The translations under genes and the position numbers were made by a program. From IMG/VR virus record IMGVR_UViG_3300021255_000070, positions 9,747 to 73,746 of that record: a stretch of 64,000 nt of DNA; one strand, given 5' to 3'. Under the pieces are notes generated by a model. It made no database searches, had not been told where the DNA came from, and worked only from the letters and a program-made list of their open reading frames with translations. Positions 1 through 64,000 of this stretch are shown one piece after another (the first letter of the stretch is position 1; the number at the start of each line of letters is the position of its first letter). The DNA is from a virus (Duplodnaviria; Caudoviricetes).

Positions 1-120
1 GATGTCTCAAAGAGCTACCCTATGAGCTGAGATACTGCATCTATAAGTAATTATGTACCCCATAGGGGTTTTCTATAGTATATATCCACTATAAGCTTTT
101 ACTCCTCTACCTTGTTTATG

Positions 121-171
121 GACTGCGAGGAAGGGGGCGAGCGAAGCGGAAGCCCCCTGACGAAGCAGGAC
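121..171. promoter_or_regulatory. GC-rich stem-loop island containing a GCGAAGC mini-hairpin
   Basis: GGGGGC...GCCCCC stem around GCGAAGC (141-147), outer CTGC/GCAG arms, in otherwise very AT-rich DNA; function unknown. Confidence 0.4.
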
Positions 172-343
172 AATAAATAAAAAGAAAATACCTTTATATA
201 CTCTATTCTTAGAATAGGGTTTATTTATATAAATCAAGAGGATAGAGTAGGTTCTAAGTTCTTATTTGATACTGAACCATGTTATTTAGATATTGAAATA
301 GGTATTTAATGTAACTATAATTATACTGAATTGAATAAAAATA

Positions 344-376
344 AACCTATTACTAAATAATATTTAGTAATAGGTT
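344..376. repeat. Perfect 16-bp inverted repeat with 1-nt spacer (operator/cruciform candidate)
   Basis: AACCTATTACTAAATA-A-TATTTAGTAATAGGTT directly upstream of the first ORF. Confidence 0.85.
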
Positions 377-398
377 AATGAATAAGGAGTGGTTATTT

Positions 399-839
399 AT
401 GTCTAAAAGTATAGACCTAGGAGCTTATGCTGGTCAAGGAATTAACCCTAAAACTAAACAGGTATCAGCTCTTATCTATAAGACTAAGAATAATTTAAAA
501 GGGAGTTTTGACCGTGTTATGAAAACTGCTAGAAAAGAAACTATGAATTTAATAATAAATCAGACTTCTGTTCATGGTTTTAGATTAATGTTTTTTATCC
601 TTGAAATAATAGATTTAAATAAAGGTACTTCTCCAGTTGTATGTTTAACTCAGAAATACTTAGAAGAGAATGTTATACATGGAGAATACCCAAGTAATCA
701 TAAAGGTTTATATACAGGTATTAAAGATTTAATCAGCCTTAAAGTTATTAAACCATTCCCTCAAGTAGGAAGAGGACATTATATGGTCAACCGTAACTGG
801 TTTCCTATTGGTTCATTAAGTAATCAGGAGAGCTTCTAA
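399..839 (+). CDS. RepL-like winged-helix DNA-binding protein (putative)
   Basis: SD AAGGAG at 384-389 favours ATG 399; pattern LMFFILE..D...LTQKYL...GIKDLISLKVIK...GHYMVNRNWF..G resembles plasmid RepL-type wHTH proteins. Confidence 0.45.
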   Translation: MSKSIDLGAYAGQGINPKTKQVSALIYKTKNNLKGSFDRVMKTARKETMNLIINQTSVHGFRLMFFILEIIDLNKGTSPVVCLTQKYLEENVIHGEYPSNHKGLYTGIKDLISLKVIKPFPQVGRGHYMVNRNWFPIGSLSNQESF

Positions 840-1565
840 ATGGATAATACAAATAATCTGACTATTGAAGATGTAAAAAGAGCTGTACCAGCTAAACTTA
901 AAGTAGCTATCAATCAGGATATAGTAGATAAGATTAATAACGTATCTAAAGACCCTGAACTGGCTAAATCTATTCAGGATAACTTTATTACTTATTCCTT
1001 GGTTCTAAGAGAAGGAAAATATAAAGTAGAAGATTATCTTAATGCTGTAACCTTCTGTACTTATAAAGTAATGGGTATGTCTAATGTAGATGCCTATATT
1101 AAAACCTTCCCTACAAGACATCAGATGTTATTAGCTAGAGGAGCCACTGAGAAAGATATATCCAGTTTCGTAGCTAATTACTTCAGAAATAAGATGGTAC
1201 AGTCTATCTTAGAAAAAACTATTATTCCATTCCATATACTGAATCAAGATGCTAGGCAGGAAGCTCTTAATACTCAGGTAAAGCTTATGATGACAGCTAA
1301 ATCTGAGATGGTAAGAATGAAAGCAGCAGATAGTGTTCTAGCTCACACAGAAGCTCCTACTGCTACCGGTCCTCTACTCAATGTAAACATTGGTAAGTCC
1401 TCTGCTATGGAAGATTTAGAGAGAACCATCACAGATTTAGCTAGAATACAGAAGAAAGCTATTGAAGATAATCTAGTCTCTACTAAAGATATTGCAGAGC
1501 AGAGAATTGTAGAAGCTGAAGTAATAGATTCTACTGATGAACCAGAGGAAGAAGATTATGAGTGA
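840..1565 (+). CDS. N4 gp69-like protein (possible terminase small subunit)
   Basis: 241 aa, immediately upstream of and overlapping the terminase large subunit, as in N4-like phages. Confidence 0.65.
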   Translation: MDNTNNLTIEDVKRAVPAKLKVAINQDIVDKINNVSKDPELAKSIQDNFITYSLVLREGKYKVEDYLNAVTFCTYKVMGMSNVDAYIKTFPTRHQMLLARGATEKDISSFVANYFRNKMVQSILEKTIIPFHILNQDARQEALNTQVKLMMTAKSEMVRMKAADSVLAHTEAPTATGPLLNVNIGKSSAMEDLERTITDLARIQKKAIEDNLVSTKDIAEQRIVEAEVIDSTDEPEEEDYE

Positions 1566-3150
1566 TGCTAAATCCTTAGATGAATGGTTAGATACTGTGG
1601 ACTACAGTAAGTATGAACATTATACTCCTAGTAAGTTTGCTCTTAAGTATCTTAACTTCTTAAAGCTTGTAAACGGAGCACAGGGAGAGAGTAATAAAAC
1701 TCCTCCTTTTCATCTTTATATGCTGGATAAACTTACATCCCCTAGTGAGTTTATAGTAAATCTCTGTTTCCGTGGTTCAGGTAAGACTTCCATTTATGCT
1801 GAGTATTTATTCTTTTTCTTGGCTCTATTTCCTAAAGTACCTTATCTAGGTGATATTTCTGTAGCATTATATATAGCTGATTCTATGGAGAATGGTGCTA
1901 AGAACCTTAGAAAGAATATGGAGCATAGATACTATAACTCTGAGTTCTTACAGAAATATTTACCTAAAGCTAAATGGACTGATACCTCTATAGAACTTAC
2001 CAATGCAGATGGTCATGATTTCTCTCTGAAAATGTATGGTGCATCTACTGGCTTTCGTGGTACTAAGACCTTTGGTAAAAGACCTAATCTTGTAATCTTA
2101 GATGATATTATTCCTGATGAGGCAGGTAGGTCTAAAACTCTTATGGATAATATTGAAGATATGCTGTATAACGCTGTTATACCTGCATTAGACCCATCTA
2201 AGAAAAAAGTAATTTTAAATGGTACCCCATTCTCAAAAGAAGATGTAGTGGTTAAAGCTGTTGAGTCTGGTTCTTGGGAAGTAAATGTATTCCCTATCTG
2301 TGAGAAGTTCCCTTGTGAAAAGAAAGATTTTAGAGGAGCTTGGGAAGACAGATTTCCATATGAGTATGTAGCTAAACAGTTTGAAGTATTTCAGTCTGTA
2401 GGTAAGACTGCCGGCTTCTATCAGGAATATATGCTGCGTATTAATTCAGCAGAAGAAAGATTAGTACAGGAATCAGAAATAAACTGGTATTCAAGACAGG
2501 ATCTACTAAAAGTAAAATCTAACTTCAATTTTTATGTTACTACTGACTTTGCTACTTCAGCCAAACAGAAAGCTGACTGGTCTGTTATTTCTGTATGGGC
2601 TTATAACAACAATGGTGACTGGTTCTGGGTAGATGGTATCTGTGAGAAACAGACTATGGATAAAAACATAGATGATTTATTTTCTTTGGTTCAGTTATAC
2701 CAGCCTGCTTCAGTAGGTGTAGAAGTAACAGGACAGCAGGGAGCCTTTATTAACTGGCTCCAGAGAGAAATGATGACTAGAAACATCTTCTTCTCATTTG
2801 CTAGGTCAGGTAAAAATAAGTCAACTGTAGGTATCAGACCCGAAACAGACAAACTCACTAGATTCAATCTTATGGTTCCATATTTTAAAATGGGTAAAAT
2901 ATTCTTTCCTGAAGAGCTTAAATCAACTAAAATTATGAATGAGTTCTTAGGAGAATTAGCTCTAGTTACTCGTAACGGAATCAAGGGGCATGATGACTGT
3001 ATAGATACTATATCTATGCTTGCCTATATGAATCCTTGGAAACCTTCGCTTAACTCAGAACCAACATATAACTCAGATAGTAATTACTATGGTTTTGATG
3101 AAACAGATTATATAGAGCAAGGTTCTAATATGGATTCATACATTGTATAA
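1558..3150 (+). CDS. terL: Terminase large subunit (N4 gp68-like)
   Basis: Walker A FRGSGKTS, Walker B LVILDD, nuclease motifs TTDFA and HDDCIDT; likely start ATG 1558 overlapping the upstream stop. Confidence 0.95.
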   Translation: MSDAKSLDEWLDTVDYSKYEHYTPSKFALKYLNFLKLVNGAQGESNKTPPFHLYMLDKLTSPSEFIVNLCFRGSGKTSIYAEYLFFFLALFPKVPYLGDISVALYIADSMENGAKNLRKNMEHRYYNSEFLQKYLPKAKWTDTSIELTNADGHDFSLKMYGASTGFRGTKTFGKRPNLVILDDIIPDEAGRSKTLMDNIEDMLYNAVIPALDPSKKKVILNGTPFSKEDVVVKAVESGSWEVNVFPICEKFPCEKKDFRGAWEDRFPYEYVAKQFEVFQSVGKTAGFYQEYMLRINSAEERLVQESEINWYSRQDLLKVKSNFNFYVTTDFATSAKQKADWSVISVWAYNNNGDWFWVDGICEKQTMDKNIDDLFSLVQLYQPASVGVEVTGQQGAFINWLQREMMTRNIFFSFARSGKNKSTVGIRPETDKLTRFNLMVPYFKMGKIFFPEELKSTKIMNEFLGELALVTRNGIKGHDDCIDTISMLAYMNPWKPSLNSEPTYNSDSNYYGFDETDYIEQGSNMDSYIV

Positions 3151-3159
3151 GGAGCTAAT

Positions 3160-3891
3160 ATGAAAACTACACAAGATTTCATTAAATCTCTAGGTCTAGG
3201 TACTTTAAAAAATCTTACTGGTTCAATAGTAGATACAGAGCATAATATTCTTGATAAAGCTATTCCTGAATTAATCCACTGGACTAATGAAGGACTGAAT
3301 ACTTTGCATACTATTCTTGAGATACCTGATAGTCTTACTATTCATATTTATGAATCTAGAGTAACTTATCCTTTACGTAGTGAATACAATATGACTGAAG
3401 AGGATTACTTCAGTGATAAACCAATCTATGAAAGGTTTATCTGGAAAGGTCGTAAAGAGGATGGCTCAGTAGAATACTTCAATGATAATCTGATGCAGAT
3501 TATTTCAGTATCTACTCATGAAGGATTAAAGCTTCCTCTTAATGACTACTCTAATGTATTCTCTGCATATACCCCTGAATTTGATGTACTACAGCTACCT
3601 ACCAATATGCCATCAGGTGTAGTGGAAGTACTGTATAGAGCTAAACATCCTGAAGTATCTTATGAAGATAATACTATTATCAGATTACCTCCTACTCTGT
3701 ATGATGCATTAGCTAACTATATAGCTTACAAAATTCACTCTACTATGAATGGAACAAATGCTGTAGAAAACGCAAATAAATACTATAATGAGTATAACAA
3801 TATAGTTGAAAATGCCATACGCACAGGAGTCATCAATCATAATGATTACCAACCTGACTTTGGTAAATTTTATAAAAGAGGGTTTGTATAA
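3160..3891 (+). CDS. N4 gp67-like virion structural protein (head-tail adaptor)
   Basis: 243 aa, syntenic position after TerL; YRAKHP...LPPTLYDALANYIAYK adaptor-like C-terminus. Confidence 0.7.
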   Translation: MKTTQDFIKSLGLGTLKNLTGSIVDTEHNILDKAIPELIHWTNEGLNTLHTILEIPDSLTIHIYESRVTYPLRSEYNMTEEDYFSDKPIYERFIWKGRKEDGSVEYFNDNLMQIISVSTHEGLKLPLNDYSNVFSAYTPEFDVLQLPTNMPSGVVEVLYRAKHPEVSYEDNTIIRLPPTLYDALANYIAYKIHSTMNGTNAVENANKYYNEYNNIVENAIRTGVINHNDYQPDFGKFYKRGFV

Positions 3892-3893
3892 TT

Positions 3894-5660
3894 ATGACAA
3901 TGATGAAAAAAGAATGGTCAGATCCAAACTTTAATAAACCTCTTGTTGACCGTATGCTAGGTGTAGCCTACCAACGAGTTAAACAAGTACAGGAAAATCT
4001 TGATTCATTAAAATTCTTTACTGAACATCTGGCAGCAGTAGAAGAGGGTAAAGAATCTTTAGATAATCTGGCTAATATTATTGCTAATACTGATACAGGT
4101 TCATACCTAATAGGACAGGAATTGGGTCATGTGGGTGAAGATGGTAATTTTGAACCAACGGATGCCACTCAGTTTATTAGAGCATTAGCTTTAAATATTA
4201 ACTACTTTAAACCAATCTTTGAAAATCTAGACCATATTCAGAAAGCAGGTATCTATATTCAGGACATTATTGCTTTGGCTCTAGGTATTGATGCTATCAA
4301 GAATGTATCTGATACTTTATCTGATATTAAGAAAGTAAATACTTATAAAGATTCTGTTAAGATTACAGCAAATTCTATTCAGAGTATTGTTACCTTGGCT
4401 CAGGACATAGAGACTATTCTCTTTATCAAAGATAAAATGCCTGACTTAGATACTATCAATGCTCATTTAGAAAGTTTACAACTGATTTCAAATAAGATTC
4501 ACTCTCTGGTTACTTTATCAGGTAATTTAGATGATATTAAGACAGCTATTTCTTATTATGCAGATTTCAAAGCAGTCTTAGATAATAAAGAGCTTATAGC
4601 TTTGATGGCTGAATCACAGAATTCTATTGAATTTATTAATTCCAATTCAGCTAAATTACAGAAGTTAGTAGATAATCAGGATAAACTGTTTACTCTGTTA
4701 CATTATCTAGATACCTTTACTATTCTGGCTCTTCATGTAGACGATATGCACAAGGTAGTAGATAACATAGAGTTGATTAAAGAATATGCAGATATGTCTG
4801 AAAAGATTACTGCTCTATATTCAGCTCTGTATCCAGAAGCAAAACGTACTGAAGTTGTAGCAGAACCAGACCAGACAATTCAATCTTTGATTGATTCTAT
4901 GGATTCTGGAGCAAGAATTATTCTATCTAAAGATATAGCCGAGAATCTGACTATTCCAAATGGAAAGATTATTAATCTAGACCTGAATGGTTATAAGATT
5001 ACTAATAAACTAGAATTAGATACTATTCGAGTAGAGCTAGGTGGTACTCTTAACCTCTATGGTTCAGGTACTATTGATAATATTACCAAGAATAAAGCTC
5101 CTATCTTCAATAACGGTTCATGTATTATTAAAGATACTACCATTACCAAGTCTAGAGAAGAGTATTATGCTATTCTTAATCATGGTCGTATGGTTCTAGG
5201 TGCAGGTGTTACCTGTATCTTAGGAGCTAATGCTCTATCATCTAATGTAGTAAATGGTTACTATGATTATACAAATACAAATGAAAGACTAGGTCATGTA
5301 TTAAACACAAATCTTGCTAATCCATCTATAATTATCAATGGTGGTAGTTATATTGGTGGTCAGAATGTATTTAAGAATGATGATGGTGGTATAGCTACTA
5401 TTAATAATGGTGAGTTTATCCACACCAAAGAGTCAGATGGTAGTGCATTATTCAATGTGAACCAGTTATCAGTAAAATTCTGTACTGCATCTTCTACTCA
5501 TAAATATGTAATCTATAATCGTAAGTATGATGATAATGTAGATGTAGGTAATATGATTATAGAGAATGGTAAATTCACTGGTTCAGTAGCTAATACCAAT
5601 GGTACTCTTGCTATCAAGGGTGGTGAATTTACTGATGATGTATCTGAGTATATGGTTTAA
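3894..5660 (+). CDS. Tail appendage/fibre protein with coiled-coil repeats and a beta-helix-like C-terminus
   Basis: Repeating V..NI..I..L heptads in the N-terminal half; Gly/Asn-rich beta-solenoid-like C-terminus; N4 gp66 position. Confidence 0.65.
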   Translation: MTMMKKEWSDPNFNKPLVDRMLGVAYQRVKQVQENLDSLKFFTEHLAAVEEGKESLDNLANIIANTDTGSYLIGQELGHVGEDGNFEPTDATQFIRALALNINYFKPIFENLDHIQKAGIYIQDIIALALGIDAIKNVSDTLSDIKKVNTYKDSVKITANSIQSIVTLAQDIETILFIKDKMPDLDTINAHLESLQLISNKIHSLVTLSGNLDDIKTAISYYADFKAVLDNKELIALMAESQNSIEFINSNSAKLQKLVDNQDKLFTLLHYLDTFTILALHVDDMHKVVDNIELIKEYADMSEKITALYSALYPEAKRTEVVAEPDQTIQSLIDSMDSGARIILSKDIAENLTIPNGKIINLDLNGYKITNKLELDTIRVELGGTLNLYGSGTIDNITKNKAPIFNNGSCIIKDTTITKSREEYYAILNHGRMVLGAGVTCILGANALSSNVVNGYYDYTNTNERLGHVLNTNLANPSIIINGGSYIGGQNVFKNDDGGIATINNGEFIHTKESDGSALFNVNQLSVKFCTASSTHKYVIYNRKYDDNVDVGNMIIENGKFTGSVANTNGTLAIKGGEFTDDVSEYMV

Positions 5661-5670
5661 GGAGTAGTAT

Positions 5671-6777
5671 ATGACTGAAGAAATCTTACCTAATATGAAT
5701 GATATTGGTAATAGACATATTACTACTGCTGAATTAGAAAGATATAGAGGTATTCCTAAACAGGTAGTTTGTATCAGTGATGATAAGAATAGGCTTGCTC
5801 TTTTATATGGTGATAGAGTAAATCACTATGAAAAGACAGTTCTATTCTCAGACCTTACAGAGAGTACTTTAGAAGCCTGCTTCAAATTACTCAAATATAC
5901 TTACCTAAGAAAGAACATTACAGAAGGTTCTTTTACCCTTAATACAGATTTATACTCTATATTTGATTTAACTCTTAATAGAGCTACCCAATTAAGCCTC
6001 GTATCCAGTGATACTTCAGAGAACCAAGCTAAAGAAGTAACTATTCTAGTATCAAATACTACTAACTCTTCTTTAAGCTTTACCAACTCTATTCGCTGGA
6101 TAGGTAAAGAGCCAGTATTCCCTACTGATACTGGTTCAAAGTATTTAATTAAACTCTACTATACTTCTACAGGTTGGATAGGTGAATACAGAACATCAAC
6201 TGATTTATCTGAAGACTCAGAAGATAGTTCCTTAATTAATATCAGTGAAGAAGATAGACAAATAATGTCAGATATTAGTCAGAACCTTGACGATATAAGA
6301 CAACTTGCAACTAATCTTACTAAACTAACTACTCTTGAAAATAGCATCGAAGACCTTAATGTAGTAAGTCAAAATACAACACAGTTAGTAAAACTGGCTG
6401 AAAGTATTAGTAAGCTTACCGAATTAAGCATATCATTAGATAGCGTATTACAGGTACAACAGTACCTAGATATGATTAAGCTTGTAGCTCATCATCTGAA
6501 AGATAAATACTTCCTAGATGTGAAAGTTACAAACCAAAAGATTGATGGTAATACTATTCTCCCTCTAGATAAGATTGTCTTGGCTCCTTGTGGATATATC
6601 CCTACTTCAGGTGGTAATTCACCAAGTGGTATAGATACTGATTCTAGTGATGGTACTATATCTCCTCAACTTCTAATCTGGTCAGATGAAGATGTTGATG
6701 ACACTATGGTAGGTGATGGTACTATTGTCGTAAGTCCAACCCGTAATAAGATTAATTCTGTAATTGTAAAGGAATAA
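5671..6777 (+). CDS. Putative tail fibre-associated structural protein
   Basis: 368 aa with the same heptad repeat type in its middle; within the tail cluster. Confidence 0.5.
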   Translation: MTEEILPNMNDIGNRHITTAELERYRGIPKQVVCISDDKNRLALLYGDRVNHYEKTVLFSDLTESTLEACFKLLKYTYLRKNITEGSFTLNTDLYSIFDLTLNRATQLSLVSSDTSENQAKEVTILVSNTTNSSLSFTNSIRWIGKEPVFPTDTGSKYLIKLYYTSTGWIGEYRTSTDLSEDSEDSSLINISEEDRQIMSDISQNLDDIRQLATNLTKLTTLENSIEDLNVVSQNTTQLVKLAESISKLTELSISLDSVLQVQQYLDMIKLVAHHLKDKYFLDVKVTNQKIDGNTILPLDKIVLAPCGYIPTSGGNSPSGIDTDSSDGTISPQLLIWSDEDVDDTMVGDGTIVVSPTRNKINSVIVKE

Positions 6778-6781
6778 TATT

Positions 6782-7636
6782 ATGGCTATTGATAAGATTC
6801 AAGGTAACTTAAAAGTTCGTATTGGTGACAAAGTTGTTGAGTTAATTGGCTTAACTTCTGGTGATATTACTAACATCAATGCTGCTATTTCTGCTATTAA
6901 TAATTTATCTGTACTAGCTACTACTGGTGCTGCTGCTGACGTATCCGTAGCTGACGCTGCTGGTAAGTTTGAAGGCACTACTGTAGAAGCTGTACTTGCT
7001 GAGTTAGCAGACTTAGTAGGTGATGGTACTGATGCTGCCAAAATACACCTAGTAGATGCATCAGCAGGTCAGTCAGATTATGCTAAGGTATATGAGTTAT
7101 ATCAGGGTGCAGATGATTCTGATATGACTAAGAATACCAAAGTTGGTACCATTAATATTCCTCTGGATAAGGTATTACAATCAGGTAAAGTTGTAACCAT
7201 TACTTCTAATCAGGATACTGATGGTGATACTACTTCAGGTCTTGCAGATGGTAAGTATGTTAAGCTGGTTCTGCAAAATGTACCAAACCCTCTGTATATC
7301 AACGTACATGATTTAGTAGATGTATATACTACCAATAATCAGACTGCTGAAGTAACTGTATCTGTTGATGCTAATAACAACATTACTGCTACTATTGGTG
7401 AGGTATCAGCTACTAAGGTAGTTTATACTGAAGCTGATGCTCAGGCAGGTACTTCTAAAGAAACTGTAAAACAGGCTTTAGATCGCGTTGGTACTGCTTT
7501 AGATAACCTAGGTATTAAAGAGGTTACTGTAGTAAATACCTTTACTGCTGACGACCAAATGACCGATGGTGCTGTAGAGTTCTGTCAGAATACTGGTAAT
7601 ATTAGTGCTGTAACTTATACTGGTTCAAATAGCTAA
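6782..7636 (+). CDS. Putative virion/tail structural protein
   Basis: 284 aa Ala/Thr/Asp/Val-rich ORF with native codon style in the tail cluster. Confidence 0.5.
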   Translation: MAIDKIQGNLKVRIGDKVVELIGLTSGDITNINAAISAINNLSVLATTGAAADVSVADAAGKFEGTTVEAVLAELADLVGDGTDAAKIHLVDASAGQSDYAKVYELYQGADDSDMTKNTKVGTINIPLDKVLQSGKVVTITSNQDTDGDTTSGLADGKYVKLVLQNVPNPLYINVHDLVDVYTTNNQTAEVTVSVDANNNITATIGEVSATKVVYTEADAQAGTSKETVKQALDRVGTALDNLGIKEVTVVNTFTADDQMTDGAVEFCQNTGNISAVTYTGSNS

Positions 7637-7648
7637 TAGGAGAACCAA

Positions 7649-7849
7649 ATGACCCGTAAACTATACACTGGAAAGTTAAAAACAGAAAGTGGGGTCGTTT
7701 GGTTCGGTGGTGATTCCATCGAATCTGGGGACTCTCTGGCTGACTTACAGCCGGGAGTTCCTACTCTTTTACCCCCAACCGTTTATTCCAGCTTACAATC
7801 ACAAGAAGAAAATAATACAGAAGAAGAAGAACCAGAAGAGAGTAACTAA
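7649..7849 (+). CDS. Small acidic hypothetical protein
   Basis: SD AGGAG, 66 aa, tightly packed between neighbours. Confidence 0.6.
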   Translation: MTRKLYTGKLKTESGVVWFGGDSIESGDSLADLQPGVPTLLPPTVYSSLQSQEENNTEEEEPEESN

Positions 7850-7861
7850 AGGAATATAATT

Positions 7862-8935
7862 ATGACTCAATATGTAATTCGTAATCCAAATAATCCTATT
7901 GTTAGAGATCTCTATAAGGATATTCCTTTAGTAGATTCTCAAGGAAATGTAGTAACTGATGCACAAGGTAGAATAGTCTGTGACAGATATGTAGTACAAG
8001 GTTCAGTAGGTGTATCAGAAGAAACTGTAAATACTAAGATTCAGAACCTTGGTTCAAACTTTGTAAATACTACTTCTACTCAGACTGTTGGTGGTAATAA
8101 ATCTTTCTCAGGTACAGTTACTGTTACTACCCCTACTAAAACAGTAGATGGTCAGACTGTTACAGATACCTCAGATGATACTACTAAAGTAGCTAATACT
8201 AAATTCGTACAGGCTGTAAAATCTGAGTTATCAGCAGATATTTCAAATATAGCTGAGAAATCTAATGCTATCACTGTATCAGATACAGCTCCTAATATAG
8301 CTAATATGCCTGTAGCTTCAGGTGTAATGCATCCATCACAGAATATTATTACTGAGAATCCAGATGTATCTATCTTAGCTCTACAACAGGATATGTGGGG
8401 ATATAAATCAGATAAACCATATACAGCAAATGAATATGTACTATATCAAGGTAATATTTATAAATGTATTCAAAATAATACTGTAACTGTTGATGGTGAA
8501 ACAGTTCACAAAGCTCCTACTGATAGTAATTATTGGATAAAAATTGCTACATTAGCTGATTTAGCTTTAAAAGCTGATAAAGATTTTTCAAACGTTACCG
8601 CACCTGTTCAGGCGTTTAAGAATATGAGTATTGAATGGGATAGACCTGATTTGACTGCTGGTATAACGATAAATGTATCAACGAGTGAACAAACTTATAT
8701 CTGCCCTAGTGACGGTTTTGTTATTTTCGGTGCTTATGGTAATACAGGCGTAACATCTACCCTGTCAATTAATGGGGTTGAAGTTGTTAGATCTGCATCT
8801 GATACAATAAATTTCGCTATGAACTCAACAATCTGTGTCCCAGTTCAGAAAGACGATGTATGTAAATTTAAGGGGGCTGCGGATACTTCCTTAAGTTTAG
8901 GCAAGTTCATTTTCTATCCATGCAAAGGAGTTTAA
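7862..8935 (+). CDS. Tail fibre protein with CBM-like repeat and variable C-terminal tip
   Basis: TTSTQTVGGNKSF fibre motif; YTANEYVLYQGNIYKCIQ..APTDSNYW carbohydrate-binding-module-like segment; C-terminal YICPSDGFV domain. Confidence 0.7.
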   Translation: MTQYVIRNPNNPIVRDLYKDIPLVDSQGNVVTDAQGRIVCDRYVVQGSVGVSEETVNTKIQNLGSNFVNTTSTQTVGGNKSFSGTVTVTTPTKTVDGQTVTDTSDDTTKVANTKFVQAVKSELSADISNIAEKSNAITVSDTAPNIANMPVASGVMHPSQNIITENPDVSILALQQDMWGYKSDKPYTANEYVLYQGNIYKCIQNNTVTVDGETVHKAPTDSNYWIKIATLADLALKADKDFSNVTAPVQAFKNMSIEWDRPDLTAGITINVSTSEQTYICPSDGFVIFGAYGNTGVTSTLSINGVEVVRSASDTINFAMNSTICVPVQKDDVCKFKGAADTSLSLGKFIFYPCKGV

Positions 8936-8937
8936 TC

Positions 8938-9336
8938 ATGTATAAATACGTTAAATTCAATGAATATTCGGGCTTATGCACTGAAGTCGGAACGGGTACA
9001 AACGCAGATTTCTACAAGTCCGTTGGCATGGTAAGAAAAGACGTTGAACAATCCGAAGTTGATGGACAATGGTATCTTACTTCTCAATGTCCTCATTATA
9101 CTGATGAAGAAAAACTAGAAAAGGCAAAAACTGAAAAGATAGCAGAATTAAGAGCTAAGAGAGATGCAGAGCTAAATGCTACAGATTTCTATCTAATGCC
9201 TGATTATCCTATTTCTGGTTCAGATTTAACTCTAATTCAGAAATACAGACAAGAGCTAAGAGATTTACCTCAGCAAGATGGTTTCCCTTATGTAGATTTC
9301 CCTGTTAATCCTTTAACACCTAAAGTAGAGGAATAA
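8938..9336 (+). CDS. Tail fibre assembly chaperone
   Basis: LRAKRDAELNATDFYLMPDYP...YRQELRDLPQQDGFP typical of phage tail assembly chaperones; follows a fibre gene. Confidence 0.8.
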   Translation: MYKYVKFNEYSGLCTEVGTGTNADFYKSVGMVRKDVEQSEVDGQWYLTSQCPHYTDEEKLEKAKTEKIAELRAKRDAELNATDFYLMPDYPISGSDLTLIQKYRQELRDLPQQDGFPYVDFPVNPLTPKVEE

Positions 9337-9340
9337 TATT

Positions 9341-11704
9341 ATGTCAGAACAAACTCCTACTAATATATCTAATGCAGATTTTACCTTTAAAGATAAATAC
9401 GGTAATACTGGTTCAAATAAAGGTTTATCTGCTAATGATGGTACTAAGCTTAACAATATGGTTAAGCTTATGAATCTAATTTTAAATACCCCTAATAGTG
9501 CTGACTTTATTAATACTTTAGCTACTAAACAGTATGTAGATGAGAATCAGTCAAGTGGTTTAAATCTATTTGATGTAGTTGCTAAAGATCATGTGCTAAC
9601 CTATGGTGAAGACCTTGAAGGTTTTGCTCCTCTTGGAACATGGGTATATAAAGATGCGGTTGACGGTTCTCGTTATGGCTATCCTGATTTCGTACAGAAA
9701 TGTCTTGATGAATATGACGAAGCTACAGCAGATGTAATAGGAGTTCCTTTCGTTCAGCCTATTCTATCTGCTAATGGTACTTTAGGTGGTGATAGTTTTG
9801 CTGTAAGTGCAAGTTCAATATTTAATAATGATTTTCCATTTTATAAAGCAGTTGATGGTATAACTTCAGTTAACTCAGATGCTTGGGTTGGAGCGCAAAA
9901 TTCTTTGTCTGAAAACTTTACTTTTTATAATCCAATACCATTACAAGTTTTAACTCTTTTTATCTTAACAAGAGATGATTCACCTTTATCAAGTTGTACT
10001 GTATATGGTTCTAATGATAATTTGACTTGGGAAAATCTTGGCACATTCAATAGTCTTAATGTAAATAATACTCTTAACGTTTCTAATACCTCTTTTTATA
10101 CTTACTACAAATTAGCTTTAGTAAGTACACAAAATTTTGTTTCCATTCAATCGTTAAATATTACAGCCTATGAACCTCTATCAGTTAAACGTCACTCAAA
10201 CGGTCATATCTTCTTTGATGTAGCAGATATAGATAAGGTTAATGCTTTATTTACTGAAAGAAAAGAAGCATGGCTATATGGTATTGATGAAACAAATGAG
10301 CGTGTATTCTTACCTCGATCAACACGCATTAAGTTTGGTTCTACAAATGAGGTTGGAGAATATCAAGAAGCAGGTGCGCCTAACATTACAGGAACTATAA
10401 AAATAGAGGGCTCTCTTTCTGATAATACAGGAGCTTTTAAAAAATCATATACTTCTGCAAGTTTTCTATATGGAACTTCACCAGCGCCAGCTACTTTAGC
10501 AAATTTTGATGCTTCTGATTCAAATTCAATCTACGGTAACTCAGACACCATTGAATACTCTTCAACTAAGATGATTCCTTACATGGTAGTTGGAAACACA
10601 ACGGTTGAACAAGCTTCTACTGAAGTTATAGATGTAACAACTACTAACAATGACACAGTACCTTTATTTGCACCGCATTATTTTGACTACACACCTAATA
10701 ACTTGTCATGGTTAAAGGGCGGTTCACAGTCTAATAGTGGTGACTTATACAAAACTTGTTACAACGAACTTGTCAATGTTCTAAACGGTGAAACAAAGTA
10801 TGGTTCACTCAAAGTTATTGATGAATCAGACATGGTAAGTGGTGAAGATTACTCTCTGTATTGGATTGTTAATCAGACTACCGAAACATTCAGAACACCT
10901 ACTAAGACACAACAAAGATTTGTTGTTAAGACTTATCAGAATGGTACAGAATGGTATCGTATTTATAATGATGGTTGGTGTGAACAGGGTGGTTATAAAA
11001 ATCAAAATGAAGGTGAAGCAACAATTACCCTTATGAAGTCTTATGTAAATACAGCATATAGTATTCTCATAGGAAAAAGCTTCCGTGATACTGGTGCAGT
11101 CGGTATTCAAGCAAATATTTTATCTTCAAGTTCTTTTTTGTTGCAAGGTGCTTATAATGGCTCATCACAAGTATTACGACCTTCTTGGTGGCAGACTTCT
11201 GGTTATATAGACCTAACCAACGAAACATTTGATACATCTCTCTATTTCAAAGTAGCTAATGCAGTTGAAAATATAGAGTTATTAGATGTTGGAGAGGTGA
11301 CAGATGCATTAAACCTAAGAGCTGATTTATCTTTAGCTAATGTAAATAGCAATGGCAAGATAGCTATTGCTCATAACGCTATGCCGTCAGATGTTTACGA
11401 TGATTTAACACTAGGAGCAAGCGGATCATCCTATACCGCACCTGCTGATGGTTATGTTTCTTTATATGCGCGCTCGAATAATTCTGCTATAGGTTTAGAT
11501 GTACCTAGTTATAAAAATGGTAATTTAATTACACTTTATGGTTTTGGTGGCTATGGTGATCCTACACCTTATAGTGCAGGTTTTAGATGTTGGACTTTGC
11601 CTGTAAAAAAAGGCAATAAGTTTAGGGTACTTTATGATGGTACTGTATATGTAGCTCTATTTAGATTTATATACGCTGTTGGCTCTGAATCAGAACATTT
11701 ATAA
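9341..11704 (+). CDS. Long tail fibre/receptor-binding protein (discoidin-like, collar and gp53-like C-terminal modules)
   Basis: F5/8-like segment (YKAVDG...W...VYGSND...W..LG..YTYYKL), collar-like GEYQEAGAPNITG, WYRIYNDGWCEQGG module, terminal YTAPADGYV domain. Confidence 0.8.
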   Translation: MSEQTPTNISNADFTFKDKYGNTGSNKGLSANDGTKLNNMVKLMNLILNTPNSADFINTLATKQYVDENQSSGLNLFDVVAKDHVLTYGEDLEGFAPLGTWVYKDAVDGSRYGYPDFVQKCLDEYDEATADVIGVPFVQPILSANGTLGGDSFAVSASSIFNNDFPFYKAVDGITSVNSDAWVGAQNSLSENFTFYNPIPLQVLTLFILTRDDSPLSSCTVYGSNDNLTWENLGTFNSLNVNNTLNVSNTSFYTYYKLALVSTQNFVSIQSLNITAYEPLSVKRHSNGHIFFDVADIDKVNALFTERKEAWLYGIDETNERVFLPRSTRIKFGSTNEVGEYQEAGAPNITGTIKIEGSLSDNTGAFKKSYTSASFLYGTSPAPATLANFDASDSNSIYGNSDTIEYSSTKMIPYMVVGNTTVEQASTEVIDVTTTNNDTVPLFAPHYFDYTPNNLSWLKGGSQSNSGDLYKTCYNELVNVLNGETKYGSLKVIDESDMVSGEDYSLYWIVNQTTETFRTPTKTQQRFVVKTYQNGTEWYRIYNDGWCEQGGYKNQNEGEATITLMKSYVNTAYSILIGKSFRDTGAVGIQANILSSSSFLLQGAYNGSSQVLRPSWWQTSGYIDLTNETFDTSLYFKVANAVENIELLDVGEVTDALNLRADLSLANVNSNGKIAIAHNAMPSDVYDDLTLGASGSSYTAPADGYVSLYARSNNSAIGLDVPSYKNGNLITLYGFGGYGDPTPYSAGFRCWTLPVKKGNKFRVLYDGTVYVALFRFIYAVGSESEHL

Positions 11705-11716
11705 CGGAGAATACAA

Positions 11717-12091
11717 ATGAATTATTATATTTTAGACCTAAATAATGGCAGTCTTTTATTTGATACAGATAAAAATAAACTACAAAACACTATTGCTAAA
11801 TTTAGACCTGAATTAAAAGATCAAGAGATTCAAGAAACAGAAAGAGAAATTGTTCTTCTTGATAATAAGTATGTTTTTGCAGATGAACATCAAGAAGAAA
11901 TTGCAGAGCAAGAAGAGCTATCTCAGCTTACTCAAGAATCTAAGAAATTAGAATCTACTCTTAAAGAGTTACAGTCTATGTATACTCAAGCTCAGATGAT
12001 TGGTGATACAGAGACTATGGAAGAGATTTCTAATACTACTAAAGAGTTATTAGGTTTAACAGAGGAGACTAACAATGGCACTGAAGAATAA
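11717..12091 (+). CDS. Hypothetical protein (possible fibre assembly factor)
   Basis: SD GGAG, 124 aa, follows the long fibre gene. Confidence 0.55.
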   Translation: MNYYILDLNNGSLLFDTDKNKLQNTIAKFRPELKDQEIQETEREIVLLDNKYVFADEHQEEIAEQEELSQLTQESKKLESTLKELQSMYTQAQMIGDTETMEEISNTTKELLGLTEETNNGTEE

Positions 12092-12263
12092 ATGCCCATA
12101 CTGCTTCTATAAGTTAGCAGAGGATGGTTTCTGTGCTCGTGTATGTAAAATGGGAGCATTAAAACGTAGACAGCATGAATTAGAAGAATCTACTAAGCAT
12201 GAAGTGGATAATCCTACTGGTTCAGAGTCTACTCAGGAAACTTCTCAAACAGAGCAGGAATAA
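12075..12263 (+). CDS. Small Cys-rich (CxxC...CxxxC) protein
   Basis: SD GAGGAG; KCPYC...FCARVC. Confidence 0.6.
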   Translation: MALKNKCPYCFYKLAEDGFCARVCKMGALKRRQHELEESTKHEVDNPTGSESTQETSQTEQE

Positions 12264-12279
12264 TTTCTAGTCATATGCT

Positions 12280-12312
12280 AAATCCCTAGTATATAGCTAG
12301 GGATTTTTATTT
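12280..12312 (+). terminator. Intrinsic terminator ending the tail cluster
   Basis: AAATCCCTAG/CTAGGGATTT stem followed by a T-rich tract. Confidence 0.8.
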
Positions 12313-12474
12313 ATATGAAAATATATTTTGTTACCTACCTCTCATTTATCCTTGGTTCACTAATCTTTTAAACCTTCTAAAGATAGCCTAATTTCTATAG
12401 TAATATCCGTCACACTAATCTTATTGAATCCTCTCTAAACTAAATATGTAAATTCATTTAAAGGAGGATTTACT

Positions 12475-13140
12475 ATGAGTGATTTACCTATGGTTGTCTC
12501 TGACAACAATGGCTTCGGTGGAGCCAATATGGGTGCTGGTTTCATTGGTGGTCTGGTTCTTGGTTCACTATGGAACGGAAATGGCTTTGGCTTTGGTGGA
12601 AATGGCAGAGGTGTTAATGCAGTAGCAGATGTAAGTCTAGCTAATGCTATTGAGCACGTCTCTGACCAAGTAAACCAAGGTACTATTTCCCAGTTACAGA
12701 GTGCTTCTCAACAGCAACTAGCAACTATGGGAGCCAGTGCTAACGTAGCTAACTCTATTGGTCAAACAGCAAGAGATACCCAACAGGCTATCAATGCTGT
12801 GAATGTAACTTCTTTACAGAACACTCAGCAGATTTCAAATGCGCTATGTAATGTGAACCAGAACATTACCAATCAGGGATATGAAACTAGACTCCAGACT
12901 CAAGCTCTAGCAGCTCAGTTATCTGACCAGCATGCTTCTCTATCAAGACAAATCTTTGAAGAGAACTGCAAAGATAGAGAGCTAGCAAGAGAAATAGCAA
13001 CTCAGGCTCTAAGAGACAAGTTAGCTGAGTCTCAGGCTCAGAATGCTTCTCTGTTGGCTCAGATTAATCTGACTAATCAGTTAACAGCTCAAACTGCTTA
13101 TTTGGTTGATCAGCTTAAACCTGCTGCTACTACAGCTTAA
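12475..13140 (+). CDS. Gly-rich N-terminal/coiled-coil hypothetical phage protein
   Basis: Strong SD AGGAGG; GFGG...GFIGGLVLGSLW hydrophobic Gly-rich N-terminus followed by a Gln/Ala coiled coil. Confidence 0.75.
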   Translation: MSDLPMVVSDNNGFGGANMGAGFIGGLVLGSLWNGNGFGFGGNGRGVNAVADVSLANAIEHVSDQVNQGTISQLQSASQQQLATMGASANVANSIGQTARDTQQAINAVNVTSLQNTQQISNALCNVNQNITNQGYETRLQTQALAAQLSDQHASLSRQIFEENCKDRELAREIATQALRDKLAESQAQNASLLAQINLTNQLTAQTAYLVDQLKPAATTA

Positions 13141-13145
13141 AAAGT

Positions 13146-13180
13146 ATAGCCCTTATGTTTTCACGTCACATAGGGGCTAT
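13146..13180 (+). terminator. Stem-loop after the Gly-rich gene
   Basis: ATAGCCCTTATGT/ACATAGGGGCTAT 13-bp stem with one G-U; no clear U-tract on +. Confidence 0.55.
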
Positions 13181-13206
13181 CACCTATAACAATATGGAGA
13201 ACTGTT

Positions 13207-13446
13207 ATGAGATTTATTATAGCATCCAGACCTAAAGATTGGGAATTTATGAAGACTTCCAAAGAAGTCTTAGAAGACTTACCTGATACATGGAAAGCTT
13301 ATCCTCAGACTATAGAGGGAGCTATGTCTATTATCGAAATGGAACATAAGGAATTACTTGCTCCTAATGCTGATAAATGTAAAGAGCTGATTCATTTAGC
13401 ATCTGCTTGTTTATACGCATGGAGAATGATTAAACATGTTGAATAA
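13207..13446 (+). CDS. Hypothetical protein, possibly a MazG-like helical NTP pyrophosphatase
   Basis: SD GGAG; IIEMEHKEL...KELIHLASACL pattern. Confidence 0.4.
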   Translation: MRFIIASRPKDWEFMKTSKEVLEDLPDTWKAYPQTIEGAMSIIEMEHKELLAPNADKCKELIHLASACLYAWRMIKHVE

Positions 13447-14023
13447 TACCTTTAGTCCATATCTAATTCCAAATCCTGTTATGGGACAGCCTATTGTTAA
13501 CAGACAAACTTTAGGCTTGTCTCAGATAGATGGATTTGAGCCTGTTGGTTCCTTTACTGATGACAATAACATTTCTTGGTCTTTAGTTAAGAGTGCATTT
13601 GATAGTGCTACTGATATACCAGACCCTAAATCTATTCAGATAGTAGATTACTGGAATCACATATTCCCTAATTTAGAAGAGAAGATATATGTTTATGTAG
13701 TAGAGGGTATTAAACAACCTAGAGTAGAGACAGAACATCCTACAAGAGTTATGTATCAATGGTTCTCTACTAATTGTGTAACTAATTTCACTCCTCAAAT
13801 GATTACAGAACAGGAGTGGAGAAAAGCTAATGTCTATGCTGCACCTATTATTAATAGCAGGGTGTCTAAGCTTAATGCTATATGTAAAACTGAACCAGTA
13901 GAAACTACTGCTCCTACTAATGATCTAATCAAAGTGAAGGGTATAAATAATGGAACAACAGTTGTTACAGGAAATAGAGGAACAGGTGAGCCAAACAAAC
14001 CAATCACCACAGGAAAAGTATAG
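13436..14023 (+). CDS. Hypothetical protein
   Basis: 195-aa ORF overlapping the upstream stop, native codon style. Confidence 0.7.
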   Translation: MLNNTFSPYLIPNPVMGQPIVNRQTLGLSQIDGFEPVGSFTDDNNISWSLVKSAFDSATDIPDPKSIQIVDYWNHIFPNLEEKIYVYVVEGIKQPRVETEHPTRVMYQWFSTNCVTNFTPQMITEQEWRKANVYAAPIINSRVSKLNAICKTEPVETTAPTNDLIKVKGINNGTTVVTGNRGTGEPNKPITTGKV

Positions 14024-14144
14024 TCTTGCTAAACAGGAGGCTTTTAAATTATACTTAACAGGTAAACTCAGTAAAGCAATGGTAATTAATATATGTACTG
14101 GTATTATTAGTGCTTATCTTGCTGGTTCAGAAAATAAGAAATAA
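13950..14144 (+). CDS. Small hypothetical protein
   Basis: 64 aa; overlaps the previous ORF; stop codon overlaps the tRNA-Gln 5' end. Confidence 0.5.
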   Translation: MEQQLLQEIEEQVSQTNQSPQEKYSLAKQEAFKLYLTGKLSKAMVINICTGIISAYLAGSENKK

Positions 14145-14216
14145 GGATGTAGTGTAATGGTAACACCGGAGGTTTTGATCCTCCTATTCTAGGTTCGAGC
14201 CCTAGCATCCTTGCCA
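14143..14216 (+). tRNA. tRNA-Gln (anticodon TTG)
   Basis: Acceptor AAGGATG/CATCCTT, anticodon stem GGAGG/CCTCC with loop TTTTGAT, T-loop GTTCGA, encoded CCA. Confidence 0.92.
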
Positions 14217-14230
14217 ATATTATTAGATAT

Positions 14231-14431
14231 ATGAAAGTCCTTGGTTCATATACTAAAGGACTTAGTATGTTTGATATAAATCAGTTAATGATTGAAATAA
14301 ATACTTTCTTCTTTGAGTATAACAAGTACGTACATGGAAATAAGATAGCCGGAAGAAGAGCTAGAAAAGCGAGTATAAGAATAGAAAAGTTATTATTAAA
14401 CTATAGATTAGAATCTCTTAATAAAATATAA
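14231..14431 (+). CDS. Histone H1-like (Hc1-family) nucleoid protein
   Basis: GNKIAGRRARKASIRIEKLL matches the Hc1-type GNKAAG.RARK motif. Confidence 0.75.
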   Translation: MKVLGSYTKGLSMFDINQLMIEINTFFFEYNKYVHGNKIAGRRARKASIRIEKLLLNYRLESLNKI

Positions 14432-14455
14432 GAAAGCCCCTTTCAGGGGCTTTCT
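14431..14455. terminator. Bidirectional terminator between convergent genes
   Basis: AGAAAGCCCCT-TTC-AGGGGCTTTCT flanked by A/T tracts. Confidence 0.85.
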
Positions 14456-14458
14456 TAT

Positions 14459-14677
14459 TTATTTAGGTAAGGTTTCTTTCTGATATTCTATAGAAGTCTT
14501 TATATATTCTGTTAGCATAGCTTTTAAAAGTCTAGCTTGTTTTCTTAAAACAATACCATATTTTTTATTACAATGATGTTTCTTTGTTGGTTCCTGAAAT
14601 AACTTACAGGAATCCTTGAAAGCATTTGTTAGATGTTCAATATCATAATCTAATCTTTCTAGTTTAGCATTTGACAT
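14459..14677 (-). CDS. Second, divergent Hc1-like protein
   Basis: 72 aa; CNKKYGIVLRKQARLLKAMLTEYIKTSI aligns with the Hc1 helix of the convergent gene. Confidence 0.55.
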   Translation of the reverse strand: MSNAKLERLDYDIEHLTNAFKDSCKLFQEPTKKHHCNKKYGIVLRKQARLLKAMLTEYIKTSIEYQKETLPK

Positions 14678-14679
14678 AA

Positions 14680-15099
14680 TTATTCTCCTGAAGAACCAAA
14701 TCCACCTTCACCTCTATCTGTATCTGTAGATAGAGTACCTTGTACTAGAGTTAAACTTGTAATGGGTGTAACTACTAACTGAGCAATTCTATTGTATTTT
14801 TTAAAGACTATAGTCTGATTGGTAAGATTCTGCATTACTACACTAATCTCACCTGTATAACCACAATCAATAACACCTGTATGTACCAACACTCCCTTGA
14901 GAGAAATAGAACTTCTAGGTAGTACAAATCCTACATTACCTTTAGGTATTGAAAATTTAACTCCTGTCTCTGCCTTAATTATTTCAAAAGGTTTAAGTTC
15001 TAATCTTTTTGAACAGCATAAATCAAAGCCTGCATCCTCCTGATGTGCTTTCTTTGGTTCTAATAACTTATTCTTAACTTCTACAATTGTTATTGACAT
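14680..15099 (-). CDS. dut: Trimeric dUTPase
   Basis: Motifs DAGFDL, PRSS, GVIDCGYTGEI, RIAQL, RGEGGFGSSG. Confidence 0.97.
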   Translation of the reverse strand: MSITIVEVKNKLLEPKKAHQEDAGFDLCCSKRLELKPFEIIKAETGVKFSIPKGNVGFVLPRSSISLKGVLVHTGVIDCGYTGEISVVMQNLTNQTIVFKKYNRIAQLVVTPITSLTLVQGTLSTDTDRGEGGFGSSGE

Positions 15100-15154
15100 T
15101 AAAAATCTCCTATAATGTTTATAGTTGCTAAGTTAATTATATATCGAGTTTATC

Positions 15155-15481
15155 ATGGAAATATTACAAGAAGATCTAATAAAAGCTTTAATAGCATCAG
15201 TTGGTGGATGTCTATTAAGATATTTAGTAGATTATAAAGATGGTAAAAAGTCCCATCTATTGGTATGTTTTATGGATTGTATAGCAGCTACTTTCCTTGG
15301 CTACTACACATATTTATATGTAATTGAGGAAATGCATCTATCTACTTTACATGGCTCTATATTAAACGTAGTAGTAGGTTATGTAGGAGCTGATGGTGTA
15401 AACATAGCTAAATCTATAATTGTTAAAAAACTTAAAACTCGATTTAATGTTCAGGAGAATGAAAATGAAGATACTAAATAA
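15155..15481 (+). CDS. Holin (N4 gp63 position)
   Basis: 108 aa, three hydrophobic segments, basic/charged C-terminus, upstream of the endolysin. Confidence 0.75.
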   Translation: MEILQEDLIKALIASVGGCLLRYLVDYKDGKKSHLLVCFMDCIAATFLGYYTYLYVIEEMHLSTLHGSILNVVVGYVGADGVNIAKSIIVKKLKTRFNVQENENEDTK

Positions 15482-15713
15482 TTTCATACCATCTGCTAAA
15501 GTTTGTTCATTTATTATGTTAATTTTATGCCTCTGGCAGATATATATTTTCTACCATATTGGCTTTGCAAGAGGGGAAGCTCATGCCATAGAAACTATGG
15601 TAGCTAAACAAACTTCTATGAATAACAAATCAGTTGATACCCCTACTTTAGATAAATCTTTACAGAATATTCTCCACCAACCTTGTCAGGTATATGCAAA
15701 AGAAGGTAAATAA
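15465..15713 (+). CDS. Single-TM lysis regulator/antiholin candidate (N4 gp62 position)
   Basis: SD AGGAG at 15453-15457; N-terminal TM helix; between holin and endolysin. Confidence 0.55.
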   Translation: MKILNNFIPSAKVCSFIMLILCLWQIYIFYHIGFARGEAHAIETMVAKQTSMNNKSVDTPTLDKSLQNILHQPCQVYAKEGK

Positions 15714-15715
15714 TT

Positions 15716-16330
15716 ATGGAATTAACTACTAAAGCATTTTCATCTGTTTTTCCTAGAGCTAAAAGCCCTGAATTATGGGTAGATACTTTAAATAAAGTTC
15801 TTCCTGAATACGAAATTGATAATGAGAATAGAGTAGCAGCTTTCTTGGCTCAATGTGGTCATGAAAGTGCTGGTTTTACAGCTTTTCAGGAGAATTTAAA
15901 TTATTCAGCAGATGCTCTTAAAAGAGTATTTCCTAAGTATTTTAAAGATGTAAACCCTGAAGACTACGCTCGTAAGCCTGAGAAGATAGCTAATAGAGTT
16001 TATGGAAATCGAATGGGTAATGGTTCTGAAAGTTCAGGAGATGGATGGAAATACAGGGGTAGAGGATTAATTCAGTTAACTGGTAAAAATAATTACCAGA
16101 GACTTGCTGATTATTTTAGGAACCAAGAATTAGTTAAACATCCTGATTTAGTATGTAATAACATTGAGTATTGTGTTCTTTCTGCTGTCTGGTTTTGGAC
16201 TGTGAATAATCTTAATATTCTTGCTGATAAAGAAGATTTAACCACTATGACCAAGAGAATCAATGGTGGTACAAATGGACTTGAAGATAGAATATATCTC
16301 TATACTAAGATTAAAGAAGTCCTAGTTTAA
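15716..16330 (+). CDS. Endolysin, glycoside hydrolase family 19
   Basis: FLAQCGHESAGF, YRGRGLIQLTGKNNY, SAVWFW, TKRINGGTNGL..R. Confidence 0.95.
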   Translation: MELTTKAFSSVFPRAKSPELWVDTLNKVLPEYEIDNENRVAAFLAQCGHESAGFTAFQENLNYSADALKRVFPKYFKDVNPEDYARKPEKIANRVYGNRMGNGSESSGDGWKYRGRGLIQLTGKNNYQRLADYFRNQELVKHPDLVCNNIEYCVLSAVWFWTVNNLNILADKEDLTTMTKRINGGTNGLEDRIYLYTKIKEVLV

Positions 16331-16465
16331 AGTACTTATTATAAGGGAATACTTAGTACTAGGGAACTAGAGCATTTTATGTGAACAATATTCACTGTAA
16401 TATAGGAGGTAGATGCTCGCCCGACAATTCTTTTAAAAACCCGAACCAAGGAAATAGGAGTTAAC

Positions 16466-16957
16466 ATGATTAAGTATATCCTAATTGGAATAGTTGGTAT
16501 ATCCTTAGTTACTGGTTCATACATAAAAGGGTATAATCACGGAGTTAATAATACTACTGTTAAATGGCAAGAGGAAACTAATCAACGTAATAAAGTTATT
16601 AAAGAGCTTGAAGATAAGTATAAACTTCAAGCTGAAGAGTATTCACAGGAAACTCATAAATTATCTAATAAACTTTACGAACAGGAAATTAATCATGCTA
16701 AAGAAATTGCTTCCCTTAATGCTTCTTTTAACAGTAGGTTGCTCCAATCTGAACAAAGAACAGAGTTATATAAACGTATGTCAACCAAAACAGGAAATAC
16801 CTGCCAAACTCTGGCAAATCACACAGCCAGACTCGACAGACAGCTTACAGAAGGCATCGACTTGGTTAGAGAACTCAGAGCAATTATTGAACTCCGTGAC
16901 TCACAACTTAGAGCCATCAACCAACAGTTTAAATTAATGGAGAAAAACAATGAGTGA
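16466..16957 (+). CDS. Rz-like inner-membrane spanin
   Basis: N-terminal TM anchor followed by coiled coil; follows the endolysin. Confidence 0.85.
   Translation: MIKYILIGIVGISLVTGSYIKGYNHGVNNTTVKWQEETNQRNKVIKELEDKYKLQAEEYSQETHKLSNKLYEQEINHAKEIASLNASFNSRLLQSEQRTELYKRMSTKTGNTCQTLANHTARLDRQLTEGIDLVRELRAIIELRDSQLRAINQQFKLMEKNNE
16695..16937 (+). CDS. Rz1-like outer-membrane lipoprotein spanin embedded in Rz
   Basis: AGGA before ATG 16695; signal peptide MLKKLLPLMLLLTVG-C lipobox; Pro-containing mature part; +1 frame inside Rz. Confidence 0.85.
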   Translation: MLKKLLPLMLLLTVGCSNLNKEQSYINVCQPKQEIPAKLWQITQPDSTDSLQKASTWLENSEQLLNSVTHNLEPSTNSLN

Positions 16958-19214
16958 CCAAATGCAACCACTTAAATTAACTGATTGGGAGAATGAGCCT
17001 AACCTACGTATTCTTAAAAGAGATTTAGAAGCAAGTAAGCCTGCACATAATGAACAGATTGCTAAAATTAAACAGTGGCAGGATCTTCTCTTGGTTCAGA
17101 ATGCAGAAAAACCTAATGTTCAGAAAGGTCGTTCTCGTGTTCAGCCTAAATTAGTAAGAAGACAAGCTGAATGGAGATATTCTGCACTTACAGAGCCTTT
17201 CCTTGGTTCAGATAGAATCTTTCAGGTAAACCCACGCACATTTGAGGATATGGAAGCTGCCAAGCAGAACCAAATCCTTTTAAATTATCAGTTTGACCAT
17301 AAATTAAATAAAGTTAAATTCATAGATGATTATGTACGTTCTGTAGTAGATGAAGGTACTGCTATTGTAAGACTAGGTTGGGAAAGAGTATCTCACCCTA
17401 TTATTGAACAGGTACCTTTATATACTTTTATTCCTACGCAGGATGAACAGTTTCTACAGATACTTCAACAGGCTGTAGAATTAAAGCATACTAACCCTAG
17501 AGCCTTTAATGAGCAGGTATCACCTGAGATTCAGGAATCAGTAAATTATTTTGAGGAAACTCAAATTCCAGCTATTGCTCAAGTAACTGGTGTTACTGAA
17601 GTACAATCTGAAGAGATAGATGAAAACAGACCTCTAGTAGAATTAATGAATCCTGTAAATGTATTTATTGACCCTTCATGCCAAGGAGATATTGATAAAG
17701 CTCTATTTGTAATAGTAAGTTTTGAACCAAACAGAGCTGAGCTACAGAAAGCAGGTATTTATCAGAATCTTGATTTAGTGGATTGGTCTGGTTCAAATCC
17801 TAATCAGGCAGATGACCACGAAAGTACTACTCCTACTGACTATACTTTAGATGATCCATACAGAGATAGAAAAGTAGCTTATGAATACTGGGGATATTAT
17901 GATATTCATGGTACAGGTGAATTAGTACCTATTGTAGCTACTTGGATTGGTAATACTATTATCCGTATGGCAGAGAATCCATATCCTGATGGTAAATTAC
18001 CTTTTGTCTTGGTTCCATATCTACCTATTAAACGTTCTGTATATGGTGAAACAGATGCAGAATTATTAGCAGATAATCAGAGAATAGTAGGTGCTGTAAC
18101 TAGAGGTATGATTGACTTATTAGGTAAGTCAGCCAATTCACAGCAAGGCTATGCTAAGAACTTTTTAGATCCGGTAAATCAGAGAAGATTTGAAGCAGGA
18201 CAGGATTATGAATTTAATCCTGAAGTACCTCCTACTGCTGGTTACATGATGCATACTTATCCTGAAATACCTCAGTCAGCTTTAACTGTTATTCAGATGA
18301 TGAACCAAGAAGCTGAATCTATGACTGGTGTTAAGTCATTTTCTGGTGGTATTTCTGGTGAAGCTTATGGTCAGGTAGCAGCAGGTATTCAAGGTGTATT
18401 GGATGCTTCATCCAAGAGAGAAATGGCTATCTTACGTAGATTAGCTAAAGGTATCTCTGATATTGGAACTAAGATTATTGCTATGAATGCTGAGTTCTTA
18501 GAAGATACTGAAGTAATCAGAGTAACTAATAAAGACTTTATTCCTATCTACAGAGATGACCTAAAAGGTCATTTTGATTTAATGGTAGATATTTCTACTG
18601 CTGAAGTAGATAATGCTAAAGCTCAAGATTTAGGATTTATGTTACAGACTATTGGACCTAACTTAGATCCTACTCTTATGACTGAAATCTTGGCTCAAAT
18701 TGCAGATTTAAAACGTATGCCTGATTTAGCAGAAAGATTAAGACAATGGAAACCTCAACCTGATCCTCTTGAAGAACTTAAGAAACAGCTTGAAATTCAG
18801 AAGTTACAGTCTGAAATTGCTCTTAATAATGCTCGTGCTCAGAACCAGTCTGCTGATGCTGAATCTAAAGAAGTTGATACTCAGCAGAATATTGATGGTA
18901 CTAAGCATCATAGAGAACTTGAGAAACAGCAGGCTCAAGCTCAAGGTAATCAGGATTTGGAAATCATTAAGGGACTTACTAAGACACGTAAGTTGGGTGA
19001 ATCTGCTCCTAACATAGATGCAGCAGTAGGTTATAACTTAATGAAAGGTGCTTTAAAAGACGCTGCTAATGCTCGTCTAGGCACACAGGATTCAGTAACT
19101 CATAGATTACCTAATGAGTCTGAAAGATGGAACCAAGCCAATAGACAATTAGCTAATGGCGTTGGTTCAAATAACATAAACTTTGTTCCTCCTTCACAGG
19201 CTGGTAATGTTTAA
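16950..19214 (+). CDS. Portal protein (N4 gp59-like)
   Basis: 754 aa; KLTDWENEP, GRSRVQPKLVRRQAEWRYSAL characteristic of N4-like portals. Confidence 0.93.
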   Translation: MSDQMQPLKLTDWENEPNLRILKRDLEASKPAHNEQIAKIKQWQDLLLVQNAEKPNVQKGRSRVQPKLVRRQAEWRYSALTEPFLGSDRIFQVNPRTFEDMEAAKQNQILLNYQFDHKLNKVKFIDDYVRSVVDEGTAIVRLGWERVSHPIIEQVPLYTFIPTQDEQFLQILQQAVELKHTNPRAFNEQVSPEIQESVNYFEETQIPAIAQVTGVTEVQSEEIDENRPLVELMNPVNVFIDPSCQGDIDKALFVIVSFEPNRAELQKAGIYQNLDLVDWSGSNPNQADDHESTTPTDYTLDDPYRDRKVAYEYWGYYDIHGTGELVPIVATWIGNTIIRMAENPYPDGKLPFVLVPYLPIKRSVYGETDAELLADNQRIVGAVTRGMIDLLGKSANSQQGYAKNFLDPVNQRRFEAGQDYEFNPEVPPTAGYMMHTYPEIPQSALTVIQMMNQEAESMTGVKSFSGGISGEAYGQVAAGIQGVLDASSKREMAILRRLAKGISDIGTKIIAMNAEFLEDTEVIRVTNKDFIPIYRDDLKGHFDLMVDISTAEVDNAKAQDLGFMLQTIGPNLDPTLMTEILAQIADLKRMPDLAERLRQWKPQPDPLEELKKQLEIQKLQSEIALNNARAQNQSADAESKEVDTQQNIDGTKHHRELEKQQAQAQGNQDLEIIKGLTKTRKLGESAPNIDAAVGYNLMKGALKDAANARLGTQDSVTHRLPNESERWNQANRQLANGVGSNNINFVPPSQAGNV

Positions 19215-19231
19215 ATATTTGGAGAAATATC

Positions 19232-19579
19232 ATGGAAAATGATGAAATCTTTAAACTTAGACAGGACATTGAAGAGCAAAAACAATTCCTTCTAAAAGTT
19301 AATGAACTAAAAGAACTTGAAAAGAATGCTCTATTTAAAAAGCATATCTTAAATGGTTTCTGTAGAGATGATGTAGCTAAGAACGTACAGCTTAGTTTAA
19401 ATACTAAGTTAAGACCTGAGACTAGAGAGCATTGTACTCATTTAGCTGAAGCAGGTGCTACTTTCTCTTCTTGGTTCTCTGAAATGTTAAAACTCGGAGA
19501 AATTGCTGAAGCAAGAATTAGAGAAGATGAAGCTGAAATCAATAATATTTATGCAAGTGCTAGCCAGTCAGAGGAATAA
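19232..19579 (+). CDS. N4 gp58-like hypothetical protein
   Basis: 115 aa between portal and the gp57-like gene. Confidence 0.6.
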   Translation: MENDEIFKLRQDIEEQKQFLLKVNELKELEKNALFKKHILNGFCRDDVAKNVQLSLNTKLRPETREHCTHLAEAGATFSSWFSEMLKLGEIAEARIREDEAEINNIYASASQSEE

Positions 19580-19582
19580 GGT

Positions 19583-20650
19583 ATGAGTGATAATGTAAAC
19601 CCATTAGATATGTCAGATGAAGAGTTTTTAAATGCTAATCCTTCTCCTGAAGGTCTGGCTCCAGAGAAAGAACAAGAAACAAAAACTCCAGAGTCAGAAC
19701 AGTCCGAAACAGATAATACTTCATCTGAACTTGAGTTAACTGATACAGATAACTCTAATGATTCTTCTGAACAGTTGACAGAGCAAGAAAAGTCAACTAA
19801 TATTCAAAGCAAAGAGCCTGTTGAAGAAGAACAACCTCAAGTAAATTATGAGGATTTTTATAAACAGGTTATGGCTCCATTCAAAGGTAATGGTAAAACT
19901 ATTACTTTGAAGAATGCAGAAGAAGCAATACACCTAATGCAACAGGGTGTTAACTATACGCAAAAGATGCAACAGATTGGTCCGTATAGAAAAGCACTCT
20001 TGATGTTGGAAAAGAATGGTCTTTTAGATGAAAATCAGCTTTCCTTCTTAATTGATGTAAAGAACAAGAATCCTGAAGCCATCAAGAAATTCTTGAAAGA
20101 CAATCAAATAGACCCATTAGACATTGATATAACGCAGGAACCTAATTACCAAGCTGGTAAAAATTTAGTCTCAGATCAAGAGGTAAATTTTAATAGTACA
20201 TTACAAGATGTTATGTCCACTCCTGAAGGAATGGAAACTGTTAAAACAGTTAATGACACTTGGGATGTAGAAAGTAAAAATTACCTTGTTCAGAACCCTG
20301 AAGATTTGAGAAATATACATATCCAAATGCAAAATGGTGTGTATAAGCTTATTACAGATGAAATATCAAGATTAAGGACTTTAGGACAAATCCCATCTTC
20401 TATGCCATTTGTAGAAGCATATCGTTTAGTAGGTAACAATATCTTGGCTCAGAAACAACAGCAGCAACAAGTACAAACTACTAGACCAGCTAATAGGGTT
20501 CAATCATCATTGTCTAATGGCAATAAAATCCGTCAAGCTGGTATCTCCAGTAATTCTCCTAAACAACCACGTAAAGCTGGTAACATGATTAATCCTTTAG
20601 CCATGTCTGATGAGGATTTTGAGAAACAGTTTGGCAATAGATATTATTAA
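19583..20650 (+). CDS. N4 gp57-like protein (scaffold-like, often labelled tape measure)
   Basis: Acidic N-terminus, MSDEEF/MSDEDF terminal repeats, APFKGNGK core; directly upstream of the MCP. Confidence 0.8.
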   Translation: MSDNVNPLDMSDEEFLNANPSPEGLAPEKEQETKTPESEQSETDNTSSELELTDTDNSNDSSEQLTEQEKSTNIQSKEPVEEEQPQVNYEDFYKQVMAPFKGNGKTITLKNAEEAIHLMQQGVNYTQKMQQIGPYRKALLMLEKNGLLDENQLSFLIDVKNKNPEAIKKFLKDNQIDPLDIDITQEPNYQAGKNLVSDQEVNFNSTLQDVMSTPEGMETVKTVNDTWDVESKNYLVQNPEDLRNIHIQMQNGVYKLITDEISRLRTLGQIPSSMPFVEAYRLVGNNILAQKQQQQQVQTTRPANRVQSSLSNGNKIRQAGISSNSPKQPRKAGNMINPLAMSDEDFEKQFGNRYY

Positions 20651-20664
20651 GAAGGAAATGAAAA

Positions 20665-21936
20665 ATGGGAACTATTACTAATTCAAACGAGTTTCAGAGT
20701 TCAAATGTAACTGTTAATCCATCACAGAATCCAATGAACTATAACAAGCCAGATACCAATCCATCTACTGTAGACGTTTATGGTGTTGACGGTGCTGGCA
20801 ATAAGCAGATGAATACCTTCTACTGGTATAAGAGAGCTTTAATTGAGGCTAAGAAAGACCAGTACTTCGGACAGATGGCATCTACTATCAATATGCCTAA
20901 GCATATGGGTCAGAAGATTCAGCGTTATGTATATGTACCTCTGTTGGATGATAGAAACATTAACGATCAGGGTATTGATGCTACAGGTGCTCATATTGTT
21001 AATGGTAACCTCTATGGTTCATCTAAAGACGTAGGTAAGATTCTATCTAAGTTACCTGTTCTAGGTGAGAATGGTGGTAGAGTTAACCGTGTAGGCTTCA
21101 CACGTACAACTCGTGAAGGCTCAATGAAGAAGTATGGTTTCTTCTTTGAGTGGTCAGAAGATTCACTACAGTTTGATTCAGACCCAGAGTTATATCAGCA
21201 CATGTATAACGAAGCTATCAAGGGTGCATCTGAAATGACTGAAGATATGCTTCAGATTGACCTTCTGAACCATGCAGGTGTTCAGCTCTTCCCGGGTGAT
21301 GCTACTTCTATTGCTACTGTATCAGGTGAAGGTTCTACTCCTCACGTACTTACCTACAGAGACTTACAGAAGTTAGATCAGGTATTAACTGATAACCGTT
21401 GTAAGTATGATACCCGTATCATTACTGGTACTCGTAACATTGATACTAAGGTAGTCCCAGCAGCTCGTATTGCTTTCATTGGTTCAGAGTTAGCTCTACA
21501 GTTACAAGATATGGTTGATAACTTTGGTAATCCAGCATTCGTATCAGTTGAACACTATGCAGCAGGTACTACTGTTCTACGTGGTGAGATTGGTAAGATT
21601 GGCAAATTCCGCTTCGTACAGGTTCCAGAGATGGAGTTCTTCGAGGGACAAGGTGCTGCTGTAACTGATACTGATTCTCCATTTGCTAACGATGGTTCTA
21701 AGTACAATGTTTACCCAATGTTAGTAATTGGTGATGATGCTTTCAATACTATTGGCTTTACTACAGATGGTGCTCATGATAAGTGGAAGATTATGGTTAA
21801 GAAACCTGGCATGGCAACTGCTGATAAGACAGACCCATATGGCACTCAGGGCTTCTGCTCAATTCAGTTCTGGTATGGATTCCTATGCAACAGACCAGAG
21901 CGCATTGCAGTAGCTTACTCAGTAGCTCAAGCTTAA
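20665..21936 (+). CDS. Major capsid protein (N4 gp56-like)
   Basis: YVPLLDDRNINDQGIDATG, GGRVNRVGFTR, DPYG..GF.SIQFWYG; strongly biased codon usage. Confidence 0.95.
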   Translation: MGTITNSNEFQSSNVTVNPSQNPMNYNKPDTNPSTVDVYGVDGAGNKQMNTFYWYKRALIEAKKDQYFGQMASTINMPKHMGQKIQRYVYVPLLDDRNINDQGIDATGAHIVNGNLYGSSKDVGKILSKLPVLGENGGRVNRVGFTRTTREGSMKKYGFFFEWSEDSLQFDSDPELYQHMYNEAIKGASEMTEDMLQIDLLNHAGVQLFPGDATSIATVSGEGSTPHVLTYRDLQKLDQVLTDNRCKYDTRIITGTRNIDTKVVPAARIAFIGSELALQLQDMVDNFGNPAFVSVEHYAAGTTVLRGEIGKIGKFRFVQVPEMEFFEGQGAAVTDTDSPFANDGSKYNVYPMLVIGDDAFNTIGFTTDGAHDKWKIMVKKPGMATADKTDPYGTQGFCSIQFWYGFLCNRPERIAVAYSVAQA

Positions 21937-21963
21937 TAGTTCAATAATTATGTCTCCTAAAAT

Positions 21964-21992
21964 AAAATGCCCTCGCAAGAGGGCATTTTTTT
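21964..21992 (+). terminator. Intrinsic terminator after the MCP
   Basis: AAAATGCCCTC-GCAA-GAGGGCATTTTTTT. Confidence 0.9.
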
Positions 21993-22034
21993 AATTATAA
22001 TTAAAGTACCTTTTAAATTTATGAGGAATTAATT

Positions 22035-22550
22035 ATGTCTGACAATAAAGCAGAGTTAGCACTCTTAAAAGAACAAGCTACTAAGCTAGGTATTGCTTAT
22101 TCTCCTAACATTGGTTATGCAACCCTTAAAAAGAAGATTGATGCTAAATTAGCAGAAACTGAAGGTTTAACTCCAGAAGATACAGAACCAGTAACTAAAG
22201 TAGCTACTACTGGTTCAAAAAAGATGAATATGCTTAAACTTGTTAGAGTTCAGATTACTAATCTAGACCCTAATGATTCAAATCTTACTGGCGAATACCG
22301 TACTTTCTGTAATGGCGTTACAGGTAAGATTGGTCGTATGATTCGTTATGGTAAGCCTTGGCATATTGAGTCCTGTATGCTTGATTCAATGAAGGAAGCT
22401 AAATTTGCTATTGTAACTCAGGAAGGTAATAAACCTCCTAGAACTACTCTTACACCAAAATACTCTATTGAAATGCTTCCTCCTTTAACTCCTGAAGATT
22501 TAGCAGATTTAGCTAAAGCACAACAGGCTGGTAATAGAATAGATAATTAA
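22035..22550 (+). CDS. N4 gp55-like protein
   Basis: LKEQATKLGIAYSPNIG N-terminus and LPPLTPEDLADLAKAQ C-terminus; synteny. Confidence 0.75.
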   Translation: MSDNKAELALLKEQATKLGIAYSPNIGYATLKKKIDAKLAETEGLTPEDTEPVTKVATTGSKKMNMLKLVRVQITNLDPNDSNLTGEYRTFCNGVTGKIGRMIRYGKPWHIESCMLDSMKEAKFAIVTQEGNKPPRTTLTPKYSIEMLPPLTPEDLADLAKAQQAGNRIDN

Positions 22551-22568
22551 TTTTAACTATACTTAAAT

Positions 22569-22598
22569 AAAAAAGACTCTACTATGGGTCTTTTTTAG
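22569..22598 (+). terminator. Intrinsic terminator
   Basis: AAAAAAGACTC...GGGTCTTTTTT. Confidence 0.65.
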
Positions 22599-22613
22599 TA
22601 TTAGGAGTACAAA

Positions 22614-23327
22614 ATGGTAGATGTAACTAAATTTAGTAATGATATAGATTCTATCACTATGCTAGAAAATCTAACTAAAGGACTTAACTTTCAGATTCCT
22701 GATGTAGATTTAGATGGTGATGGTTATAACATTCCTGCTTCTCTGATAGAGAGACTAGGACAAGATCCTGAAAGTATTACAGTAGATAACCTTACTGAAC
22801 CAAGAGTAAAAGGTGATAGAACTTTCGATAGAATCATGCATGCTTTTTCCATTCACTTACAGGAAGAGCTTACTAATGGTCGTATTACTGGTGCTGATTA
22901 TGCTACTGTTTACTCTAACTTAGCTTCAGTAGGTATGCAATGTGCAGTACAATTTGAATTAGGTAGATTTAAACAGCAATGGGAAGGTATAGCAGCTCAG
23001 ATTAATGCTATTAAAGCTAATGTAGAATTAGCTACAGCAAAAGTACAGCTAGCTATTGCTAAAGCTCAAGCTCATAACATGAAAGCTCAGTATGCTAATA
23101 CAGTTGCTCAGTTAGCTATTGCGGATGCTCAGTATGCCTTGGTTCAACAGCAGAGAGATTCTTTTATGGCTAAAGATAGAAATGATGCTGCTAAACTACA
23201 GGTAGATTCATGGGCTGTAATGAAAGGTATTGATGAAGGTATTGAACCTCCTACTAATTTACAGAATAGTTCTATTGATAGAAGCTTAAATAAGATTTAT
23301 GAAGTATTAGATATGAAGGGAAACTAA
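22614..23327 (+). CDS. N4 gp54-like virion structural protein
   Basis: GRITGADYATVY motif, helical Ala/Gln-rich C-terminus; synteny. Confidence 0.75.
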   Translation: MVDVTKFSNDIDSITMLENLTKGLNFQIPDVDLDGDGYNIPASLIERLGQDPESITVDNLTEPRVKGDRTFDRIMHAFSIHLQEELTNGRITGADYATVYSNLASVGMQCAVQFELGRFKQQWEGIAAQINAIKANVELATAKVQLAIAKAQAHNMKAQYANTVAQLAIADAQYALVQQQRDSFMAKDRNDAAKLQVDSWAVMKGIDEGIEPPTNLQNSSIDRSLNKIYEVLDMKGN

Positions 23328-23328
23328 T

Positions 23329-23760
23329 ATGTTAATAAATTCTATAGATAATAGTATCTTCTATACTAGAGATTTTATTGAAGGAACTAAACTATGGAAT
23401 AAGATATATTCTAAGTATAGAAACTTTTCTATAGAAAATATGATTCATTATTATGATAGTACACCTGTAACTGGTTTAGCATTATATGATGATAATCTTA
23501 AGTTAGTAGGTATTTGTTTTTATACATTTACTGTTCCCTATGGTTCTAATGATAAAACAATGGTTGTTACTCATTTTGTTACACATCCTGCTATAAGAAA
23601 ATCTTTTATGGCAGGTAAATTTTTAAAAAAGATAGAATCTATAGCAAGAGATAATAACTGTGTAGCTATTCTTTACCCAGATTGTACTTTTAATGGGTTC
23701 TTTGAAAAGCATCCTAATAAATATAAAGTAGCAGATATTATTTATAAACAGGAGTTATAA
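23329..23760 (+). CDS. GNAT-fold acetyltransferase-like protein
   Basis: VTHFVTHPAIRKSFMAGKFLKKIESIARDNNC resembles the GNAT acetyl-CoA-binding motif A. Confidence 0.6.
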   Translation: MLINSIDNSIFYTRDFIEGTKLWNKIYSKYRNFSIENMIHYYDSTPVTGLALYDDNLKLVGICFYTFTVPYGSNDKTMVVTHFVTHPAIRKSFMAGKFLKKIESIARDNNCVAILYPDCTFNGFFEKHPNKYKVADIIYKQEL

Positions 23761-26700
23761 ATGGGTGGTCATTGGAATCCTTTTGATGCTATTAAAGGTG
23801 CCATTAAAGTAGTTACTGGTATTACTATTGTTAATGCTGTAAAACAGATATTACAAGGTAAAATTGATAAAGCTATTGGAACCATAGTAAAAGACCAAAT
23901 TCAGTCTTTAGGTATAAAACTTGAAGATGAATATGATGAAGTTACACAGATAGATTCTAAAATGTATAACCTTCTTGGTTCAAATAAGCCTAATAGTGAA
24001 ATTCTTACCTCTGCAACTAGATCTATAGTCTATAACATAGATATGTTACAAGCTATTAAAGAAGACTTATTCAATGATGGTTTTGTACGTATTAATTCTT
24101 ATGTTCAATGGGCTAAAAGACATAATATATATTCCAAAATTGGTTTTAATACTACTGCTCTTTCCAATCATATTTCTGATCATCAGGTATTGGCTGCAAT
24201 TAAAACAGTATTAGGTGACATAGATTACTATCCTAATACTGGTGATGTAGGTAAATTACAGAACTTAAGATTCCAACTCGGATTTGCCTACTGTGGTAAG
24301 CATAATATTAATTTAGATGAACTTATATCCTGTGAACTTATAAGCAGTACTCAAGCTGAAGTGCTTCTTAAAGATGGAACTAAGATAGTATTTAATTTAT
24401 CAGAATTTAATTTAAATCCTAATGATGAGTATGCTGTATGTATTTATAGAACTTATCAAGATGTTTATATATATATAGCTTCTGAAGCAAGTTTAAATGA
24501 TTTACCTTTTAAAGAAGATTTAGGGATATTTACTAAAACTTTCAAAGAAGGTGAAACAGGATATAGTACTTATTCTGTTAGTGATGCCTGTGAAGAAGCA
24601 GGTGTACCTAGAATCTTTGTAGAAAGTTTTACTTATGAAGAACATGAAGTAACTGAGATTATTGAGCCAACTGAAGAAGAACTAGAAGAAGATCCTGATT
24701 TAGAACCAAGAGAAGAAACTCATAGAGAAAGAATTTATACTCTTACTTATGAACAGTTAGATTATGATAGTCCACTTTTTGATACTACAAAGGATGCCTA
24801 TTATATTTTTGAGCCTTCTACTGGTTCTGTATTTTTCTATGAAAAAACTCTTGTATCAGTACCTACCTCTAATTGGACTTCCTATTGGTATAAATACGGT
24901 TCAGGTTTGCCTACTATTGATGCTCTCTGGCTCGAATCTACTAAACAGGTAGATTCCCAGTACAGTTTCATGCCTATTCTTCCTGTAAGAACATATACTA
25001 CTCCTATTACAGAAGAGTTATTTCCTGAGTATTATCCATTACTTCAGAAATCATGTAAGAAAATCTTCAAAGATAGAAAATTCTATTCTAAATTAGTTAA
25101 ACAAATAGATACTAATCCTCAAGCTACACATATAGATTTTGCTCATCTATTGTTTGGAGTACCTTTTAATAGAAAGGAAGAATATTCCATTGAGTATCTT
25201 TGCAAATTCTTTATTTATATAAGTTCCTATAGTAGATATTTTCAGACTCAAGCATACGCAGGACAGTTTAATCCTATTAATGATTATGGTCAGCATGTAA
25301 GTTTATATTATCCTAGATATCAAAAAAGATTAGGCTATTGGTGTAATATGCCGGATAGCATTACGGCTAATCTTAACTGGTCACTTTGTTGGGATGCCTG
25401 TCATTATGATACTTTCTTTTTAAACAAAGCTCCTAATAAACCTTATTGGATAGAAAATACTACTGTAGGTGGAGGACAATATAGACTTACAGGTGAAACA
25501 GCAAGTGTAGGTTTAGTATTCTTCCCAAATACACTACTAGGTGTTGCTAATTTTATAGGATATACACCTTGTTTTATTACCAATATGTCATTAGATACTT
25601 CTTTGTTTTCCGCAGATTTAATGTTAAGAGGAATAACTCAAGGAGCTGACATTTATGAGTATGATTCTTCTAATTCTAGAGCAGAGTATGATGCAAAAAA
25701 ACAAGAACGTACTCCTATGATTCATAACAGTGCTTGGGTGAACGCTGGTAAATTAATTACACGGGAATGGCACATATGTTCTTCTACTGAGTTATCATAC
25801 TTACATTCTAAATATGGATTACCTACTGATGCTCTTAGTTATGCTAGAAGTATACTTGGTATAAGCAATAACAATAACCTACCTTATATACCTTCTTATC
25901 ATTTAAGTAATTTAGGTAGACCTTCCACTAATGTTTTATCTTGTACTGCTATTGTCTTTGCACGAGAGTATAGAAAAGATGAATCAGGATCTGGATATTA
26001 TTCATATGGAACACATAAAAGAAAATACCAAGGATGTGATGTTCCTTTTGGTTCAATAGGTATGAATCTTGAAGAGAATAATCGTAATAGTCTTTATTTT
26101 ATAAATATGTTATCTAATGTAGAGTCTATTACTCCTTTACCTTCTGGTAGATGTTTAATCTTTAATAGACAGATTTCTAATACCTATTGTGAAAGAGCTT
26201 ATTTATATAATCTCAATATTCATAATGAAATTCTTCCCGGATTTTCTATTGTATATAATGCATATAACTACTTAGATTCTATTGATGGTTCTGAGGGTAC
26301 TTGTCCTTTTGTAATACCTATTAATCTCACTGTTATGAAACAGATGTCTATGGTTCATAGAAATGAGGTATTACAAGTATCTTACAATTTATTGTTTAAT
26401 ATTTTTGTAAAGGAAACTATTAGAATACCTTGGTATGCTACTTCTACTTTTAAAATAGTATGTTTAGTAGCAAGAATTGTCGTTACAGTAGTATTATTTG
26501 TTATTACCCTACCAGCAGGTGGTCAGGGTGCTACAGCTTTTAATATGGTGGTTAGTGCTGTATCTACTGTAGTAGCTAATATTGCTATGCAAATGATTAT
26601 ATCTTCTATCATTAGTAAGATTATAGTAGCAATAGTAGCTTTAATAGTAACTAAGATTATAGCTAAAATTACAGGTAATGAACTCATTGGTACAGTAGCA

Positions 26701-27180
26701 GGTATAGCTGTTGCTATTGTTGGTTCATACATGATGAGTTCATACGATGCTAATGGCAATGTTATTTCTTCTGATTCATTCTCTTGGGATAAATTATATA
26801 CCAATGTATCTAATAAGATTACTGAGTTTATATCTAGTCCTAAAGATTTAGCTGAGTTAGCTATTTCAGGAGCTAATAAGTATGTAGCTAAGTTGAACCA
26901 AGGAGTTCAACAGGATTATATGGAAATGGCTAATGCCTATAAACAATTCCAGACTACTACTCAGGATGAAGCTCAGAAGTTATATGAATTAGAAGCATAT
27001 AATAATTCACTTAGAAATACTAACTTTGCAAGTACACTATCTACTAGAATGTTACAGAACCCATATCAGGGAGCTAGGTTAAATACTACTTTAGCAGATA
27101 GTACAGCTATATATGCACTTTCTCAAAGTAAAGTCTATAATATGTATGAGATAACTATTAATGTTAAAAACTATGTATAA
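23761..27180 (+). CDS. N4 gp53-like large structural protein with a hydrophobic C-terminal region
   Basis: 1139 aa; SFMPILPVR, IDFAHLLFGVPFN and WYATSTFK followed by several TM-like segments; synteny. Confidence 0.7.
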   Translation: MGGHWNPFDAIKGAIKVVTGITIVNAVKQILQGKIDKAIGTIVKDQIQSLGIKLEDEYDEVTQIDSKMYNLLGSNKPNSEILTSATRSIVYNIDMLQAIKEDLFNDGFVRINSYVQWAKRHNIYSKIGFNTTALSNHISDHQVLAAIKTVLGDIDYYPNTGDVGKLQNLRFQLGFAYCGKHNINLDELISCELISSTQAEVLLKDGTKIVFNLSEFNLNPNDEYAVCIYRTYQDVYIYIASEASLNDLPFKEDLGIFTKTFKEGETGYSTYSVSDACEEAGVPRIFVESFTYEEHEVTEIIEPTEEELEEDPDLEPREETHRERIYTLTYEQLDYDSPLFDTTKDAYYIFEPSTGSVFFYEKTLVSVPTSNWTSYWYKYGSGLPTIDALWLESTKQVDSQYSFMPILPVRTYTTPITEELFPEYYPLLQKSCKKIFKDRKFYSKLVKQIDTNPQATHIDFAHLLFGVPFNRKEEYSIEYLCKFFIYISSYSRYFQTQAYAGQFNPINDYGQHVSLYYPRYQKRLGYWCNMPDSITANLNWSLCWDACHYDTFFLNKAPNKPYWIENTTVGGGQYRLTGETASVGLVFFPNTLLGVANFIGYTPCFITNMSLDTSLFSADLMLRGITQGADIYEYDSSNSRAEYDAKKQERTPMIHNSAWVNAGKLITREWHICSSTELSYLHSKYGLPTDALSYARSILGISNNNNLPYIPSYHLSNLGRPSTNVLSCTAIVFAREYRKDESGSGYYSYGTHKRKYQGCDVPFGSIGMNLEENNRNSLYFINMLSNVESITPLPSGRCLIFNRQISNTYCERAYLYNLNIHNEILPGFSIVYNAYNYLDSIDGSEGTCPFVIPINLTVMKQMSMVHRNEVLQVSYNLLFNIFVKETIRIPWYATSTFKIVCLVARIVVTVVLFVITLPAGGQGATAFNMVVSAVSTVVANIAMQMIISSIISKIIVAIVALIVTKIIAKITGNELIGTVAGIAVAIVGSYMMSSYDANGNVISSDSFSWDKLYTNVSNKITEFISSPKDLAELAISGANKYVAKLNQGVQQDYMEMANAYKQFQTTTQDEAQKLYELEAYNNSLRNTNFASTLSTRMLQNPYQGARLNTTLADSTAIYALSQSKVYNMYEITINVKNYV

Positions 27181-27243
27181 GCCTCTTCTTTGGTTCAAAG
27201 AATGAATAAGCTTATCTTGTAACTAATTAAGAGGTAAATACTT

Positions 27244-27738
27244 ATGTCTGATTATTTTAGTAATTTAAATACTAATACATACTATCAGCCATCTATTTTT
27301 GGTAATCCAAATAATCAGCTTAATTTAGCTAATTCTTCTGGAAATATTTTAAATACTGGTATTGGTGCTAGTAGTATTACAGGTGCTAATAACAGTTTAG
27401 GTTCTTTTAATAATTTATTTTCAGGTTGGGGCGATAGATTAAGTAATATTGGTTCATGGTTCGGTCAGGGAGATAACCTAAAAGGATTAGGTGAACTTAC
27501 TCAAGGTATCGCTGGTGTTTTATCATATCTTAATGGCAAAAAAGGACTAGCTTTAGCTAGAGATCAGCTTGATACTGCTAAGAACCAATGGTTAACCAAC
27601 CATAATATTGAAGTTCAGCTTCAGAATAATAAAACTAGAGATATTCTTGGTCCACGTTTAATGCAAAATACTGGAAGCAAAGATAATTTAGCACAAGAAT
27701 ATAACTTACGTAAATTAAATACTTTAAATAGTATTTAA
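27244..27738 (+). CDS. N4 gp52-like virion protein
   Basis: Gly/Asn-rich, Cys-free, 164 aa; position between gp53-like and vRNAP. Confidence 0.6.
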   Translation: MSDYFSNLNTNTYYQPSIFGNPNNQLNLANSSGNILNTGIGASSITGANNSLGSFNNLFSGWGDRLSNIGSWFGQGDNLKGLGELTQGIAGVLSYLNGKKGLALARDQLDTAKNQWLTNHNIEVQLQNNKTRDILGPRLMQNTGSKDNLAQEYNLRKLNTLNSI

Positions 27739-27747
27739 GGAGGTAGT

Positions 27748-28647
27748 ATGCCACAAGCTGATTCAACAGGTAAAACTTACCAACAAACAGGTCCTTCTGA
27801 TTTTAGCGCAGCTAACAGATTATGGTCTGATGCTATGAAAATGCAATTGCTTGGTTCTAGTATGATTAGTGGAGCTTTTACAGATGCAGGTAATGTAGCA
27901 CAAGCAAGAAGAGATGCTGACTATTATAATCAACTAAGTCAATATGCTAATGACCCTATTGGTATGGCTCAAGCATTACAGAATGGTACTATTAATTCAT
28001 CAGGTATTTCTAATACTGCTGCTAAAGATACTAGAGATTACTTAACTAGTGCAGCTACTAATTGGTCATCTAATACAAAGACTGCTGATGAAGAGTTTTT
28101 ACGTCAACAGAACGAACAATTTAGTCCAGAAGTTCAGTTATATAAAGACCTTATGAAACAAGGTAAATCTGCTGAAGCTGCTAAAGTTGCTAATGGTGCT
28201 ATTGGAAGAGGAGCTAATGCTAGAATCTTTACAGAAGCTCCTAACTATACTTTAGACCAAGTTAGAGCATCTACTTGGGCTACTGCTGTTGGCTTACAAA
28301 AAGATTTAGAAAATAGAGCTGACTGGTATGCACAGCAAATATTACCTAAAGCTGTTCAATCTATAGGTGGTATGGTTAATAGTGGTAATGGTGAATTTGT
28401 AGACCCAGCATTATTACATGGTTTAATTTACGACCCTACTTCAAGAATTCCTAGTGATTTAAGACCAATAGTTGAATCCAGATTAAGTGCCATGATTGCT
28501 AACAAGGCTAATAATGAAAATGGCGGTAGTAATTTCTTAAGTAACTACAATAACCTTAATACTGGTTCAAATACTAGTCATTCTTCTCAAACTAGCAATC
28601 AAGGAAGTACTGGAGTTACCGGTGCTGGCTTACTTGATAACAGATAA
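27748..28647 (+). CDS. Putative internal virion/ejection protein
   Basis: Cys-free, Ala/Asn/Gln-rich, in the block upstream of vRNAP. Confidence 0.55.
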   Translation: MPQADSTGKTYQQTGPSDFSAANRLWSDAMKMQLLGSSMISGAFTDAGNVAQARRDADYYNQLSQYANDPIGMAQALQNGTINSSGISNTAAKDTRDYLTSAATNWSSNTKTADEEFLRQQNEQFSPEVQLYKDLMKQGKSAEAAKVANGAIGRGANARIFTEAPNYTLDQVRASTWATAVGLQKDLENRADWYAQQILPKAVQSIGGMVNSGNGEFVDPALLHGLIYDPTSRIPSDLRPIVESRLSAMIANKANNENGGSNFLSNYNNLNTGSNTSHSSQTSNQGSTGVTGAGLLDNR

Positions 28648-28663
28648 CTAAGGAGTATATTTT

Positions 28664-29341
28664 ATGTCAGATTTAAACTCACAATTAGAATCTTTATTAT
28701 CTTCTGCTAGAGCAGCAAGAGAAGTAGGTGATGTTGATGCTAGTAATGCTGCTATGAATGCTTTAGGTCAATTTGTTGCTAGTCAGTCTCATACTAATCC
28801 TAATGCTTTATATAATTTAGACTCTAGCAGAGGTAATTATGCTTTAATGTCAGAAGCTCAGAATGCATGGTTAGCAGACCCAAGAAATGCTGAAACTATT
28901 CGTTCTTGGTATGCACCTGCTAAACAGGCTTCAGCATCTAATTCTAGACCTAGAACTAGAGCCAAGGTTAATACTCATAGGTCAACTACTTCTACTCCTG
29001 TTAATGCTAAAGAAATGACAGATCAATATATACCTGCTGAAGGTATTGACCCTAATGGTTGGATACCTGTATCTTCTATGCCAACCAATTTATCACCTAA
29101 TGAAGTAGATGTTAGTAATTTAGGTTATTCATCTGGAACAGGTAGACTGGCTCCTGTATTCCAAACAGAACCATTACCTAGTTCTACTAATTTAGGATTT
29201 TTTAATAATTTAACTAATAGTAATGGTGGCATAGTTCCATTAATTGATTTTGTATCTAATGCTTCTAGCTGGTCACAACCAACTAGCTATCCTAGAACAC
29301 GTAGTTCTTTTAGCTATTTTAATAGAAGCTTTACTAGATAA
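28664..29341 (+). CDS. Putative internal virion/ejection protein
   Basis: Cys-free, Ser/Pro/Asn-rich, SD AAGGAG. Confidence 0.5.
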   Translation: MSDLNSQLESLLSSARAAREVGDVDASNAAMNALGQFVASQSHTNPNALYNLDSSRGNYALMSEAQNAWLADPRNAETIRSWYAPAKQASASNSRPRTRAKVNTHRSTTSTPVNAKEMTDQYIPAEGIDPNGWIPVSSMPTNLSPNEVDVSNLGYSSGTGRLAPVFQTEPLPSSTNLGFFNNLTNSNGGIVPLIDFVSNASSWSQPTSYPRTRSSFSYFNRSFTR

Positions 29342-29352
29342 AGGAGGTTATT

Positions 29353-30669
29353 ATGTCTGATCCAACACTTGCACAAAAACTCCTTAATGAAGGTATTAAA
29401 CGTTATGAGTCTATGCAACAAAATGCAGTTGATCCTGCAAATCCACAATCAGAATCTGACGTTGATAGAATATTAGCTGGTATTTACAATATAGTATATA
29501 CACTTCCTTCCACAGCTCCTTTTGCAGCAGCAAAGGATAGTAGTAATGTTGTAAAAAATTATGTTAATAATACTAAAACTAGAAGTGATTTTGATGATTA
29601 TGTAAATCAGGTTATTGATAATGGTACTTTTGGTTCTCCTAATTCTCCAGCAGAGAGAGAAGCTCTAGCTGATAGTTTTAGAGAAGCTATTACAAGACAA
29701 TATAATAATAGTAGAAATACCAGTATTGATGCTCAGAGAGCTAATACTTTAGATCTTAAGAATAAAGCAGATGATACTGTATTTAATGCTTTAGGTATGC
29801 AAAAAGAATTAGATTATAAACGTAAAGTAGGAACTGATACTACTCCACTTTTATATGCTGATTCTGCACTTAGAAATTCTAGACCTATAAATCCAGTAAC
29901 TAATCAGGAAGAACCTTGGATAGCTAATCCTAAGAATTTAAGTGATTTACATAAGAATATGACTAATGAAATTAATAAATATGTAAATCATGTTAGAGCA
30001 CAAATGCCTGTAGGTATTTCTGGCAAAGATTTAGAATCTATTACTGAAAAAGCTAGGTCAGATGATGATATTTATGATTATCTGGCTCAGAAATTAAGAC
30101 CTGCAAATGAAAAAGATAATGATTCTGTAGCAAAGCAACTTGCTTATCGTCAGGAAATTAAACAGTCACTAGAAGACTTCCAGAGAATTTATCAGACTAG
30201 ACATGGTTATGGTGTTTCTACTGCGGATGCAGCTTTAGCTTATTTGAACCAAAGACATGAAAATAATGTGGGTAATGCAGATTTACCTTTAGGGCAAAGT
30301 ACTTCTGCCTTAGAGCGTGGTCTTAGAAGTGCTGTTGTAGCTAGACAGAATTATGAAACTTTATCTGATTTAGCTAATAAAATTAACACTTATAATGCTA
30401 GTTATAACAATTTAGCTACTATACAGAATAATTATATTAACTATTCTAGATATGCAACTGATATCCAAAATAAGCATAGTCATAAGAAAACTCAATTTAC
30501 AGAAGCTGCTATGAATAATATTCATAAATACATGAATAAGTTTAATGATGATTTGCAGTATAGTGGTGGTTTGTATGAAACAGCAAGTAAAAATTTAGCT
30601 GATACCTTATTGCGAGATAATGCTTTACGTAAAAGTGAGCAACTTAGAAGTGAAACACAATCTTATTAG
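29353..30669 (+). CDS. Putative internal virion/ejection protein (N4 gp51 position)
   Basis: 438 aa, Cys-free, helical; SD AAGGAGG. Confidence 0.55.
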   Translation: MSDPTLAQKLLNEGIKRYESMQQNAVDPANPQSESDVDRILAGIYNIVYTLPSTAPFAAAKDSSNVVKNYVNNTKTRSDFDDYVNQVIDNGTFGSPNSPAEREALADSFREAITRQYNNSRNTSIDAQRANTLDLKNKADDTVFNALGMQKELDYKRKVGTDTTPLLYADSALRNSRPINPVTNQEEPWIANPKNLSDLHKNMTNEINKYVNHVRAQMPVGISGKDLESITEKARSDDDIYDYLAQKLRPANEKDNDSVAKQLAYRQEIKQSLEDFQRIYQTRHGYGVSTADAALAYLNQRHENNVGNADLPLGQSTSALERGLRSAVVARQNYETLSDLANKINTYNASYNNLATIQNNYINYSRYATDIQNKHSHKKTQFTEAAMNNIHKYMNKFNDDLQYSGGLYETASKNLADTLLRDNALRKSEQLRSETQSY

Positions 30670-30687
30670 TTACCTATCTAAAAACAT

Positions 30688-30718
30688 AGAGGATACTTAA
30701 TTGAGTATCCTCTTTTTT
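30688..30718 (+). terminator. Intrinsic terminator before vRNAP
   Basis: AGAGGATACT/AGTATCCTCT followed by TTTTTT. Confidence 0.85.
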
Positions 30719-30782
30719 TATCTTATACTTCTAAGTAGTTTAAATACTAAAATTTGTTTATTTTGAAAGAAGGCGGGTTACT

Positions 30783-33700
30783 ATGTCTGACTTATTTAAT
30801 GCTACTATGCAAATGATCCAAAACAATGCTCAAAATCTTGCTTCTAACCAACCAGCTACTCCGCCTGATGCTATGGTAAGTCAGACTCCTACAATTAATC
30901 CTAGTCTTTCTCAAGAACAGGTAGCTCAATTTATTGACAATGTAGATGGAGCTTCTTATCAGGCAGCTAGAGAAAGAGGTGATACATCTGGTGTATCTCC
31001 TGAAACTCTTAAAGTAGCACATGCATCTCGTGATGAATTGATTCAACTATTAGGTGAACAGGGTGCTGATGCTGCTCTATATAAAATTAATACTGGTATT
31101 AATGCTTATAATTCTGCTTCTTCTATAAGTCGTACAGCTCCTCAATTTGTTACTGATAATGTTTCTAGATTTGCAGGTGGTGTAGCTGGCTTGGGTGGTG
31201 TAGTAGCTACAGGTGCTGCAACAGCAGTAGATAGAACTATTAATGGCTTTACTGGTTCAGATGACTATACATTAACTAAAGCTACAGCAAATGCTTCTAG
31301 AGCCTTAACAGATTTCTTTGATAAAACTTTAACTTCTGATTCAAGAATTGCTCAGCAATTTGCTTCAGATGCACGTAGAGCAGATAGAGCTGCTGCTAAT
31401 CAAGCTAAATATGAATATGATAAAACACATGGTAAAGGTATTGAAGCAGATTTAGCATACTTTGGTAGAGGTGCTACTGATGGTATTAGGAATGCATTTG
31501 ATACTCCTTCTGATTTAGCTGAAGGTGTAGCTGATGTTGCTGGTTCATTAATAGGTTTCTCTACTGGTATTGGCTTAGCTGGTAAAGCTGCACAAGTAGG
31601 CGGTAAATTCTTACCTAAATTCTTATCAAATATGTCTGATGATGCAATTAGAGCATCACAAGCTTTACGAGCTTCTGGAGCCAACGGTAAGCAAATTCTA
31701 GAAGTTTTAGGGGCTAGAAGTGGTGAAAAGTTAGGTGCATTAGATAGGTTAGGTATTCACATGGGTACTCCAGCTATGCTTAATGCTGCTGCTGTTGGTG
31801 GTGAAGGTGTAGAACAGGCATTAGCAGAATTAGATGGTGTTACTGATACTGAATTAATGGAAAGTTCTCCTGTAGCTAAACTCTACTATGATGCTTATAT
31901 ACAGGATGGATATACTCCGAGCGAAGCTATGAGAATGATGAGAGAAAAGATTGAAGCTAATCTCATTATTCCAGCTTTCCAATCAGGAGCATTAGCAGGT
32001 GCTGTATCTGGTAAATTATTAGATAAAGTACTGCGTAATCCTTTAACTTTAAATGTAGGAAGACAGTTACAGAAAAATCAGATTAATATGCTTAGTGAAG
32101 CATATGCTTCTGGTGAAAAGGATTTATTTAATGCTGCTATAGCAAAAACTGCTGCTAAAACAGCTAAGACAGCTAAACCTGAATCTTTCTTAAGTCGTAC
32201 TCTTGCAGAGGGTGGAGAGGAAATAGTAGAAACAGCTCCTACTCCATTTATTAATGCTGCCGTTCAGGAAAACTTAGATCCAACTAGAAACATATTAGAT
32301 AATTGGGGTGAAGAAGTAGGTGAATCTGGTGCTTTAGGTGCTCTTGCTGGTTCTGGAGTTGTATCTCCTGCTACTGTCGGCAGAGGTATTACTAAGGGCA
32401 TTAAGTCTGTTCTTGGTTCAAAGAAAAAATCTTCAGATACTGAGGATACAGAATCTCCTTCACTCTCTAGTATGTCTGAAGAAGACCGTGCTGAAGGTGT
32501 TAAAGAATTTAATGCTGCTATGGAAACTAACGATACATCTGGCTTATCAGCTAAAGGTGTATCTGCCGGTTTAACTGAGTCAGGACTATTAAAGAAAACT
32601 TCTAACGAAGAAGGTATTTCTGAAGTAACCCCTGATGAAAATTTAACTGCTGAAGAAAGTGAGTATGTAACTAATCTTCCTTTAAATTCTTCTGAAAAAT
32701 CTAGAGTTACTGAGTTAAAGAACCAAGGTTTAATTGATAAAGATGCTGTAATTACTACTAAAGCAGATTACTATGAAGCTCTTTTAAATACTGCTGCTAA
32801 AGCTAGTGAGACTGATGAAAATGGTCATCATACTATTACTTTAACTAAAGATCAGTATCGAGTACTTGAAGATGAAATTGATGAGATGGGTACTCAATTA
32901 TCTTGGAAACATTCTGAACAACCATCTGATGCAAGAGTTAGAAATATTGCTAACTGGATGAGTAATAATCAGAACCTTCAGAACCAGAGAAATGAGTTAT
33001 CTAGTCTTGGTTATTCAATGTTCCAAGAAGAAATGAAGGATGAAAATACTGTTAAAGAAATCAATAACATTCAGCAGATTACAAGTAAGCAAGATAATAA
33101 ATCAAATGTAGAACTTACTAATAGTAATACTTTTGGTTCAGTAGTAAGACATGCTATTGCTTCTATTAATAATATTAGTAATTTAATTACTAAGAAAGAA
33201 TCACAAGAATCTGATTCTGAAGTAAATACTCAAGAGATTGATAAAGTAATTGAAGTTTTACAGGCTGTTAAAAATGGTATTGAGCATGGTAATATCAAGA
33301 TTACTTCAGAGAATAATAGACTTATTGCTAAAGCTACTATGGCTCATGAGATACTGTCTCAGTGGAGAAATACAGTACAACAAATCTCAAAAATACCTAA
33401 TGTTAATGCAAATATCTCTTTAGTTAATACTCAAAAAGTAGGTAGTAGAACCAATCTTAATAATGAGAATGCTTCTATAGATTCTATTTCTCAGGAAGAG
33501 ACTGGTTATGATAAACCTCCTTTAATTACTCATCTTAACAGAATGTTAAATGCTTATTTAGCTAATGATATTCTTGGCTATAAAGCAGCTCGTCTGGCTC
33601 TAGATAAATTTATCGCTACGCAGAATGCTAAATTATTTAAATTACAGCATGCCTTAGATTTATACAGAGATACTAAAGCAGGTAAAGTAAGTAATACTAA

Positions 33701-36700
33701 GCGAGATGTTGAAAAGGGTGAATGGACTATTAATTCAAATAATGAAGAGTCTATGAGAAATCTTGCTTCAGCTATTGGATTAGAGAACGCTTTAATGGGT
33801 TCTCTAAGAAATCTTGTTGAAGTATTTATGTTCCAATCAAGTGCTCACAGCGATAATTACAAAGAGCATACACCTTTCAACTTACGAAAGAAGAATACAG
33901 TATTTTCTGAAATAGATGAGAATAAACGTGAATCTAGCAAGACTGCTATGATTAAACGTTTAAAAGGCAGAGGAAGTATCTTAAATACAGACGCTAAAAA
34001 TGCTCTTGAAAGATATTTAAATAGTGCTAAAAATGCTCGTACTTTAATGCAGGAATTAGAACGTGCAGGTGCTACTGATGAACAAGGTGAATTTATAAGT
34101 TCCCCTAACGTAGAAAATCCAAGTACTACTTTTAATGATTCTCAAGTTACTAAAGAAGAAGAAGAAGTAGAAGCTAAATCTTCTGAACCAAGTAAAGAAG
34201 CTACATCTGGCACTGGTTCTACTACTTCTGAAGATACTTCAAGTACAAATATTCCTGAAACAGAAATAGATACAGAAGAAGTTAGTAAGAAAGTTCTAAG
34301 TGCAGAGGAAGAAGCTGTTAAAGAAATATTTGACGGTATTGAAGGTACTGATGAAGAAACTACTGAACCAGATTCTGAAACAGATTCTAAAGGTACTTGG
34401 TATAGAGAATTACCTGCAAATGATTCTACTAAATTTATTAATAAAGGCTATCGCCTATTTACAGTAGAAGCTCATGTATATCTAAGACAGAACCAGTTAC
34501 GTAGCTTCCAAGGTGGTAGATCAAAGATTTATTCTGATGGTGCTGCATTCTTTACAGCAGATGAAATCTTATTATTAAGTCATAATTTAAAAGCTGTAAA
34601 GACCTTAGATAATGATTTAAGTAATTCTACTGTATCCTTGGCTCCTACATCTACTTCAGGTATTAATGGTATTCTATCTAGTTTATGGAAGAGATATACT
34701 GGTGGTAAGAAAGAAAAATCTGTTACTAAAACAGTGGATGATTTAAAAGCACAATATAAGAAAGATGCTTATAACAAGCTAACTAAGGGATTTGATTCTT
34801 ACTATCAGAAATTAAATGATAACTTTAAAGAGTCTACAAATACTTTTAAAGATTCATTTAATAATGAAGCAAAAGTTAAGAATTTAGTAGAAGCTTATAA
34901 CAATGCTAAAGAGTCTTCAGAGAAACAAAAAATCTCTACTGAGATTGAGAATCTGTTATTTACAAGTATGAATAATAGATTTAATTTCCCTGTAGCTTTA
35001 TTTACTAAGAGTGGTAAGTCCAGTGTTATTTCCATTGGCTCAGATGGAGTATCTTTTGAGTTAGAGCTTAATAAAGAAGCTGTTGAAGTAGCTTATCATG
35101 CTATACAGCAAGAATTATATAACCAAAGAAATAAAGCTTCTTCTGTAGATTTAAATTCTCCTCGTTGGGAAAATGTTCAATTCCCTAAAGGTAAAAGACG
35201 AGCTATTTTAGATGAGTGGGAATATGCTGTTAATGCTCATGATGTTATTTCTAATATAATTCCTAAAGTAAAAGGTTATTTAAATATTAGAGATACTTCT
35301 TCATTTACAGAAGCAGAGTCTAATCTTATTGCTCATGGTATAGCTTATCTCATGGCTCCATTAGAAGGAGAAGAAGAAGGTAGTGAGTTCATAATTAAGA
35401 CAGTAACTAATCCAAGTACTTTAAATAGAGATACAGATTTAGCTGCTTATGCTAAAGCAGTAAATGGTAATAAAGATACTGTAAATGTTATCTCATTTAA
35501 ACGTTCAAATGGCACTGTAATTAATACCCTTTATGAACCAGATTGTGCTAAAAGAGCTTCTTCTGTAATGGATGAAATCTATGATTATAGAGTAGATACT
35601 CCTATTAACCTTGGTTCAGAAGGTAAAGCTAATATTGACTCTTTAAATCTGAAGGATAAACGTAAGAATATGCCTCAGAATAGAGTTGGTAAGTATGAAC
35701 AAGAAGTTATTGAAGATAGACAAAGTGAAAAATATACCCCTGTCACTGAGCAATTTAAGCTTTATACTAAATTTTTTGGTAGTAATGATAGAGAATCTAT
35801 AGATAATATCTGTAAAGCATTTACTGGTTATACAAAATCAGAGGTAGATGAGTACTTCAAATTTAGAGCATTGGCTGATGATGATGGTAGTTTTTCAGAG
35901 GAAAAATGGGAAAACAATAATCAGGGTTTTACTTCTAAAGAAGATGCACAGCAAGCTTTTAATGACTATAACATTAATAAGCATGAATTTAATTACATGT
36001 GCAAATTACGTAGCTCTCAGATTCCATATGTTCAAGGCTATGAAACTTGTATTGAATTAGCTAATGCCATGATGGAAGCTTTGAGCTATACAGATAGTTT
36101 ACAAAACTTCTTATCTGAAAAAGTACCTAATTTAACTGATGCTGAAAAAGAACAGATTAGTCAGCATTATGGTTATCAAATTACTGTATCTGGTCGTTTA
36201 CAGGATGCTACTTCATCTATTAGCCCTGTTACTAATAAGATAGTACGTGAACTTATTTCTAATTTAAATCCTGTAACTATTACTAAAGAAGACACAGCTC
36301 CTAAGTCCATACAAGATAAACCAGAATTAGCTACTTGGATGCTAAGTGTTAATCAGGCTTTTGGTCAGAAGTTATGGAGTACCAATCTTCCTACTGCTGT
36401 ATCTAATATTAATAAATATATTAAAGAGTTAAAACCTGAGCTTGGTAGTACATGGAATAAACTTATTTCTATAGCTGAGAATCAAGAAGTAAATAAACTA
36501 ACTACTGAAGAAATTACAGCTATTAGAGAAGCATTAGATAAATATGGATATGATGTATCCCCTCTATCTATCCATGCTCTTGTTGACTTGGCTCAGTACT
36601 CTTCCTTAAAAGCAGGTGAACAGTTTAAATCTTCAATGTATATTGAAGTAGATTCACGTTCTTCTGGTGCATCTATTATGGCTTCTCGTTATAACGTAGA

Positions 36701-39700
36701 TGGATTTACAGAAGATGAAATTAATCTGATGGAATCTGCTGGATATATGGTCTATAGAGTAGAAAGACCATCGGATATTTTAACTGCTGAACCAAACAGT
36801 CATTACAAGAGAGATTTATATCAAAACTCTGGTGATAAAGTAATTAATCAAATTAATGAGGATGGTTCTAAGTTCTTTGCTAAATCTAACAAAGAAGTAC
36901 ATCAGATTAGAACAGCTACATTAAGATTAATGTCTGTATTTAATCCTAAATTCTTCAAAGTAGATATAGATAAAGATGGTATAGCTACTGTAAAAGAAGC
37001 TACTCGTGATTCTGGTAAGACTACCATGACACCTATTGGTTATGGTTCTCAGATAGGTGGTATTTCTCATCAGAAAGTATCTGATTTATTAGATGGAATC
37101 TACAATACCTATAATCAGATGGCTGAAGAATTAGCTGAAAAACCAGATATGTTTAATAAGCTATCTTCTCCAAAAGAAATTCAGGAAGAAATCTTATTCT
37201 TCATTGGTTCTCACTTCTTTAAAAAGAAGAGCGAAGACATATCTGATGAAGCTTTCAGAAAAGAACTTATAGAAACAACTAAAGAGTTCTTAGCAGATAT
37301 GGATACTGTTTATGGTAGCCATTTAGGTATTCAAAACAAGCCTAATAGTTCTACTGAATTTATCGTTACTACTAGAGAAAAGAGAGATGCTCATCCTATT
37401 TTCAAATGGTTAATAGGTAAGAATCCTAATACTCTCATTAATTTACAGAGTGGTTCTAAAGCTTATGCTCGTTTACAACAGATGGTATCTGATGCAAGCA
37501 AGATGGATTACGATGGTGATTTCTTAAGAGATAACATCAAAATCTGTATATCTGACCCTGCATTTAGAGCTTGCCAAGACCAGTTAGGCAAATCTGTTCA
37601 GGCTACAATGAAAGATATTGAGCAGCTAACTAATCTTTCTAACTTGGTTCAGCATATATTTAAGAGTATTGCTTCTACTGCTTTTGCTGGAACCAATACA
37701 GATAGAACTCTATCTCAAGACCAGAAAAAAGCTATAGATAGAACCAAAATAGGTAAAGCTTTACGTAAACTTGGTATTCCTTATGGTGCTGACGGTTCTG
37801 CTTCATATCCTGCATTTAAAGATGGTATTGATAGAAGCTCAAGTAACAAAGTAGCTGAACTACATATTAATGATAAGACCATAAATCTATTTAATTTATC
37901 TAAAGCTACTCCTCTAGGAGAAGGTGGTAAATCAGGTCTTACCCAAGGTGCAGGTGACGGTGATGTAGTTAATATCTTGGTTCATCTAAATAAAGCTATG
38001 GATAGATTCCTAGCAGTATTTGATGGTATCAATATTGAATTAAATAATTTAGGCAAAGTAGCTGACAAGATTACTGAAGCTCAGTTAGAGAGCCATAAAC
38101 AAGTAATTTATGCAGGTATGTTAGATGCCTTTAATGCTATTACAAGTATTCTTAAAGAGAACCCTGAAATTTTCAATATAGAAAATGCATTTAGTATTGT
38201 AGGAAATGAGACAGCCTTCTTTATGCTTAACTTAGTGGTACCTACTGAGTTACATAATAAGATAAAAATAACTGATAAATATACATTAGCTGATTTAACT
38301 AAGTTAGCTAATAATTCAGATACTTATGGTGAAGCTGCTTCAGTATTTAATGAAATAACTCCTGAAGTAATGAAGAAAGCATTTAATTTAGCTGGTAAAC
38401 ATTATCAGGATAAAGCTGTAAGTTGCTTAGCTAAACGTACAGTATTTCATGGTATGCCTACAGATGAATCCTTAAGTAAAAAGTTTACTGCTGGTTCAAA
38501 TTGGGAACCAAGAAAAGATGGCTTATTTACAGTTATGCCTTTGGGTCTATTTAATATGGATTCTTATGGTTCAGGTACTAAAGAAGTACAATTTACTCCT
38601 TTCGTTGCCCAAGATTTAGATGGTAATACTATAAATATTGATACTATAAATGATTGGAATAACTTAGGTAAAGACTTAGAACCAAAGGAAAGAGCTAATC
38701 TTAAAAATCAAATCTTAAATAATACATATGATACTAATCGTGCTTATATTGAAGGTTATAAAGATACAGCATTCCCTGTTACTACTTTTGATGATGTTGA
38801 TAGTACACCTATTGAAAAAGTACGTACTATTGATGATGCTATTAAGGATATTTTTGCAGAGTCTACTTCTGATAAAAACACACGCTATGTTAAAAATAGT
38901 GAAATGCAATTTTTAAAGAGAACTGTAAAAGCACTATTTAATATTACAGGTATTAATCCTAATAATGTTAAGTATGTTGAAATATCTTTTGATAGTAGCA
39001 AAGATAAGTTAATTGAACAGATTAAGAGTCTGGGTCTTACCAGTACAGAAGAAACTGCTCTTATTAATGATATTAACAGTAAGGATAATAAGTTTAATTT
39101 CTCTTCAATAAGAGGATTTACACAAGGTAATCTTATTATTCTTAATAGAGATAAAGGTACTTCTTGGACTTCTACTGATTCAAGATATTTAGTTCATGAG
39201 TTATGCCATATTGGTCTTTCTAATGTACTAGCTGGAAAGCTAACATCTAAAGACACTAGGATTGCTAATGCAGCTAATGAACTTGTTGGTTCTTTAAGAA
39301 GTAATACTAAATATTTCTTTACCTCTCTTGTAAATAGCATATATAAGAATTTAAATAAAGAAACTAGAGATGCTATTGTAAGTTACAAGGGTAGTGGTTC
39401 TGTTTCTGAAAAAGATATTTTAAAGATTCTGTTATCTACTAGTGAAAATACTAAAGATTTAAAGAAACGGATTATTGGAGCTTTAAATGTAAATAATCAA
39501 ACATCTAGTGAAACTGTCAAAGCATTCACTGATATGTTTACTCAGTTAGGTTTAGAGTATGGAAATACATCAAATCTATTTAATGGTTCTGTAGCAGATT
39601 CTACTGAAGCTGTTTTTGACACTTTGCTGAGCCAACCTAATGTATTAGACGAAGCTATAGCTTGGGTTAATTCTACTATTGAAATTAATAGATATGCTCA

Positions 39701-42700
39701 AACTACAGCAGCTAATAAAAATGAAGTAAAGAAGACTACTGGAATTATTAATTCTTTACGTAGATTACGCAGATTTATTACTTATGCTATTAAGAAATTC
39801 TTTGAATCAATCTTAAATGGTTATGTACCTTATAAGTATGCTGATTCTGTTGCTGGTTTAATGTCTAAACAGATAGTAGCTTTACGTGCTTTATCTCCAA
39901 AGGTAACTCCTATAGCTGAAGGTAATAACGTTACTACTTCTCAAGTTAGACATGCTATGTCCTTCTCTAATGATATGAACCATGATGAGTTAATGAAGTT
40001 AGCAAAGGATATAGATAAAGTAACTAATAAGTTACTTGATAAACGTAGAAGTTATGAACCAGAAAAGGTTCAATCTGAATACGCTAGAACTATGGCTAAT
40101 AGAGATAAGATGCTAGCTCAGATTAACTCTTATGGTAGATTCTCTAGTGCTCAGTTAGCTGTAATTCGTAGTGTATATACTGCTGTAGCTATGGGTATTA
40201 AGGTAAATAATCATATTTATAGACAGTTATCTGCAACTTTTACTAAAGCTCTAGGTGCATTTAATCAGGAATATTTAACTCCTGAAAATAGACGTAATAA
40301 TCCTAATGAAGCTCAGAAAGCATTAGCTAAATATAGATTCTTAATGAGTAATTATGCAGTAGATGATACTAACTCTAATGAAAAAGCTAATAGATTATTA
40401 CCTACCTTTATGGCTATTGCTATGGTAGATCCTCAGTTAAGAGAGTTCTTTAGAGAACAAAGAAATGTTCCTAATGAACCATACTCTTCTGATAATAATC
40501 TAGAACAAAGTATTGTTAGAGGTACTGTGTCTCTTATTGAGAAAGTAGATAGTTTTATTGATAATCTTAAGAATTTAGAGAATAAGAATCTATCCCAGTT
40601 AATGGATGGTTACATCAATAACTTATTATCAGATGATAAACATAATTCATTCATTGGTAGAACTATAGGCGGATGGTCAGAAGCTGTAGATGATGCAATC
40701 AATAAAGCAGATGAGAAGATTACTTCTAAAGCTTTAAATGTATTCCAGCCACTAGGTAAAATTTCTGCTGATATTGCTAAGAAGTACCCTAGGTTTACTC
40801 CTATAGCTGCTGCTATAAAAATAGCTTTAATGAAACCATTTGAGTTAGGTGGTTATTCTAGAATGGACATCTGGAATGCTACTATTCATGAATATGATGA
40901 ATTAAGTAATAGTATTATTACTGGCTTCTTTAAATATATGTCAAGAGAGTACATGAGTAGAAGTCCTTTAACTCTTGGTGTAATGAAAGCTATCAAGGTA
41001 TGTAAAGATTTAGCAGAAGTTAAATCTAAGCGTTATCGTGAAGATATGCCTAAAGAAGTAATGAAGAGTATGCCTAATCTTAAACATAAAGATTGGGAGT
41101 CTTTAACTCGTTCTATTGGTAAGACAGATATTACTTCTCTAACTTCATATAGAGCTAACCTATCCGATTTAGTAGATTTACTTGAACCAGTTACTTCTCA
41201 AAATGGAATAATTCATCGTGTAAATCTTAGAAAAACTCTTGGTTCTTCATATCAGAGATTTAGTGCTAAATATGGTATTTCTTTAGAAGACTTATATAAA
41301 TATACCAAGCCATTAGCTAATTATATGGTTACAGGCAAGTTTACTTCTAAGACTGAATCAAAGATATATGACGTACAACGTAATAGTGATGCTATCTTAC
41401 ACCGTATAGGTTCATCCATTGGTTCAAGTCAGTATGATATGGCTCGTCAGGAATTAGATGAAATCCTGACTTTAGAAGCTTTAGACAGAACAGATGCTAA
41501 AGACCTAGCTAAGTTAAGAAATATTCTTTCTAATAGAGAGAACCATAAAGGCTTTAGTGAAGTATGGGATATTCTGGCTCAAACTAAGTCTGTGGATAGA
41601 GCTAAATTAATTGAGCATAACCAGCTATTAAATAGATGGCAGGGATATTTACCAGAGAAATCTAGAAATGATAAACAATTAGCTATTGTAGAAGATACTC
41701 CTGAAGTCACAAAGGATTTAGAAATCTTAGGCTATAAGAAAGTAGGTACTTATCAGAAATCAACTGCTGATAAGGATAAGAAAAACTTTGCTTACTATGC
41801 TTGTGATTACAATCCTGAAGCTGCATTTATGTCTGGTGGTTTACAGCTTATGAACTATACTGCTGGAGGTATAAATCTAGAATCAGGTAGGTCAATTAAG
41901 TCTGTAAGACCCGCTATCTATGAACCAGATAATGCTTTAGCTACTGATTTAGATATTAGAGAACATGGTAATGGTTCTCAGCCATTAATCCCTATTTATG
42001 GATATAACAATAAGATTATAGGTTTTGAACGTACAGCAGACCCTAAGTTTACAGAAGACTTTATAGATGCTGATATGCATTTACCTACTCTTATTGGTGA
42101 ATGGGTTGGTCGTCAACATGGCGAGTCTGACCTGCGTAATGCTCGTAAAGAAGTTATTCGTCAGTTAAAGAAAATGTATGATGATAGGGTAGGAGCTACT
42201 TATAAGTTTATAGACTTATTAGACCCTAAGACTTATAAGAGATATCCTCATATTAAAGAAGTATATGATCGTATTTCTCGTGGTTCTTTATATGATGATA
42301 TTTACTCTGTATGGCGACCATCTAATCCATTAGAAAAACCTAAGTTTATGGTGCGTATTGACTTACTTGAGCAAATTGCTGGTCAAAGAAGAGCATCTAT
42401 TTCTGAAATATTCTTAGACCCTAAATCCGATTTTGCTAAAGGTATGAGTAAAGTACTTGATACTTTATTTGGTTCAGCACGATTAATACGTTGGGAACAT
42501 AATATTCAAAGAGGTATGGTAACTCTTAAAAACAATATAGTTGTTAAAGGTGTACAAGTACCTATTCAGAATATTACTGCTAATATGATTGAACTTAATA
42601 TGCTAGGTGTACCAGCAAGATCTATCTTTAGGGGCATAATAGATAAAACTCGTGAATGTGAATCTTACTTACGTATGCAGCAAGAACTGTTAAGACTAGA

Positions 42701-43424
42701 TTATCAGTTGGCTCAACAGTCTGCTAATGGTCCTGAGTATGAAAAGCTCATAAAACGTAAGAATGAGATAAATGAAGATGCTAGACAGTTATCTATTTAT
42801 CCTCTAATTGAGATGGGTGAGTTTAATACTATTACTGATGTGGCTACTATCCGTGAGGATTTAGCTATTGTACAAGGTAAGTATGGTGACTTATTAGATC
42901 AAAAGATAGAAGAATTACCAGATGATGTACAGAAAGGATTAAAACAACTTATTGTATCTAAAGATACTGGATTATATAAGTTATTATCTAAAGCTGTTCA
43001 GTATGGCGACTTAGTTGCTAAATCTATCCTATACGATGATGTGCTAAAGCGTCAGAAGAAAGGTCGTAAACAGGCTGAGTATATGGCTACTACATTCTTT
43101 GTAGATTATGACTTAATGCCGGGTCGAACCAGAGATTACCTAGAGTCTATCGGTTTGATGTGGTTCTATAATTATAAGTTAAGAATGTCTAAGGTTTTGG
43201 TTCATATGTTTACGAATAATCCTTTAAGACTTCTTCTTTGGGGATTAACACCTCAAGGTTTAGGATTCTCTGCTTTAGATACTCCTTTAAAGGATTCTGC
43301 TCTAGGTAGATTACTAGGCTTTGGTCCAGCTCTATCTTCTACAGCATTCTTTGGAGCACCGGGAATGGTTGTATCAGCTTTAACATCTAACCCTTGGTTG
43401 ATTCTAGCTGGATTAATCTTCTAA
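30783..43424 (+). CDS. Virion-encapsidated RNA polymerase (N4 gp50-like), 4213 aa
   Basis: T7-superfamily motifs A (EVDSRSSG, D1957), B (RDSGKTTMTPIGYG, R2075/K2079/Y2087), C (AVFDG, D2414); N4-like C-terminus (YGDLVAK, DYDLMPGRTRDYLESIGLMWFYNYK). Confidence 0.96.
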   Translation: MSDLFNATMQMIQNNAQNLASNQPATPPDAMVSQTPTINPSLSQEQVAQFIDNVDGASYQAARERGDTSGVSPETLKVAHASRDELIQLLGEQGADAALYKINTGINAYNSASSISRTAPQFVTDNVSRFAGGVAGLGGVVATGAATAVDRTINGFTGSDDYTLTKATANASRALTDFFDKTLTSDSRIAQQFASDARRADRAAANQAKYEYDKTHGKGIEADLAYFGRGATDGIRNAFDTPSDLAEGVADVAGSLIGFSTGIGLAGKAAQVGGKFLPKFLSNMSDDAIRASQALRASGANGKQILEVLGARSGEKLGALDRLGIHMGTPAMLNAAAVGGEGVEQALAELDGVTDTELMESSPVAKLYYDAYIQDGYTPSEAMRMMREKIEANLIIPAFQSGALAGAVSGKLLDKVLRNPLTLNVGRQLQKNQINMLSEAYASGEKDLFNAAIAKTAAKTAKTAKPESFLSRTLAEGGEEIVETAPTPFINAAVQENLDPTRNILDNWGEEVGESGALGALAGSGVVSPATVGRGITKGIKSVLGSKKKSSDTEDTESPSLSSMSEEDRAEGVKEFNAAMETNDTSGLSAKGVSAGLTESGLLKKTSNEEGISEVTPDENLTAEESEYVTNLPLNSSEKSRVTELKNQGLIDKDAVITTKADYYEALLNTAAKASETDENGHHTITLTKDQYRVLEDEIDEMGTQLSWKHSEQPSDARVRNIANWMSNNQNLQNQRNELSSLGYSMFQEEMKDENTVKEINNIQQITSKQDNKSNVELTNSNTFGSVVRHAIASINNISNLITKKESQESDSEVNTQEIDKVIEVLQAVKNGIEHGNIKITSENNRLIAKATMAHEILSQWRNTVQQISKIPNVNANISLVNTQKVGSRTNLNNENASIDSISQEETGYDKPPLITHLNRMLNAYLANDILGYKAARLALDKFIATQNAKLFKLQHALDLYRDTKAGKVSNTKRDVEKGEWTINSNNEESMRNLASAIGLENALMGSLRNLVEVFMFQSSAHSDNYKEHTPFNLRKKNTVFSEIDENKRESSKTAMIKRLKGRGSILNTDAKNALERYLNSAKNARTLMQELERAGATDEQGEFISSPNVENPSTTFNDSQVTKEEEEVEAKSSEPSKEATSGTGSTTSEDTSSTNIPETEIDTEEVSKKVLSAEEEAVKEIFDGIEGTDEETTEPDSETDSKGTWYRELPANDSTKFINKGYRLFTVEAHVYLRQNQLRSFQGGRSKIYSDGAAFFTADEILLLSHNLKAVKTLDNDLSNSTVSLAPTSTSGINGILSSLWKRYTGGKKEKSVTKTVDDLKAQYKKDAYNKLTKGFDSYYQKLNDNFKESTNTFKDSFNNEAKVKNLVEAYNNAKESSEKQKISTEIENLLFTSMNNRFNFPVALFTKSGKSSVISIGSDGVSFELELNKEAVEVAYHAIQQELYNQRNKASSVDLNSPRWENVQFPKGKRRAILDEWEYAVNAHDVISNIIPKVKGYLNIRDTSSFTEAESNLIAHGIAYLMAPLEGEEEGSEFIIKTVTNPSTLNRDTDLAAYAKAVNGNKDTVNVISFKRSNGTVINTLYEPDCAKRASSVMDEIYDYRVDTPINLGSEGKANIDSLNLKDKRKNMPQNRVGKYEQEVIEDRQSEKYTPVTEQFKLYTKFFGSNDRESIDNICKAFTGYTKSEVDEYFKFRALADDDGSFSEEKWENNNQGFTSKEDAQQAFNDYNINKHEFNYMCKLRSSQIPYVQGYETCIELANAMMEALSYTDSLQNFLSEKVPNLTDAEKEQISQHYGYQITVSGRLQDATSSISPVTNKIVRELISNLNPVTITKEDTAPKSIQDKPELATWMLSVNQAFGQKLWSTNLPTAVSNINKYIKELKPELGSTWNKLISIAENQEVNKLTTEEITAIREALDKYGYDVSPLSIHALVDLAQYSSLKAGEQFKSSMYIEVDSRSSGASIMASRYNVDGFTEDEINLMESAGYMVYRVERPSDILTAEPNSHYKRDLYQNSGDKVINQINEDGSKFFAKSNKEVHQIRTATLRLMSVFNPKFFKVDIDKDGIATVKEATRDSGKTTMTPIGYGSQIGGISHQKVSDLLDGIYNTYNQMAEELAEKPDMFNKLSSPKEIQEEILFFIGSHFFKKKSEDISDEAFRKELIETTKEFLADMDTVYGSHLGIQNKPNSSTEFIVTTREKRDAHPIFKWLIGKNPNTLINLQSGSKAYARLQQMVSDASKMDYDGDFLRDNIKICISDPAFRACQDQLGKSVQATMKDIEQLTNLSNLVQHIFKSIASTAFAGTNTDRTLSQDQKKAIDRTKIGKALRKLGIPYGADGSASYPAFKDGIDRSSSNKVAELHINDKTINLFNLSKATPLGEGGKSGLTQGAGDGDVVNILVHLNKAMDRFLAVFDGINIELNNLGKVADKITEAQLESHKQVIYAGMLDAFNAITSILKENPEIFNIENAFSIVGNETAFFMLNLVVPTELHNKIKITDKYTLADLTKLANNSDTYGEAASVFNEITPEVMKKAFNLAGKHYQDKAVSCLAKRTVFHGMPTDESLSKKFTAGSNWEPRKDGLFTVMPLGLFNMDSYGSGTKEVQFTPFVAQDLDGNTINIDTINDWNNLGKDLEPKERANLKNQILNNTYDTNRAYIEGYKDTAFPVTTFDDVDSTPIEKVRTIDDAIKDIFAESTSDKNTRYVKNSEMQFLKRTVKALFNITGINPNNVKYVEISFDSSKDKLIEQIKSLGLTSTEETALINDINSKDNKFNFSSIRGFTQGNLIILNRDKGTSWTSTDSRYLVHELCHIGLSNVLAGKLTSKDTRIANAANELVGSLRSNTKYFFTSLVNSIYKNLNKETRDAIVSYKGSGSVSEKDILKILLSTSENTKDLKKRIIGALNVNNQTSSETVKAFTDMFTQLGLEYGNTSNLFNGSVADSTEAVFDTLLSQPNVLDEAIAWVNSTIEINRYAQTTAANKNEVKKTTGIINSLRRLRRFITYAIKKFFESILNGYVPYKYADSVAGLMSKQIVALRALSPKVTPIAEGNNVTTSQVRHAMSFSNDMNHDELMKLAKDIDKVTNKLLDKRRSYEPEKVQSEYARTMANRDKMLAQINSYGRFSSAQLAVIRSVYTAVAMGIKVNNHIYRQLSATFTKALGAFNQEYLTPENRRNNPNEAQKALAKYRFLMSNYAVDDTNSNEKANRLLPTFMAIAMVDPQLREFFREQRNVPNEPYSSDNNLEQSIVRGTVSLIEKVDSFIDNLKNLENKNLSQLMDGYINNLLSDDKHNSFIGRTIGGWSEAVDDAINKADEKITSKALNVFQPLGKISADIAKKYPRFTPIAAAIKIALMKPFELGGYSRMDIWNATIHEYDELSNSIITGFFKYMSREYMSRSPLTLGVMKAIKVCKDLAEVKSKRYREDMPKEVMKSMPNLKHKDWESLTRSIGKTDITSLTSYRANLSDLVDLLEPVTSQNGIIHRVNLRKTLGSSYQRFSAKYGISLEDLYKYTKPLANYMVTGKFTSKTESKIYDVQRNSDAILHRIGSSIGSSQYDMARQELDEILTLEALDRTDAKDLAKLRNILSNRENHKGFSEVWDILAQTKSVDRAKLIEHNQLLNRWQGYLPEKSRNDKQLAIVEDTPEVTKDLEILGYKKVGTYQKSTADKDKKNFAYYACDYNPEAAFMSGGLQLMNYTAGGINLESGRSIKSVRPAIYEPDNALATDLDIREHGNGSQPLIPIYGYNNKIIGFERTADPKFTEDFIDADMHLPTLIGEWVGRQHGESDLRNARKEVIRQLKKMYDDRVGATYKFIDLLDPKTYKRYPHIKEVYDRISRGSLYDDIYSVWRPSNPLEKPKFMVRIDLLEQIAGQRRASISEIFLDPKSDFAKGMSKVLDTLFGSARLIRWEHNIQRGMVTLKNNIVVKGVQVPIQNITANMIELNMLGVPARSIFRGIIDKTRECESYLRMQQELLRLDYQLAQQSANGPEYEKLIKRKNEINEDARQLSIYPLIEMGEFNTITDVATIREDLAIVQGKYGDLLDQKIEELPDDVQKGLKQLIVSKDTGLYKLLSKAVQYGDLVAKSILYDDVLKRQKKGRKQAEYMATTFFVDYDLMPGRTRDYLESIGLMWFYNYKLRMSKVLVHMFTNNPLRLLLWGLTPQGLGFSALDTPLKDSALGRLLGFGPALSSTAFFGAPGMVVSALTSNPWLILAGLIF

Positions 43425-43456
43425 AAAATAAAGCCCCTTAACAGGGGCTTTATTTT
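43425..43456. terminator. Bidirectional terminator between late and middle modules
   Basis: AAAATAAAGCCCCT-TAAC-AGGGGCTTTATTTT between convergent genes. Confidence 0.92.
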
Positions 43457-43458
43457 AT

Positions 43459-43887
43459 TTACTTATTAGTAGGTCTTGTTAGAGCACCGAATAAACTTCC
43501 TGTTACCTGAGCATTATTGCTGGTTCCACTAGAACCATTGGAGCTAGTGTCAGATACACTAGAGGAACTTGTACGTTGTCCCTGCTTGTTAGTCTCATCA
43601 TTCTTACTGGTTGATTCAACTTTAGTGTTGTTTGACACATCTGATTTTGCCTCCTTAGCTGGTTCAGTTTCTTTCTGTGGTTCTTTTGTTTCTTTGGTTT
43701 CATCATTTCTTGAATCATGGTTGCTGTTGCCACACACGCCATTGATTTCAATATCGGCAATAACCCCATCTGCTCCTCGTGTAGCAGTTAATTCTATGTC
43801 TGCTTGATTGATATTAATACCATAGGTATCTTTAATATAATACTTGATAGCTGATTCAATTTCCTGCTGATTAATCTGAATCTTCAT
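43459..43887 (-). CDS. N4 gp49-like hypothetical protein
   Basis: MKIQINQQEIESAIK...TATRGADGVIADIEI, low-complexity tail; synteny. Confidence 0.65.
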   Translation of the reverse strand: MKIQINQQEIESAIKYYIKDTYGININQADIELTATRGADGVIADIEINGVCGNSNHDSRNDETKETKEPQKETEPAKEAKSDVSNNTKVESTSKNDETNKQGQRTSSSSVSDTSSNGSSGTSNNAQVTGSLFGALTRPTNK

Positions 43888-44287
43888 TTATATCTCCATG
43901 AATGTATATATCTATTCTTGGATTGGTTCTATCTACTGAACCAAACCTATATACTACCTGCCGTAAATAATCGTGATTATCATCTTTAAGATGATTAGAT
44001 TCAACCAATGCATCACAAAAGAATTTATCAACAATACAGCAAACATTAGCCACATCAGAGTGGTTATTTCTCTGAGGATACCAAACGTATTCCACTGTGT
44101 ATACATATTTAAAGACAGGTAGGTTATTTAATTGAGGTAAGATTAGTTCTTTGTACCGTATCTTAATATCATTTAATACATGAAAGTGTGTATTTCTATA
44201 TACATTAAGATTAAGAGCTATTATTCTATCTTTTTTTGTCTTTCTTGGTATTACTATACTTACTGGAGAACTAATCTTATATATCAT
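43871..44287 (-). CDS. RusA-like Holliday junction resolvase
   Basis: DVAN...VDKFFCDALVE...DDN RusA catalytic pattern. Confidence 0.8.
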   Translation of the reverse strand: MIYKISSPVSIVIPRKTKKDRIIALNLNVYRNTHFHVLNDIKIRYKELILPQLNNLPVFKYVYTVEYVWYPQRNNHSDVANVCCIVDKFFCDALVESNHLKDDNHDYLRQVVYRFGSVDRTNPRIDIYIHGDINEDSD

Positions 44288-45015
44288 TATTTATCAAAAA
44301 GTGAGCTGTGAACTTTCTGAGAACCAGTTGCAGATGCAGTCTTAGGAGCATTAGTTACTTCCTTATAGTCATCTTTAACTTGGTCTTTCCATTTAGCTTC
44401 CCATTTACCTAGGAAGGTTCCAAACTCTAGTTTATCTCTTGCTTCAACAAAAGTACACTTATAATCTGGATGGAAGAACTTCTCAATAGAGTTAGTAAAC
44501 TTCTCTTCTGAGCTATCTACATAAGTATCACCGCTCTTTACACGCTTATTCTCTCTCTTCTTAAGAATAGCTACTAAGACTTTCTTATCTAATAATCCAG
44601 TAAGTACAGGTGCTAGAGTTGGTTCCTCTTTCTGAGTATCAAAGTTATATAACTTAATCTCTTTCTCTTCAGATTCTTGAGCAGATAGAGGTTTCTCAGT
44701 TACTAGCTCACATAGGTCATCAATGTTACTGAAACCCGGTAGAGGAATCTTCTTGTTGTTCTGGTTCAACCAATATGGATGACCTTCTTTATTGGTAATC
44801 CACATAGTCTCTCTGTACTCAGTACCATCATCAAGGTTAAGAATTAAACCAATACCCTGAGCTTTAGTATTCTGTGACTTAACTAGATATGCAGCTTTAA
44901 CTACAGCATTATAAATGCCTGATTCTTTAATAAAGCCTTCACCACCACTTACTCGGTCAGTGGTTTTTTCCATATCTTTAGTTTCATCAGCTAGATTTGC
45001 AAATAAATTTGCCAT
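44287..45015 (-). CDS. ssb: Single-stranded DNA-binding protein (N4 gp45-like)
   Basis: 242 aa, EYRETMWIT...LPGFSNIDDLC, SLFDK C-terminus; synteny. Confidence 0.8.
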   Translation of the reverse strand: MANLFANLADETKDMEKTTDRVSGGEGFIKESGIYNAVVKAAYLVKSQNTKAQGIGLILNLDDGTEYRETMWITNKEGHPYWLNQNNKKIPLPGFSNIDDLCELVTEKPLSAQESEEKEIKLYNFDTQKEEPTLAPVLTGLLDKKVLVAILKKRENKRVKSGDTYVDSSEEKFTNSIEKFFHPDYKCTFVEARDKLEFGTFLGKWEAKWKDQVKDDYKEVTNAPKTASATGSQKVHSSLFDK

Positions 45016-45018
45016 TTA

Positions 45019-45747
45019 TTAACTCCTATAGTAGTTATTTAAGTGATCTAACAAGATTTGACAATCATTATCCATAAAGGTCTGACTCTTATTGAATAGA
45101 CCCATAGGACTTCTGATTCTGGTATTAACAGTGTCTTTAGTTACACGAGTCTGGAAGACATATTTAAATCCTAAATCTTCCTCTTCTTCAGAAATATTTA
45201 ATAAATCTGATTTATAGTCCTTTAGTTTAACTAAAGGCATTTTCTGAGAATAAACAATAGTAGAGAAATATGCTTCAATACCTGTGCCTTTTAAAGCACC
45301 CTTTACAGGAACTGAGGTCTTAGTTTCAAGTGTCTTTTCATCATAAGTATCTGCAATATGAGCTATGAATATAACTGGTTTACCAAATTTAATAACTCTA
45401 TCTTGTAAGATAGATTTAAAGAATTGATTATATTCACTCCATGCTTTCATGGTATTGGTAGCTGTTAATACATATTGAGATTCATACATCTCCATTAAGA
45501 AGGTAAGTGAATCTACAATAATACCTTCACAGTTTGGGTCTTCAGCTCCATGATCGAATGCTTCAAATATCTGCATTGGATCTTCTAATCTGAATTCCCT
45601 AAAATTAGACTTGAAAGGCAACTTCTTACCTGCTTCAGTATTAAGATAATACCATTTTTCTTGGTTCCTGATATTTCTTAAACTAGCTGACTTACCTGAA
45701 CCAGATAAGCCACCTATTAGAATGAGCTGATCATTAGTATCACTCAT
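45019..45747 (-). CDS. AAA-family ATPase (N4 gp44-like)
   Basis: Walker A GLSGSGKS, IIVDSLTF, VIFIAH, IEAYFSTIV. Confidence 0.88.
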   Translation of the reverse strand: MSDTNDQLILIGGLSGSGKSASLRNIRNQEKWYYLNTEAGKKLPFKSNFREFRLEDPMQIFEAFDHGAEDPNCEGIIVDSLTFLMEMYESQYVLTATNTMKAWSEYNQFFKSILQDRVIKFGKPVIFIAHIADTYDEKTLETKTSVPVKGALKGTGIEAYFSTIVYSQKMPLVKLKDYKSDLLNISEEEEDLGFKYVFQTRVTKDTVNTRIRSPMGLFNKSQTFMDNDCQILLDHLNNYYRS

Positions 45748-47938
45748 TGGTTCTATCTCCTATTTTCTTAGCTGCGGTTTTTAGACATGTATTAGCTAAC
45801 TCCTCTTCTGGTAGAGGGTTAGGTAATCTTTTATTAAATCCCTTAACAAGTTTTTCAACATCTTCTAAAGATTTACCTGAGTCTACAAGAGCCATAGTAT
45901 ATCTAAGCATATAGTTATTTCTATTGCCTACATCCATCTTCTGGATGAACCATCTCTCTAAAGCACCTAGGTCTGCAAGTTTCTTGTCCTTGAACTGTTT
46001 ATTATAAATATCATTACTTCTACTTCCCGGAATAAATGGAAGTACATTGAACAGTTTTCCCTGATGGTCAAGAACAATACCTTTAGGATTGGTTTCCCAT
46101 TTATGAGAAATATCCTTAACCATCTCATCACAGGTAAAAGGTAAATAAGTAAGTATATTAGACATAAATTGGCTAAATTCTTCCTTATTTAATTCTAATT
46201 CATGTGACATTGGAATTAAGATACGGTATCTATTCTGTTCAGTAGTATGACGCTTGGTTGTATAGATAATATAGGAATAATCCTCTAGGATATTCTGAGC
46301 CAAGGTAATAGGTGTACCGTCATCTATATCTAGAATAATAGTATTAAATCTACCTATTACATCTTCATTACATCTATGACCATTACCATTTACTTCGCAA
46401 GCAAAGTGATGATTACAGAAATGCAATGGTTCTCCTGCTTTATCAGGAGATTCCATGGTTCCTAATCGTTTCAGATTATCCCAAGAGAGTTCATCGTTAT
46501 AATAATTAAAAGCAAAGTCAGTACTGTAACTAATAATACTGCTATCACCTGAACTGTTGTTTAACTGCTTACCACTTAAGAACTCAATATCATCATTATA
46601 TCTGGATGTAATAAGAATATTATGATCTAGTCCCCAAGCTTTAGCTAAAGACAGCATATCTTTCTTATTAGAACTTCCCTTAAAGAAGGGTAATTCTTCT
46701 ACAATTTCTGCATGAGTTACTTCATGAGTCTGTTCACTAATAAATTTAGCTAACTTCATATGAGGTAGGTCTCTAGTAAGAATCTTAGTGAAAGCATTAC
46801 CTGATTCTTCTACTAGCTTGATTGCTTGGTTCAAATGAGTTTCAGTAATATCTGGACTTACATCTACGAAAGCAAATGCACCTGCTAGTTTAAGAGCTTT
46901 AAAATATCTATTAGATACTTCAGTTTTCTGCAATAGCTGAGATGCTTTAAACTTCTCTGCTTTCTCTTCACATTCCATCTTATATTCCTGTAACTTAATA
47001 CCTATATCATCAGGTAGATTTACAGAATAGTTATACATATTCTGGTCTGCAAGAGAAGCAAAGTGTGATGACCATTTAGCAGCTATAGCATCATTCTGAG
47101 GGTCACATAAATCATCATAGATTTCTTTAGGAGTTCTATTCTGATAATTGATAGAAGATGTATTCTTACCCATACAGAATAGAGTTCTTCTAGCATATCC
47201 TGTTCTTAGATAAGCATAGAAGTTATCTTCTATGGTTCCACCATCTAGCAGAGCATATGGCTCTCCAAATAACAGCATATTAGCTGGAGTAGAACCATCC
47301 AAGTCTTCACCTCTGGATGAACTGTCTGTATTCTTAGTTAATTTCTGCTTGGTAAAGCCTTTATCAAATAGTTCTAAGAACATATTTAAGGCTTCCCCTG
47401 AATCTGTAAGATTCATGCCAATCTCATCAATCTGTAGATTAATAGAACCAATGCCTGCCATTAACAGTTTCTGTCTCATTTGCTTAATAGCTGGTCCGGT
47501 AGCAGAATCAAAAGTAAATAAATAAGAACCAAGTTTATTATATTCTTGGGTTATTAATTTAATTTCTTCTGCTTGACTGGTATGATTATTAACAGATCTA
47601 GTAGTAGCCATATCTGCAAGATGCTTTTGTGCAAATGCCGGCATAGTATCCTGTAGAAAAGCTACTCGGAAGTCTCTGATAATATTCTCTTCCATAAAAT
47701 TAACACTAAAATTCTTACCATAACCTGAAGGAGCCAAGGCTAATACATAAGTATTAATTGGTATGGTTCCTAAGTGTTTGGTAACAATATTAGCTCGCAT
47801 ACAGGCTGCCATCTTGCCGATATAATAGGTAACGATGGTTCTGAAGAAAGCCTTATCTGTACTCTGTTTCTTTTTACAGAGTACATCAGTTATTTCTTCA
47901 ATAGGCTGAAAATGCTGAACTGTACTTAAATCAATCAT
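45740..47938 (-). CDS. DNA primase (N4 gp43-like, primase with PriCT-like C-terminus)
   Basis: LAPSGYGKN P-loop, ILDIDDG, YTTKRH, RYRILIP, GNRNNYMLRY. Confidence 0.88.
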   Translation of the reverse strand: MIDLSTVQHFQPIEEITDVLCKKKQSTDKAFFRTIVTYYIGKMAACMRANIVTKHLGTIPINTYVLALAPSGYGKNFSVNFMEENIIRDFRVAFLQDTMPAFAQKHLADMATTRSVNNHTSQAEEIKLITQEYNKLGSYLFTFDSATGPAIKQMRQKLLMAGIGSINLQIDEIGMNLTDSGEALNMFLELFDKGFTKQKLTKNTDSSSRGEDLDGSTPANMLLFGEPYALLDGGTIEDNFYAYLRTGYARRTLFCMGKNTSSINYQNRTPKEIYDDLCDPQNDAIAAKWSSHFASLADQNMYNYSVNLPDDIGIKLQEYKMECEEKAEKFKASQLLQKTEVSNRYFKALKLAGAFAFVDVSPDITETHLNQAIKLVEESGNAFTKILTRDLPHMKLAKFISEQTHEVTHAEIVEELPFFKGSSNKKDMLSLAKAWGLDHNILITSRYNDDIEFLSGKQLNNSSGDSSIISYSTDFAFNYYNDELSWDNLKRLGTMESPDKAGEPLHFCNHHFACEVNGNGHRCNEDVIGRFNTIILDIDDGTPITLAQNILEDYSYIIYTTKRHTTEQNRYRILIPMSHELELNKEEFSQFMSNILTYLPFTCDEMVKDISHKWETNPKGIVLDHQGKLFNVLPFIPGSRSNDIYNKQFKDKKLADLGALERWFIQKMDVGNRNNYMLRYTMALVDSGKSLEDVEKLVKGFNKRLPNPLPEEELANTCLKTAAKKIGDRTNE

Positions 47939-48887
47939 TAAAGTATTGTCTCCTTTGCTGACATATAGGTGCAGCAGGGCATAGCTTACATCTCTTTACT
48001 TCACCCTTTACTTCTCTAACTACACCTTTACCTTTCTCTAAACAAAACTTATTAGCTTCTGCTAATGAGTCAAAGTTCTTTGTAGCTTTAGAAGCAGTAG
48101 GATTTGCATAGTATTTATACTTAGTATCACTACGCCATAATTCTTCATCAGTACACTCAGGAATGTCTTCTTCTTTAGCATCCCAGTACTTAGTAATAAG
48201 AGCTAGTTTCTCTTTAATCCATTTTTCTGTTTCAGGAATAGATAATAGAGGGTAATCCTTATACATAATCTTATGCTGAGGATAATCTTTATTAGTTAGA
48301 GCCAAGGCATTCTGCCAATCTGTAAAGATAAAACAGATACGTACAAAGTCAGAGGTTACTTTGTCTTGGTTCAACCATCTATAAATACTTCCCTGTAATC
48401 TATACTTTTCATCCATACCACCATATACCCATGTATATGCTGAAGTAGATTTAAAGTCATGTAGAATACCATCACCTATATAATCAAACTTACCACCTAT
48501 CTTGTAACCATCTATTTCTTTAATAGAACGCTGTTCAATATAGACAGGTATCTGACCATCTTCTACCTTTTCAGGATTGATAACTATTTTATCGGCTACA
48601 GATTTATTAAAGCCTAGAAACTCAAGAGTCTTTCTGTAATCACTATAGAGCCAAGCCTTCTCAATACCATCATGGATACTGGTTCCCATAACAGCAGGTA
48701 CAAAGCTGGATATGTCAGTAGTAATGAAATTATCATTTACTCTTGGTCTTAAGATAAGTTGTTTGAGGGGATTAAGTAACTGAGTAGCTGAGATATACTT
48801 CTCATCTTGAATATGGTCATATTCATCATGAGCTAGCCATACTTGTAATGGTAAAGGTATATCCCACTCATTTGTTAAGTTCATCAA
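47931..48887 (-). CDS. PD-(D/E)XK exonuclease (N4 gp42-like)
   Basis: ISATQLL, GTSIHDGIE, GGKFDYI...HDFKSTS, C-terminal CxxC...C cluster. Confidence 0.85.
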   Translation of the reverse strand: MMNLTNEWDIPLPLQVWLAHDEYDHIQDEKYISATQLLNPLKQLILRPRVNDNFITTDISSFVPAVMGTSIHDGIEKAWLYSDYRKTLEFLGFNKSVADKIVINPEKVEDGQIPVYIEQRSIKEIDGYKIGGKFDYIGDGILHDFKSTSAYTWVYGGMDEKYRLQGSIYRWLNQDKVTSDFVRICFIFTDWQNALALTNKDYPQHKIMYKDYPLLSIPETEKWIKEKLALITKYWDAKEEDIPECTDEELWRSDTKYKYYANPTASKATKNFDSLAEANKFCLEKGKGVVREVKGEVKRCKLCPAAPICQQRRQYFND

Positions 48888-49590
48888 TATACTCCTTAAC
48901 TAGATTGATTAGTTCTGGTTCTGTAAGATTATTTGGAAGAGATAATTCATGTGCCCAATCTGGGTAGAAGATAGATAATTCACCTCCTAAGTGAACGTCT
49001 GGATGTCTGATTTCTGGTTCATCCTGCCAAGATACTGCTTTATTTAGCTCTGTATTGACCCATAGAACCACTTCAGGGATATCTCTGATAATAAAGTACT
49101 GAGCATCATGAATTTGTGCTACAGGTTTAATATATTCACGGTATGGACTATTCTCTACTTTAGTCATAAATTCAATACCTGCTCTGGTATTTAATAATCC
49201 ATAGGATTGACCCAGAGCATTACCAGCAGTTCTTCTTTCTGCTTCAGCTTCATGAGGAGTCTTACTGGTTCCCATAATAGCCTGTTTCATCTTATGGGTT
49301 CTGACTCTTAAACCAAAAGCTACATCTACATAACCATTCTTTTCAGCAGATTCTAGTCTTTTATTAACCCATTCATCTGATTCTTTATAGAGTTCATGAT
49401 AAGCATTGTAGATTTGTTCTGCTTCTTTCTGAGAGAAGCCTTGGTTCTTAACTAAGGTAGAAGGAGTTCCTCCATAAGTAAGAGCAAAGGTACAGGTTTT
49501 AGACTTCTGTCTTAAATCCTTATGCTTATTTTTGATAGAGTTAATAATTTCTACTTCTGCTTCCTGTTTAGAGATTTCCTCTATCTTCAT
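48868..49590 (-). CDS. Family A DNA polymerase, C-terminal part (motifs B and C)
   Basis: RQKSKTCTFALTYGG (motif B), RTAGNALGQS, AQIHDAQYF (motif C); own SD AGGAG. Confidence 0.93.
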   Translation of the reverse strand: MKIEEISKQEAEVEIINSIKNKHKDLRQKSKTCTFALTYGGTPSTLVKNQGFSQKEAEQIYNAYHELYKESDEWVNKRLESAEKNGYVDVAFGLRVRTHKMKQAIMGTSKTPHEAEAERRTAGNALGQSYGLLNTRAGIEFMTKVENSPYREYIKPVAQIHDAQYFIIRDIPEVVLWVNTELNKAVSWQDEPEIRHPDVHLGGELSIFYPDWAHELSLPNNLTEPELINLVKEYIDELNK

Positions 49591-49601
49591 AGAAGCTCCT
49601 A

Positions 49602-49775
49602 TTAAGATTCTAATTCTTTAAGGTATTTTTCTTTTAATTCTGGTTCCAGATAGGATAAACAGGTATCCATGATATCTTTCAAAAGATAATACATATCTTT
49701 GTAATCTCTATTAGTTTCATAATAATCAAGAAGTTCAATAGCTAAATCTCTTGCTGTTGCTGGTCTTTCATCCAT
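49602..49775 (-). CDS. Small hypothetical protein (57 aa, not in the ORF track)
   Basis: Translated by hand: MDERPATARDLAIELLDYYETNRDYKDMYYLLKDIMDTCLSYLEPELKEKYLKELES; SD AGGAG. Confidence 0.75.
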   Translation of the reverse strand: MDERPATARDLAIELLDYYETNRDYKDMYYLLKDIMDTCLSYLEPELKEKYLKELES

Positions 49776-49790
49776 AGTTTATCTCCTAAG

Positions 49791-49822
49791 AAAAAAGCCT
49801 ATGTTTACTATGGTACATAGGC
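49791..49822 (-). terminator. Terminator-like hairpin inside the polymerase interruption
   Basis: GCCTATGT/ACATAGGC stem plus U6 tract on the - strand. Confidence 0.7.
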
Positions 49823-49832
49823 AAAAACTCAG

Positions 49833-50240
49833 TTAGTTACTCGGAAAGATATATTCCTGATGGTTTAATAGAAAATCATATAACCTATTATCAATATCAT
49901 CTATAATGTCATCTTCAAAAAAAGTACTTGATTCATTAATACCTACAGAAATAGCCTTATTGATAATATCTATTTTGATAGAATTAGGAATTCTATCAAT
50001 AGCTTTTGCAACTGTATCAATACAAGTAGTATCATCCATATCAGTAAGAGCTTCTACTTCATATTTTAAACTGTAGGATACTGGGTCAGCTCTCTCTGGA
50101 AGTTCATCTATATAATAGATTATTGGATATAAGCCGAAGTCTTGGTTCTCTATATAAATATCTTTTGGATTTACTTTGAGTACTTCAGCTAATTTCTGCT
50201 TATCTATTTTTAGATTACTATCGTCTATTTTTATAAACAT
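49833..50240 (-). CDS. Hypothetical protein (within the polymerase interruption)
   Basis: 135-aa acidic ORF with SD GGAG. Confidence 0.75.
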   Translation of the reverse strand: MFIKIDDSNLKIDKQKLAEVLKVNPKDIYIENQDFGLYPIIYYIDELPERADPVSYSLKYEVEALTDMDDTTCIDTVAKAIDRIPNSIKIDIINKAISVGINESSTFFEDDIIDDIDNRLYDFLLNHQEYIFPSN

Positions 50241-50248
50241 ATAAACTC

Positions 50249-50716
50249 CTAGAATTTAACTTTTTTTAACAAGTTATCTAAAGTAGTTTTATTACCACCT
50301 AGTTCTAGTTCTAGGATAATATCATTAATAGTTTTATTAATCTTTTCATTTAAATCATTAATTTGAGCCATAAGCTTATCTTCTTCTGCCTGCTTATAGT
50401 AAATAAATTTAAGGGATATACTTTCACATAAAGCTTCTGCTACTTTAGATGGAGTAATAAATAATCTATTAGGACCAGAGTAGTTATATTCAGTCCAGCA
50501 TAAAGTTACTTCTGGATGTTTTTTAATAGCATTGCTTAAAGCATGTGTAAACATTGAATTAGATAAATCTCTTATTTCTTTTTTAATATTAGTAAGATGT
50601 TCTGTCTGTTCTTTATGCAGTTTATCTAACTGTTCACATAAAGCCTGTTTCTTTGGTTCAGCTATTTCTTTAACACGAGTTTCAATAGCATTTTTAACAA
50701 TTTGAGTTACTTTCAT
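50249..50716 (-). CDS. Hypothetical coiled-coil protein (within the polymerase interruption)
   Basis: 155 aa, SD AAGGAG. Confidence 0.75.
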   Translation of the reverse strand: MKVTQIVKNAIETRVKEIAEPKKQALCEQLDKLHKEQTEHLTNIKKEIRDLSNSMFTHALSNAIKKHPEVTLCWTEYNYSGPNRLFITPSKVAEALCESISLKFIYYKQAEEDKLMAQINDLNEKINKTINDIILELELGGNKTTLDNLLKKVKF

Positions 50717-50729
50717 TATATGTCTCCTT

Positions 50730-50762
50730 AAAAAAGAGCCTAGTATAAAATCATACTAGGCT
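50730..50762 (-). terminator. Terminator-like hairpin inside the polymerase interruption
   Basis: AGCCTAGTAT/ATACTAGGCT stem plus U tract on the - strand. Confidence 0.75.
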
Positions 50763-50841
50763 TATAACACTACAAAAAGGTATTAGTTGATTTATCTATT
50801 TTTAACAACTATCCTATTTTTAATATCTTCAAACAATAAAT

Positions 50842-51411
50842 CTAAATTAGAGTAATATTCTCTTTAATATCTTCTAAGAATTTTTTGAGATTTAACTCAT
50901 AATGCATATTTTCAAAACCTGTATCCCAATCTGCTTCATATGGTCTATTAGTTTTAGGATTAAAAGTATTACCTTTTTTAGGAATATAAGCTCTTAGATT
51001 ATTCTTATCATCCAGATACATAATAAAGAATGTAGGATATTCATCATCTTCATTAGAATTACAAATAATAATAGGAAAACCATCTTTTACATATAAATAC
51101 AGATTTTCCATTTGTTGATATCCATCATTTTCCTCATAAAATTCTTTTATATATTCTTCTGGTTCTTGATTTCTTGAATCTTCCCAAGGATTTTCTTCAA
51201 AATCATTATAGCGAGTATTAAAGTCTTCCCATAAGCTACAACCTTCACTAAAACCCATAGGAATATCTAAATCTTTCTCTACTATTTTAGGAAATACATC
51301 ATAAAACATTTCACCAGCATCATCTTCTTCTGCTTTTAAATAATAATTTCTAATAGTATTTACTAATTCATCCATAGTATGTTTAGTTGTAAATCTAGGA
51401 AATTTATTCAT
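50842..51411 (-). CDS. Hypothetical acidic protein (within the polymerase interruption)
   Basis: 189 aa; LRAYIPKKGNTFNP C-terminal motif. Confidence 0.75.
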   Translation of the reverse strand: MNKFPRFTTKHTMDELVNTIRNYYLKAEEDDAGEMFYDVFPKIVEKDLDIPMGFSEGCSLWEDFNTRYNDFEENPWEDSRNQEPEEYIKEFYEENDGYQQMENLYLYVKDGFPIIICNSNEDDEYPTFFIMYLDDKNNLRAYIPKKGNTFNPKTNRPYEADWDTGFENMHYELNLKKFLEDIKENITLI

Positions 51412-51412
51412 T

Positions 51413-51811
51413 TTATTCTTCCTTTACCTTTTCAAGGTATTTAAAACTCTTTTCAATAGGATATCTTAATGGTGGATATTCAAAGCCTTTAGAATAAGGC
51501 ATACCTATTTCTAAAGTAACTTTTGTACCATCATTTTTAATTACCATAATTTGATATTTAGATAATTGTTCAAAAAGTTTATAAATACATAACATCCTTT
51601 CATAGCAAACATTTAAATATTCAAATTCATAAGTCATATTGAATAAGTAATATTCTTTATTATCTGTATATATGTAAGTTTCCTGAGTTAGTAATCCATC
51701 ATCTGCAACTGATTTAAATGCATATTTATAAGCACTTCTGTTAGCTTTACCTTTATGAATTACTTCTTTGAACTCATCTTTAGGAACCAACATATAAATT
51801 TTACAGTTCAT
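51413..51811 (-). CDS. Hypothetical protein (within the polymerase interruption)
   Basis: 132 aa; start overlaps the stop of the polymerase N-terminal gene. Confidence 0.7.
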   Translation of the reverse strand: MNCKIYMLVPKDEFKEVIHKGKANRSAYKYAFKSVADDGLLTQETYIYTDNKEYYLFNMTYEFEYLNVCYERMLCIYKLFEQLSKYQIMVIKNDGTKVTLEIGMPYSKGFEYPPLRYPIEKSFKYLEKVKEE

Positions 51812-53732
51812 TCTGATACTCCTTTAATTTAGGATTATTTTCATTCAGGTATTCTATGGTTCCATCATCATGAGTAACTTTATAGACCTTACCTTCTTTC
51901 TTAATCTCTTCTAACTGTTCTGTAATATCTGGCATCTGGTCTTTGAAATAAGAATAACTTCGTAAGCAATGACCATCATAATGCTCCAGATATACCTTTA
52001 ATTTATTTTTATCTTTGGTTGTAAGAGCACTAATTCTATCTTCCAAAGATGCAAAGTCTTCACCAACAAAGAGCCAATCAGGAGGTGGACTAAAACATTT
52101 CTTAATAGTTTTAGCATATTTAGAACCAGTAGCTGGTAAGTTCTGTAAGTTAGGACTATTACTGCTTAATCTACCTGATACAGTACCTCCTAGACGGAAA
52201 TTACCACATAAATAGTACCATCCATCAGGAGCTTTATATGCTTTCTTAAAAGCAGGTATAAAAGCAGTAAGAATCTTATTTACATCTGAAAAATCAATAA
52301 GAGCATCTATTAAGTCTAATACAGCCTGATAGGTAGTCTTATTCTTAAGAGCTTTAAGAGTATCAGCACTTGTACTTGGTTCACCTGAATCAGTTTTAAA
52401 TATCACAGGAAAAGCTAACATATCATAGAATAGCTCTTTCAACTGAAGATTAGAATTAGGATTAAATTCTTCATGTGCATCAGCTATAGTTACTCTCTTT
52501 TTCTTTAGAGTCTTATTCTTTCTCTGTACCCATTGCTGGTTCAAATAGTTAGTAAATTTAACTACAATGTGATTAGACATTATTCTCTGTAGAGCATCTG
52601 CCTTATCCTGTTCTAACTGTTTTTCTGTTTCTAAGACTTTATCCATATCTAATGGAAGACCATTTAGCTGCATTTGAATAATGCCTTTAATAGCTGGTTT
52701 AAATAGAGTCTCATAGATAACTTTCTGGTTATCATCTATCATCTTCTGATAATGTTTATGATATACATACCAAGTAGCTAAACCATCTATAAGGTTATAT
52801 TTCAGTAAATCAGCAGTAGGTATTTTAGATACATCACCTATTTCATCCTGTGCCCAGTTACCTGCAAATTCCTGAGCCTGTTCCTTAAGAGATAAGCTAT
52901 TACCACTAGCACTATTAGTAGCTAGATAAGTAATCAGCATAGTGTCATCAAAGTCTCTTAATAAAGTATTTAGACCTTCATACATACCTTTAATATCTAG
53001 GAAATCTTTCATAAATAACTGATAGGTAAGTACGTATACATCAAAGGATATATTATGAAATATCAGAGTACCTTTATAGTTTTTAAAGAACCAAGTAAGT
53101 TCCTGTCTTACTGCCGTATTCTGTATTTCTTGGCTCGTATCTACTTTAAAGGCTATACCCTTATGCATACTCCAACAGAAAGTAATAGAAGCTATACCTG
53201 CATCATAGTGCTTTAAGGAATAAGTCTCTATATCACAGGTAAGCTTTGGATAACTTAGAAGAGTATCAAGATATTTATGAATTTCAGTAGGAGTAGATGG
53301 ATAATAAGCTTCATCTATAATTTCAGTACCGGGTTCCTTATAAGTATTCCCGGCATGAGCTAATACAGCTTCTAGTGATTGCTTAATCTTATCTCTGGTT
53401 TCATCTGGTTTATAGAAAATACCATCTACAGAAGGAGTATAGGTAATAAAGAAGTTTTTAAGAGGAAAGATATAACCAACCAAGGTATTAGGCTTGCATG
53501 GTCCATGTAATGCTTTGAACCATTCAGCATCACAGATAATCAGATATTTACTGTCACTGAAGTTATCCTGATTATTATCAAACCAGTCTCTCATTTCTTT
53601 GACAGATGGTTTCTTCTTACCTAATGGATTCCATAAGGTAATAGTTCTACATTCTTCAGGAGGTAAATATTTATGATATTCTGTTGCTATACGGCTTGGT
53701 TGGTTCTTATTAACAAAGATAGTGTATTTCAT
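51801..53732 (-). CDS. Family A DNA polymerase, N-terminal part (N-domain, 3'-5' exonuclease, motif A)
   Basis: Exo I CDIETYSL, Exo II FHNISFD, Exo III YNLIDG, GTVSGRLSSNSPNLQNLP, motif A GEDFASLEDR, DGHCLRSYSYF. Confidence 0.94.
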   Translation of the reverse strand: MKYTIFVNKNQPSRIATEYHKYLPPEECRTITLWNPLGKKKPSVKEMRDWFDNNQDNFSDSKYLIICDAEWFKALHGPCKPNTLVGYIFPLKNFFITYTPSVDGIFYKPDETRDKIKQSLEAVLAHAGNTYKEPGTEIIDEAYYPSTPTEIHKYLDTLLSYPKLTCDIETYSLKHYDAGIASITFCWSMHKGIAFKVDTSQEIQNTAVRQELTWFFKNYKGTLIFHNISFDVYVLTYQLFMKDFLDIKGMYEGLNTLLRDFDDTMLITYLATNSASGNSLSLKEQAQEFAGNWAQDEIGDVSKIPTADLLKYNLIDGLATWYVYHKHYQKMIDDNQKVIYETLFKPAIKGIIQMQLNGLPLDMDKVLETEKQLEQDKADALQRIMSNHIVVKFTNYLNQQWVQRKNKTLKKKRVTIADAHEEFNPNSNLQLKELFYDMLAFPVIFKTDSGEPSTSADTLKALKNKTTYQAVLDLIDALIDFSDVNKILTAFIPAFKKAYKAPDGWYYLCGNFRLGGTVSGRLSSNSPNLQNLPATGSKYAKTIKKCFSPPPDWLFVGEDFASLEDRISALTTKDKNKLKVYLEHYDGHCLRSYSYFKDQMPDITEQLEEIKKEGKVYKVTHDDGTIEYLNENNPKLKEYQNEL

Positions 53733-54238
53733 ACTAATAACTCATATGCTTCATACTGATTAATACGAGGAATTATAATTTCTTCATAAAACTTTTTTAA
53801 GTTATCTTTTATTTCTGGTTCAGATTCTCTTACCCACTGAGGTACTATCTTTTTGATAAAAGAATCAAAGATACTAGGCAGATTATTGAACATCTCTCCA
53901 TTATCTTTTGAACCAAAGCATTGGGAAGCAATGAAGGTAGTAATAAACTTTCTATCCTGTTCAATGGTTTCTTTGGTTTTCTTGTACTGTTCTAGTTTAT
54001 CTACAAGGGCTAAATTTAAAGTACAAAGATTGTTCTTATCATGACTGAAGTTAAGAGAAGGATTGAAATAGCAATAACCTCTAAATTTAAATCCATAAGA
54101 GACTACTGTCTGTTCATTATTCAATTCAGAATTCTGTTTGATTAATTTAGTAAGATAAGTATTTAGATATTTCTTAGGATTCTTAAAGATGCTATCAATC
54201 AATTCTTCTCTAGTATCATAGATTGAATATTTACTCAT
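53729..54238 (-). CDS. N4 gp38-like hypothetical protein
   Basis: 169 aa between helicase and polymerase; GFKFRG motif. Confidence 0.6.
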   Translation of the reverse strand: MSKYSIYDTREELIDSIFKNPKKYLNTYLTKLIKQNSELNNEQTVVSYGFKFRGYCYFNPSLNFSHDKNNLCTLNLALVDKLEQYKKTKETIEQDRKFITTFIASQCFGSKDNGEMFNNLPSIFDSFIKKIVPQWVRESEPEIKDNLKKFYEEIIIPRINQYEAYELLV

Positions 54239-55530
54239 AAAATACTCCCAAATTTTTTAGCTAGAGAACCATAGAAATATACTTTATGTCTGGCTCTGGT
54301 ACAGGCAACATAAAGCAGTCTATAGAAGGTATCTGGATTTCTACAGGTAGATAGATTATCTAAGTCGATAAGTACTGTATCTACAGTAGCTCCTTGTGCT
54401 TTGTGTACTGTGCAGGCATCTGCATAACGTAAATCTGCTACATAATCTTTCAACTGATAATAATGAGTCCAGTCTTTATCTTTGGCTAAGATTTTTAAAG
54501 CCTGCCTCTTATCAAGAGAATTAACAGGTAGAATAAGAGGAACAGTATTACCATTGGTAAGACATAATCCCTGTGCTCTTATAATAGGAAATTTAATATT
54601 GGTTTCTTTACCTGTTATTTCTAGTTTTTCTTGCATTGGTTCAACATCTATCAAATCTACTACATCTTCTGTGTGTAGAATTAACATACCGTCTTTACCA
54701 TGTAAGACATTATTGGCTATTAATCTCTGACCTTTATAGAATGGTTCTGTATGCCCTCTTACTTCTGAATGGATATATGAATTATAGGCAATACAGCAGT
54801 TATTGGTATAACAGCAAATCTTATTGTTATTCTGTGGCTGGATAAAATTATTATTTAAATAAGTAAAAGTATTCTCTTTAGTCAGAACTTCAATAGTATC
54901 TTTTACAGTATTTATAGTAACAGTTTTATTATCTATAGCATCTTTACATCTTTGAGCCAAGTCAGTTAATGCTTGGTTCTGCTGCCGCATAAAGGTTTTT
55001 AGAGGTATTTCCTGATAGTTCTGTTTATATACCTGAGATATGGTTTCTCTTACAGGAGCTAATTGATATTTATCTCCTACATAGATAATTTTACAGGTAG
55101 AACAGCACTGTTGGATATATTTAAATAATTCCCAGTTAATCATTGAAGCTTCATCAATGATAATAACTTCATTGAATATAATAGATGTTTTATCTGTAGT
55201 AGCTAGTTTCTCTTCTCCAGTCTTATAATCTTCAGTAACTCTAAGACCTAAGAAAGAGTGAATAGTAGGAACATCTTCATGAACCAGTAAGCCTAGAGAT
55301 TCACAGGCTTTATTGGTAGTAGATGTAATTCTGATATTATTATATTTGACAGGTAATCCAAATAGACTGCATAAGTCTCTGTATTCTTTAAGAAGGTTCT
55401 TTTTAAGTTCATTAATTAAATAACTTTTACCTGTACCTCCTGAACCATCAATAATAATAGCTGGTTCATCTGTAGTTAAGAATGTTACTATTTTATTCAT
55501 AGCATCATTCTGTTCTTGGTTGAGTGACAT
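54235..55530 (-). CDS. SF1B (Dda/RecD-like) DNA helicase
   Basis: GSGGTGKS, IIDEASMI, GDKYQLAPV, TVHKAQG, YVACTRAR. Confidence 0.93.
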   Translation of the reverse strand: MSLNQEQNDAMNKIVTFLTTDEPAIIIDGSGGTGKSYLINELKKNLLKEYRDLCSLFGLPVKYNNIRITSTTNKACESLGLLVHEDVPTIHSFLGLRVTEDYKTGEEKLATTDKTSIIFNEVIIIDEASMINWELFKYIQQCCSTCKIIYVGDKYQLAPVRETISQVYKQNYQEIPLKTFMRQQNQALTDLAQRCKDAIDNKTVTINTVKDTIEVLTKENTFTYLNNNFIQPQNNNKICCYTNNCCIAYNSYIHSEVRGHTEPFYKGQRLIANNVLHGKDGMLILHTEDVVDLIDVEPMQEKLEITGKETNIKFPIIRAQGLCLTNGNTVPLILPVNSLDKRQALKILAKDKDWTHYYQLKDYVADLRYADACTVHKAQGATVDTVLIDLDNLSTCRNPDTFYRLLYVACTRARHKVYFYGSLAKKFGSIL

Positions 55531-55576
55531 CTGTTTCTACCTCTTTTTTTAAAAACCCACAACAGAGAATAGAAGA

Positions 55577-55888
55577 TTAAAATTGTTTATGTAGTTTACC
55601 TGCAAACTTTGTAAATTCATCTAGAGAACTAAGTAACTGTTTCTTCAGGTAGGGATATTCATCTATTTCTTTTTCAGAATATAGACCAGCAATAGGAGCC
55701 AGAGCTGTAATAATCATTACTAATACATCTTTATCAATTTTATGTGTATTTGATTTTTCTTCTGCACAGCATAGAAAATCAAACATTTCAAAGGTAGTAT
55801 TAATGTGAACTCTATATGTAGAGAGTTTCTCATTTGCTTGGTTCAAATCATCTCTTAAAGCATCGAAGTCTTCTTCTGTTAAATTCAT
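55577..55888 (-). CDS. Hypothetical protein
   Basis: 103 aa, SD GGAG. Confidence 0.7.
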   Translation of the reverse strand: MNLTEEDFDALRDDLNQANEKLSTYRVHINTTFEMFDFLCCAEEKSNTHKIDKDVLVMIITALAPIAGLYSEKEIDEYPYLKKQLLSSLDEFTKFAGKLHKQF

Positions 55889-55890
55889 AT

Positions 55891-56160
55891 TTACTCCAAA
55901 TCTAATACAGAATAACCATGAAATACTATCTGACCTGCATCAGATTCATTCTCTTCTACTTCTATATAGTAATCATTAGCCTGATGTAGTAATCCTTCTA
56001 AAGTAATGGTCTTGTTACGTTTACTACCTTTCATAGATGAACCATCATTGTTGGTAAATCTATAATCAATACCATGTCTATATAGTACTTTCTTTCCTTG
56101 GTTCACAGCATCGTTATACATCTGTGTAATCTGTTCATTATTTAAAAAATCAAACATAAT
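55891..56160 (-). CDS. Hypothetical protein
   Basis: Likely start at MFDFLNN downstream of GGAGG; track ORF 55891-56208. Confidence 0.65.
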   Translation of the reverse strand: MMFDFLNNEQITQMYNDAVNQGKKVLYRHGIDYRFTNNDGSSMKGSKRNKTITLEGLLHQANDYYIEVEENESDAGQIVFHGYSVLDLE

Positions 56161-56176
56161 TGTCATCTTCCTCCAT

Positions 56177-56479
56177 TTAATTCTTCTCATTCTCCATACA
56201 GAAATCATCTATAGCTTTAAGTAATTCACTAATGGCTATAGTAATATTTTTCATAGATTCTATAGTATTAGCACTATGTACTATATTAGATGCTTGAAGC
56301 TTATTGATTAAATAAGACATCATTTCATATGAGGATTTAGTTATATGAAATCTTTCTATGTCAAAGTAAGAGTTATTACTTAGATTTGTATTTCTATCTA
56401 CTTTAGATCTAATTTCATGTTCATGACCATCTTCACAGGTATAGAGTATCTCATCATATGTATCATATACGTATTGCAT
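56177..56479 (-). CDS. Hypothetical protein
   Basis: 100 aa, SD GGAG. Confidence 0.7.
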   Translation of the reverse strand: MQYVYDTYDEILYTCEDGHEHEIRSKVDRNTNLSNNSYFDIERFHITKSSYEMMSYLINKLQASNIVHSANTIESMKNITIAISELLKAIDDFCMENEKN

Positions 56480-56532
56480 TACCGGTTCTCCATATTTATA
56501 CTTAGACTACTAACGAAATGAAATGACTTCTT

Positions 56533-56558
56533 CCCCTAGGTTTATACCTGCCTAGGGG
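56533..56558. terminator. Hairpin/terminator
   Basis: CCCCTAGG/CCTAGGGG stem in an intergenic gap. Confidence 0.7.
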
Positions 56559-56566
56559 ATTCTTTT

Positions 56567-56776
56567 TTAATTATCTATAATGCATATACTTGCATCTTTA
56601 AATTCAACTGAATTATCTGATTTACTATCTGCACCTATAATTCTATGAGGTCCAAACTTATAAGTAACATCATCATAAATAGGATAATCTGAATGATCTG
56701 ATGAATGTACTGTAAATAGAACAGGTGTATCTGGTTTAAACTGCTTTAGTAACTCTACTAACTGTCCTGTTGTCAT
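56567..56776 (-). CDS. Small hypothetical protein
   Basis: 69 aa, SD AGGAGG; MTTGQLVELLKQF type N-terminus. Confidence 0.7.
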   Translation of the reverse strand: MTTGQLVELLKQFKPDTPVLFTVHSSDHSDYPIYDDVTYKFGPHRIIGADSKSDNSVEFKDASICIIDN

Positions 56777-56777
56777 A

Positions 56778-57014
56778 TTAGTGTCCTCCTAAATCTTCAG
56801 GGTTATAGAATATATTTAATTGAGCCAGTGCTTCTAAGTAAGTTGCACTTTCTACAGGTAAGTCTAAATAATGGTATTGGTTCTTTAGTAACTCAACTAC
56901 TGAACCAAGGAAATGAGGATATTCACCTTCATAACATGATTCAATATGAACTTTATTTAGAACTGCATTATTCTTAGTAAAAGTAATTAATTCATGAATT
57001 TTCATATTTAACAC
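56778..57014 (-). CDS. Small hypothetical protein
   Basis: 78 aa, tightly packed. Confidence 0.6.
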   Translation of the reverse strand: MLNMKIHELITFTKNNAVLNKVHIESCYEGEYPHFLGSVVELLKNQYHYLDLPVESATYLEALAQLNIFYNPEDLGGH

Positions 57015-57499
57015 TCGAATTTAGTAATAATAGTATTGTCATCATCAGATTGGTCTACAGGTTTTAAATTGCAATATGCATTAGCATTTTCTACTAGATT
57101 TTTAGTAGTATTAGTATCTATAGAAAAATCATTATTATTAAACCATCCCATACATATAGCAAAATCTCTACCTATAAAATCTGCCAGTTCTTTTGGAACA
57201 TTAGATTTATTCTCAACTTCTCTGTTTCTCTGGAATAGCATAATATCTATTAGATGAACATATTCACCTTTATTTATTACATCTTCCTCATTTAATTCAA
57301 ATTTTTCTATAAATTCTTCAGTAGTACAGAAATGATTATTTATAAGATATGAGCCTATTACCGATTTATCAAATGTAAATGGAGATAAGGACACATTAGA
57401 TTTTTGGAAATCATTAAACAGTTGTTCGTCATAAAGTGTTTTAAAAAGCATTTTTTCATATATTATTGCTAATGGAGTATAGTTTGGTTTCTTTTTCAT
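57008..57499 (-). CDS. Hypothetical protein
   Basis: 163 aa, SD AAGGAG. Confidence 0.7.
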   Translation of the reverse strand: MKKKPNYTPLAIIYEKMLFKTLYDEQLFNDFQKSNVSLSPFTFDKSVIGSYLINNHFCTTEEFIEKFELNEEDVINKGEYVHLIDIMLFQRNREVENKSNVPKELADFIGRDFAICMGWFNNNDFSIDTNTTKNLVENANAYCNLKPVDQSDDDNTIITKFEC

Positions 57500-57508
57500 T
57501 GGTTCTCC

Positions 57509-57536
57509 TTTACATATAAATTAAGTAATTTATAAT
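57509..57536 (+). promoter_or_regulatory. Sigma70-like promoter for the tRNA pair
   Basis: TTTACA-16 nt-TATAAT about 70 nt upstream of tRNA-Trp. Confidence 0.6.
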
Positions 57537-57605
57537 ACAAATATCCTCTACCGAATGTTAGTTATTAAAACAGAACAGAAAACTATGGTGGTAGAGGATG
57601 CTAGT

Positions 57606-57679
57606 AGGTGCTTAGTTCAATGGTAGAATCAGGGATTCCAAATCCCAAGATAGAGGTTCGATTCCTTTAGCTCCTGCCA
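57606..57679 (+). tRNA. tRNA-Trp (anticodon CCA)
   Basis: Acceptor AGGTGCT/AGCTCCT (one mismatch), loop TTCCAAA, T-loop GTTCGAT, G73 plus CCA. Confidence 0.9.
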
Positions 57680-57683
57680 ATAT

Positions 57684-57773
57684 GGAATAGTGCCTGAGTG
57701 GTTTAAAGGAACAGTCTACTAAACTGTCGGGGTAGTAATACCTCCGTTGGTTCAAATCCAACCTATTCCACCA
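57684..57773 (+). tRNA. tRNA-Ser with anticodon ACT (type II, long variable arm)
   Basis: Acceptor GGAATAG/CTATTCC, stem ACAGT/ACTGT with loop CTACTAA, variable arm GGGGTA-GTAA-TACCTC, T-arm GTTGG-TTCAAAT-CCAAC, CCA end. Confidence 0.88.
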
Positions 57774-57906
57774 TCTATTGAATTTCTTTTCTTGGTTCTA
57801 TATAATTGATTTGTAATCTTGAATAACGAAATGAAGAGTTAGGGTAGAGAGTGGTTTAATAAAACTGCTGTAGTTTGTATATGGTTGCTCTCTACCCTCC
57901 TTATTC

Positions 57907-58293
57907 TTATTTATCTTTCTTAGCTTCTTTTAAATATTCATCTAATTTAACATTTAGTAATTCTATTGCTTTCTTAGCCGTATCTGATTCCGCTACTGTA
58001 TTCACAGCTTTATTTAACTCATTAATACCTAAAGAAATATAAATAGTTTTACTAGATGGTGTTAATAAACTAATAGAAGTAATTACTAAAATAGTTGGAA
58101 TATATATTTTTAAAAATTTAAGTATAGGTTTTTCAAATGAAGAAGGCATATCTGTAATAAACTCTCCCTCAGTTACAAGTACCAAGAATCCAATAATTCC
58201 TAAAATAAATAAAGTAACAGCGATAATAAAAACAGTAAAATGACTAATACTTGTACAAATATCAGCGAGCCAGAGGATTAAGAATAAATTCAT
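57907..58293 (-). CDS. Hypothetical membrane protein
   Basis: Two hydrophobic segments and a PSSKTIY motif; SD AGGAG. Confidence 0.7.
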   Translation of the reverse strand: MNLFLILWLADICTSISHFTVFIIAVTLFILGIIGFLVLVTEGEFITDMPSSFEKPILKFLKIYIPTILVITSISLLTPSSKTIYISLGINELNKAVNTVAESDTAKKAIELLNVKLDEYLKEAKKDK

Positions 58294-58294
58294 T

Positions 58295-58492
58295 TTAATT
58301 ATCTCCTATTTTTAATTTTTTATATAATTTACTTAAAGATTCTATTTTGTTTTCTGCATGGCTCATAACTGTATTACGTATATCTGTATTTGCAAGCATA
58401 AAAGGGACTAATCTATTTTCTAAATTTGTTTTATTAAGCATGATAGATTCAAGTATTAAATCTCTTTCATACTTAGTTATTTTTATAAGCAT
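58295..58492 (-). CDS. Small hypothetical protein
   Basis: 65 aa, tightly packed. Confidence 0.6.
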   Translation of the reverse strand: MLIKITKYERDLILESIMLNKTNLENRLVPFMLANTDIRNTVMSHAENKIESLSKLYKKLKIGDN

Positions 58493-58511
58493 ATTTATAC
58501 CATTTTACTTT

Positions 58512-58748
58512 TTAAATATTTATCTTTAATGCATCTTCAATAATCTTTTTAGTAATAATAGCATCGCTTAATTCTAATCGTTCTCTTAGAACATCTGTTA
58601 TACAGTATTTAGATTGAAAGTTAAATTCTCTAGCAATCTTTATTTCAAATTCTTTATGCTCTATATTCACGTTTTTACCATTTACATATCTACATATAGC
58701 TTCATAGATAATTTTTAAATGCTTTGGTTCTAGGTTCTCAATATTCAT
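58512..58748 (-). CDS. Small hypothetical protein
   Basis: 78 aa, co-oriented cluster. Confidence 0.6.
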   Translation of the reverse strand: MNIENLEPKHLKIIYEAICRYVNGKNVNIEHKEFEIKIAREFNFQSKYCITDVLRERLELSDAIITKKIIEDALKINI

Positions 58749-58760
58749 AGATATTAACCT

Positions 58761-58955
58761 TTATATCCATACTTCAATTTCATAGCCATCTGTCCCATTA
58801 CCAGTGATATTCCAATCTGTAATTTCTTTATCTTTAAAAGCTAAATATTCTGATATACCTAAATAACAAACTTCATGGTTATAACAATCATGGATAATAA
58901 TCTTTGAAGGCTGTTCTCTAATCTCATTTAACTTAACTAATGTCTTTAATTTCAT
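58761..58955 (-). CDS. Small hypothetical protein
   Basis: 64 aa, SD GGAG. Confidence 0.6.
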   Translation of the reverse strand: MKLKTLVKLNEIREQPSKIIIHDCYNHEVCYLGISEYLAFKDKEITDWNITGNGTDGYEIEVWI

Positions 58956-59268
58956 TTTCTATCTCCCATATTGCATAAGGATGCTCTGAATCAAGTATTA
59001 TTCCTTGTGTAGTAATATACGTAAGAGTATATCTACCTAATTTTATATAACCACATGAGTCAAGTAGATTAATTCTCTTTTCAATATTAGGTTCTTTTGC
59101 ATAAATAATTAATTTATCTATTAGGTGGGAATTTACTTTATAAACATTACCCATTGCAGGATGTGAATAACTAGGAGGTTCATATACTGCAAATATATAT
59201 TCCTTATCTGGTTCAAGATATAATGGTATTCTAGGTTTTTTAGGAAATAATGGTATAGTTAATTTCAT
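58933..59268 (-). CDS. Hypothetical protein
   Basis: 111 aa, ATGA overlap with the upstream gene. Confidence 0.65.
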   Translation of the reverse strand: MKLTIPLFPKKPRIPLYLEPDKEYIFAVYEPPSYSHPAMGNVYKVNSHLIDKLIIYAKEPNIEKRINLLDSCGYIKLGRYTLTYITTQGIILDSEHPYAIWEIENEIKDIS

Positions 59269-59459
59269 TCCTCTAATTCCTCAAATACAACTCTCTGTCT
59301 TAACTCTTTAAATTTTTCTTCTAATTCTTTATACCAATGTGCTCTTTTAATTGTTTCAGAATCCATCATTTCTTGTCTTGCATTATATATAGCATTATCA
59401 AATATACTTGATAGAGTTTCTCTATCTTCTTCATTGACTTTAATCTTTATCAAGTTCAT
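59265..59459 (-). CDS. Small hypothetical protein
   Basis: 64 aa, ATGA overlaps on both sides. Confidence 0.65.
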   Translation of the reverse strand: MNLIKIKVNEEDRETLSSIFDNAIYNARQEMMDSETIKRAHWYKELEEKFKELRQRVVFEELEE

Positions 59460-59665
59460 TCTTCTACCTCAATGTGTAAATAAGCTTCATCAGTGTCAAA
59501 CCAACAAACTCGTATAGTTTTTACTGTTTTATCTTTTATTTTTCTATCTAAAAGAATTTTATCGTTAAGATAATCATGCTTATACCCAAGATATTCCTCT
59601 TCACCACAAGTAACAAAGATATATTCTGTTTCAGGAATAAACTTTAGTTGTTCTTCTAATGTCAT
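59456..59665 (-). CDS. Small hypothetical protein
   Basis: 69 aa, ATGA overlaps. Confidence 0.65.
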   Translation of the reverse strand: MTLEEQLKFIPETEYIFVTCGEEEYLGYKHDYLNDKILLDRKIKDKTVKTIRVCWFDTDEAYLHIEVEE

Positions 59666-59886
59666 TCTTCCACTCCCAATTTCTTTAAAAGTTCATTACA
59701 TCTGTCTATGGTTTCTTCTGCTTCTTTGATTTGTTTTTTCTGCACCTTTACACAAATACTGCCACAGCCAATTTGTTCTAAAACATGCTTACTTTCTGAA
59801 TATAATATACTTGCATACTTTCTTTCATCTTTAACCAAGTCTATAAGTAATTTAGTTTCAGCATCCGTTAATGTTATTTTTGTCAT
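59662..59886 (-). CDS. Small hypothetical protein
   Basis: 74 aa, SD-like GGAG/AGGA. Confidence 0.65.
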   Translation of the reverse strand: MTKITLTDAETKLLIDLVKDERKYASILYSESKHVLEQIGCGSICVKVQKKQIKEAEETIDRCNELLKKLGVEE

Positions 59887-59904
59887 TCCTTCACTCCAAA
59901 ATAT

Positions 59905-60108
59905 TTATTGACCATATGGAGTAGGTTCAATTACAACCTTGTATTTACACTCAACCATGCCAGTTTTTAAATTCACTTTTTTGGTTGATAAATCTGCCTC
60001 TACACTGATTTTAGAAATATCTGCATAATGATTATTTCTTGATATGATTTTTACATCTACATCAGGACTATATTTTTTTAGTTCATCTATTAACTGTTTA
60101 ACTTTCAT
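59905..60108 (-). CDS. Small hypothetical protein
   Basis: Likely start MKVKQLIDELKKY at 60108, overlapping the upstream stop. Confidence 0.65.
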   Translation of the reverse strand: MKVKQLIDELKKYSPDVDVKIISRNNHYADISKISVEADLSTKKVNLKTGMVECKYKVVIEPTPYGQ

Positions 60109-60616
60109 TTTCCAGAACTCCAAAAGGTTTCCACTCGTTATCATCTTTATACTCATAATTAAATAATTCATTTAGATTAAATGATGTGTCACCGATTGTT
60201 ATATAATCTGTCTTATCACCAGACGTACAAAAATCAGTTATAACTCCGTAACCTGTCGATACAATGCTTCCATTAGAAGTAAGTCTATAATGAACTATGT
60301 GCAATAAATCTAAACCAGTTTTGTTCTTAAATTCATCAATACTCCTAAAAGGTCTCCACTTCTTTTCTTCAACTTCTTTTACTTTTTCTGCTGGAAGAAA
60401 AAAACTATAATTTATTTTTCCATAAGAAGAATAATTCACCGTAAAACATTCCGAATTATCAGGATCTATTTCTCCAAGTATTTCAATAATGTTTCTTTCT
60501 ACATAGTTTTTAAGTGCCTCAATAGTATCAGCAAAATATCCTTCTTTGCCTATATACTTTTCGGCTTCATCATGGTTATACCAACTGATAATGTCTTCCA
60601 TATTAAATGTTTTCAT
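60098..60616 (-). CDS. Hypothetical protein, paralog family member 1
   Basis: YIGKEGYFADTI...RPFRSIDE...YEY..W.PFGV shared with 60620-61141 and 62448-62939. Confidence 0.8.
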   Translation of the reverse strand: MKTFNMEDIISWYNHDEAEKYIGKEGYFADTIEALKNYVERNIIEILGEIDPDNSECFTVNYSSYGKINYSFFLPAEKVKEVEEKKWRPFRSIDEFKNKTGLDLLHIVHYRLTSNGSIVSTGYGVITDFCTSGDKTDYITIGDTSFNLNELFNYEYKDDNEWKPFGVLENES

Positions 60617-60619
60617 ACT

Positions 60620-61141
60620 CTATTCCTCAATTCCGAATGGTAGCCAGGTCTCACCTTCGTCTTTACTGTACTCATAACTGTCTAATAAGTCCGATGCTTC
60701 TATATAGTCATTGCCTAAAACTATACTGAGAAATTTCCCCTTCTCTAGTCCAATCGCTGTTACTATTACACTATACCAATTATCGTTATTCTTAAACCTG
60801 AATGTAACCATGTTACCAAGAGAAAGCCCCGCTGCATGTAGCTCATTCATAGTGTTGAATGGTCTTAACTGTTTCTTTATCTTATGAACTTTATCAGCAG
60901 GTACACACAGTGCATAAGCATCTGTTGTGCAGTCATCCCTATGCACATTAAAACGTAACTCACAAAGGTTACTATTAATACCCTCTAAGGTATGGGTAAA
61001 GCCTTCTTTAATCTGTTGCTCTAAAGCTGTAATAGAATTGGCAACATATACCTCTTTACCAGTATATTCCACAGCTTGATCTGCTGTAATTGCAGTGAAT
61101 ATATTATCCTTATCTACCATATCAAATAGATTTGTTTTCAT
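60620..61141 (-). CDS. Hypothetical protein, paralog family member 2
   Basis: YTGKEVYVANSI...RPFNTMNE...YEY...WLPFGI. Confidence 0.8.
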   Translation of the reverse strand: MKTNLFDMVDKDNIFTAITADQAVEYTGKEVYVANSITALEQQIKEGFTHTLEGINSNLCELRFNVHRDDCTTDAYALCVPADKVHKIKKQLRPFNTMNELHAAGLSLGNMVTFRFKNNDNWYSVIVTAIGLEKGKFLSIVLGNDYIEASDLLDSYEYSKDEGETWLPFGIEE

Positions 61142-61143
61142 TT

Positions 61144-61401
61144 TTACCTCGTATAAGTTATAAAATCACATATGCCACAAAATGCAAATAGAAGAATAAT
61201 GATTATTAAAAATGCAAGTGCTAATAACCATATAGGAGCTAACGTATAAAATAAAGCTGCCCACCATGAAACTGATTTATCGTATAAATCATCTAGGTCA
61301 TGTTTGTTTTCTATTATCTTAGCTACTATGAAAACTATTAGACCAATAAGTACACTGATTACTGAAATGGTTTCTAAAATTACAAATGTAGAATGTTCCA
61401 T
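61144..61401 (-). CDS. Hypothetical two-TM membrane protein
   Basis: 85 aa, two hydrophobic helices. Confidence 0.65.
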   Translation of the reverse strand: MEHSTFVILETISVISVLIGLIVFIVAKIIENKHDLDDLYDKSVSWWAALFYTLAPIWLLALAFLIIIILLFAFCGICDFITYTR

Positions 61402-61429
61402 TTTATTAGACCTATGTTATAATCTCCTC

Positions 61430-61542
61430 ATAGGTTAAAAGGCTCGTTGGCTAGATCGCGTAAGTGCTGACCTTGTGTAATACCATAGTGGGAGTGCGCG
61501 CTTTAAACATTATGTCATTACATAGTAAACCTCTTAACCTAT
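61430..61542 (-). ncRNA. Candidate structured RNA/cis-regulatory element
   Basis: 13-bp closing stem ATAGGTTAAGAGG/CCTTTTAACCTAT (G-U only on the - strand) enclosing a GC-richer core with internal hairpins; intergenic. Confidence 0.45.
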
Positions 61543-61551
61543 ATCCTTTTA

Positions 61552-61806
61552 TTATTCTTCAGACTTCCATTCCTTTTTCTCAAGTGTGTAATTAAAGAAA
61601 ACTCTTGCAAATGTAATTAAGAAATCTGCATCTACTTCAGTATATTTAGTAGCTTCTTTTTTAGTACCCCATTGCAATGAAGGTATATCAGCTGATCCAA
61701 CAGGTGTACCAGTATGTGCTCTATACTTATTACATAAATACATTTTGTCTTTAGGTACACCCGGTTGGTTTCTTTTCAAACAATATAATACTGGTATTGG
61801 TTCCAT
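61552..61806 (-). CDS. Hypothetical protein
   Basis: 84 aa, SD AGGAGG. Confidence 0.7.
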   Translation of the reverse strand: MEPIPVLYCLKRNQPGVPKDKMYLCNKYRAHTGTPVGSADIPSLQWGTKKEATKYTEVDADFLITFARVFFNYTLEKKEWKSEE

Positions 61807-61819
61807 TTAATAACCTCCT

Positions 61820-62032
61820 TTACCATCCTCTATTATCTGGGTAATGCCAATTACCCCAATCATAGTGTTCAGCTTCCCACTCTTCATTTTCTTTCTTTCT
61901 CTGAGCTAAATCTTCATAATCTGGTTCATTGTCATAATCATCTTCTCCTTCAGAGCCGTTAATATCATCTTCATCGAAGTCCATATCGTAATTAGATAAA
62001 TTACCTATTATCTTATCTTTGTTAATTGTCAT
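61820..62032 (-). CDS. Small highly acidic protein
   Basis: 70 aa, D/E-rich. Confidence 0.65.
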   Translation of the reverse strand: MTINKDKIIGNLSNYDMDFDEDDINGSEGEDDYDNEPDYEDLAQRKKENEEWEAEHYDWGNWHYPDNRGW

Positions 62033-62172
62033 TTCTTTCTTTCTCTATAGATATATCTTTCTAGACAATATTTGATATTTCTTATATCTCTGGTTAATTC
62101 ATTAAGAACTACTAACTCCATAAGAAGTATTATTCCAAATACTATCAGTACAATTGAAAATGCTATTTCCAT
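62029..62172 (-). CDS. Small membrane protein (47 aa, not in the ORF track)
   Basis: MEIAFSIVLIVFGIILLMELVVLNELTRDIRNIKYCLERYIYRERKK; SD GAGGA; ATGA overlap downstream. Confidence 0.65.
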   Translation of the reverse strand: MEIAFSIVLIVFGIILLMELVVLNELTRDIRNIKYCLERYIYRERKK

Positions 62173-62448
62173 TTATTCCTCAAAGTCAGGTAAAAGTTCA
62201 TATCTTAGCTTCCTTAACTTATTTGCATAGTAAGGGTCTTTTTCATGTATAGAATCAGATGCTATTTTTAAAGCATCTAATATCATATGAAATTCTGTTT
62301 CCGATAGAGATACTTTAATCATCTCTTCATCAGAATTATACTGATGATTAATCTTATATTGTTCAGGTACTGTATGCTGGTTCATAGGAAGGGTATCTGC
62401 TAAAGCTATTGAACCAAAGAAGGAAAGAAATAATAAATATCTACTCAT
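62173..62448 (-). CDS. Hypothetical protein with an N-terminal signal-like segment
   Basis: 91 aa; stop/start overlap with neighbours. Confidence 0.6.
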   Translation of the reverse strand: MSRYLLFLSFFGSIALADTLPMNQHTVPEQYKINHQYNSDEEMIKVSLSETEFHMILDALKIASDSIHEKDPYYANKLRKLRYELLPDFEE

Positions 62449-62939
62449 TACATAAACTCCTTTACTCCAAATCTAAACCAAGTATCTTTGAAGTAATATT
62501 CAAGGTGCTGATGTAATCTATCAATAGTATAGTAATCCTGACTAACCTGTATTCCATTATTATCTATTCCAGTAATGAGAGCTTTGAATACAGCACTATG
62601 ATTATAGATTTCTCTTAAAGTAACTATTGAACCAACATCTAACTCAGTTACTTTCTTTAATTCTTCAATGTTTTTAAAAGGTCTTATTATTTCTGTTGGT
62701 TCTTTAGATGCATATTTAAGAGGATAAAATAAACCATACATATTATCATCATTACTATGGAATATCATTTGAATGTTATAGCTATCTCCTATAGTAACTT
62801 CAACTAATTTCTTATAGAAATTACTATTAATATTAAATTCTAAGTCAGATATAGAATCTGCAAAGAATCCATAGCTTCCAATAAATTGATTAGCTTCTTC
62901 AGCATTTATAAAAGAGAATATCTTGGTTCTATCAAACAT
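62448..62939 (-). CDS. Hypothetical protein, paralog family member 3
   Basis: FIGSYGFFADSI...RPFKNIEE...EYY..W.RFGV. Confidence 0.8.
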   Translation of the reverse strand: MFDRTKIFSFINAEEANQFIGSYGFFADSISDLEFNINSNFYKKLVEVTIGDSYNIQMIFHSNDDNMYGLFYPLKYASKEPTEIIRPFKNIEELKKVTELDVGSIVTLREIYNHSAVFKALITGIDNNGIQVSQDYYTIDRLHQHLEYYFKDTWFRFGVKEFM

Positions 62940-62951
62940 AGGTACTCCTAT

Positions 62952-62987
62952 AAAAAAAAAAAAATACCCTAGACTAAGCTAGGGTAT
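62952..62987 (-). terminator. Intrinsic terminator
   Basis: ATACCCTAG/CTAGGGTAT stem followed by a 13-U tract on the - strand. Confidence 0.85.
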
Positions 62988-63013
62988 AAGACGTTAAGTA
63001 TATGAACACTAAA

Positions 63014-63244
63014 CTAGGATAATCCTACTAAGTGAGTAACACAGTATATTAGTAGGTAAAAACAATATAGCATAGAAATGATAAATAAACACTCACAGGA
63101 ATGAATAACAAGATTCTGTAGTAACTTACTACCTTTTTTATTACAAAACCTTTCTATGAGCTTCATAATTGCAAATAAGAGCCAATTTGTAATAAATATT
63201 ACTACAGCTAATACAGATATGGCTCCTATCAGATATTCATTCAT
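63014..63244 (-). CDS. Hypothetical two-TM membrane protein
   Basis: 76 aa, hydrophobic. Confidence 0.6.
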   Translation of the reverse strand: MNEYLIGAISVLAVVIFITNWLLFAIMKLIERFCNKKGSKLLQNLVIHSCECLFIISMLYCFYLLIYCVTHLVGLS

Positions 63245-63271
63245 TTCTTGGTTCTCTATACATAAATACTT

Positions 63272-63418
63272 TCATGCATAGTATGAACCAATAACTGCAA
63301 ATATTCCAAATGCTAAACAAGAAATAGTAATCCAGCCAAAGATTTCAGTGAACTTAATCTTTAGCTTTAGTCTTTTTATTTCTTTTTCTATATCTAGTTT
63401 CTTATTTTTCTTCTTCAT
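63272..63418 (-). CDS. Small basic/TM protein (48 aa, not in the ORF track)
   Basis: MKKKNKKLDIEKEIKRLKLKIKFTEIFGWITISCLAFGIFAVIGSYYA; overlaps the upstream stop region. Confidence 0.5.
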   Translation of the reverse strand: MKKKNKKLDIEKEIKRLKLKIKFTEIFGWITISCLAFGIFAVIGSYYA

Positions 63419-63677
63419 TTGTTAGTCCGTCAATAATAATGTTCTGATTTGCTGATATAGCTTCTACTTTGCCGTCAGGTGAGGAGATATCTATCATACC
63501 TTCTGGTGTGATATAAATACGGCATACAGATGGGAAATGTTTCTTATGTTGTTTAGTATTGGTATTGTCAGGTTTAGCTAATAATGAATTAGTGGCTACA
63601 GAATAGCCTATAAGAAAGGAAGAAGCAAAACCTGTAATTATTATTAAATATAAAAATCCATATTTTATTTTAAGCAT
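63402..63677 (-). CDS. Hypothetical membrane-anchored protein
   Basis: 91 aa, N-terminal TM, SD AGGAG. Confidence 0.65.
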   Translation of the reverse strand: MLKIKYGFLYLIIITGFASSFLIGYSVATNSLLAKPDNTNTKQHKKHFPSVCRIYITPEGMIDISSPDGKVEAISANQNIIIDGLTNEEEK

Positions 63678-63728
63678 AAAAAGCTCCTGTTCAGGTAAAT
63701 AACCCGAAACAGGAGATGGAAGATAAAG

Positions 63729-64000
63729 CTACTCTATGACACATTCATCAGGTATGAATTTTCTATACTGGTTCCAGCCTCTGAAGTTGGAATGGAGGTA
63801 ACCACCTTCAGGAGCTGGAGTAGCTATATGCTCAAAAGCAGACATATGCTTATTCTCTTTGAGCTTCTTGGCAAGCTCTAGGTCTTTCTCTATAGTAGAA
63901 GAACCATCAAAAGCCTTATAGCTTACTCTGGCACATCTAGCTACAGAAATATCTTTTAATGTATCTATATCTAAGGTATCTTTTTCTTCTTGGTTCACAT
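63729..64000 (-). CDS. thyX: FAD-dependent thymidylate synthase-like protein, C-terminal part (cut by the window edge)
   Basis: SVARCARVSY and HMSAFEH motifs; N4 gp30 position; the frame runs to the window end. Confidence 0.8.
   Translation of the reverse strand, partial: VNQEEKDTLDIDTLKDISVARCARVSYKAFDGSSTIEKDLELAKKLKENKHMSAFEHIATPAPEGGYLHSNFRGWNQYRKFIPDECVIE

Follow-up and report, generated by a model that had tools for sequence, protein, structure and literature searches.

A preliminary description of a 64,000-nucleotide stretch of phage DNA, analysed here at its full length and referred to as the window, drew attention to an octamer, CTTGGTTC, scattered throughout it, and this raises the question of whether the word is selected as DNA and, if it is, what reads it. 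The window comes from a 73.7-kb N4-like (Schitoviridae) phage of the ruminant gut, a relative of coliphage N4. N4 is a long-standing model phage, and N4-like phages, frequently met in marine, soil and gut environments, are under development as therapeutic agents. Our search of the literature found no report, in N4 or N4-like phages, of the hexamer that this octamer extends, TGGTTC/GAACCA.

The enriched unit is a hexamer

The window contains 44 exact copies of CTTGGTTC (30 on the + strand and 14 on the − strand), of which the preliminary description had slightly undercounted the total as at least 40 (28 and 12); every octamer coordinate that it listed was recovered in our exact-match table. The first copy lies at 998..1005 (+), and according to the ORF calls those at 12351..12358 (+) and 57791..57798 (+), the latter directly past a tRNA pair, are intergenic. 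Dinucleotide-preserving shuffles of the window gave 1.42 ± 1.2 copies with a maximum of 5, in agreement with the earlier estimate that about one would be expected in 64 kb. The word CTTGGCTC/GAGCCAAG is present in 9 + 6 copies in the window.

The real unit is the hexamer TGGTTC/GAACCA and the octamer CTTGGTTC is its extended form. TGGTTC was counted 202 times in the window (131 on +, 71 on −), compared with 19.2 ± 4.3 expected for both strands together from dinucleotide shuffles; the resulting density of 3.2 per kb is close to the figure of about 3 estimated previously. Over the whole 73.7-kb genome the count is 245, about 10 times expectation. Amongst single-letter variants in the genome, TGGTTC is enriched 9.9-fold, TGGCTC 5.2-fold and TGCTTC 2.8-fold, with all others at 0.2-1.7 times; the weaker variant TGGCTC has 57 copies in the window versus 17.3 expected from dinucleotide shuffles. 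The preliminary description had put forward octamers of equal composition as a control; for the hexamer, words of the same composition are not abundant, with a median of 20 copies in the whole genome for the other 59 such words compared with 245 for TGGTTC. The combined TGGYTC/GARCCA sites, dispersed over both strands from 274 to 63996 and top-ranked amongst 2080 hexamers against codon-preserving shuffles, occur about once per 250 bp of the window, and the longest stretch free of TGGTTC/GAACCA measures 2589 bp (59215..61797).

The enrichment is selected at the DNA level

Selection acts on the TGGTTC word as DNA, and the word is no side effect of codon usage. Measured against codon-preserving shuffles in the rumen phage, it comes out top of all 2080 hexamers (215 copies versus 74, z 22-24), a 2.9-fold excess, and shuffles preserving both codons and amino acids gave 69.6 copies where 154 were observed and 35.4 where 91 were observed. 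The earlier claim that codon usage alone cannot explain the motif is therefore upheld, as is the claim that copies fall in varied frames and in intergenic DNA (for example at 12351 and 57791), with enrichment in five of the six reading frames. Intergenic DNA is the densest class, containing 31 sites in 5.5 kb versus 1.8 expected in the rumen phage, 15 versus 2.1 in N4 and 21 versus 2.9 in Sinorhizobium phage ort11, a 7- to 17-fold excess across the three phages. Sense and antisense copies are about equally numerous (112 and 103, respectively), so that the transcribed strand is not favoured.

Two candidate identities were rejected on these grounds. A restriction-modification target would be expected to be avoided in phage genomes, but the word is instead the most over-represented hexamer. 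The transcription signals of N4 do not match a word present on both strands genome-wide without sense-strand preference; the early (vRNAP) promoters of N4 are hairpins at the left end, and its RNAPII middle promoters, which lie in the left half only, are AT-rich between −7 and +2 (PMC4496689).

The word follows the phage lineage

TGGTTC/GAACCA also ranks first of 2080 hexamers over codon-preserving shuffles in N4 itself (206 copies versus 72), and the same hexamer is first in phage ort11 and in the genomes G001, G002 and G003; the metagenomic N4-like phages in which it is top-ranked range from 28 to 55% GC. It takes second place in Ruegeria and Pseudomonas syringae phages. GAACCA has a z of 0.4-2.3 in T7, lambda and T1, where the maximum for any hexamer is 6-10, and the word is not enriched in a sample of E. 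coli K-12 (20 copies versus 24 expected, z −1.6). The preliminary description had suggested looking for conservation at synonymous positions in relatives, and this was found: between phages of ~50% protein identity, 119 pairs of sites are shared at synonymous positions versus 23.2 ± 5.1 expected. None of the three outcomes that the preliminary description had named as refuting its reading was thus observed. The word is inherited with the phage lineage and is a phage trait rather than a host trait.

Variants between lineages differ mainly at one end position. The N4 clade, including the rumen phage, has TGGTTC and, more weakly, TGGCTC. The word in Pseudomonas phages LIT1 (AAGCCA z 18.5, AAACCA 9.7, GAACCA 0.8) and LUZ7 (16.6, 14.1 and 1.2, respectively) is AARCCA, and that in Pseudomonas phage inbricus, from the same host genus, is GAACCA (z 9, with AAACCA at −3.1), while G004 and DSS3phi2 accept both end letters. 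The family consensus is 5′-TGGYTY-3′ and its complement 5′-RARCCA-3′; the core TGGYT is enriched across the family, and the final position holds C in some lineages, T in others and either letter in others still. Of the 512 pentamers, AACCA/TGGTT takes a rank between 1 and 11 in 11 of 13 Schitoviridae, but shows no enrichment in T7, lambda or T1.

Selection at the DNA level, inheritance with the lineage and the one-letter shift together imply that the reader must be phage-encoded; it is probably a phage enzyme, most plausibly the replication primase. The preliminary description had the word selected for binding or modification by either a host or a phage protein, and of these a phage protein remains the most economical reader. 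A host-specific signal is unsupported, since the same word crosses unrelated hosts, is not enriched in E. coli or in T7, lambda and T1, and shifts with lineage within one host genus.

Strand polarity and spacing

The strand bias of TGGTTC is real and partly reflects a general skew in strand composition. The + strand is in excess in both gene orientations (77:44 in + genes and 44:22 in − genes), as the preliminary description had stated for the two coding halves. The bottom strand of the N4 map carries more TGGTTC in nine of nine genomes and in both gene orientations, by 1.4-2.1 to 1, so that the favoured strand holds 58-67% of the copies. After correction for the coding effect, T also outnumbers A at the four-fold sites of this strand in 13 of 13 genomes, and the strand richer in TGGTTC is likewise keto-rich, with more G and T at synonymous (four-fold) sites. 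The argument from polarity is weak, because control hexamers of the same composition already reach 0.9-1.3 to 1 and both strands are strongly enriched (7-12-fold in either orientation). Binning at 5 or 10 kb revealed no switch of polarity along the genome. The sites are spaced nearly at random (single-strand CV about 0.86 versus 0.98) rather than with tight regularity, and the spacing analysis showed neither clustering of sites nor an excess of close pairs.

A primase as candidate reader

By analogy with known primases we tentatively propose, at somewhat below an even chance, that primers are started at these sites by the phage primase-helicase, the gp43 homologue encoded at 45740..47938 on the − strand (45% identity to N4 gp43). 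This protein contains a DUF3987 helicase domain (residues 40-377) and PriCT_1 (667-717) according to Pfam, matches phrog_2135 ‘DNA primase’ (E 4e-273) and has a conserved IDVD motif. Its C-terminal half resembles PriCT_1 and BT4734-like primase clusters amongst its Atlas neighbours, a resemblance for which the predicted model of the fold gave no confirmation (pLDDT 50). A gp43-type primase is encoded in all N4-like genomes compared and, in the phage collection, gp43-type proteins occur in N4-like phages only (469 records); Vibrio phage VBP47 has a gp43 homologue, yet no enriched word. This phylogenetic pattern is not unique to gp43, since any other conserved N4-like core protein would match it, and the link between gp43 and the motif is one of analogy.

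Primases begin their primers with a purine, and the short template word that they read ends in a cryptic 3′ base, as in T7 and T4; in the archaeo-eukaryotic primase of pRN1 a helix-bundle domain confers template specificity. Six fully specified positions exceed what most primases need. In the proposed mechanism, the sites would be preferred starts for the gp43 homologue on single-stranded template, with 5′-TGGYT-3′ copied into the primer pppARCCA and the sixth letter recognised as an uncopied (‘cryptic’) base; the N4 clade has C at this position, Migulavirinae have T and some other lineages have either. At 33% GC, chance alone would place a six-letter site on each strand only every 3 kb or so; selection for frequent lagging-strand priming would therefore have raised the density to one site per 300-800 bp per strand. 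The strand with more TGGTTC would more often be the lagging-strand template, which the richness in G and T at synonymous sites fits.

Alternative explanations

It is very unlikely that the word has no function and arose from biased mutation or repair by the phage replication machinery, or from codon-pair and amino-acid preferences. Repair bias has been put forward as a partial origin of highly iterated words such as the cyanobacterial HIP1; the codons that make up TGGTTC/GAACCA in its various frames (GGT, GTT, TTC, GAA, AAC, ACC) are all commonly preferred; and codon and amino-acid usage accounts for part of the excess, shuffles that keep both still giving about 74 copies versus about 25 from base composition. 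Against this stand the 2.9-fold excess over codon-preserving shuffles (z above 20), the 7- to 17-fold intergenic excess, the retention of the same synonymous-position sites across deep divergence, the identity of the word at 28% and 55% GC, its one-letter shift between subfamilies within one host genus and the lack of enrichment in T7, lambda and T1, which infect the same host as N4. The host-directed readings of the preliminary description, namely mimicry of host Chi against RecBCD/AddAB or self-marking through the Dnd (GAAC/GTTC) or Ssp (CCA) phosphorothioate systems, are largely refuted and we regard them as highly improbable. GAACCA does contain GAAC and CCA, but GAACCT, GAACCG and GAACCC occur at only 0.5-1.2 times expectation, all six positions being needed, which argues against the Dnd (GAAC) and Ssp (CCA) consensus sequences; CCA alone was rejected as a target, as CCA-ending words with other prefixes are not enriched. 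The extended form in N4, CTGGTTC, has CTGGT in common with E. coli Chi (GCTGGTGG), but mimicry of Chi is contradicted by a word that is common to phages of E. coli, Sinorhizobium, Ruegeria, P. syringae and a rumen host and that varies within one host genus. Neither the E. coli sample nor the other coliphages are enriched, and multiplying the targets of a host modification or defence system would bring the phage no obvious gain.

A phage-encoded Chi-like signal is also unlikely. In this case a phage helicase-nuclease would read the word on single-stranded DNA, limiting degradation of phage DNA or triggering recombination-dependent replication, and, since phage DNA carries it at 8-10 times the density of host DNA, the word would label phage DNA as ‘self’. 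The candidates would be a RecD/Dda-like SF1B helicase homologous to N4 gp37 (54235..55530, −) together with the gp42-like exonuclease (47931..48884, −; 52% identity to N4 gp42; phrog_2139 exonuclease), a Sak4-like annealase and SSB. The helicase, exonuclease and Sak4-like protein adjoin the primase in all enriched genomes, and one database record names the gp42 homologue a RecB-family exonuclease. In its 6-nt length, its over-representation, its lack of a palindrome and its modest but uniform polarity the word resembles bacterial Chi, it is not enriched in the E. coli sample, and its major orientation would meet an enzyme that came in from the left end, which in N4 is injected first (PMC4496689). 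However, no phage-encoded nuclease is known to read Chi, gp42 and gp37 are separate small proteins in which no RecC/AddB-like reading domain was detected, the polarity does not switch along the genome and is barely above background skew, and a conserved five-letter core with a variable end letter would carry no special meaning. We attach a similarly low probability to sites for a phage protein that binds double-stranded DNA to condense, package, shield or mark it, or to direct a motor during injection or packaging. Sharp six-letter specificity with enrichment in both orientations is typical of protein-binding sites, the density peaks in unconstrained intergenic DNA, and entry of the right half of the N4 genome is not accounted for by known transcription units (PMC4496689). 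The core genes, however, yielded no conserved candidate with a sequence-specific DNA-binding domain, the sites show neither clustering nor an excess of close pairs, and their polarity is far below that of motor-orienting sequences such as KOPS. Hc1-like proteins, moreover, are lineage-specific: the convergent small-gene pair at 14231..14677, whose + gene is Hc1-like (Pfam Hc1, E 6e-9 for 14231-14431) and which had been suggested to bind the motif, was rejected as reader, having no homologue in N4, ort11 or G001-G005.

Implications

We consider the chances evenly balanced that RARCCA/TGGYTY is a Schitoviridae-wide ‘self’ word that has moulded intergenic DNA, the choice of codons and in part that of amino acids across the whole genome, and is read by a phage enzyme whose specificity drifts between subfamilies. 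A hexamer conserved from 28% to 55% GC, retained at synonymous sites and altered by a single letter between subfamilies points to an unrecognised sequence-reading step in N4-like replication or recombination, directly testable in N4 and E. coli. If the gp43 primase-helicase is the reader, this would be, to our knowledge, the first case of genome-wide selection maintaining the density of a six-letter primase site, and the family would offer a natural series of enzymes with altered template specificity; if a helicase-nuclease is the reader, this would be the first phage-encoded Chi-like system separating phage from host DNA. The word would account for part of N4-like codon usage and provides a simple signature by which to spot N4-like contigs and subfamilies in metagenomes, and recoding or engineering of N4-like phages may strip needed sites.

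Comparison with known systems

Like the N4-like word, the Chi sequences read by RecBCD or AddAB are over-represented, non-palindromic 5-8-mers that are dispersed, polar and found partly in preferred codons; they serve as a ‘self’ mark, as the N4-like word may. Chi is host-specific and enriched in the host chromosome, whereas the N4-like word tracks phage lineage, without enrichment in E. coli, and we know of no Chi-reading enzyme in N4-like phages. KOPS and SRS, read by FtsK and SpoIIIE, are likewise dispersed polar words whose orientation is constant over long distances. KOPS skew is about 80% or more and switches at a defined point, while the N4-like word, which was rejected as KOPS-like, has a skew of 58-67%, no switch point and both orientations enriched 7-12-fold. 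The uptake sequences USS/DUS and the HIP1 word of cyanobacteria and their phages have in common with it a single short word very dense in coding and non-coding DNA, but these are features of host genomes that phages inherit or copy, and HIP1 is palindromic, whereas the N4-like word is phage-specific, non-palindromic and crosses host phyla. A DNA uptake sequence, which would be enriched in the host genome and recognised by host competence machinery, was rejected as its identity, the word being unenriched in the E. coli sample and crossing host classes.

The T7 primase offers the comparison on which the gp43 proposal draws. The T7 enzyme is a zinc-finger/Toprim primase, whereas gp43 has the appearance of an archaeo-eukaryotic-type primase with PriCT_1 fused to a DUF3987 helicase, and the N4-like word, unlike the T7 site, has six specified positions. 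The T7 site is enriched about 1.4-fold over shuffles compared with 2.9-fold for the N4-like word (about 10-fold over expectation). In T7, just one of the 512 pentamers is more enriched than the strong primase site TGGTC/GACCA (z 6.4). T7 primase recognises the templates 5′-TGGTC/GGGTC/GTGTC-3′ and makes the primers pppACCA/ACCC/ACAC, TGGTC with its cryptic C yielding pppACCA. A short non-palindromic word read on single-stranded template, a cryptic 3′ pyrimidine and a purine-started complement are thus features of T7 sites that are predicted for gp43 as well, and the T7 word TGGTC and the N4-like word TGGTTC are one T apart.

An over-represented hexamer selected at the DNA level

The preliminary description reported genome-wide enrichment of the octamer CTTGGTTC, and our counts bear this out, with 44 copies (30 on the + strand and 14 on the - strand) against 1.4 expected. 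The enrichment signal resides in the hexamer TGGTTC/GAACCA, hereafter the word, of which the octamer is an extended form and which occurs 202 times in the window compared with 19 +/- 4 in dinucleotide shuffles. It had been suggested that control sequences of equal composition would be informative; 59 such hexamers have a median of 20 copies in the genome against 245 for the word, and the next most frequent of them overlap the TGGTTC motif. All six positions matter, as single-letter variants occur at 0.2-1.7 times expectation, with the exception of TGGCTC (5.2 times) and TGCTTC (2.8 times). The flanks are weak, with G disfavoured on either side of the word and CT tending to precede it. The sites are not regularly spaced; their spacing is near random, with no more than slight regularity on single strands. 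The longest word-free stretch (59215-61797, 2.6 kb) falls within a series of small ORFs on the - strand and takes in the intergenic element at 61411-61542.

Inverted word pairs able to form hairpins show no genome-wide excess (10 and 9 versus 6.7), apart from four in the early region. These are perfect hairpins at early-gene ends, located 1.2-3.2 kb before the window at positions 6536-6563, 7483-7507, 7993-8015 and 8519-8544 of the whole phage genome (G000), and their stems consist of the extended word, GAACCAAG...CTTGGTTC or GAACCAAAG...CTTTGGTTC.

To preserve both protein sequence and codon usage, synonymous codons were permuted inside each gene. Under these shuffles, proposed earlier as a check on codon usage, the excess persists: the word occurs 154 and 91 times on the two strands against 69.6 and 35.4 (z about 15 each), and in coding DNA (215 versus 74, z 22-24) it ranks first of 2080 hexamers. 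Excess is found in five of the six reading frames, the sole exception being the frame that forces Trp-Phe, and is strongest in non-coding DNA, where 31 sites are present in 5.5 kb versus 1.8 expected. The word is about as frequent in the sense as in the antisense orientation (112 and 103 copies), which argues against an RNA-level role. Conserved core genes and genes without a homologue in other N4-like phages differ little in word density (3.6 and 2.6 per kb). The word is therefore a DNA-level signal. The same shuffles revealed an excess of a rare GC-rich word, CCGGGA/TCCCGG, in the coding DNA of this genome (8 versus 0.8, z 9.2).

Conservation at synonymous sites, also raised in the preliminary description, was assessed by aligning twelve orthologous core genes among six genomes with approximately 40-60% protein identity. 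A site occupies the same codon column in the same orientation in 119 genome pairs, compared with 23.2 +/- 5.1 under codon shuffles, and 21 columns carry a site common to three or more genomes. Sites are kept, for example, at Trp-Phe, Leu-Gly-Ser, Leu-Val-Gln and Asn-Gln although the codons beside them differ and GC content varies widely. Between this phage and L001 and L107, which are 91-93% identical to it, changes at motif positions (6 versus 9.8 expected) are not significantly reduced. In a separate comparison, based on public runs that contain the phage, all of them stored as contigs, none of the 40 strain differences listed, of about 1290, falls inside a word site, a comparison that has no statistical power.

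The word follows the phage family

The source record comprises 73,746 bp, of which the window represents bases 9747-73746; the assembly carries a 107-bp terminal repeat. Gene content and order match those of coliphage N4. The terminase, portal, major capsid protein and a 4213-aa virion RNA polymerase are encoded on the + strand, and SSB, a Sak4-like protein, a gp43-type primase, a gp42-type exonuclease, a split DNA polymerase and a RecD/Dda-like helicase on the - strand; two RNAPII subunits and small early genes are located in the 9.7 kb preceding the window. The record is circularly permuted and reversed with respect to the N4 map, and the true genome ends probably lie near window positions 1-378. 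The phage, which has a GC content of 33%, was found in gut metagenomes of sheep, goat and cattle. Its portal shares no more than about 60% identity with that of any named phage, and a metagenome scan for intermediate relatives yielded two short contigs. The virion RNA polymerase (30783-43424, + strand) is approximately 700 aa longer than that of N4 and only about 25% identical to it. Both parts of the DNA polymerase (48868-49590 and 51801-53732, - strand) match N4 gp39, with 61% and 50% identity, and are separated by five small ORFs that have no counterpart in other N4-like phages. The genome also encodes tRNA-Gln (14143-14216), tRNA-Trp (57606-57679) and, adjoining the latter, a tRNA-Ser with anticodon ACT (57684-57773, + strand) detected by ARAGORN.

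Codon shuffles place GAACCA first among hexamers in this phage (z 22-24), in N4 (206 versus 72, z 21.5-23.6), in the Sinorhizobium phage ort11 (z 15.9) and in the metagenomic N4-likes G001 (28% GC, z 16.8), G002 (54% GC, z 14.6) and G003 (55% GC, z 11.4). It ranks second in G004 (z 8.6), Roseophage DSS3phi2 (z 9.9) and Pseudomonas syringae phage inbricus (z 9.0), ninth in G005 (z 5.0) and 336th in Vibrio phage VBP47 (z 1.5). Portal-gene loci of nearer relatives also show the excess, whatever their GC content. In the distant N4-like G005 (loci L100-L103) the top hexamers are TACCTA (z 9.8) and ACCTAC (z 8.2), and G005 may be enriched in another word, GTAGGTA. GAACCA is not in notable excess in coliphages T7, lambda and T1 (z 2.2, 0.7 and 1.1), whose top hexamers do not rise above z 8-10, nor in a 50-kb sample of E. 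coli K-12 (20 versus 24 expected), and its density in N4 is about eight times that of the host. The word is thus a trait of the phage family and not of the host.

Within the family, the first letter shifts between lineages. In the Pseudomonas phages LIT1 and LUZ7 (Migulavirinae), GAACCA is not enriched (z 0.8 and 1.2); AAGCCA is exceptional in both (z 18.5 and 16.6), and AAACCA is also enriched (z 9.7 and 14.1). This phage prefers GAACCA (z 23.6), then GAGCCA (z 10.6), which is also the second variant in N4 (z 5.5), and G004 and DSS3phi2 accept either G or A as first letter. Phage inbricus favours GAACCA and avoids AAACCA (z -3.1), although its host too is a Pseudomonas. The family consensus is 5'-RARCCA-3', with the last five letters common to all and the first set by phage lineage. 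The pentamer AACCA/TGGTT ranks between 1 and 11 of 512 in 11 of 13 Schitoviridae, and this group includes two genomes that have no outstanding hexamer, those of Acinetobacter phage Presley and G005. VBP47, T7, lambda and T1 show nothing unusual for this pentamer. Since the word passes down with the phage lineage and changes by a single letter, its reader is expected to be encoded by the phage, and we consider it highly probable that selection maintains the word and that a factor encoded by the phage reads it.

Strand polarity

With the genomes oriented as on the N4 map (early genes on the top strand, at the left), each of the nine genomes compared carries more copies of 5'-TGGTTC-3' on the bottom strand, with bottom to top counts of 154:91 in this phage, 130:90 in N4, 145:78 in ort11, 91:44 in G001, 94:68 in G002, 80:44 in G003, 69:43 in G004, 50:33 in G005 and 54:29 in inbricus. 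The ratio is the same for genes of both orientations, and no strand switch occurs along the genome. This polarity is less telling than the counts alone suggest: hexamers that match the word in base composition are themselves skewed towards the bottom strand (0.9-1.3 to 1). The polarity of the word exceeds the background asymmetry 1.2- to 2.0-fold, and the direction is the same in every genome. At four-fold degenerate sites, with the coding-strand effect removed, A exceeds T on the top strand in 13 of 13 N4-likes and C exceeds G in 10 of 13, revealing a family-wide, genome-wide strand asymmetry, which suggests a mainly one-directional process such as replication. The keto-rich strand is usually the more exposed single strand, i.e., the lagging-strand template. 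A model with GAACCA as the template word and forks moving right from the early end was dropped, since the four-fold-site skew makes the TGGTTC-rich strand keto-rich.

Candidate readers of the word

Genes common to the enriched genomes are family core genes, present also in weakly enriched or unenriched members, and comparing gene presence or absence with enrichment therefore singles out no candidate reader. Amongst functions found in every enriched genome, we favour the primase because the way primases are known to work fits the structure of the word, which is short and non-palindromic, with a lineage-conserved core and one variable end letter. Primers begin with purines, as does the complement of the word. 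We tentatively propose, by analogy and with somewhat less than even confidence, that the word marks start sites of the gp43-type primase, in which case a 5'-TGGYT-3' template with a cryptic pyrimidine would direct synthesis of the primer pppARCCA.

The gp43 homologue (45740-47938) combines an N-terminal DUF3987 helicase with a C-terminal PriCT_1 domain, matches a 'DNA primase' PHROG along its full length and conserves IDVD and TTKRH motifs; in the ESM Atlas it resembles PriCT_1, PriCT_2 and BT4734-like primase clusters. In the pRN1 primase, template specificity is conferred by a helix-bundle domain. An AlphaFold model of the C-terminal half of gp43, built from a six-sequence alignment, has a mean pLDDT of 50, with some confidence only in a terminal helical bundle. 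Sequence searches of the PDB with gp43 and gp42 gave no usable match, NCBIfam gave none for either protein, and the phage collection contains no gp43 primase outside the Schitoviridae.

Several alternatives to priming were weighed. Phage-encoded, Chi-like control of a helicase-nuclease could draw on gp37, gp42, Sak4 and SSB, and the word might equally provide binding sites for a double-strand DNA-binding or motor-guiding protein; we regard each of these as unlikely, and the Hc1-like pair put forward earlier as a DNA-binding protein has no counterpart in other enriched genomes. A non-adaptive mutational or codon effect, against which stand the codon shuffles and the site-by-site conservation, is quite improbable. 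Readings directed at the host, namely mimicry of host Chi or phosphorothioate marking, had also been suggested; they are contradicted by a word that tracks the phage family across hosts and has no excess in the E. coli sample, and we give them very little credence. Known N4 transcription signals do not fit the word either: left-end hairpins serve as the vRNAP promoters, those of RNAPII are AT-rich and limited to the left half, and late promoters serve one strand only (PMC4496689). The remaining probability falls to something else.

Comparison with known systems

The N4-like word closely resembles the strong primase site of T7, in which the template TGGTC, with its cryptic C, gives the primer pppACCA. 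In T7 (L104), only one of the 512 pentamers is more over-represented under codon shuffles than TGGTC/GACCA (z 6.4), which has strand-specific scores of only z 3-4, and enrichment of the T7 site is thus a modest precedent. Full-text literature searches, which did not cover the subscription N4 literature, retrieved nothing relevant on the word, on over-represented oligonucleotides in N4-like phages or on an N4 primase site; older N4 literature may hold an earlier mention. Chi, KOPS, uptake sequences and primase sites are likewise dispersed, over-represented and polar words. What is new about the N4-like word is that it is specific to a phage family, spans host phyla, is conserved site by site and differs in its variants between subfamilies.
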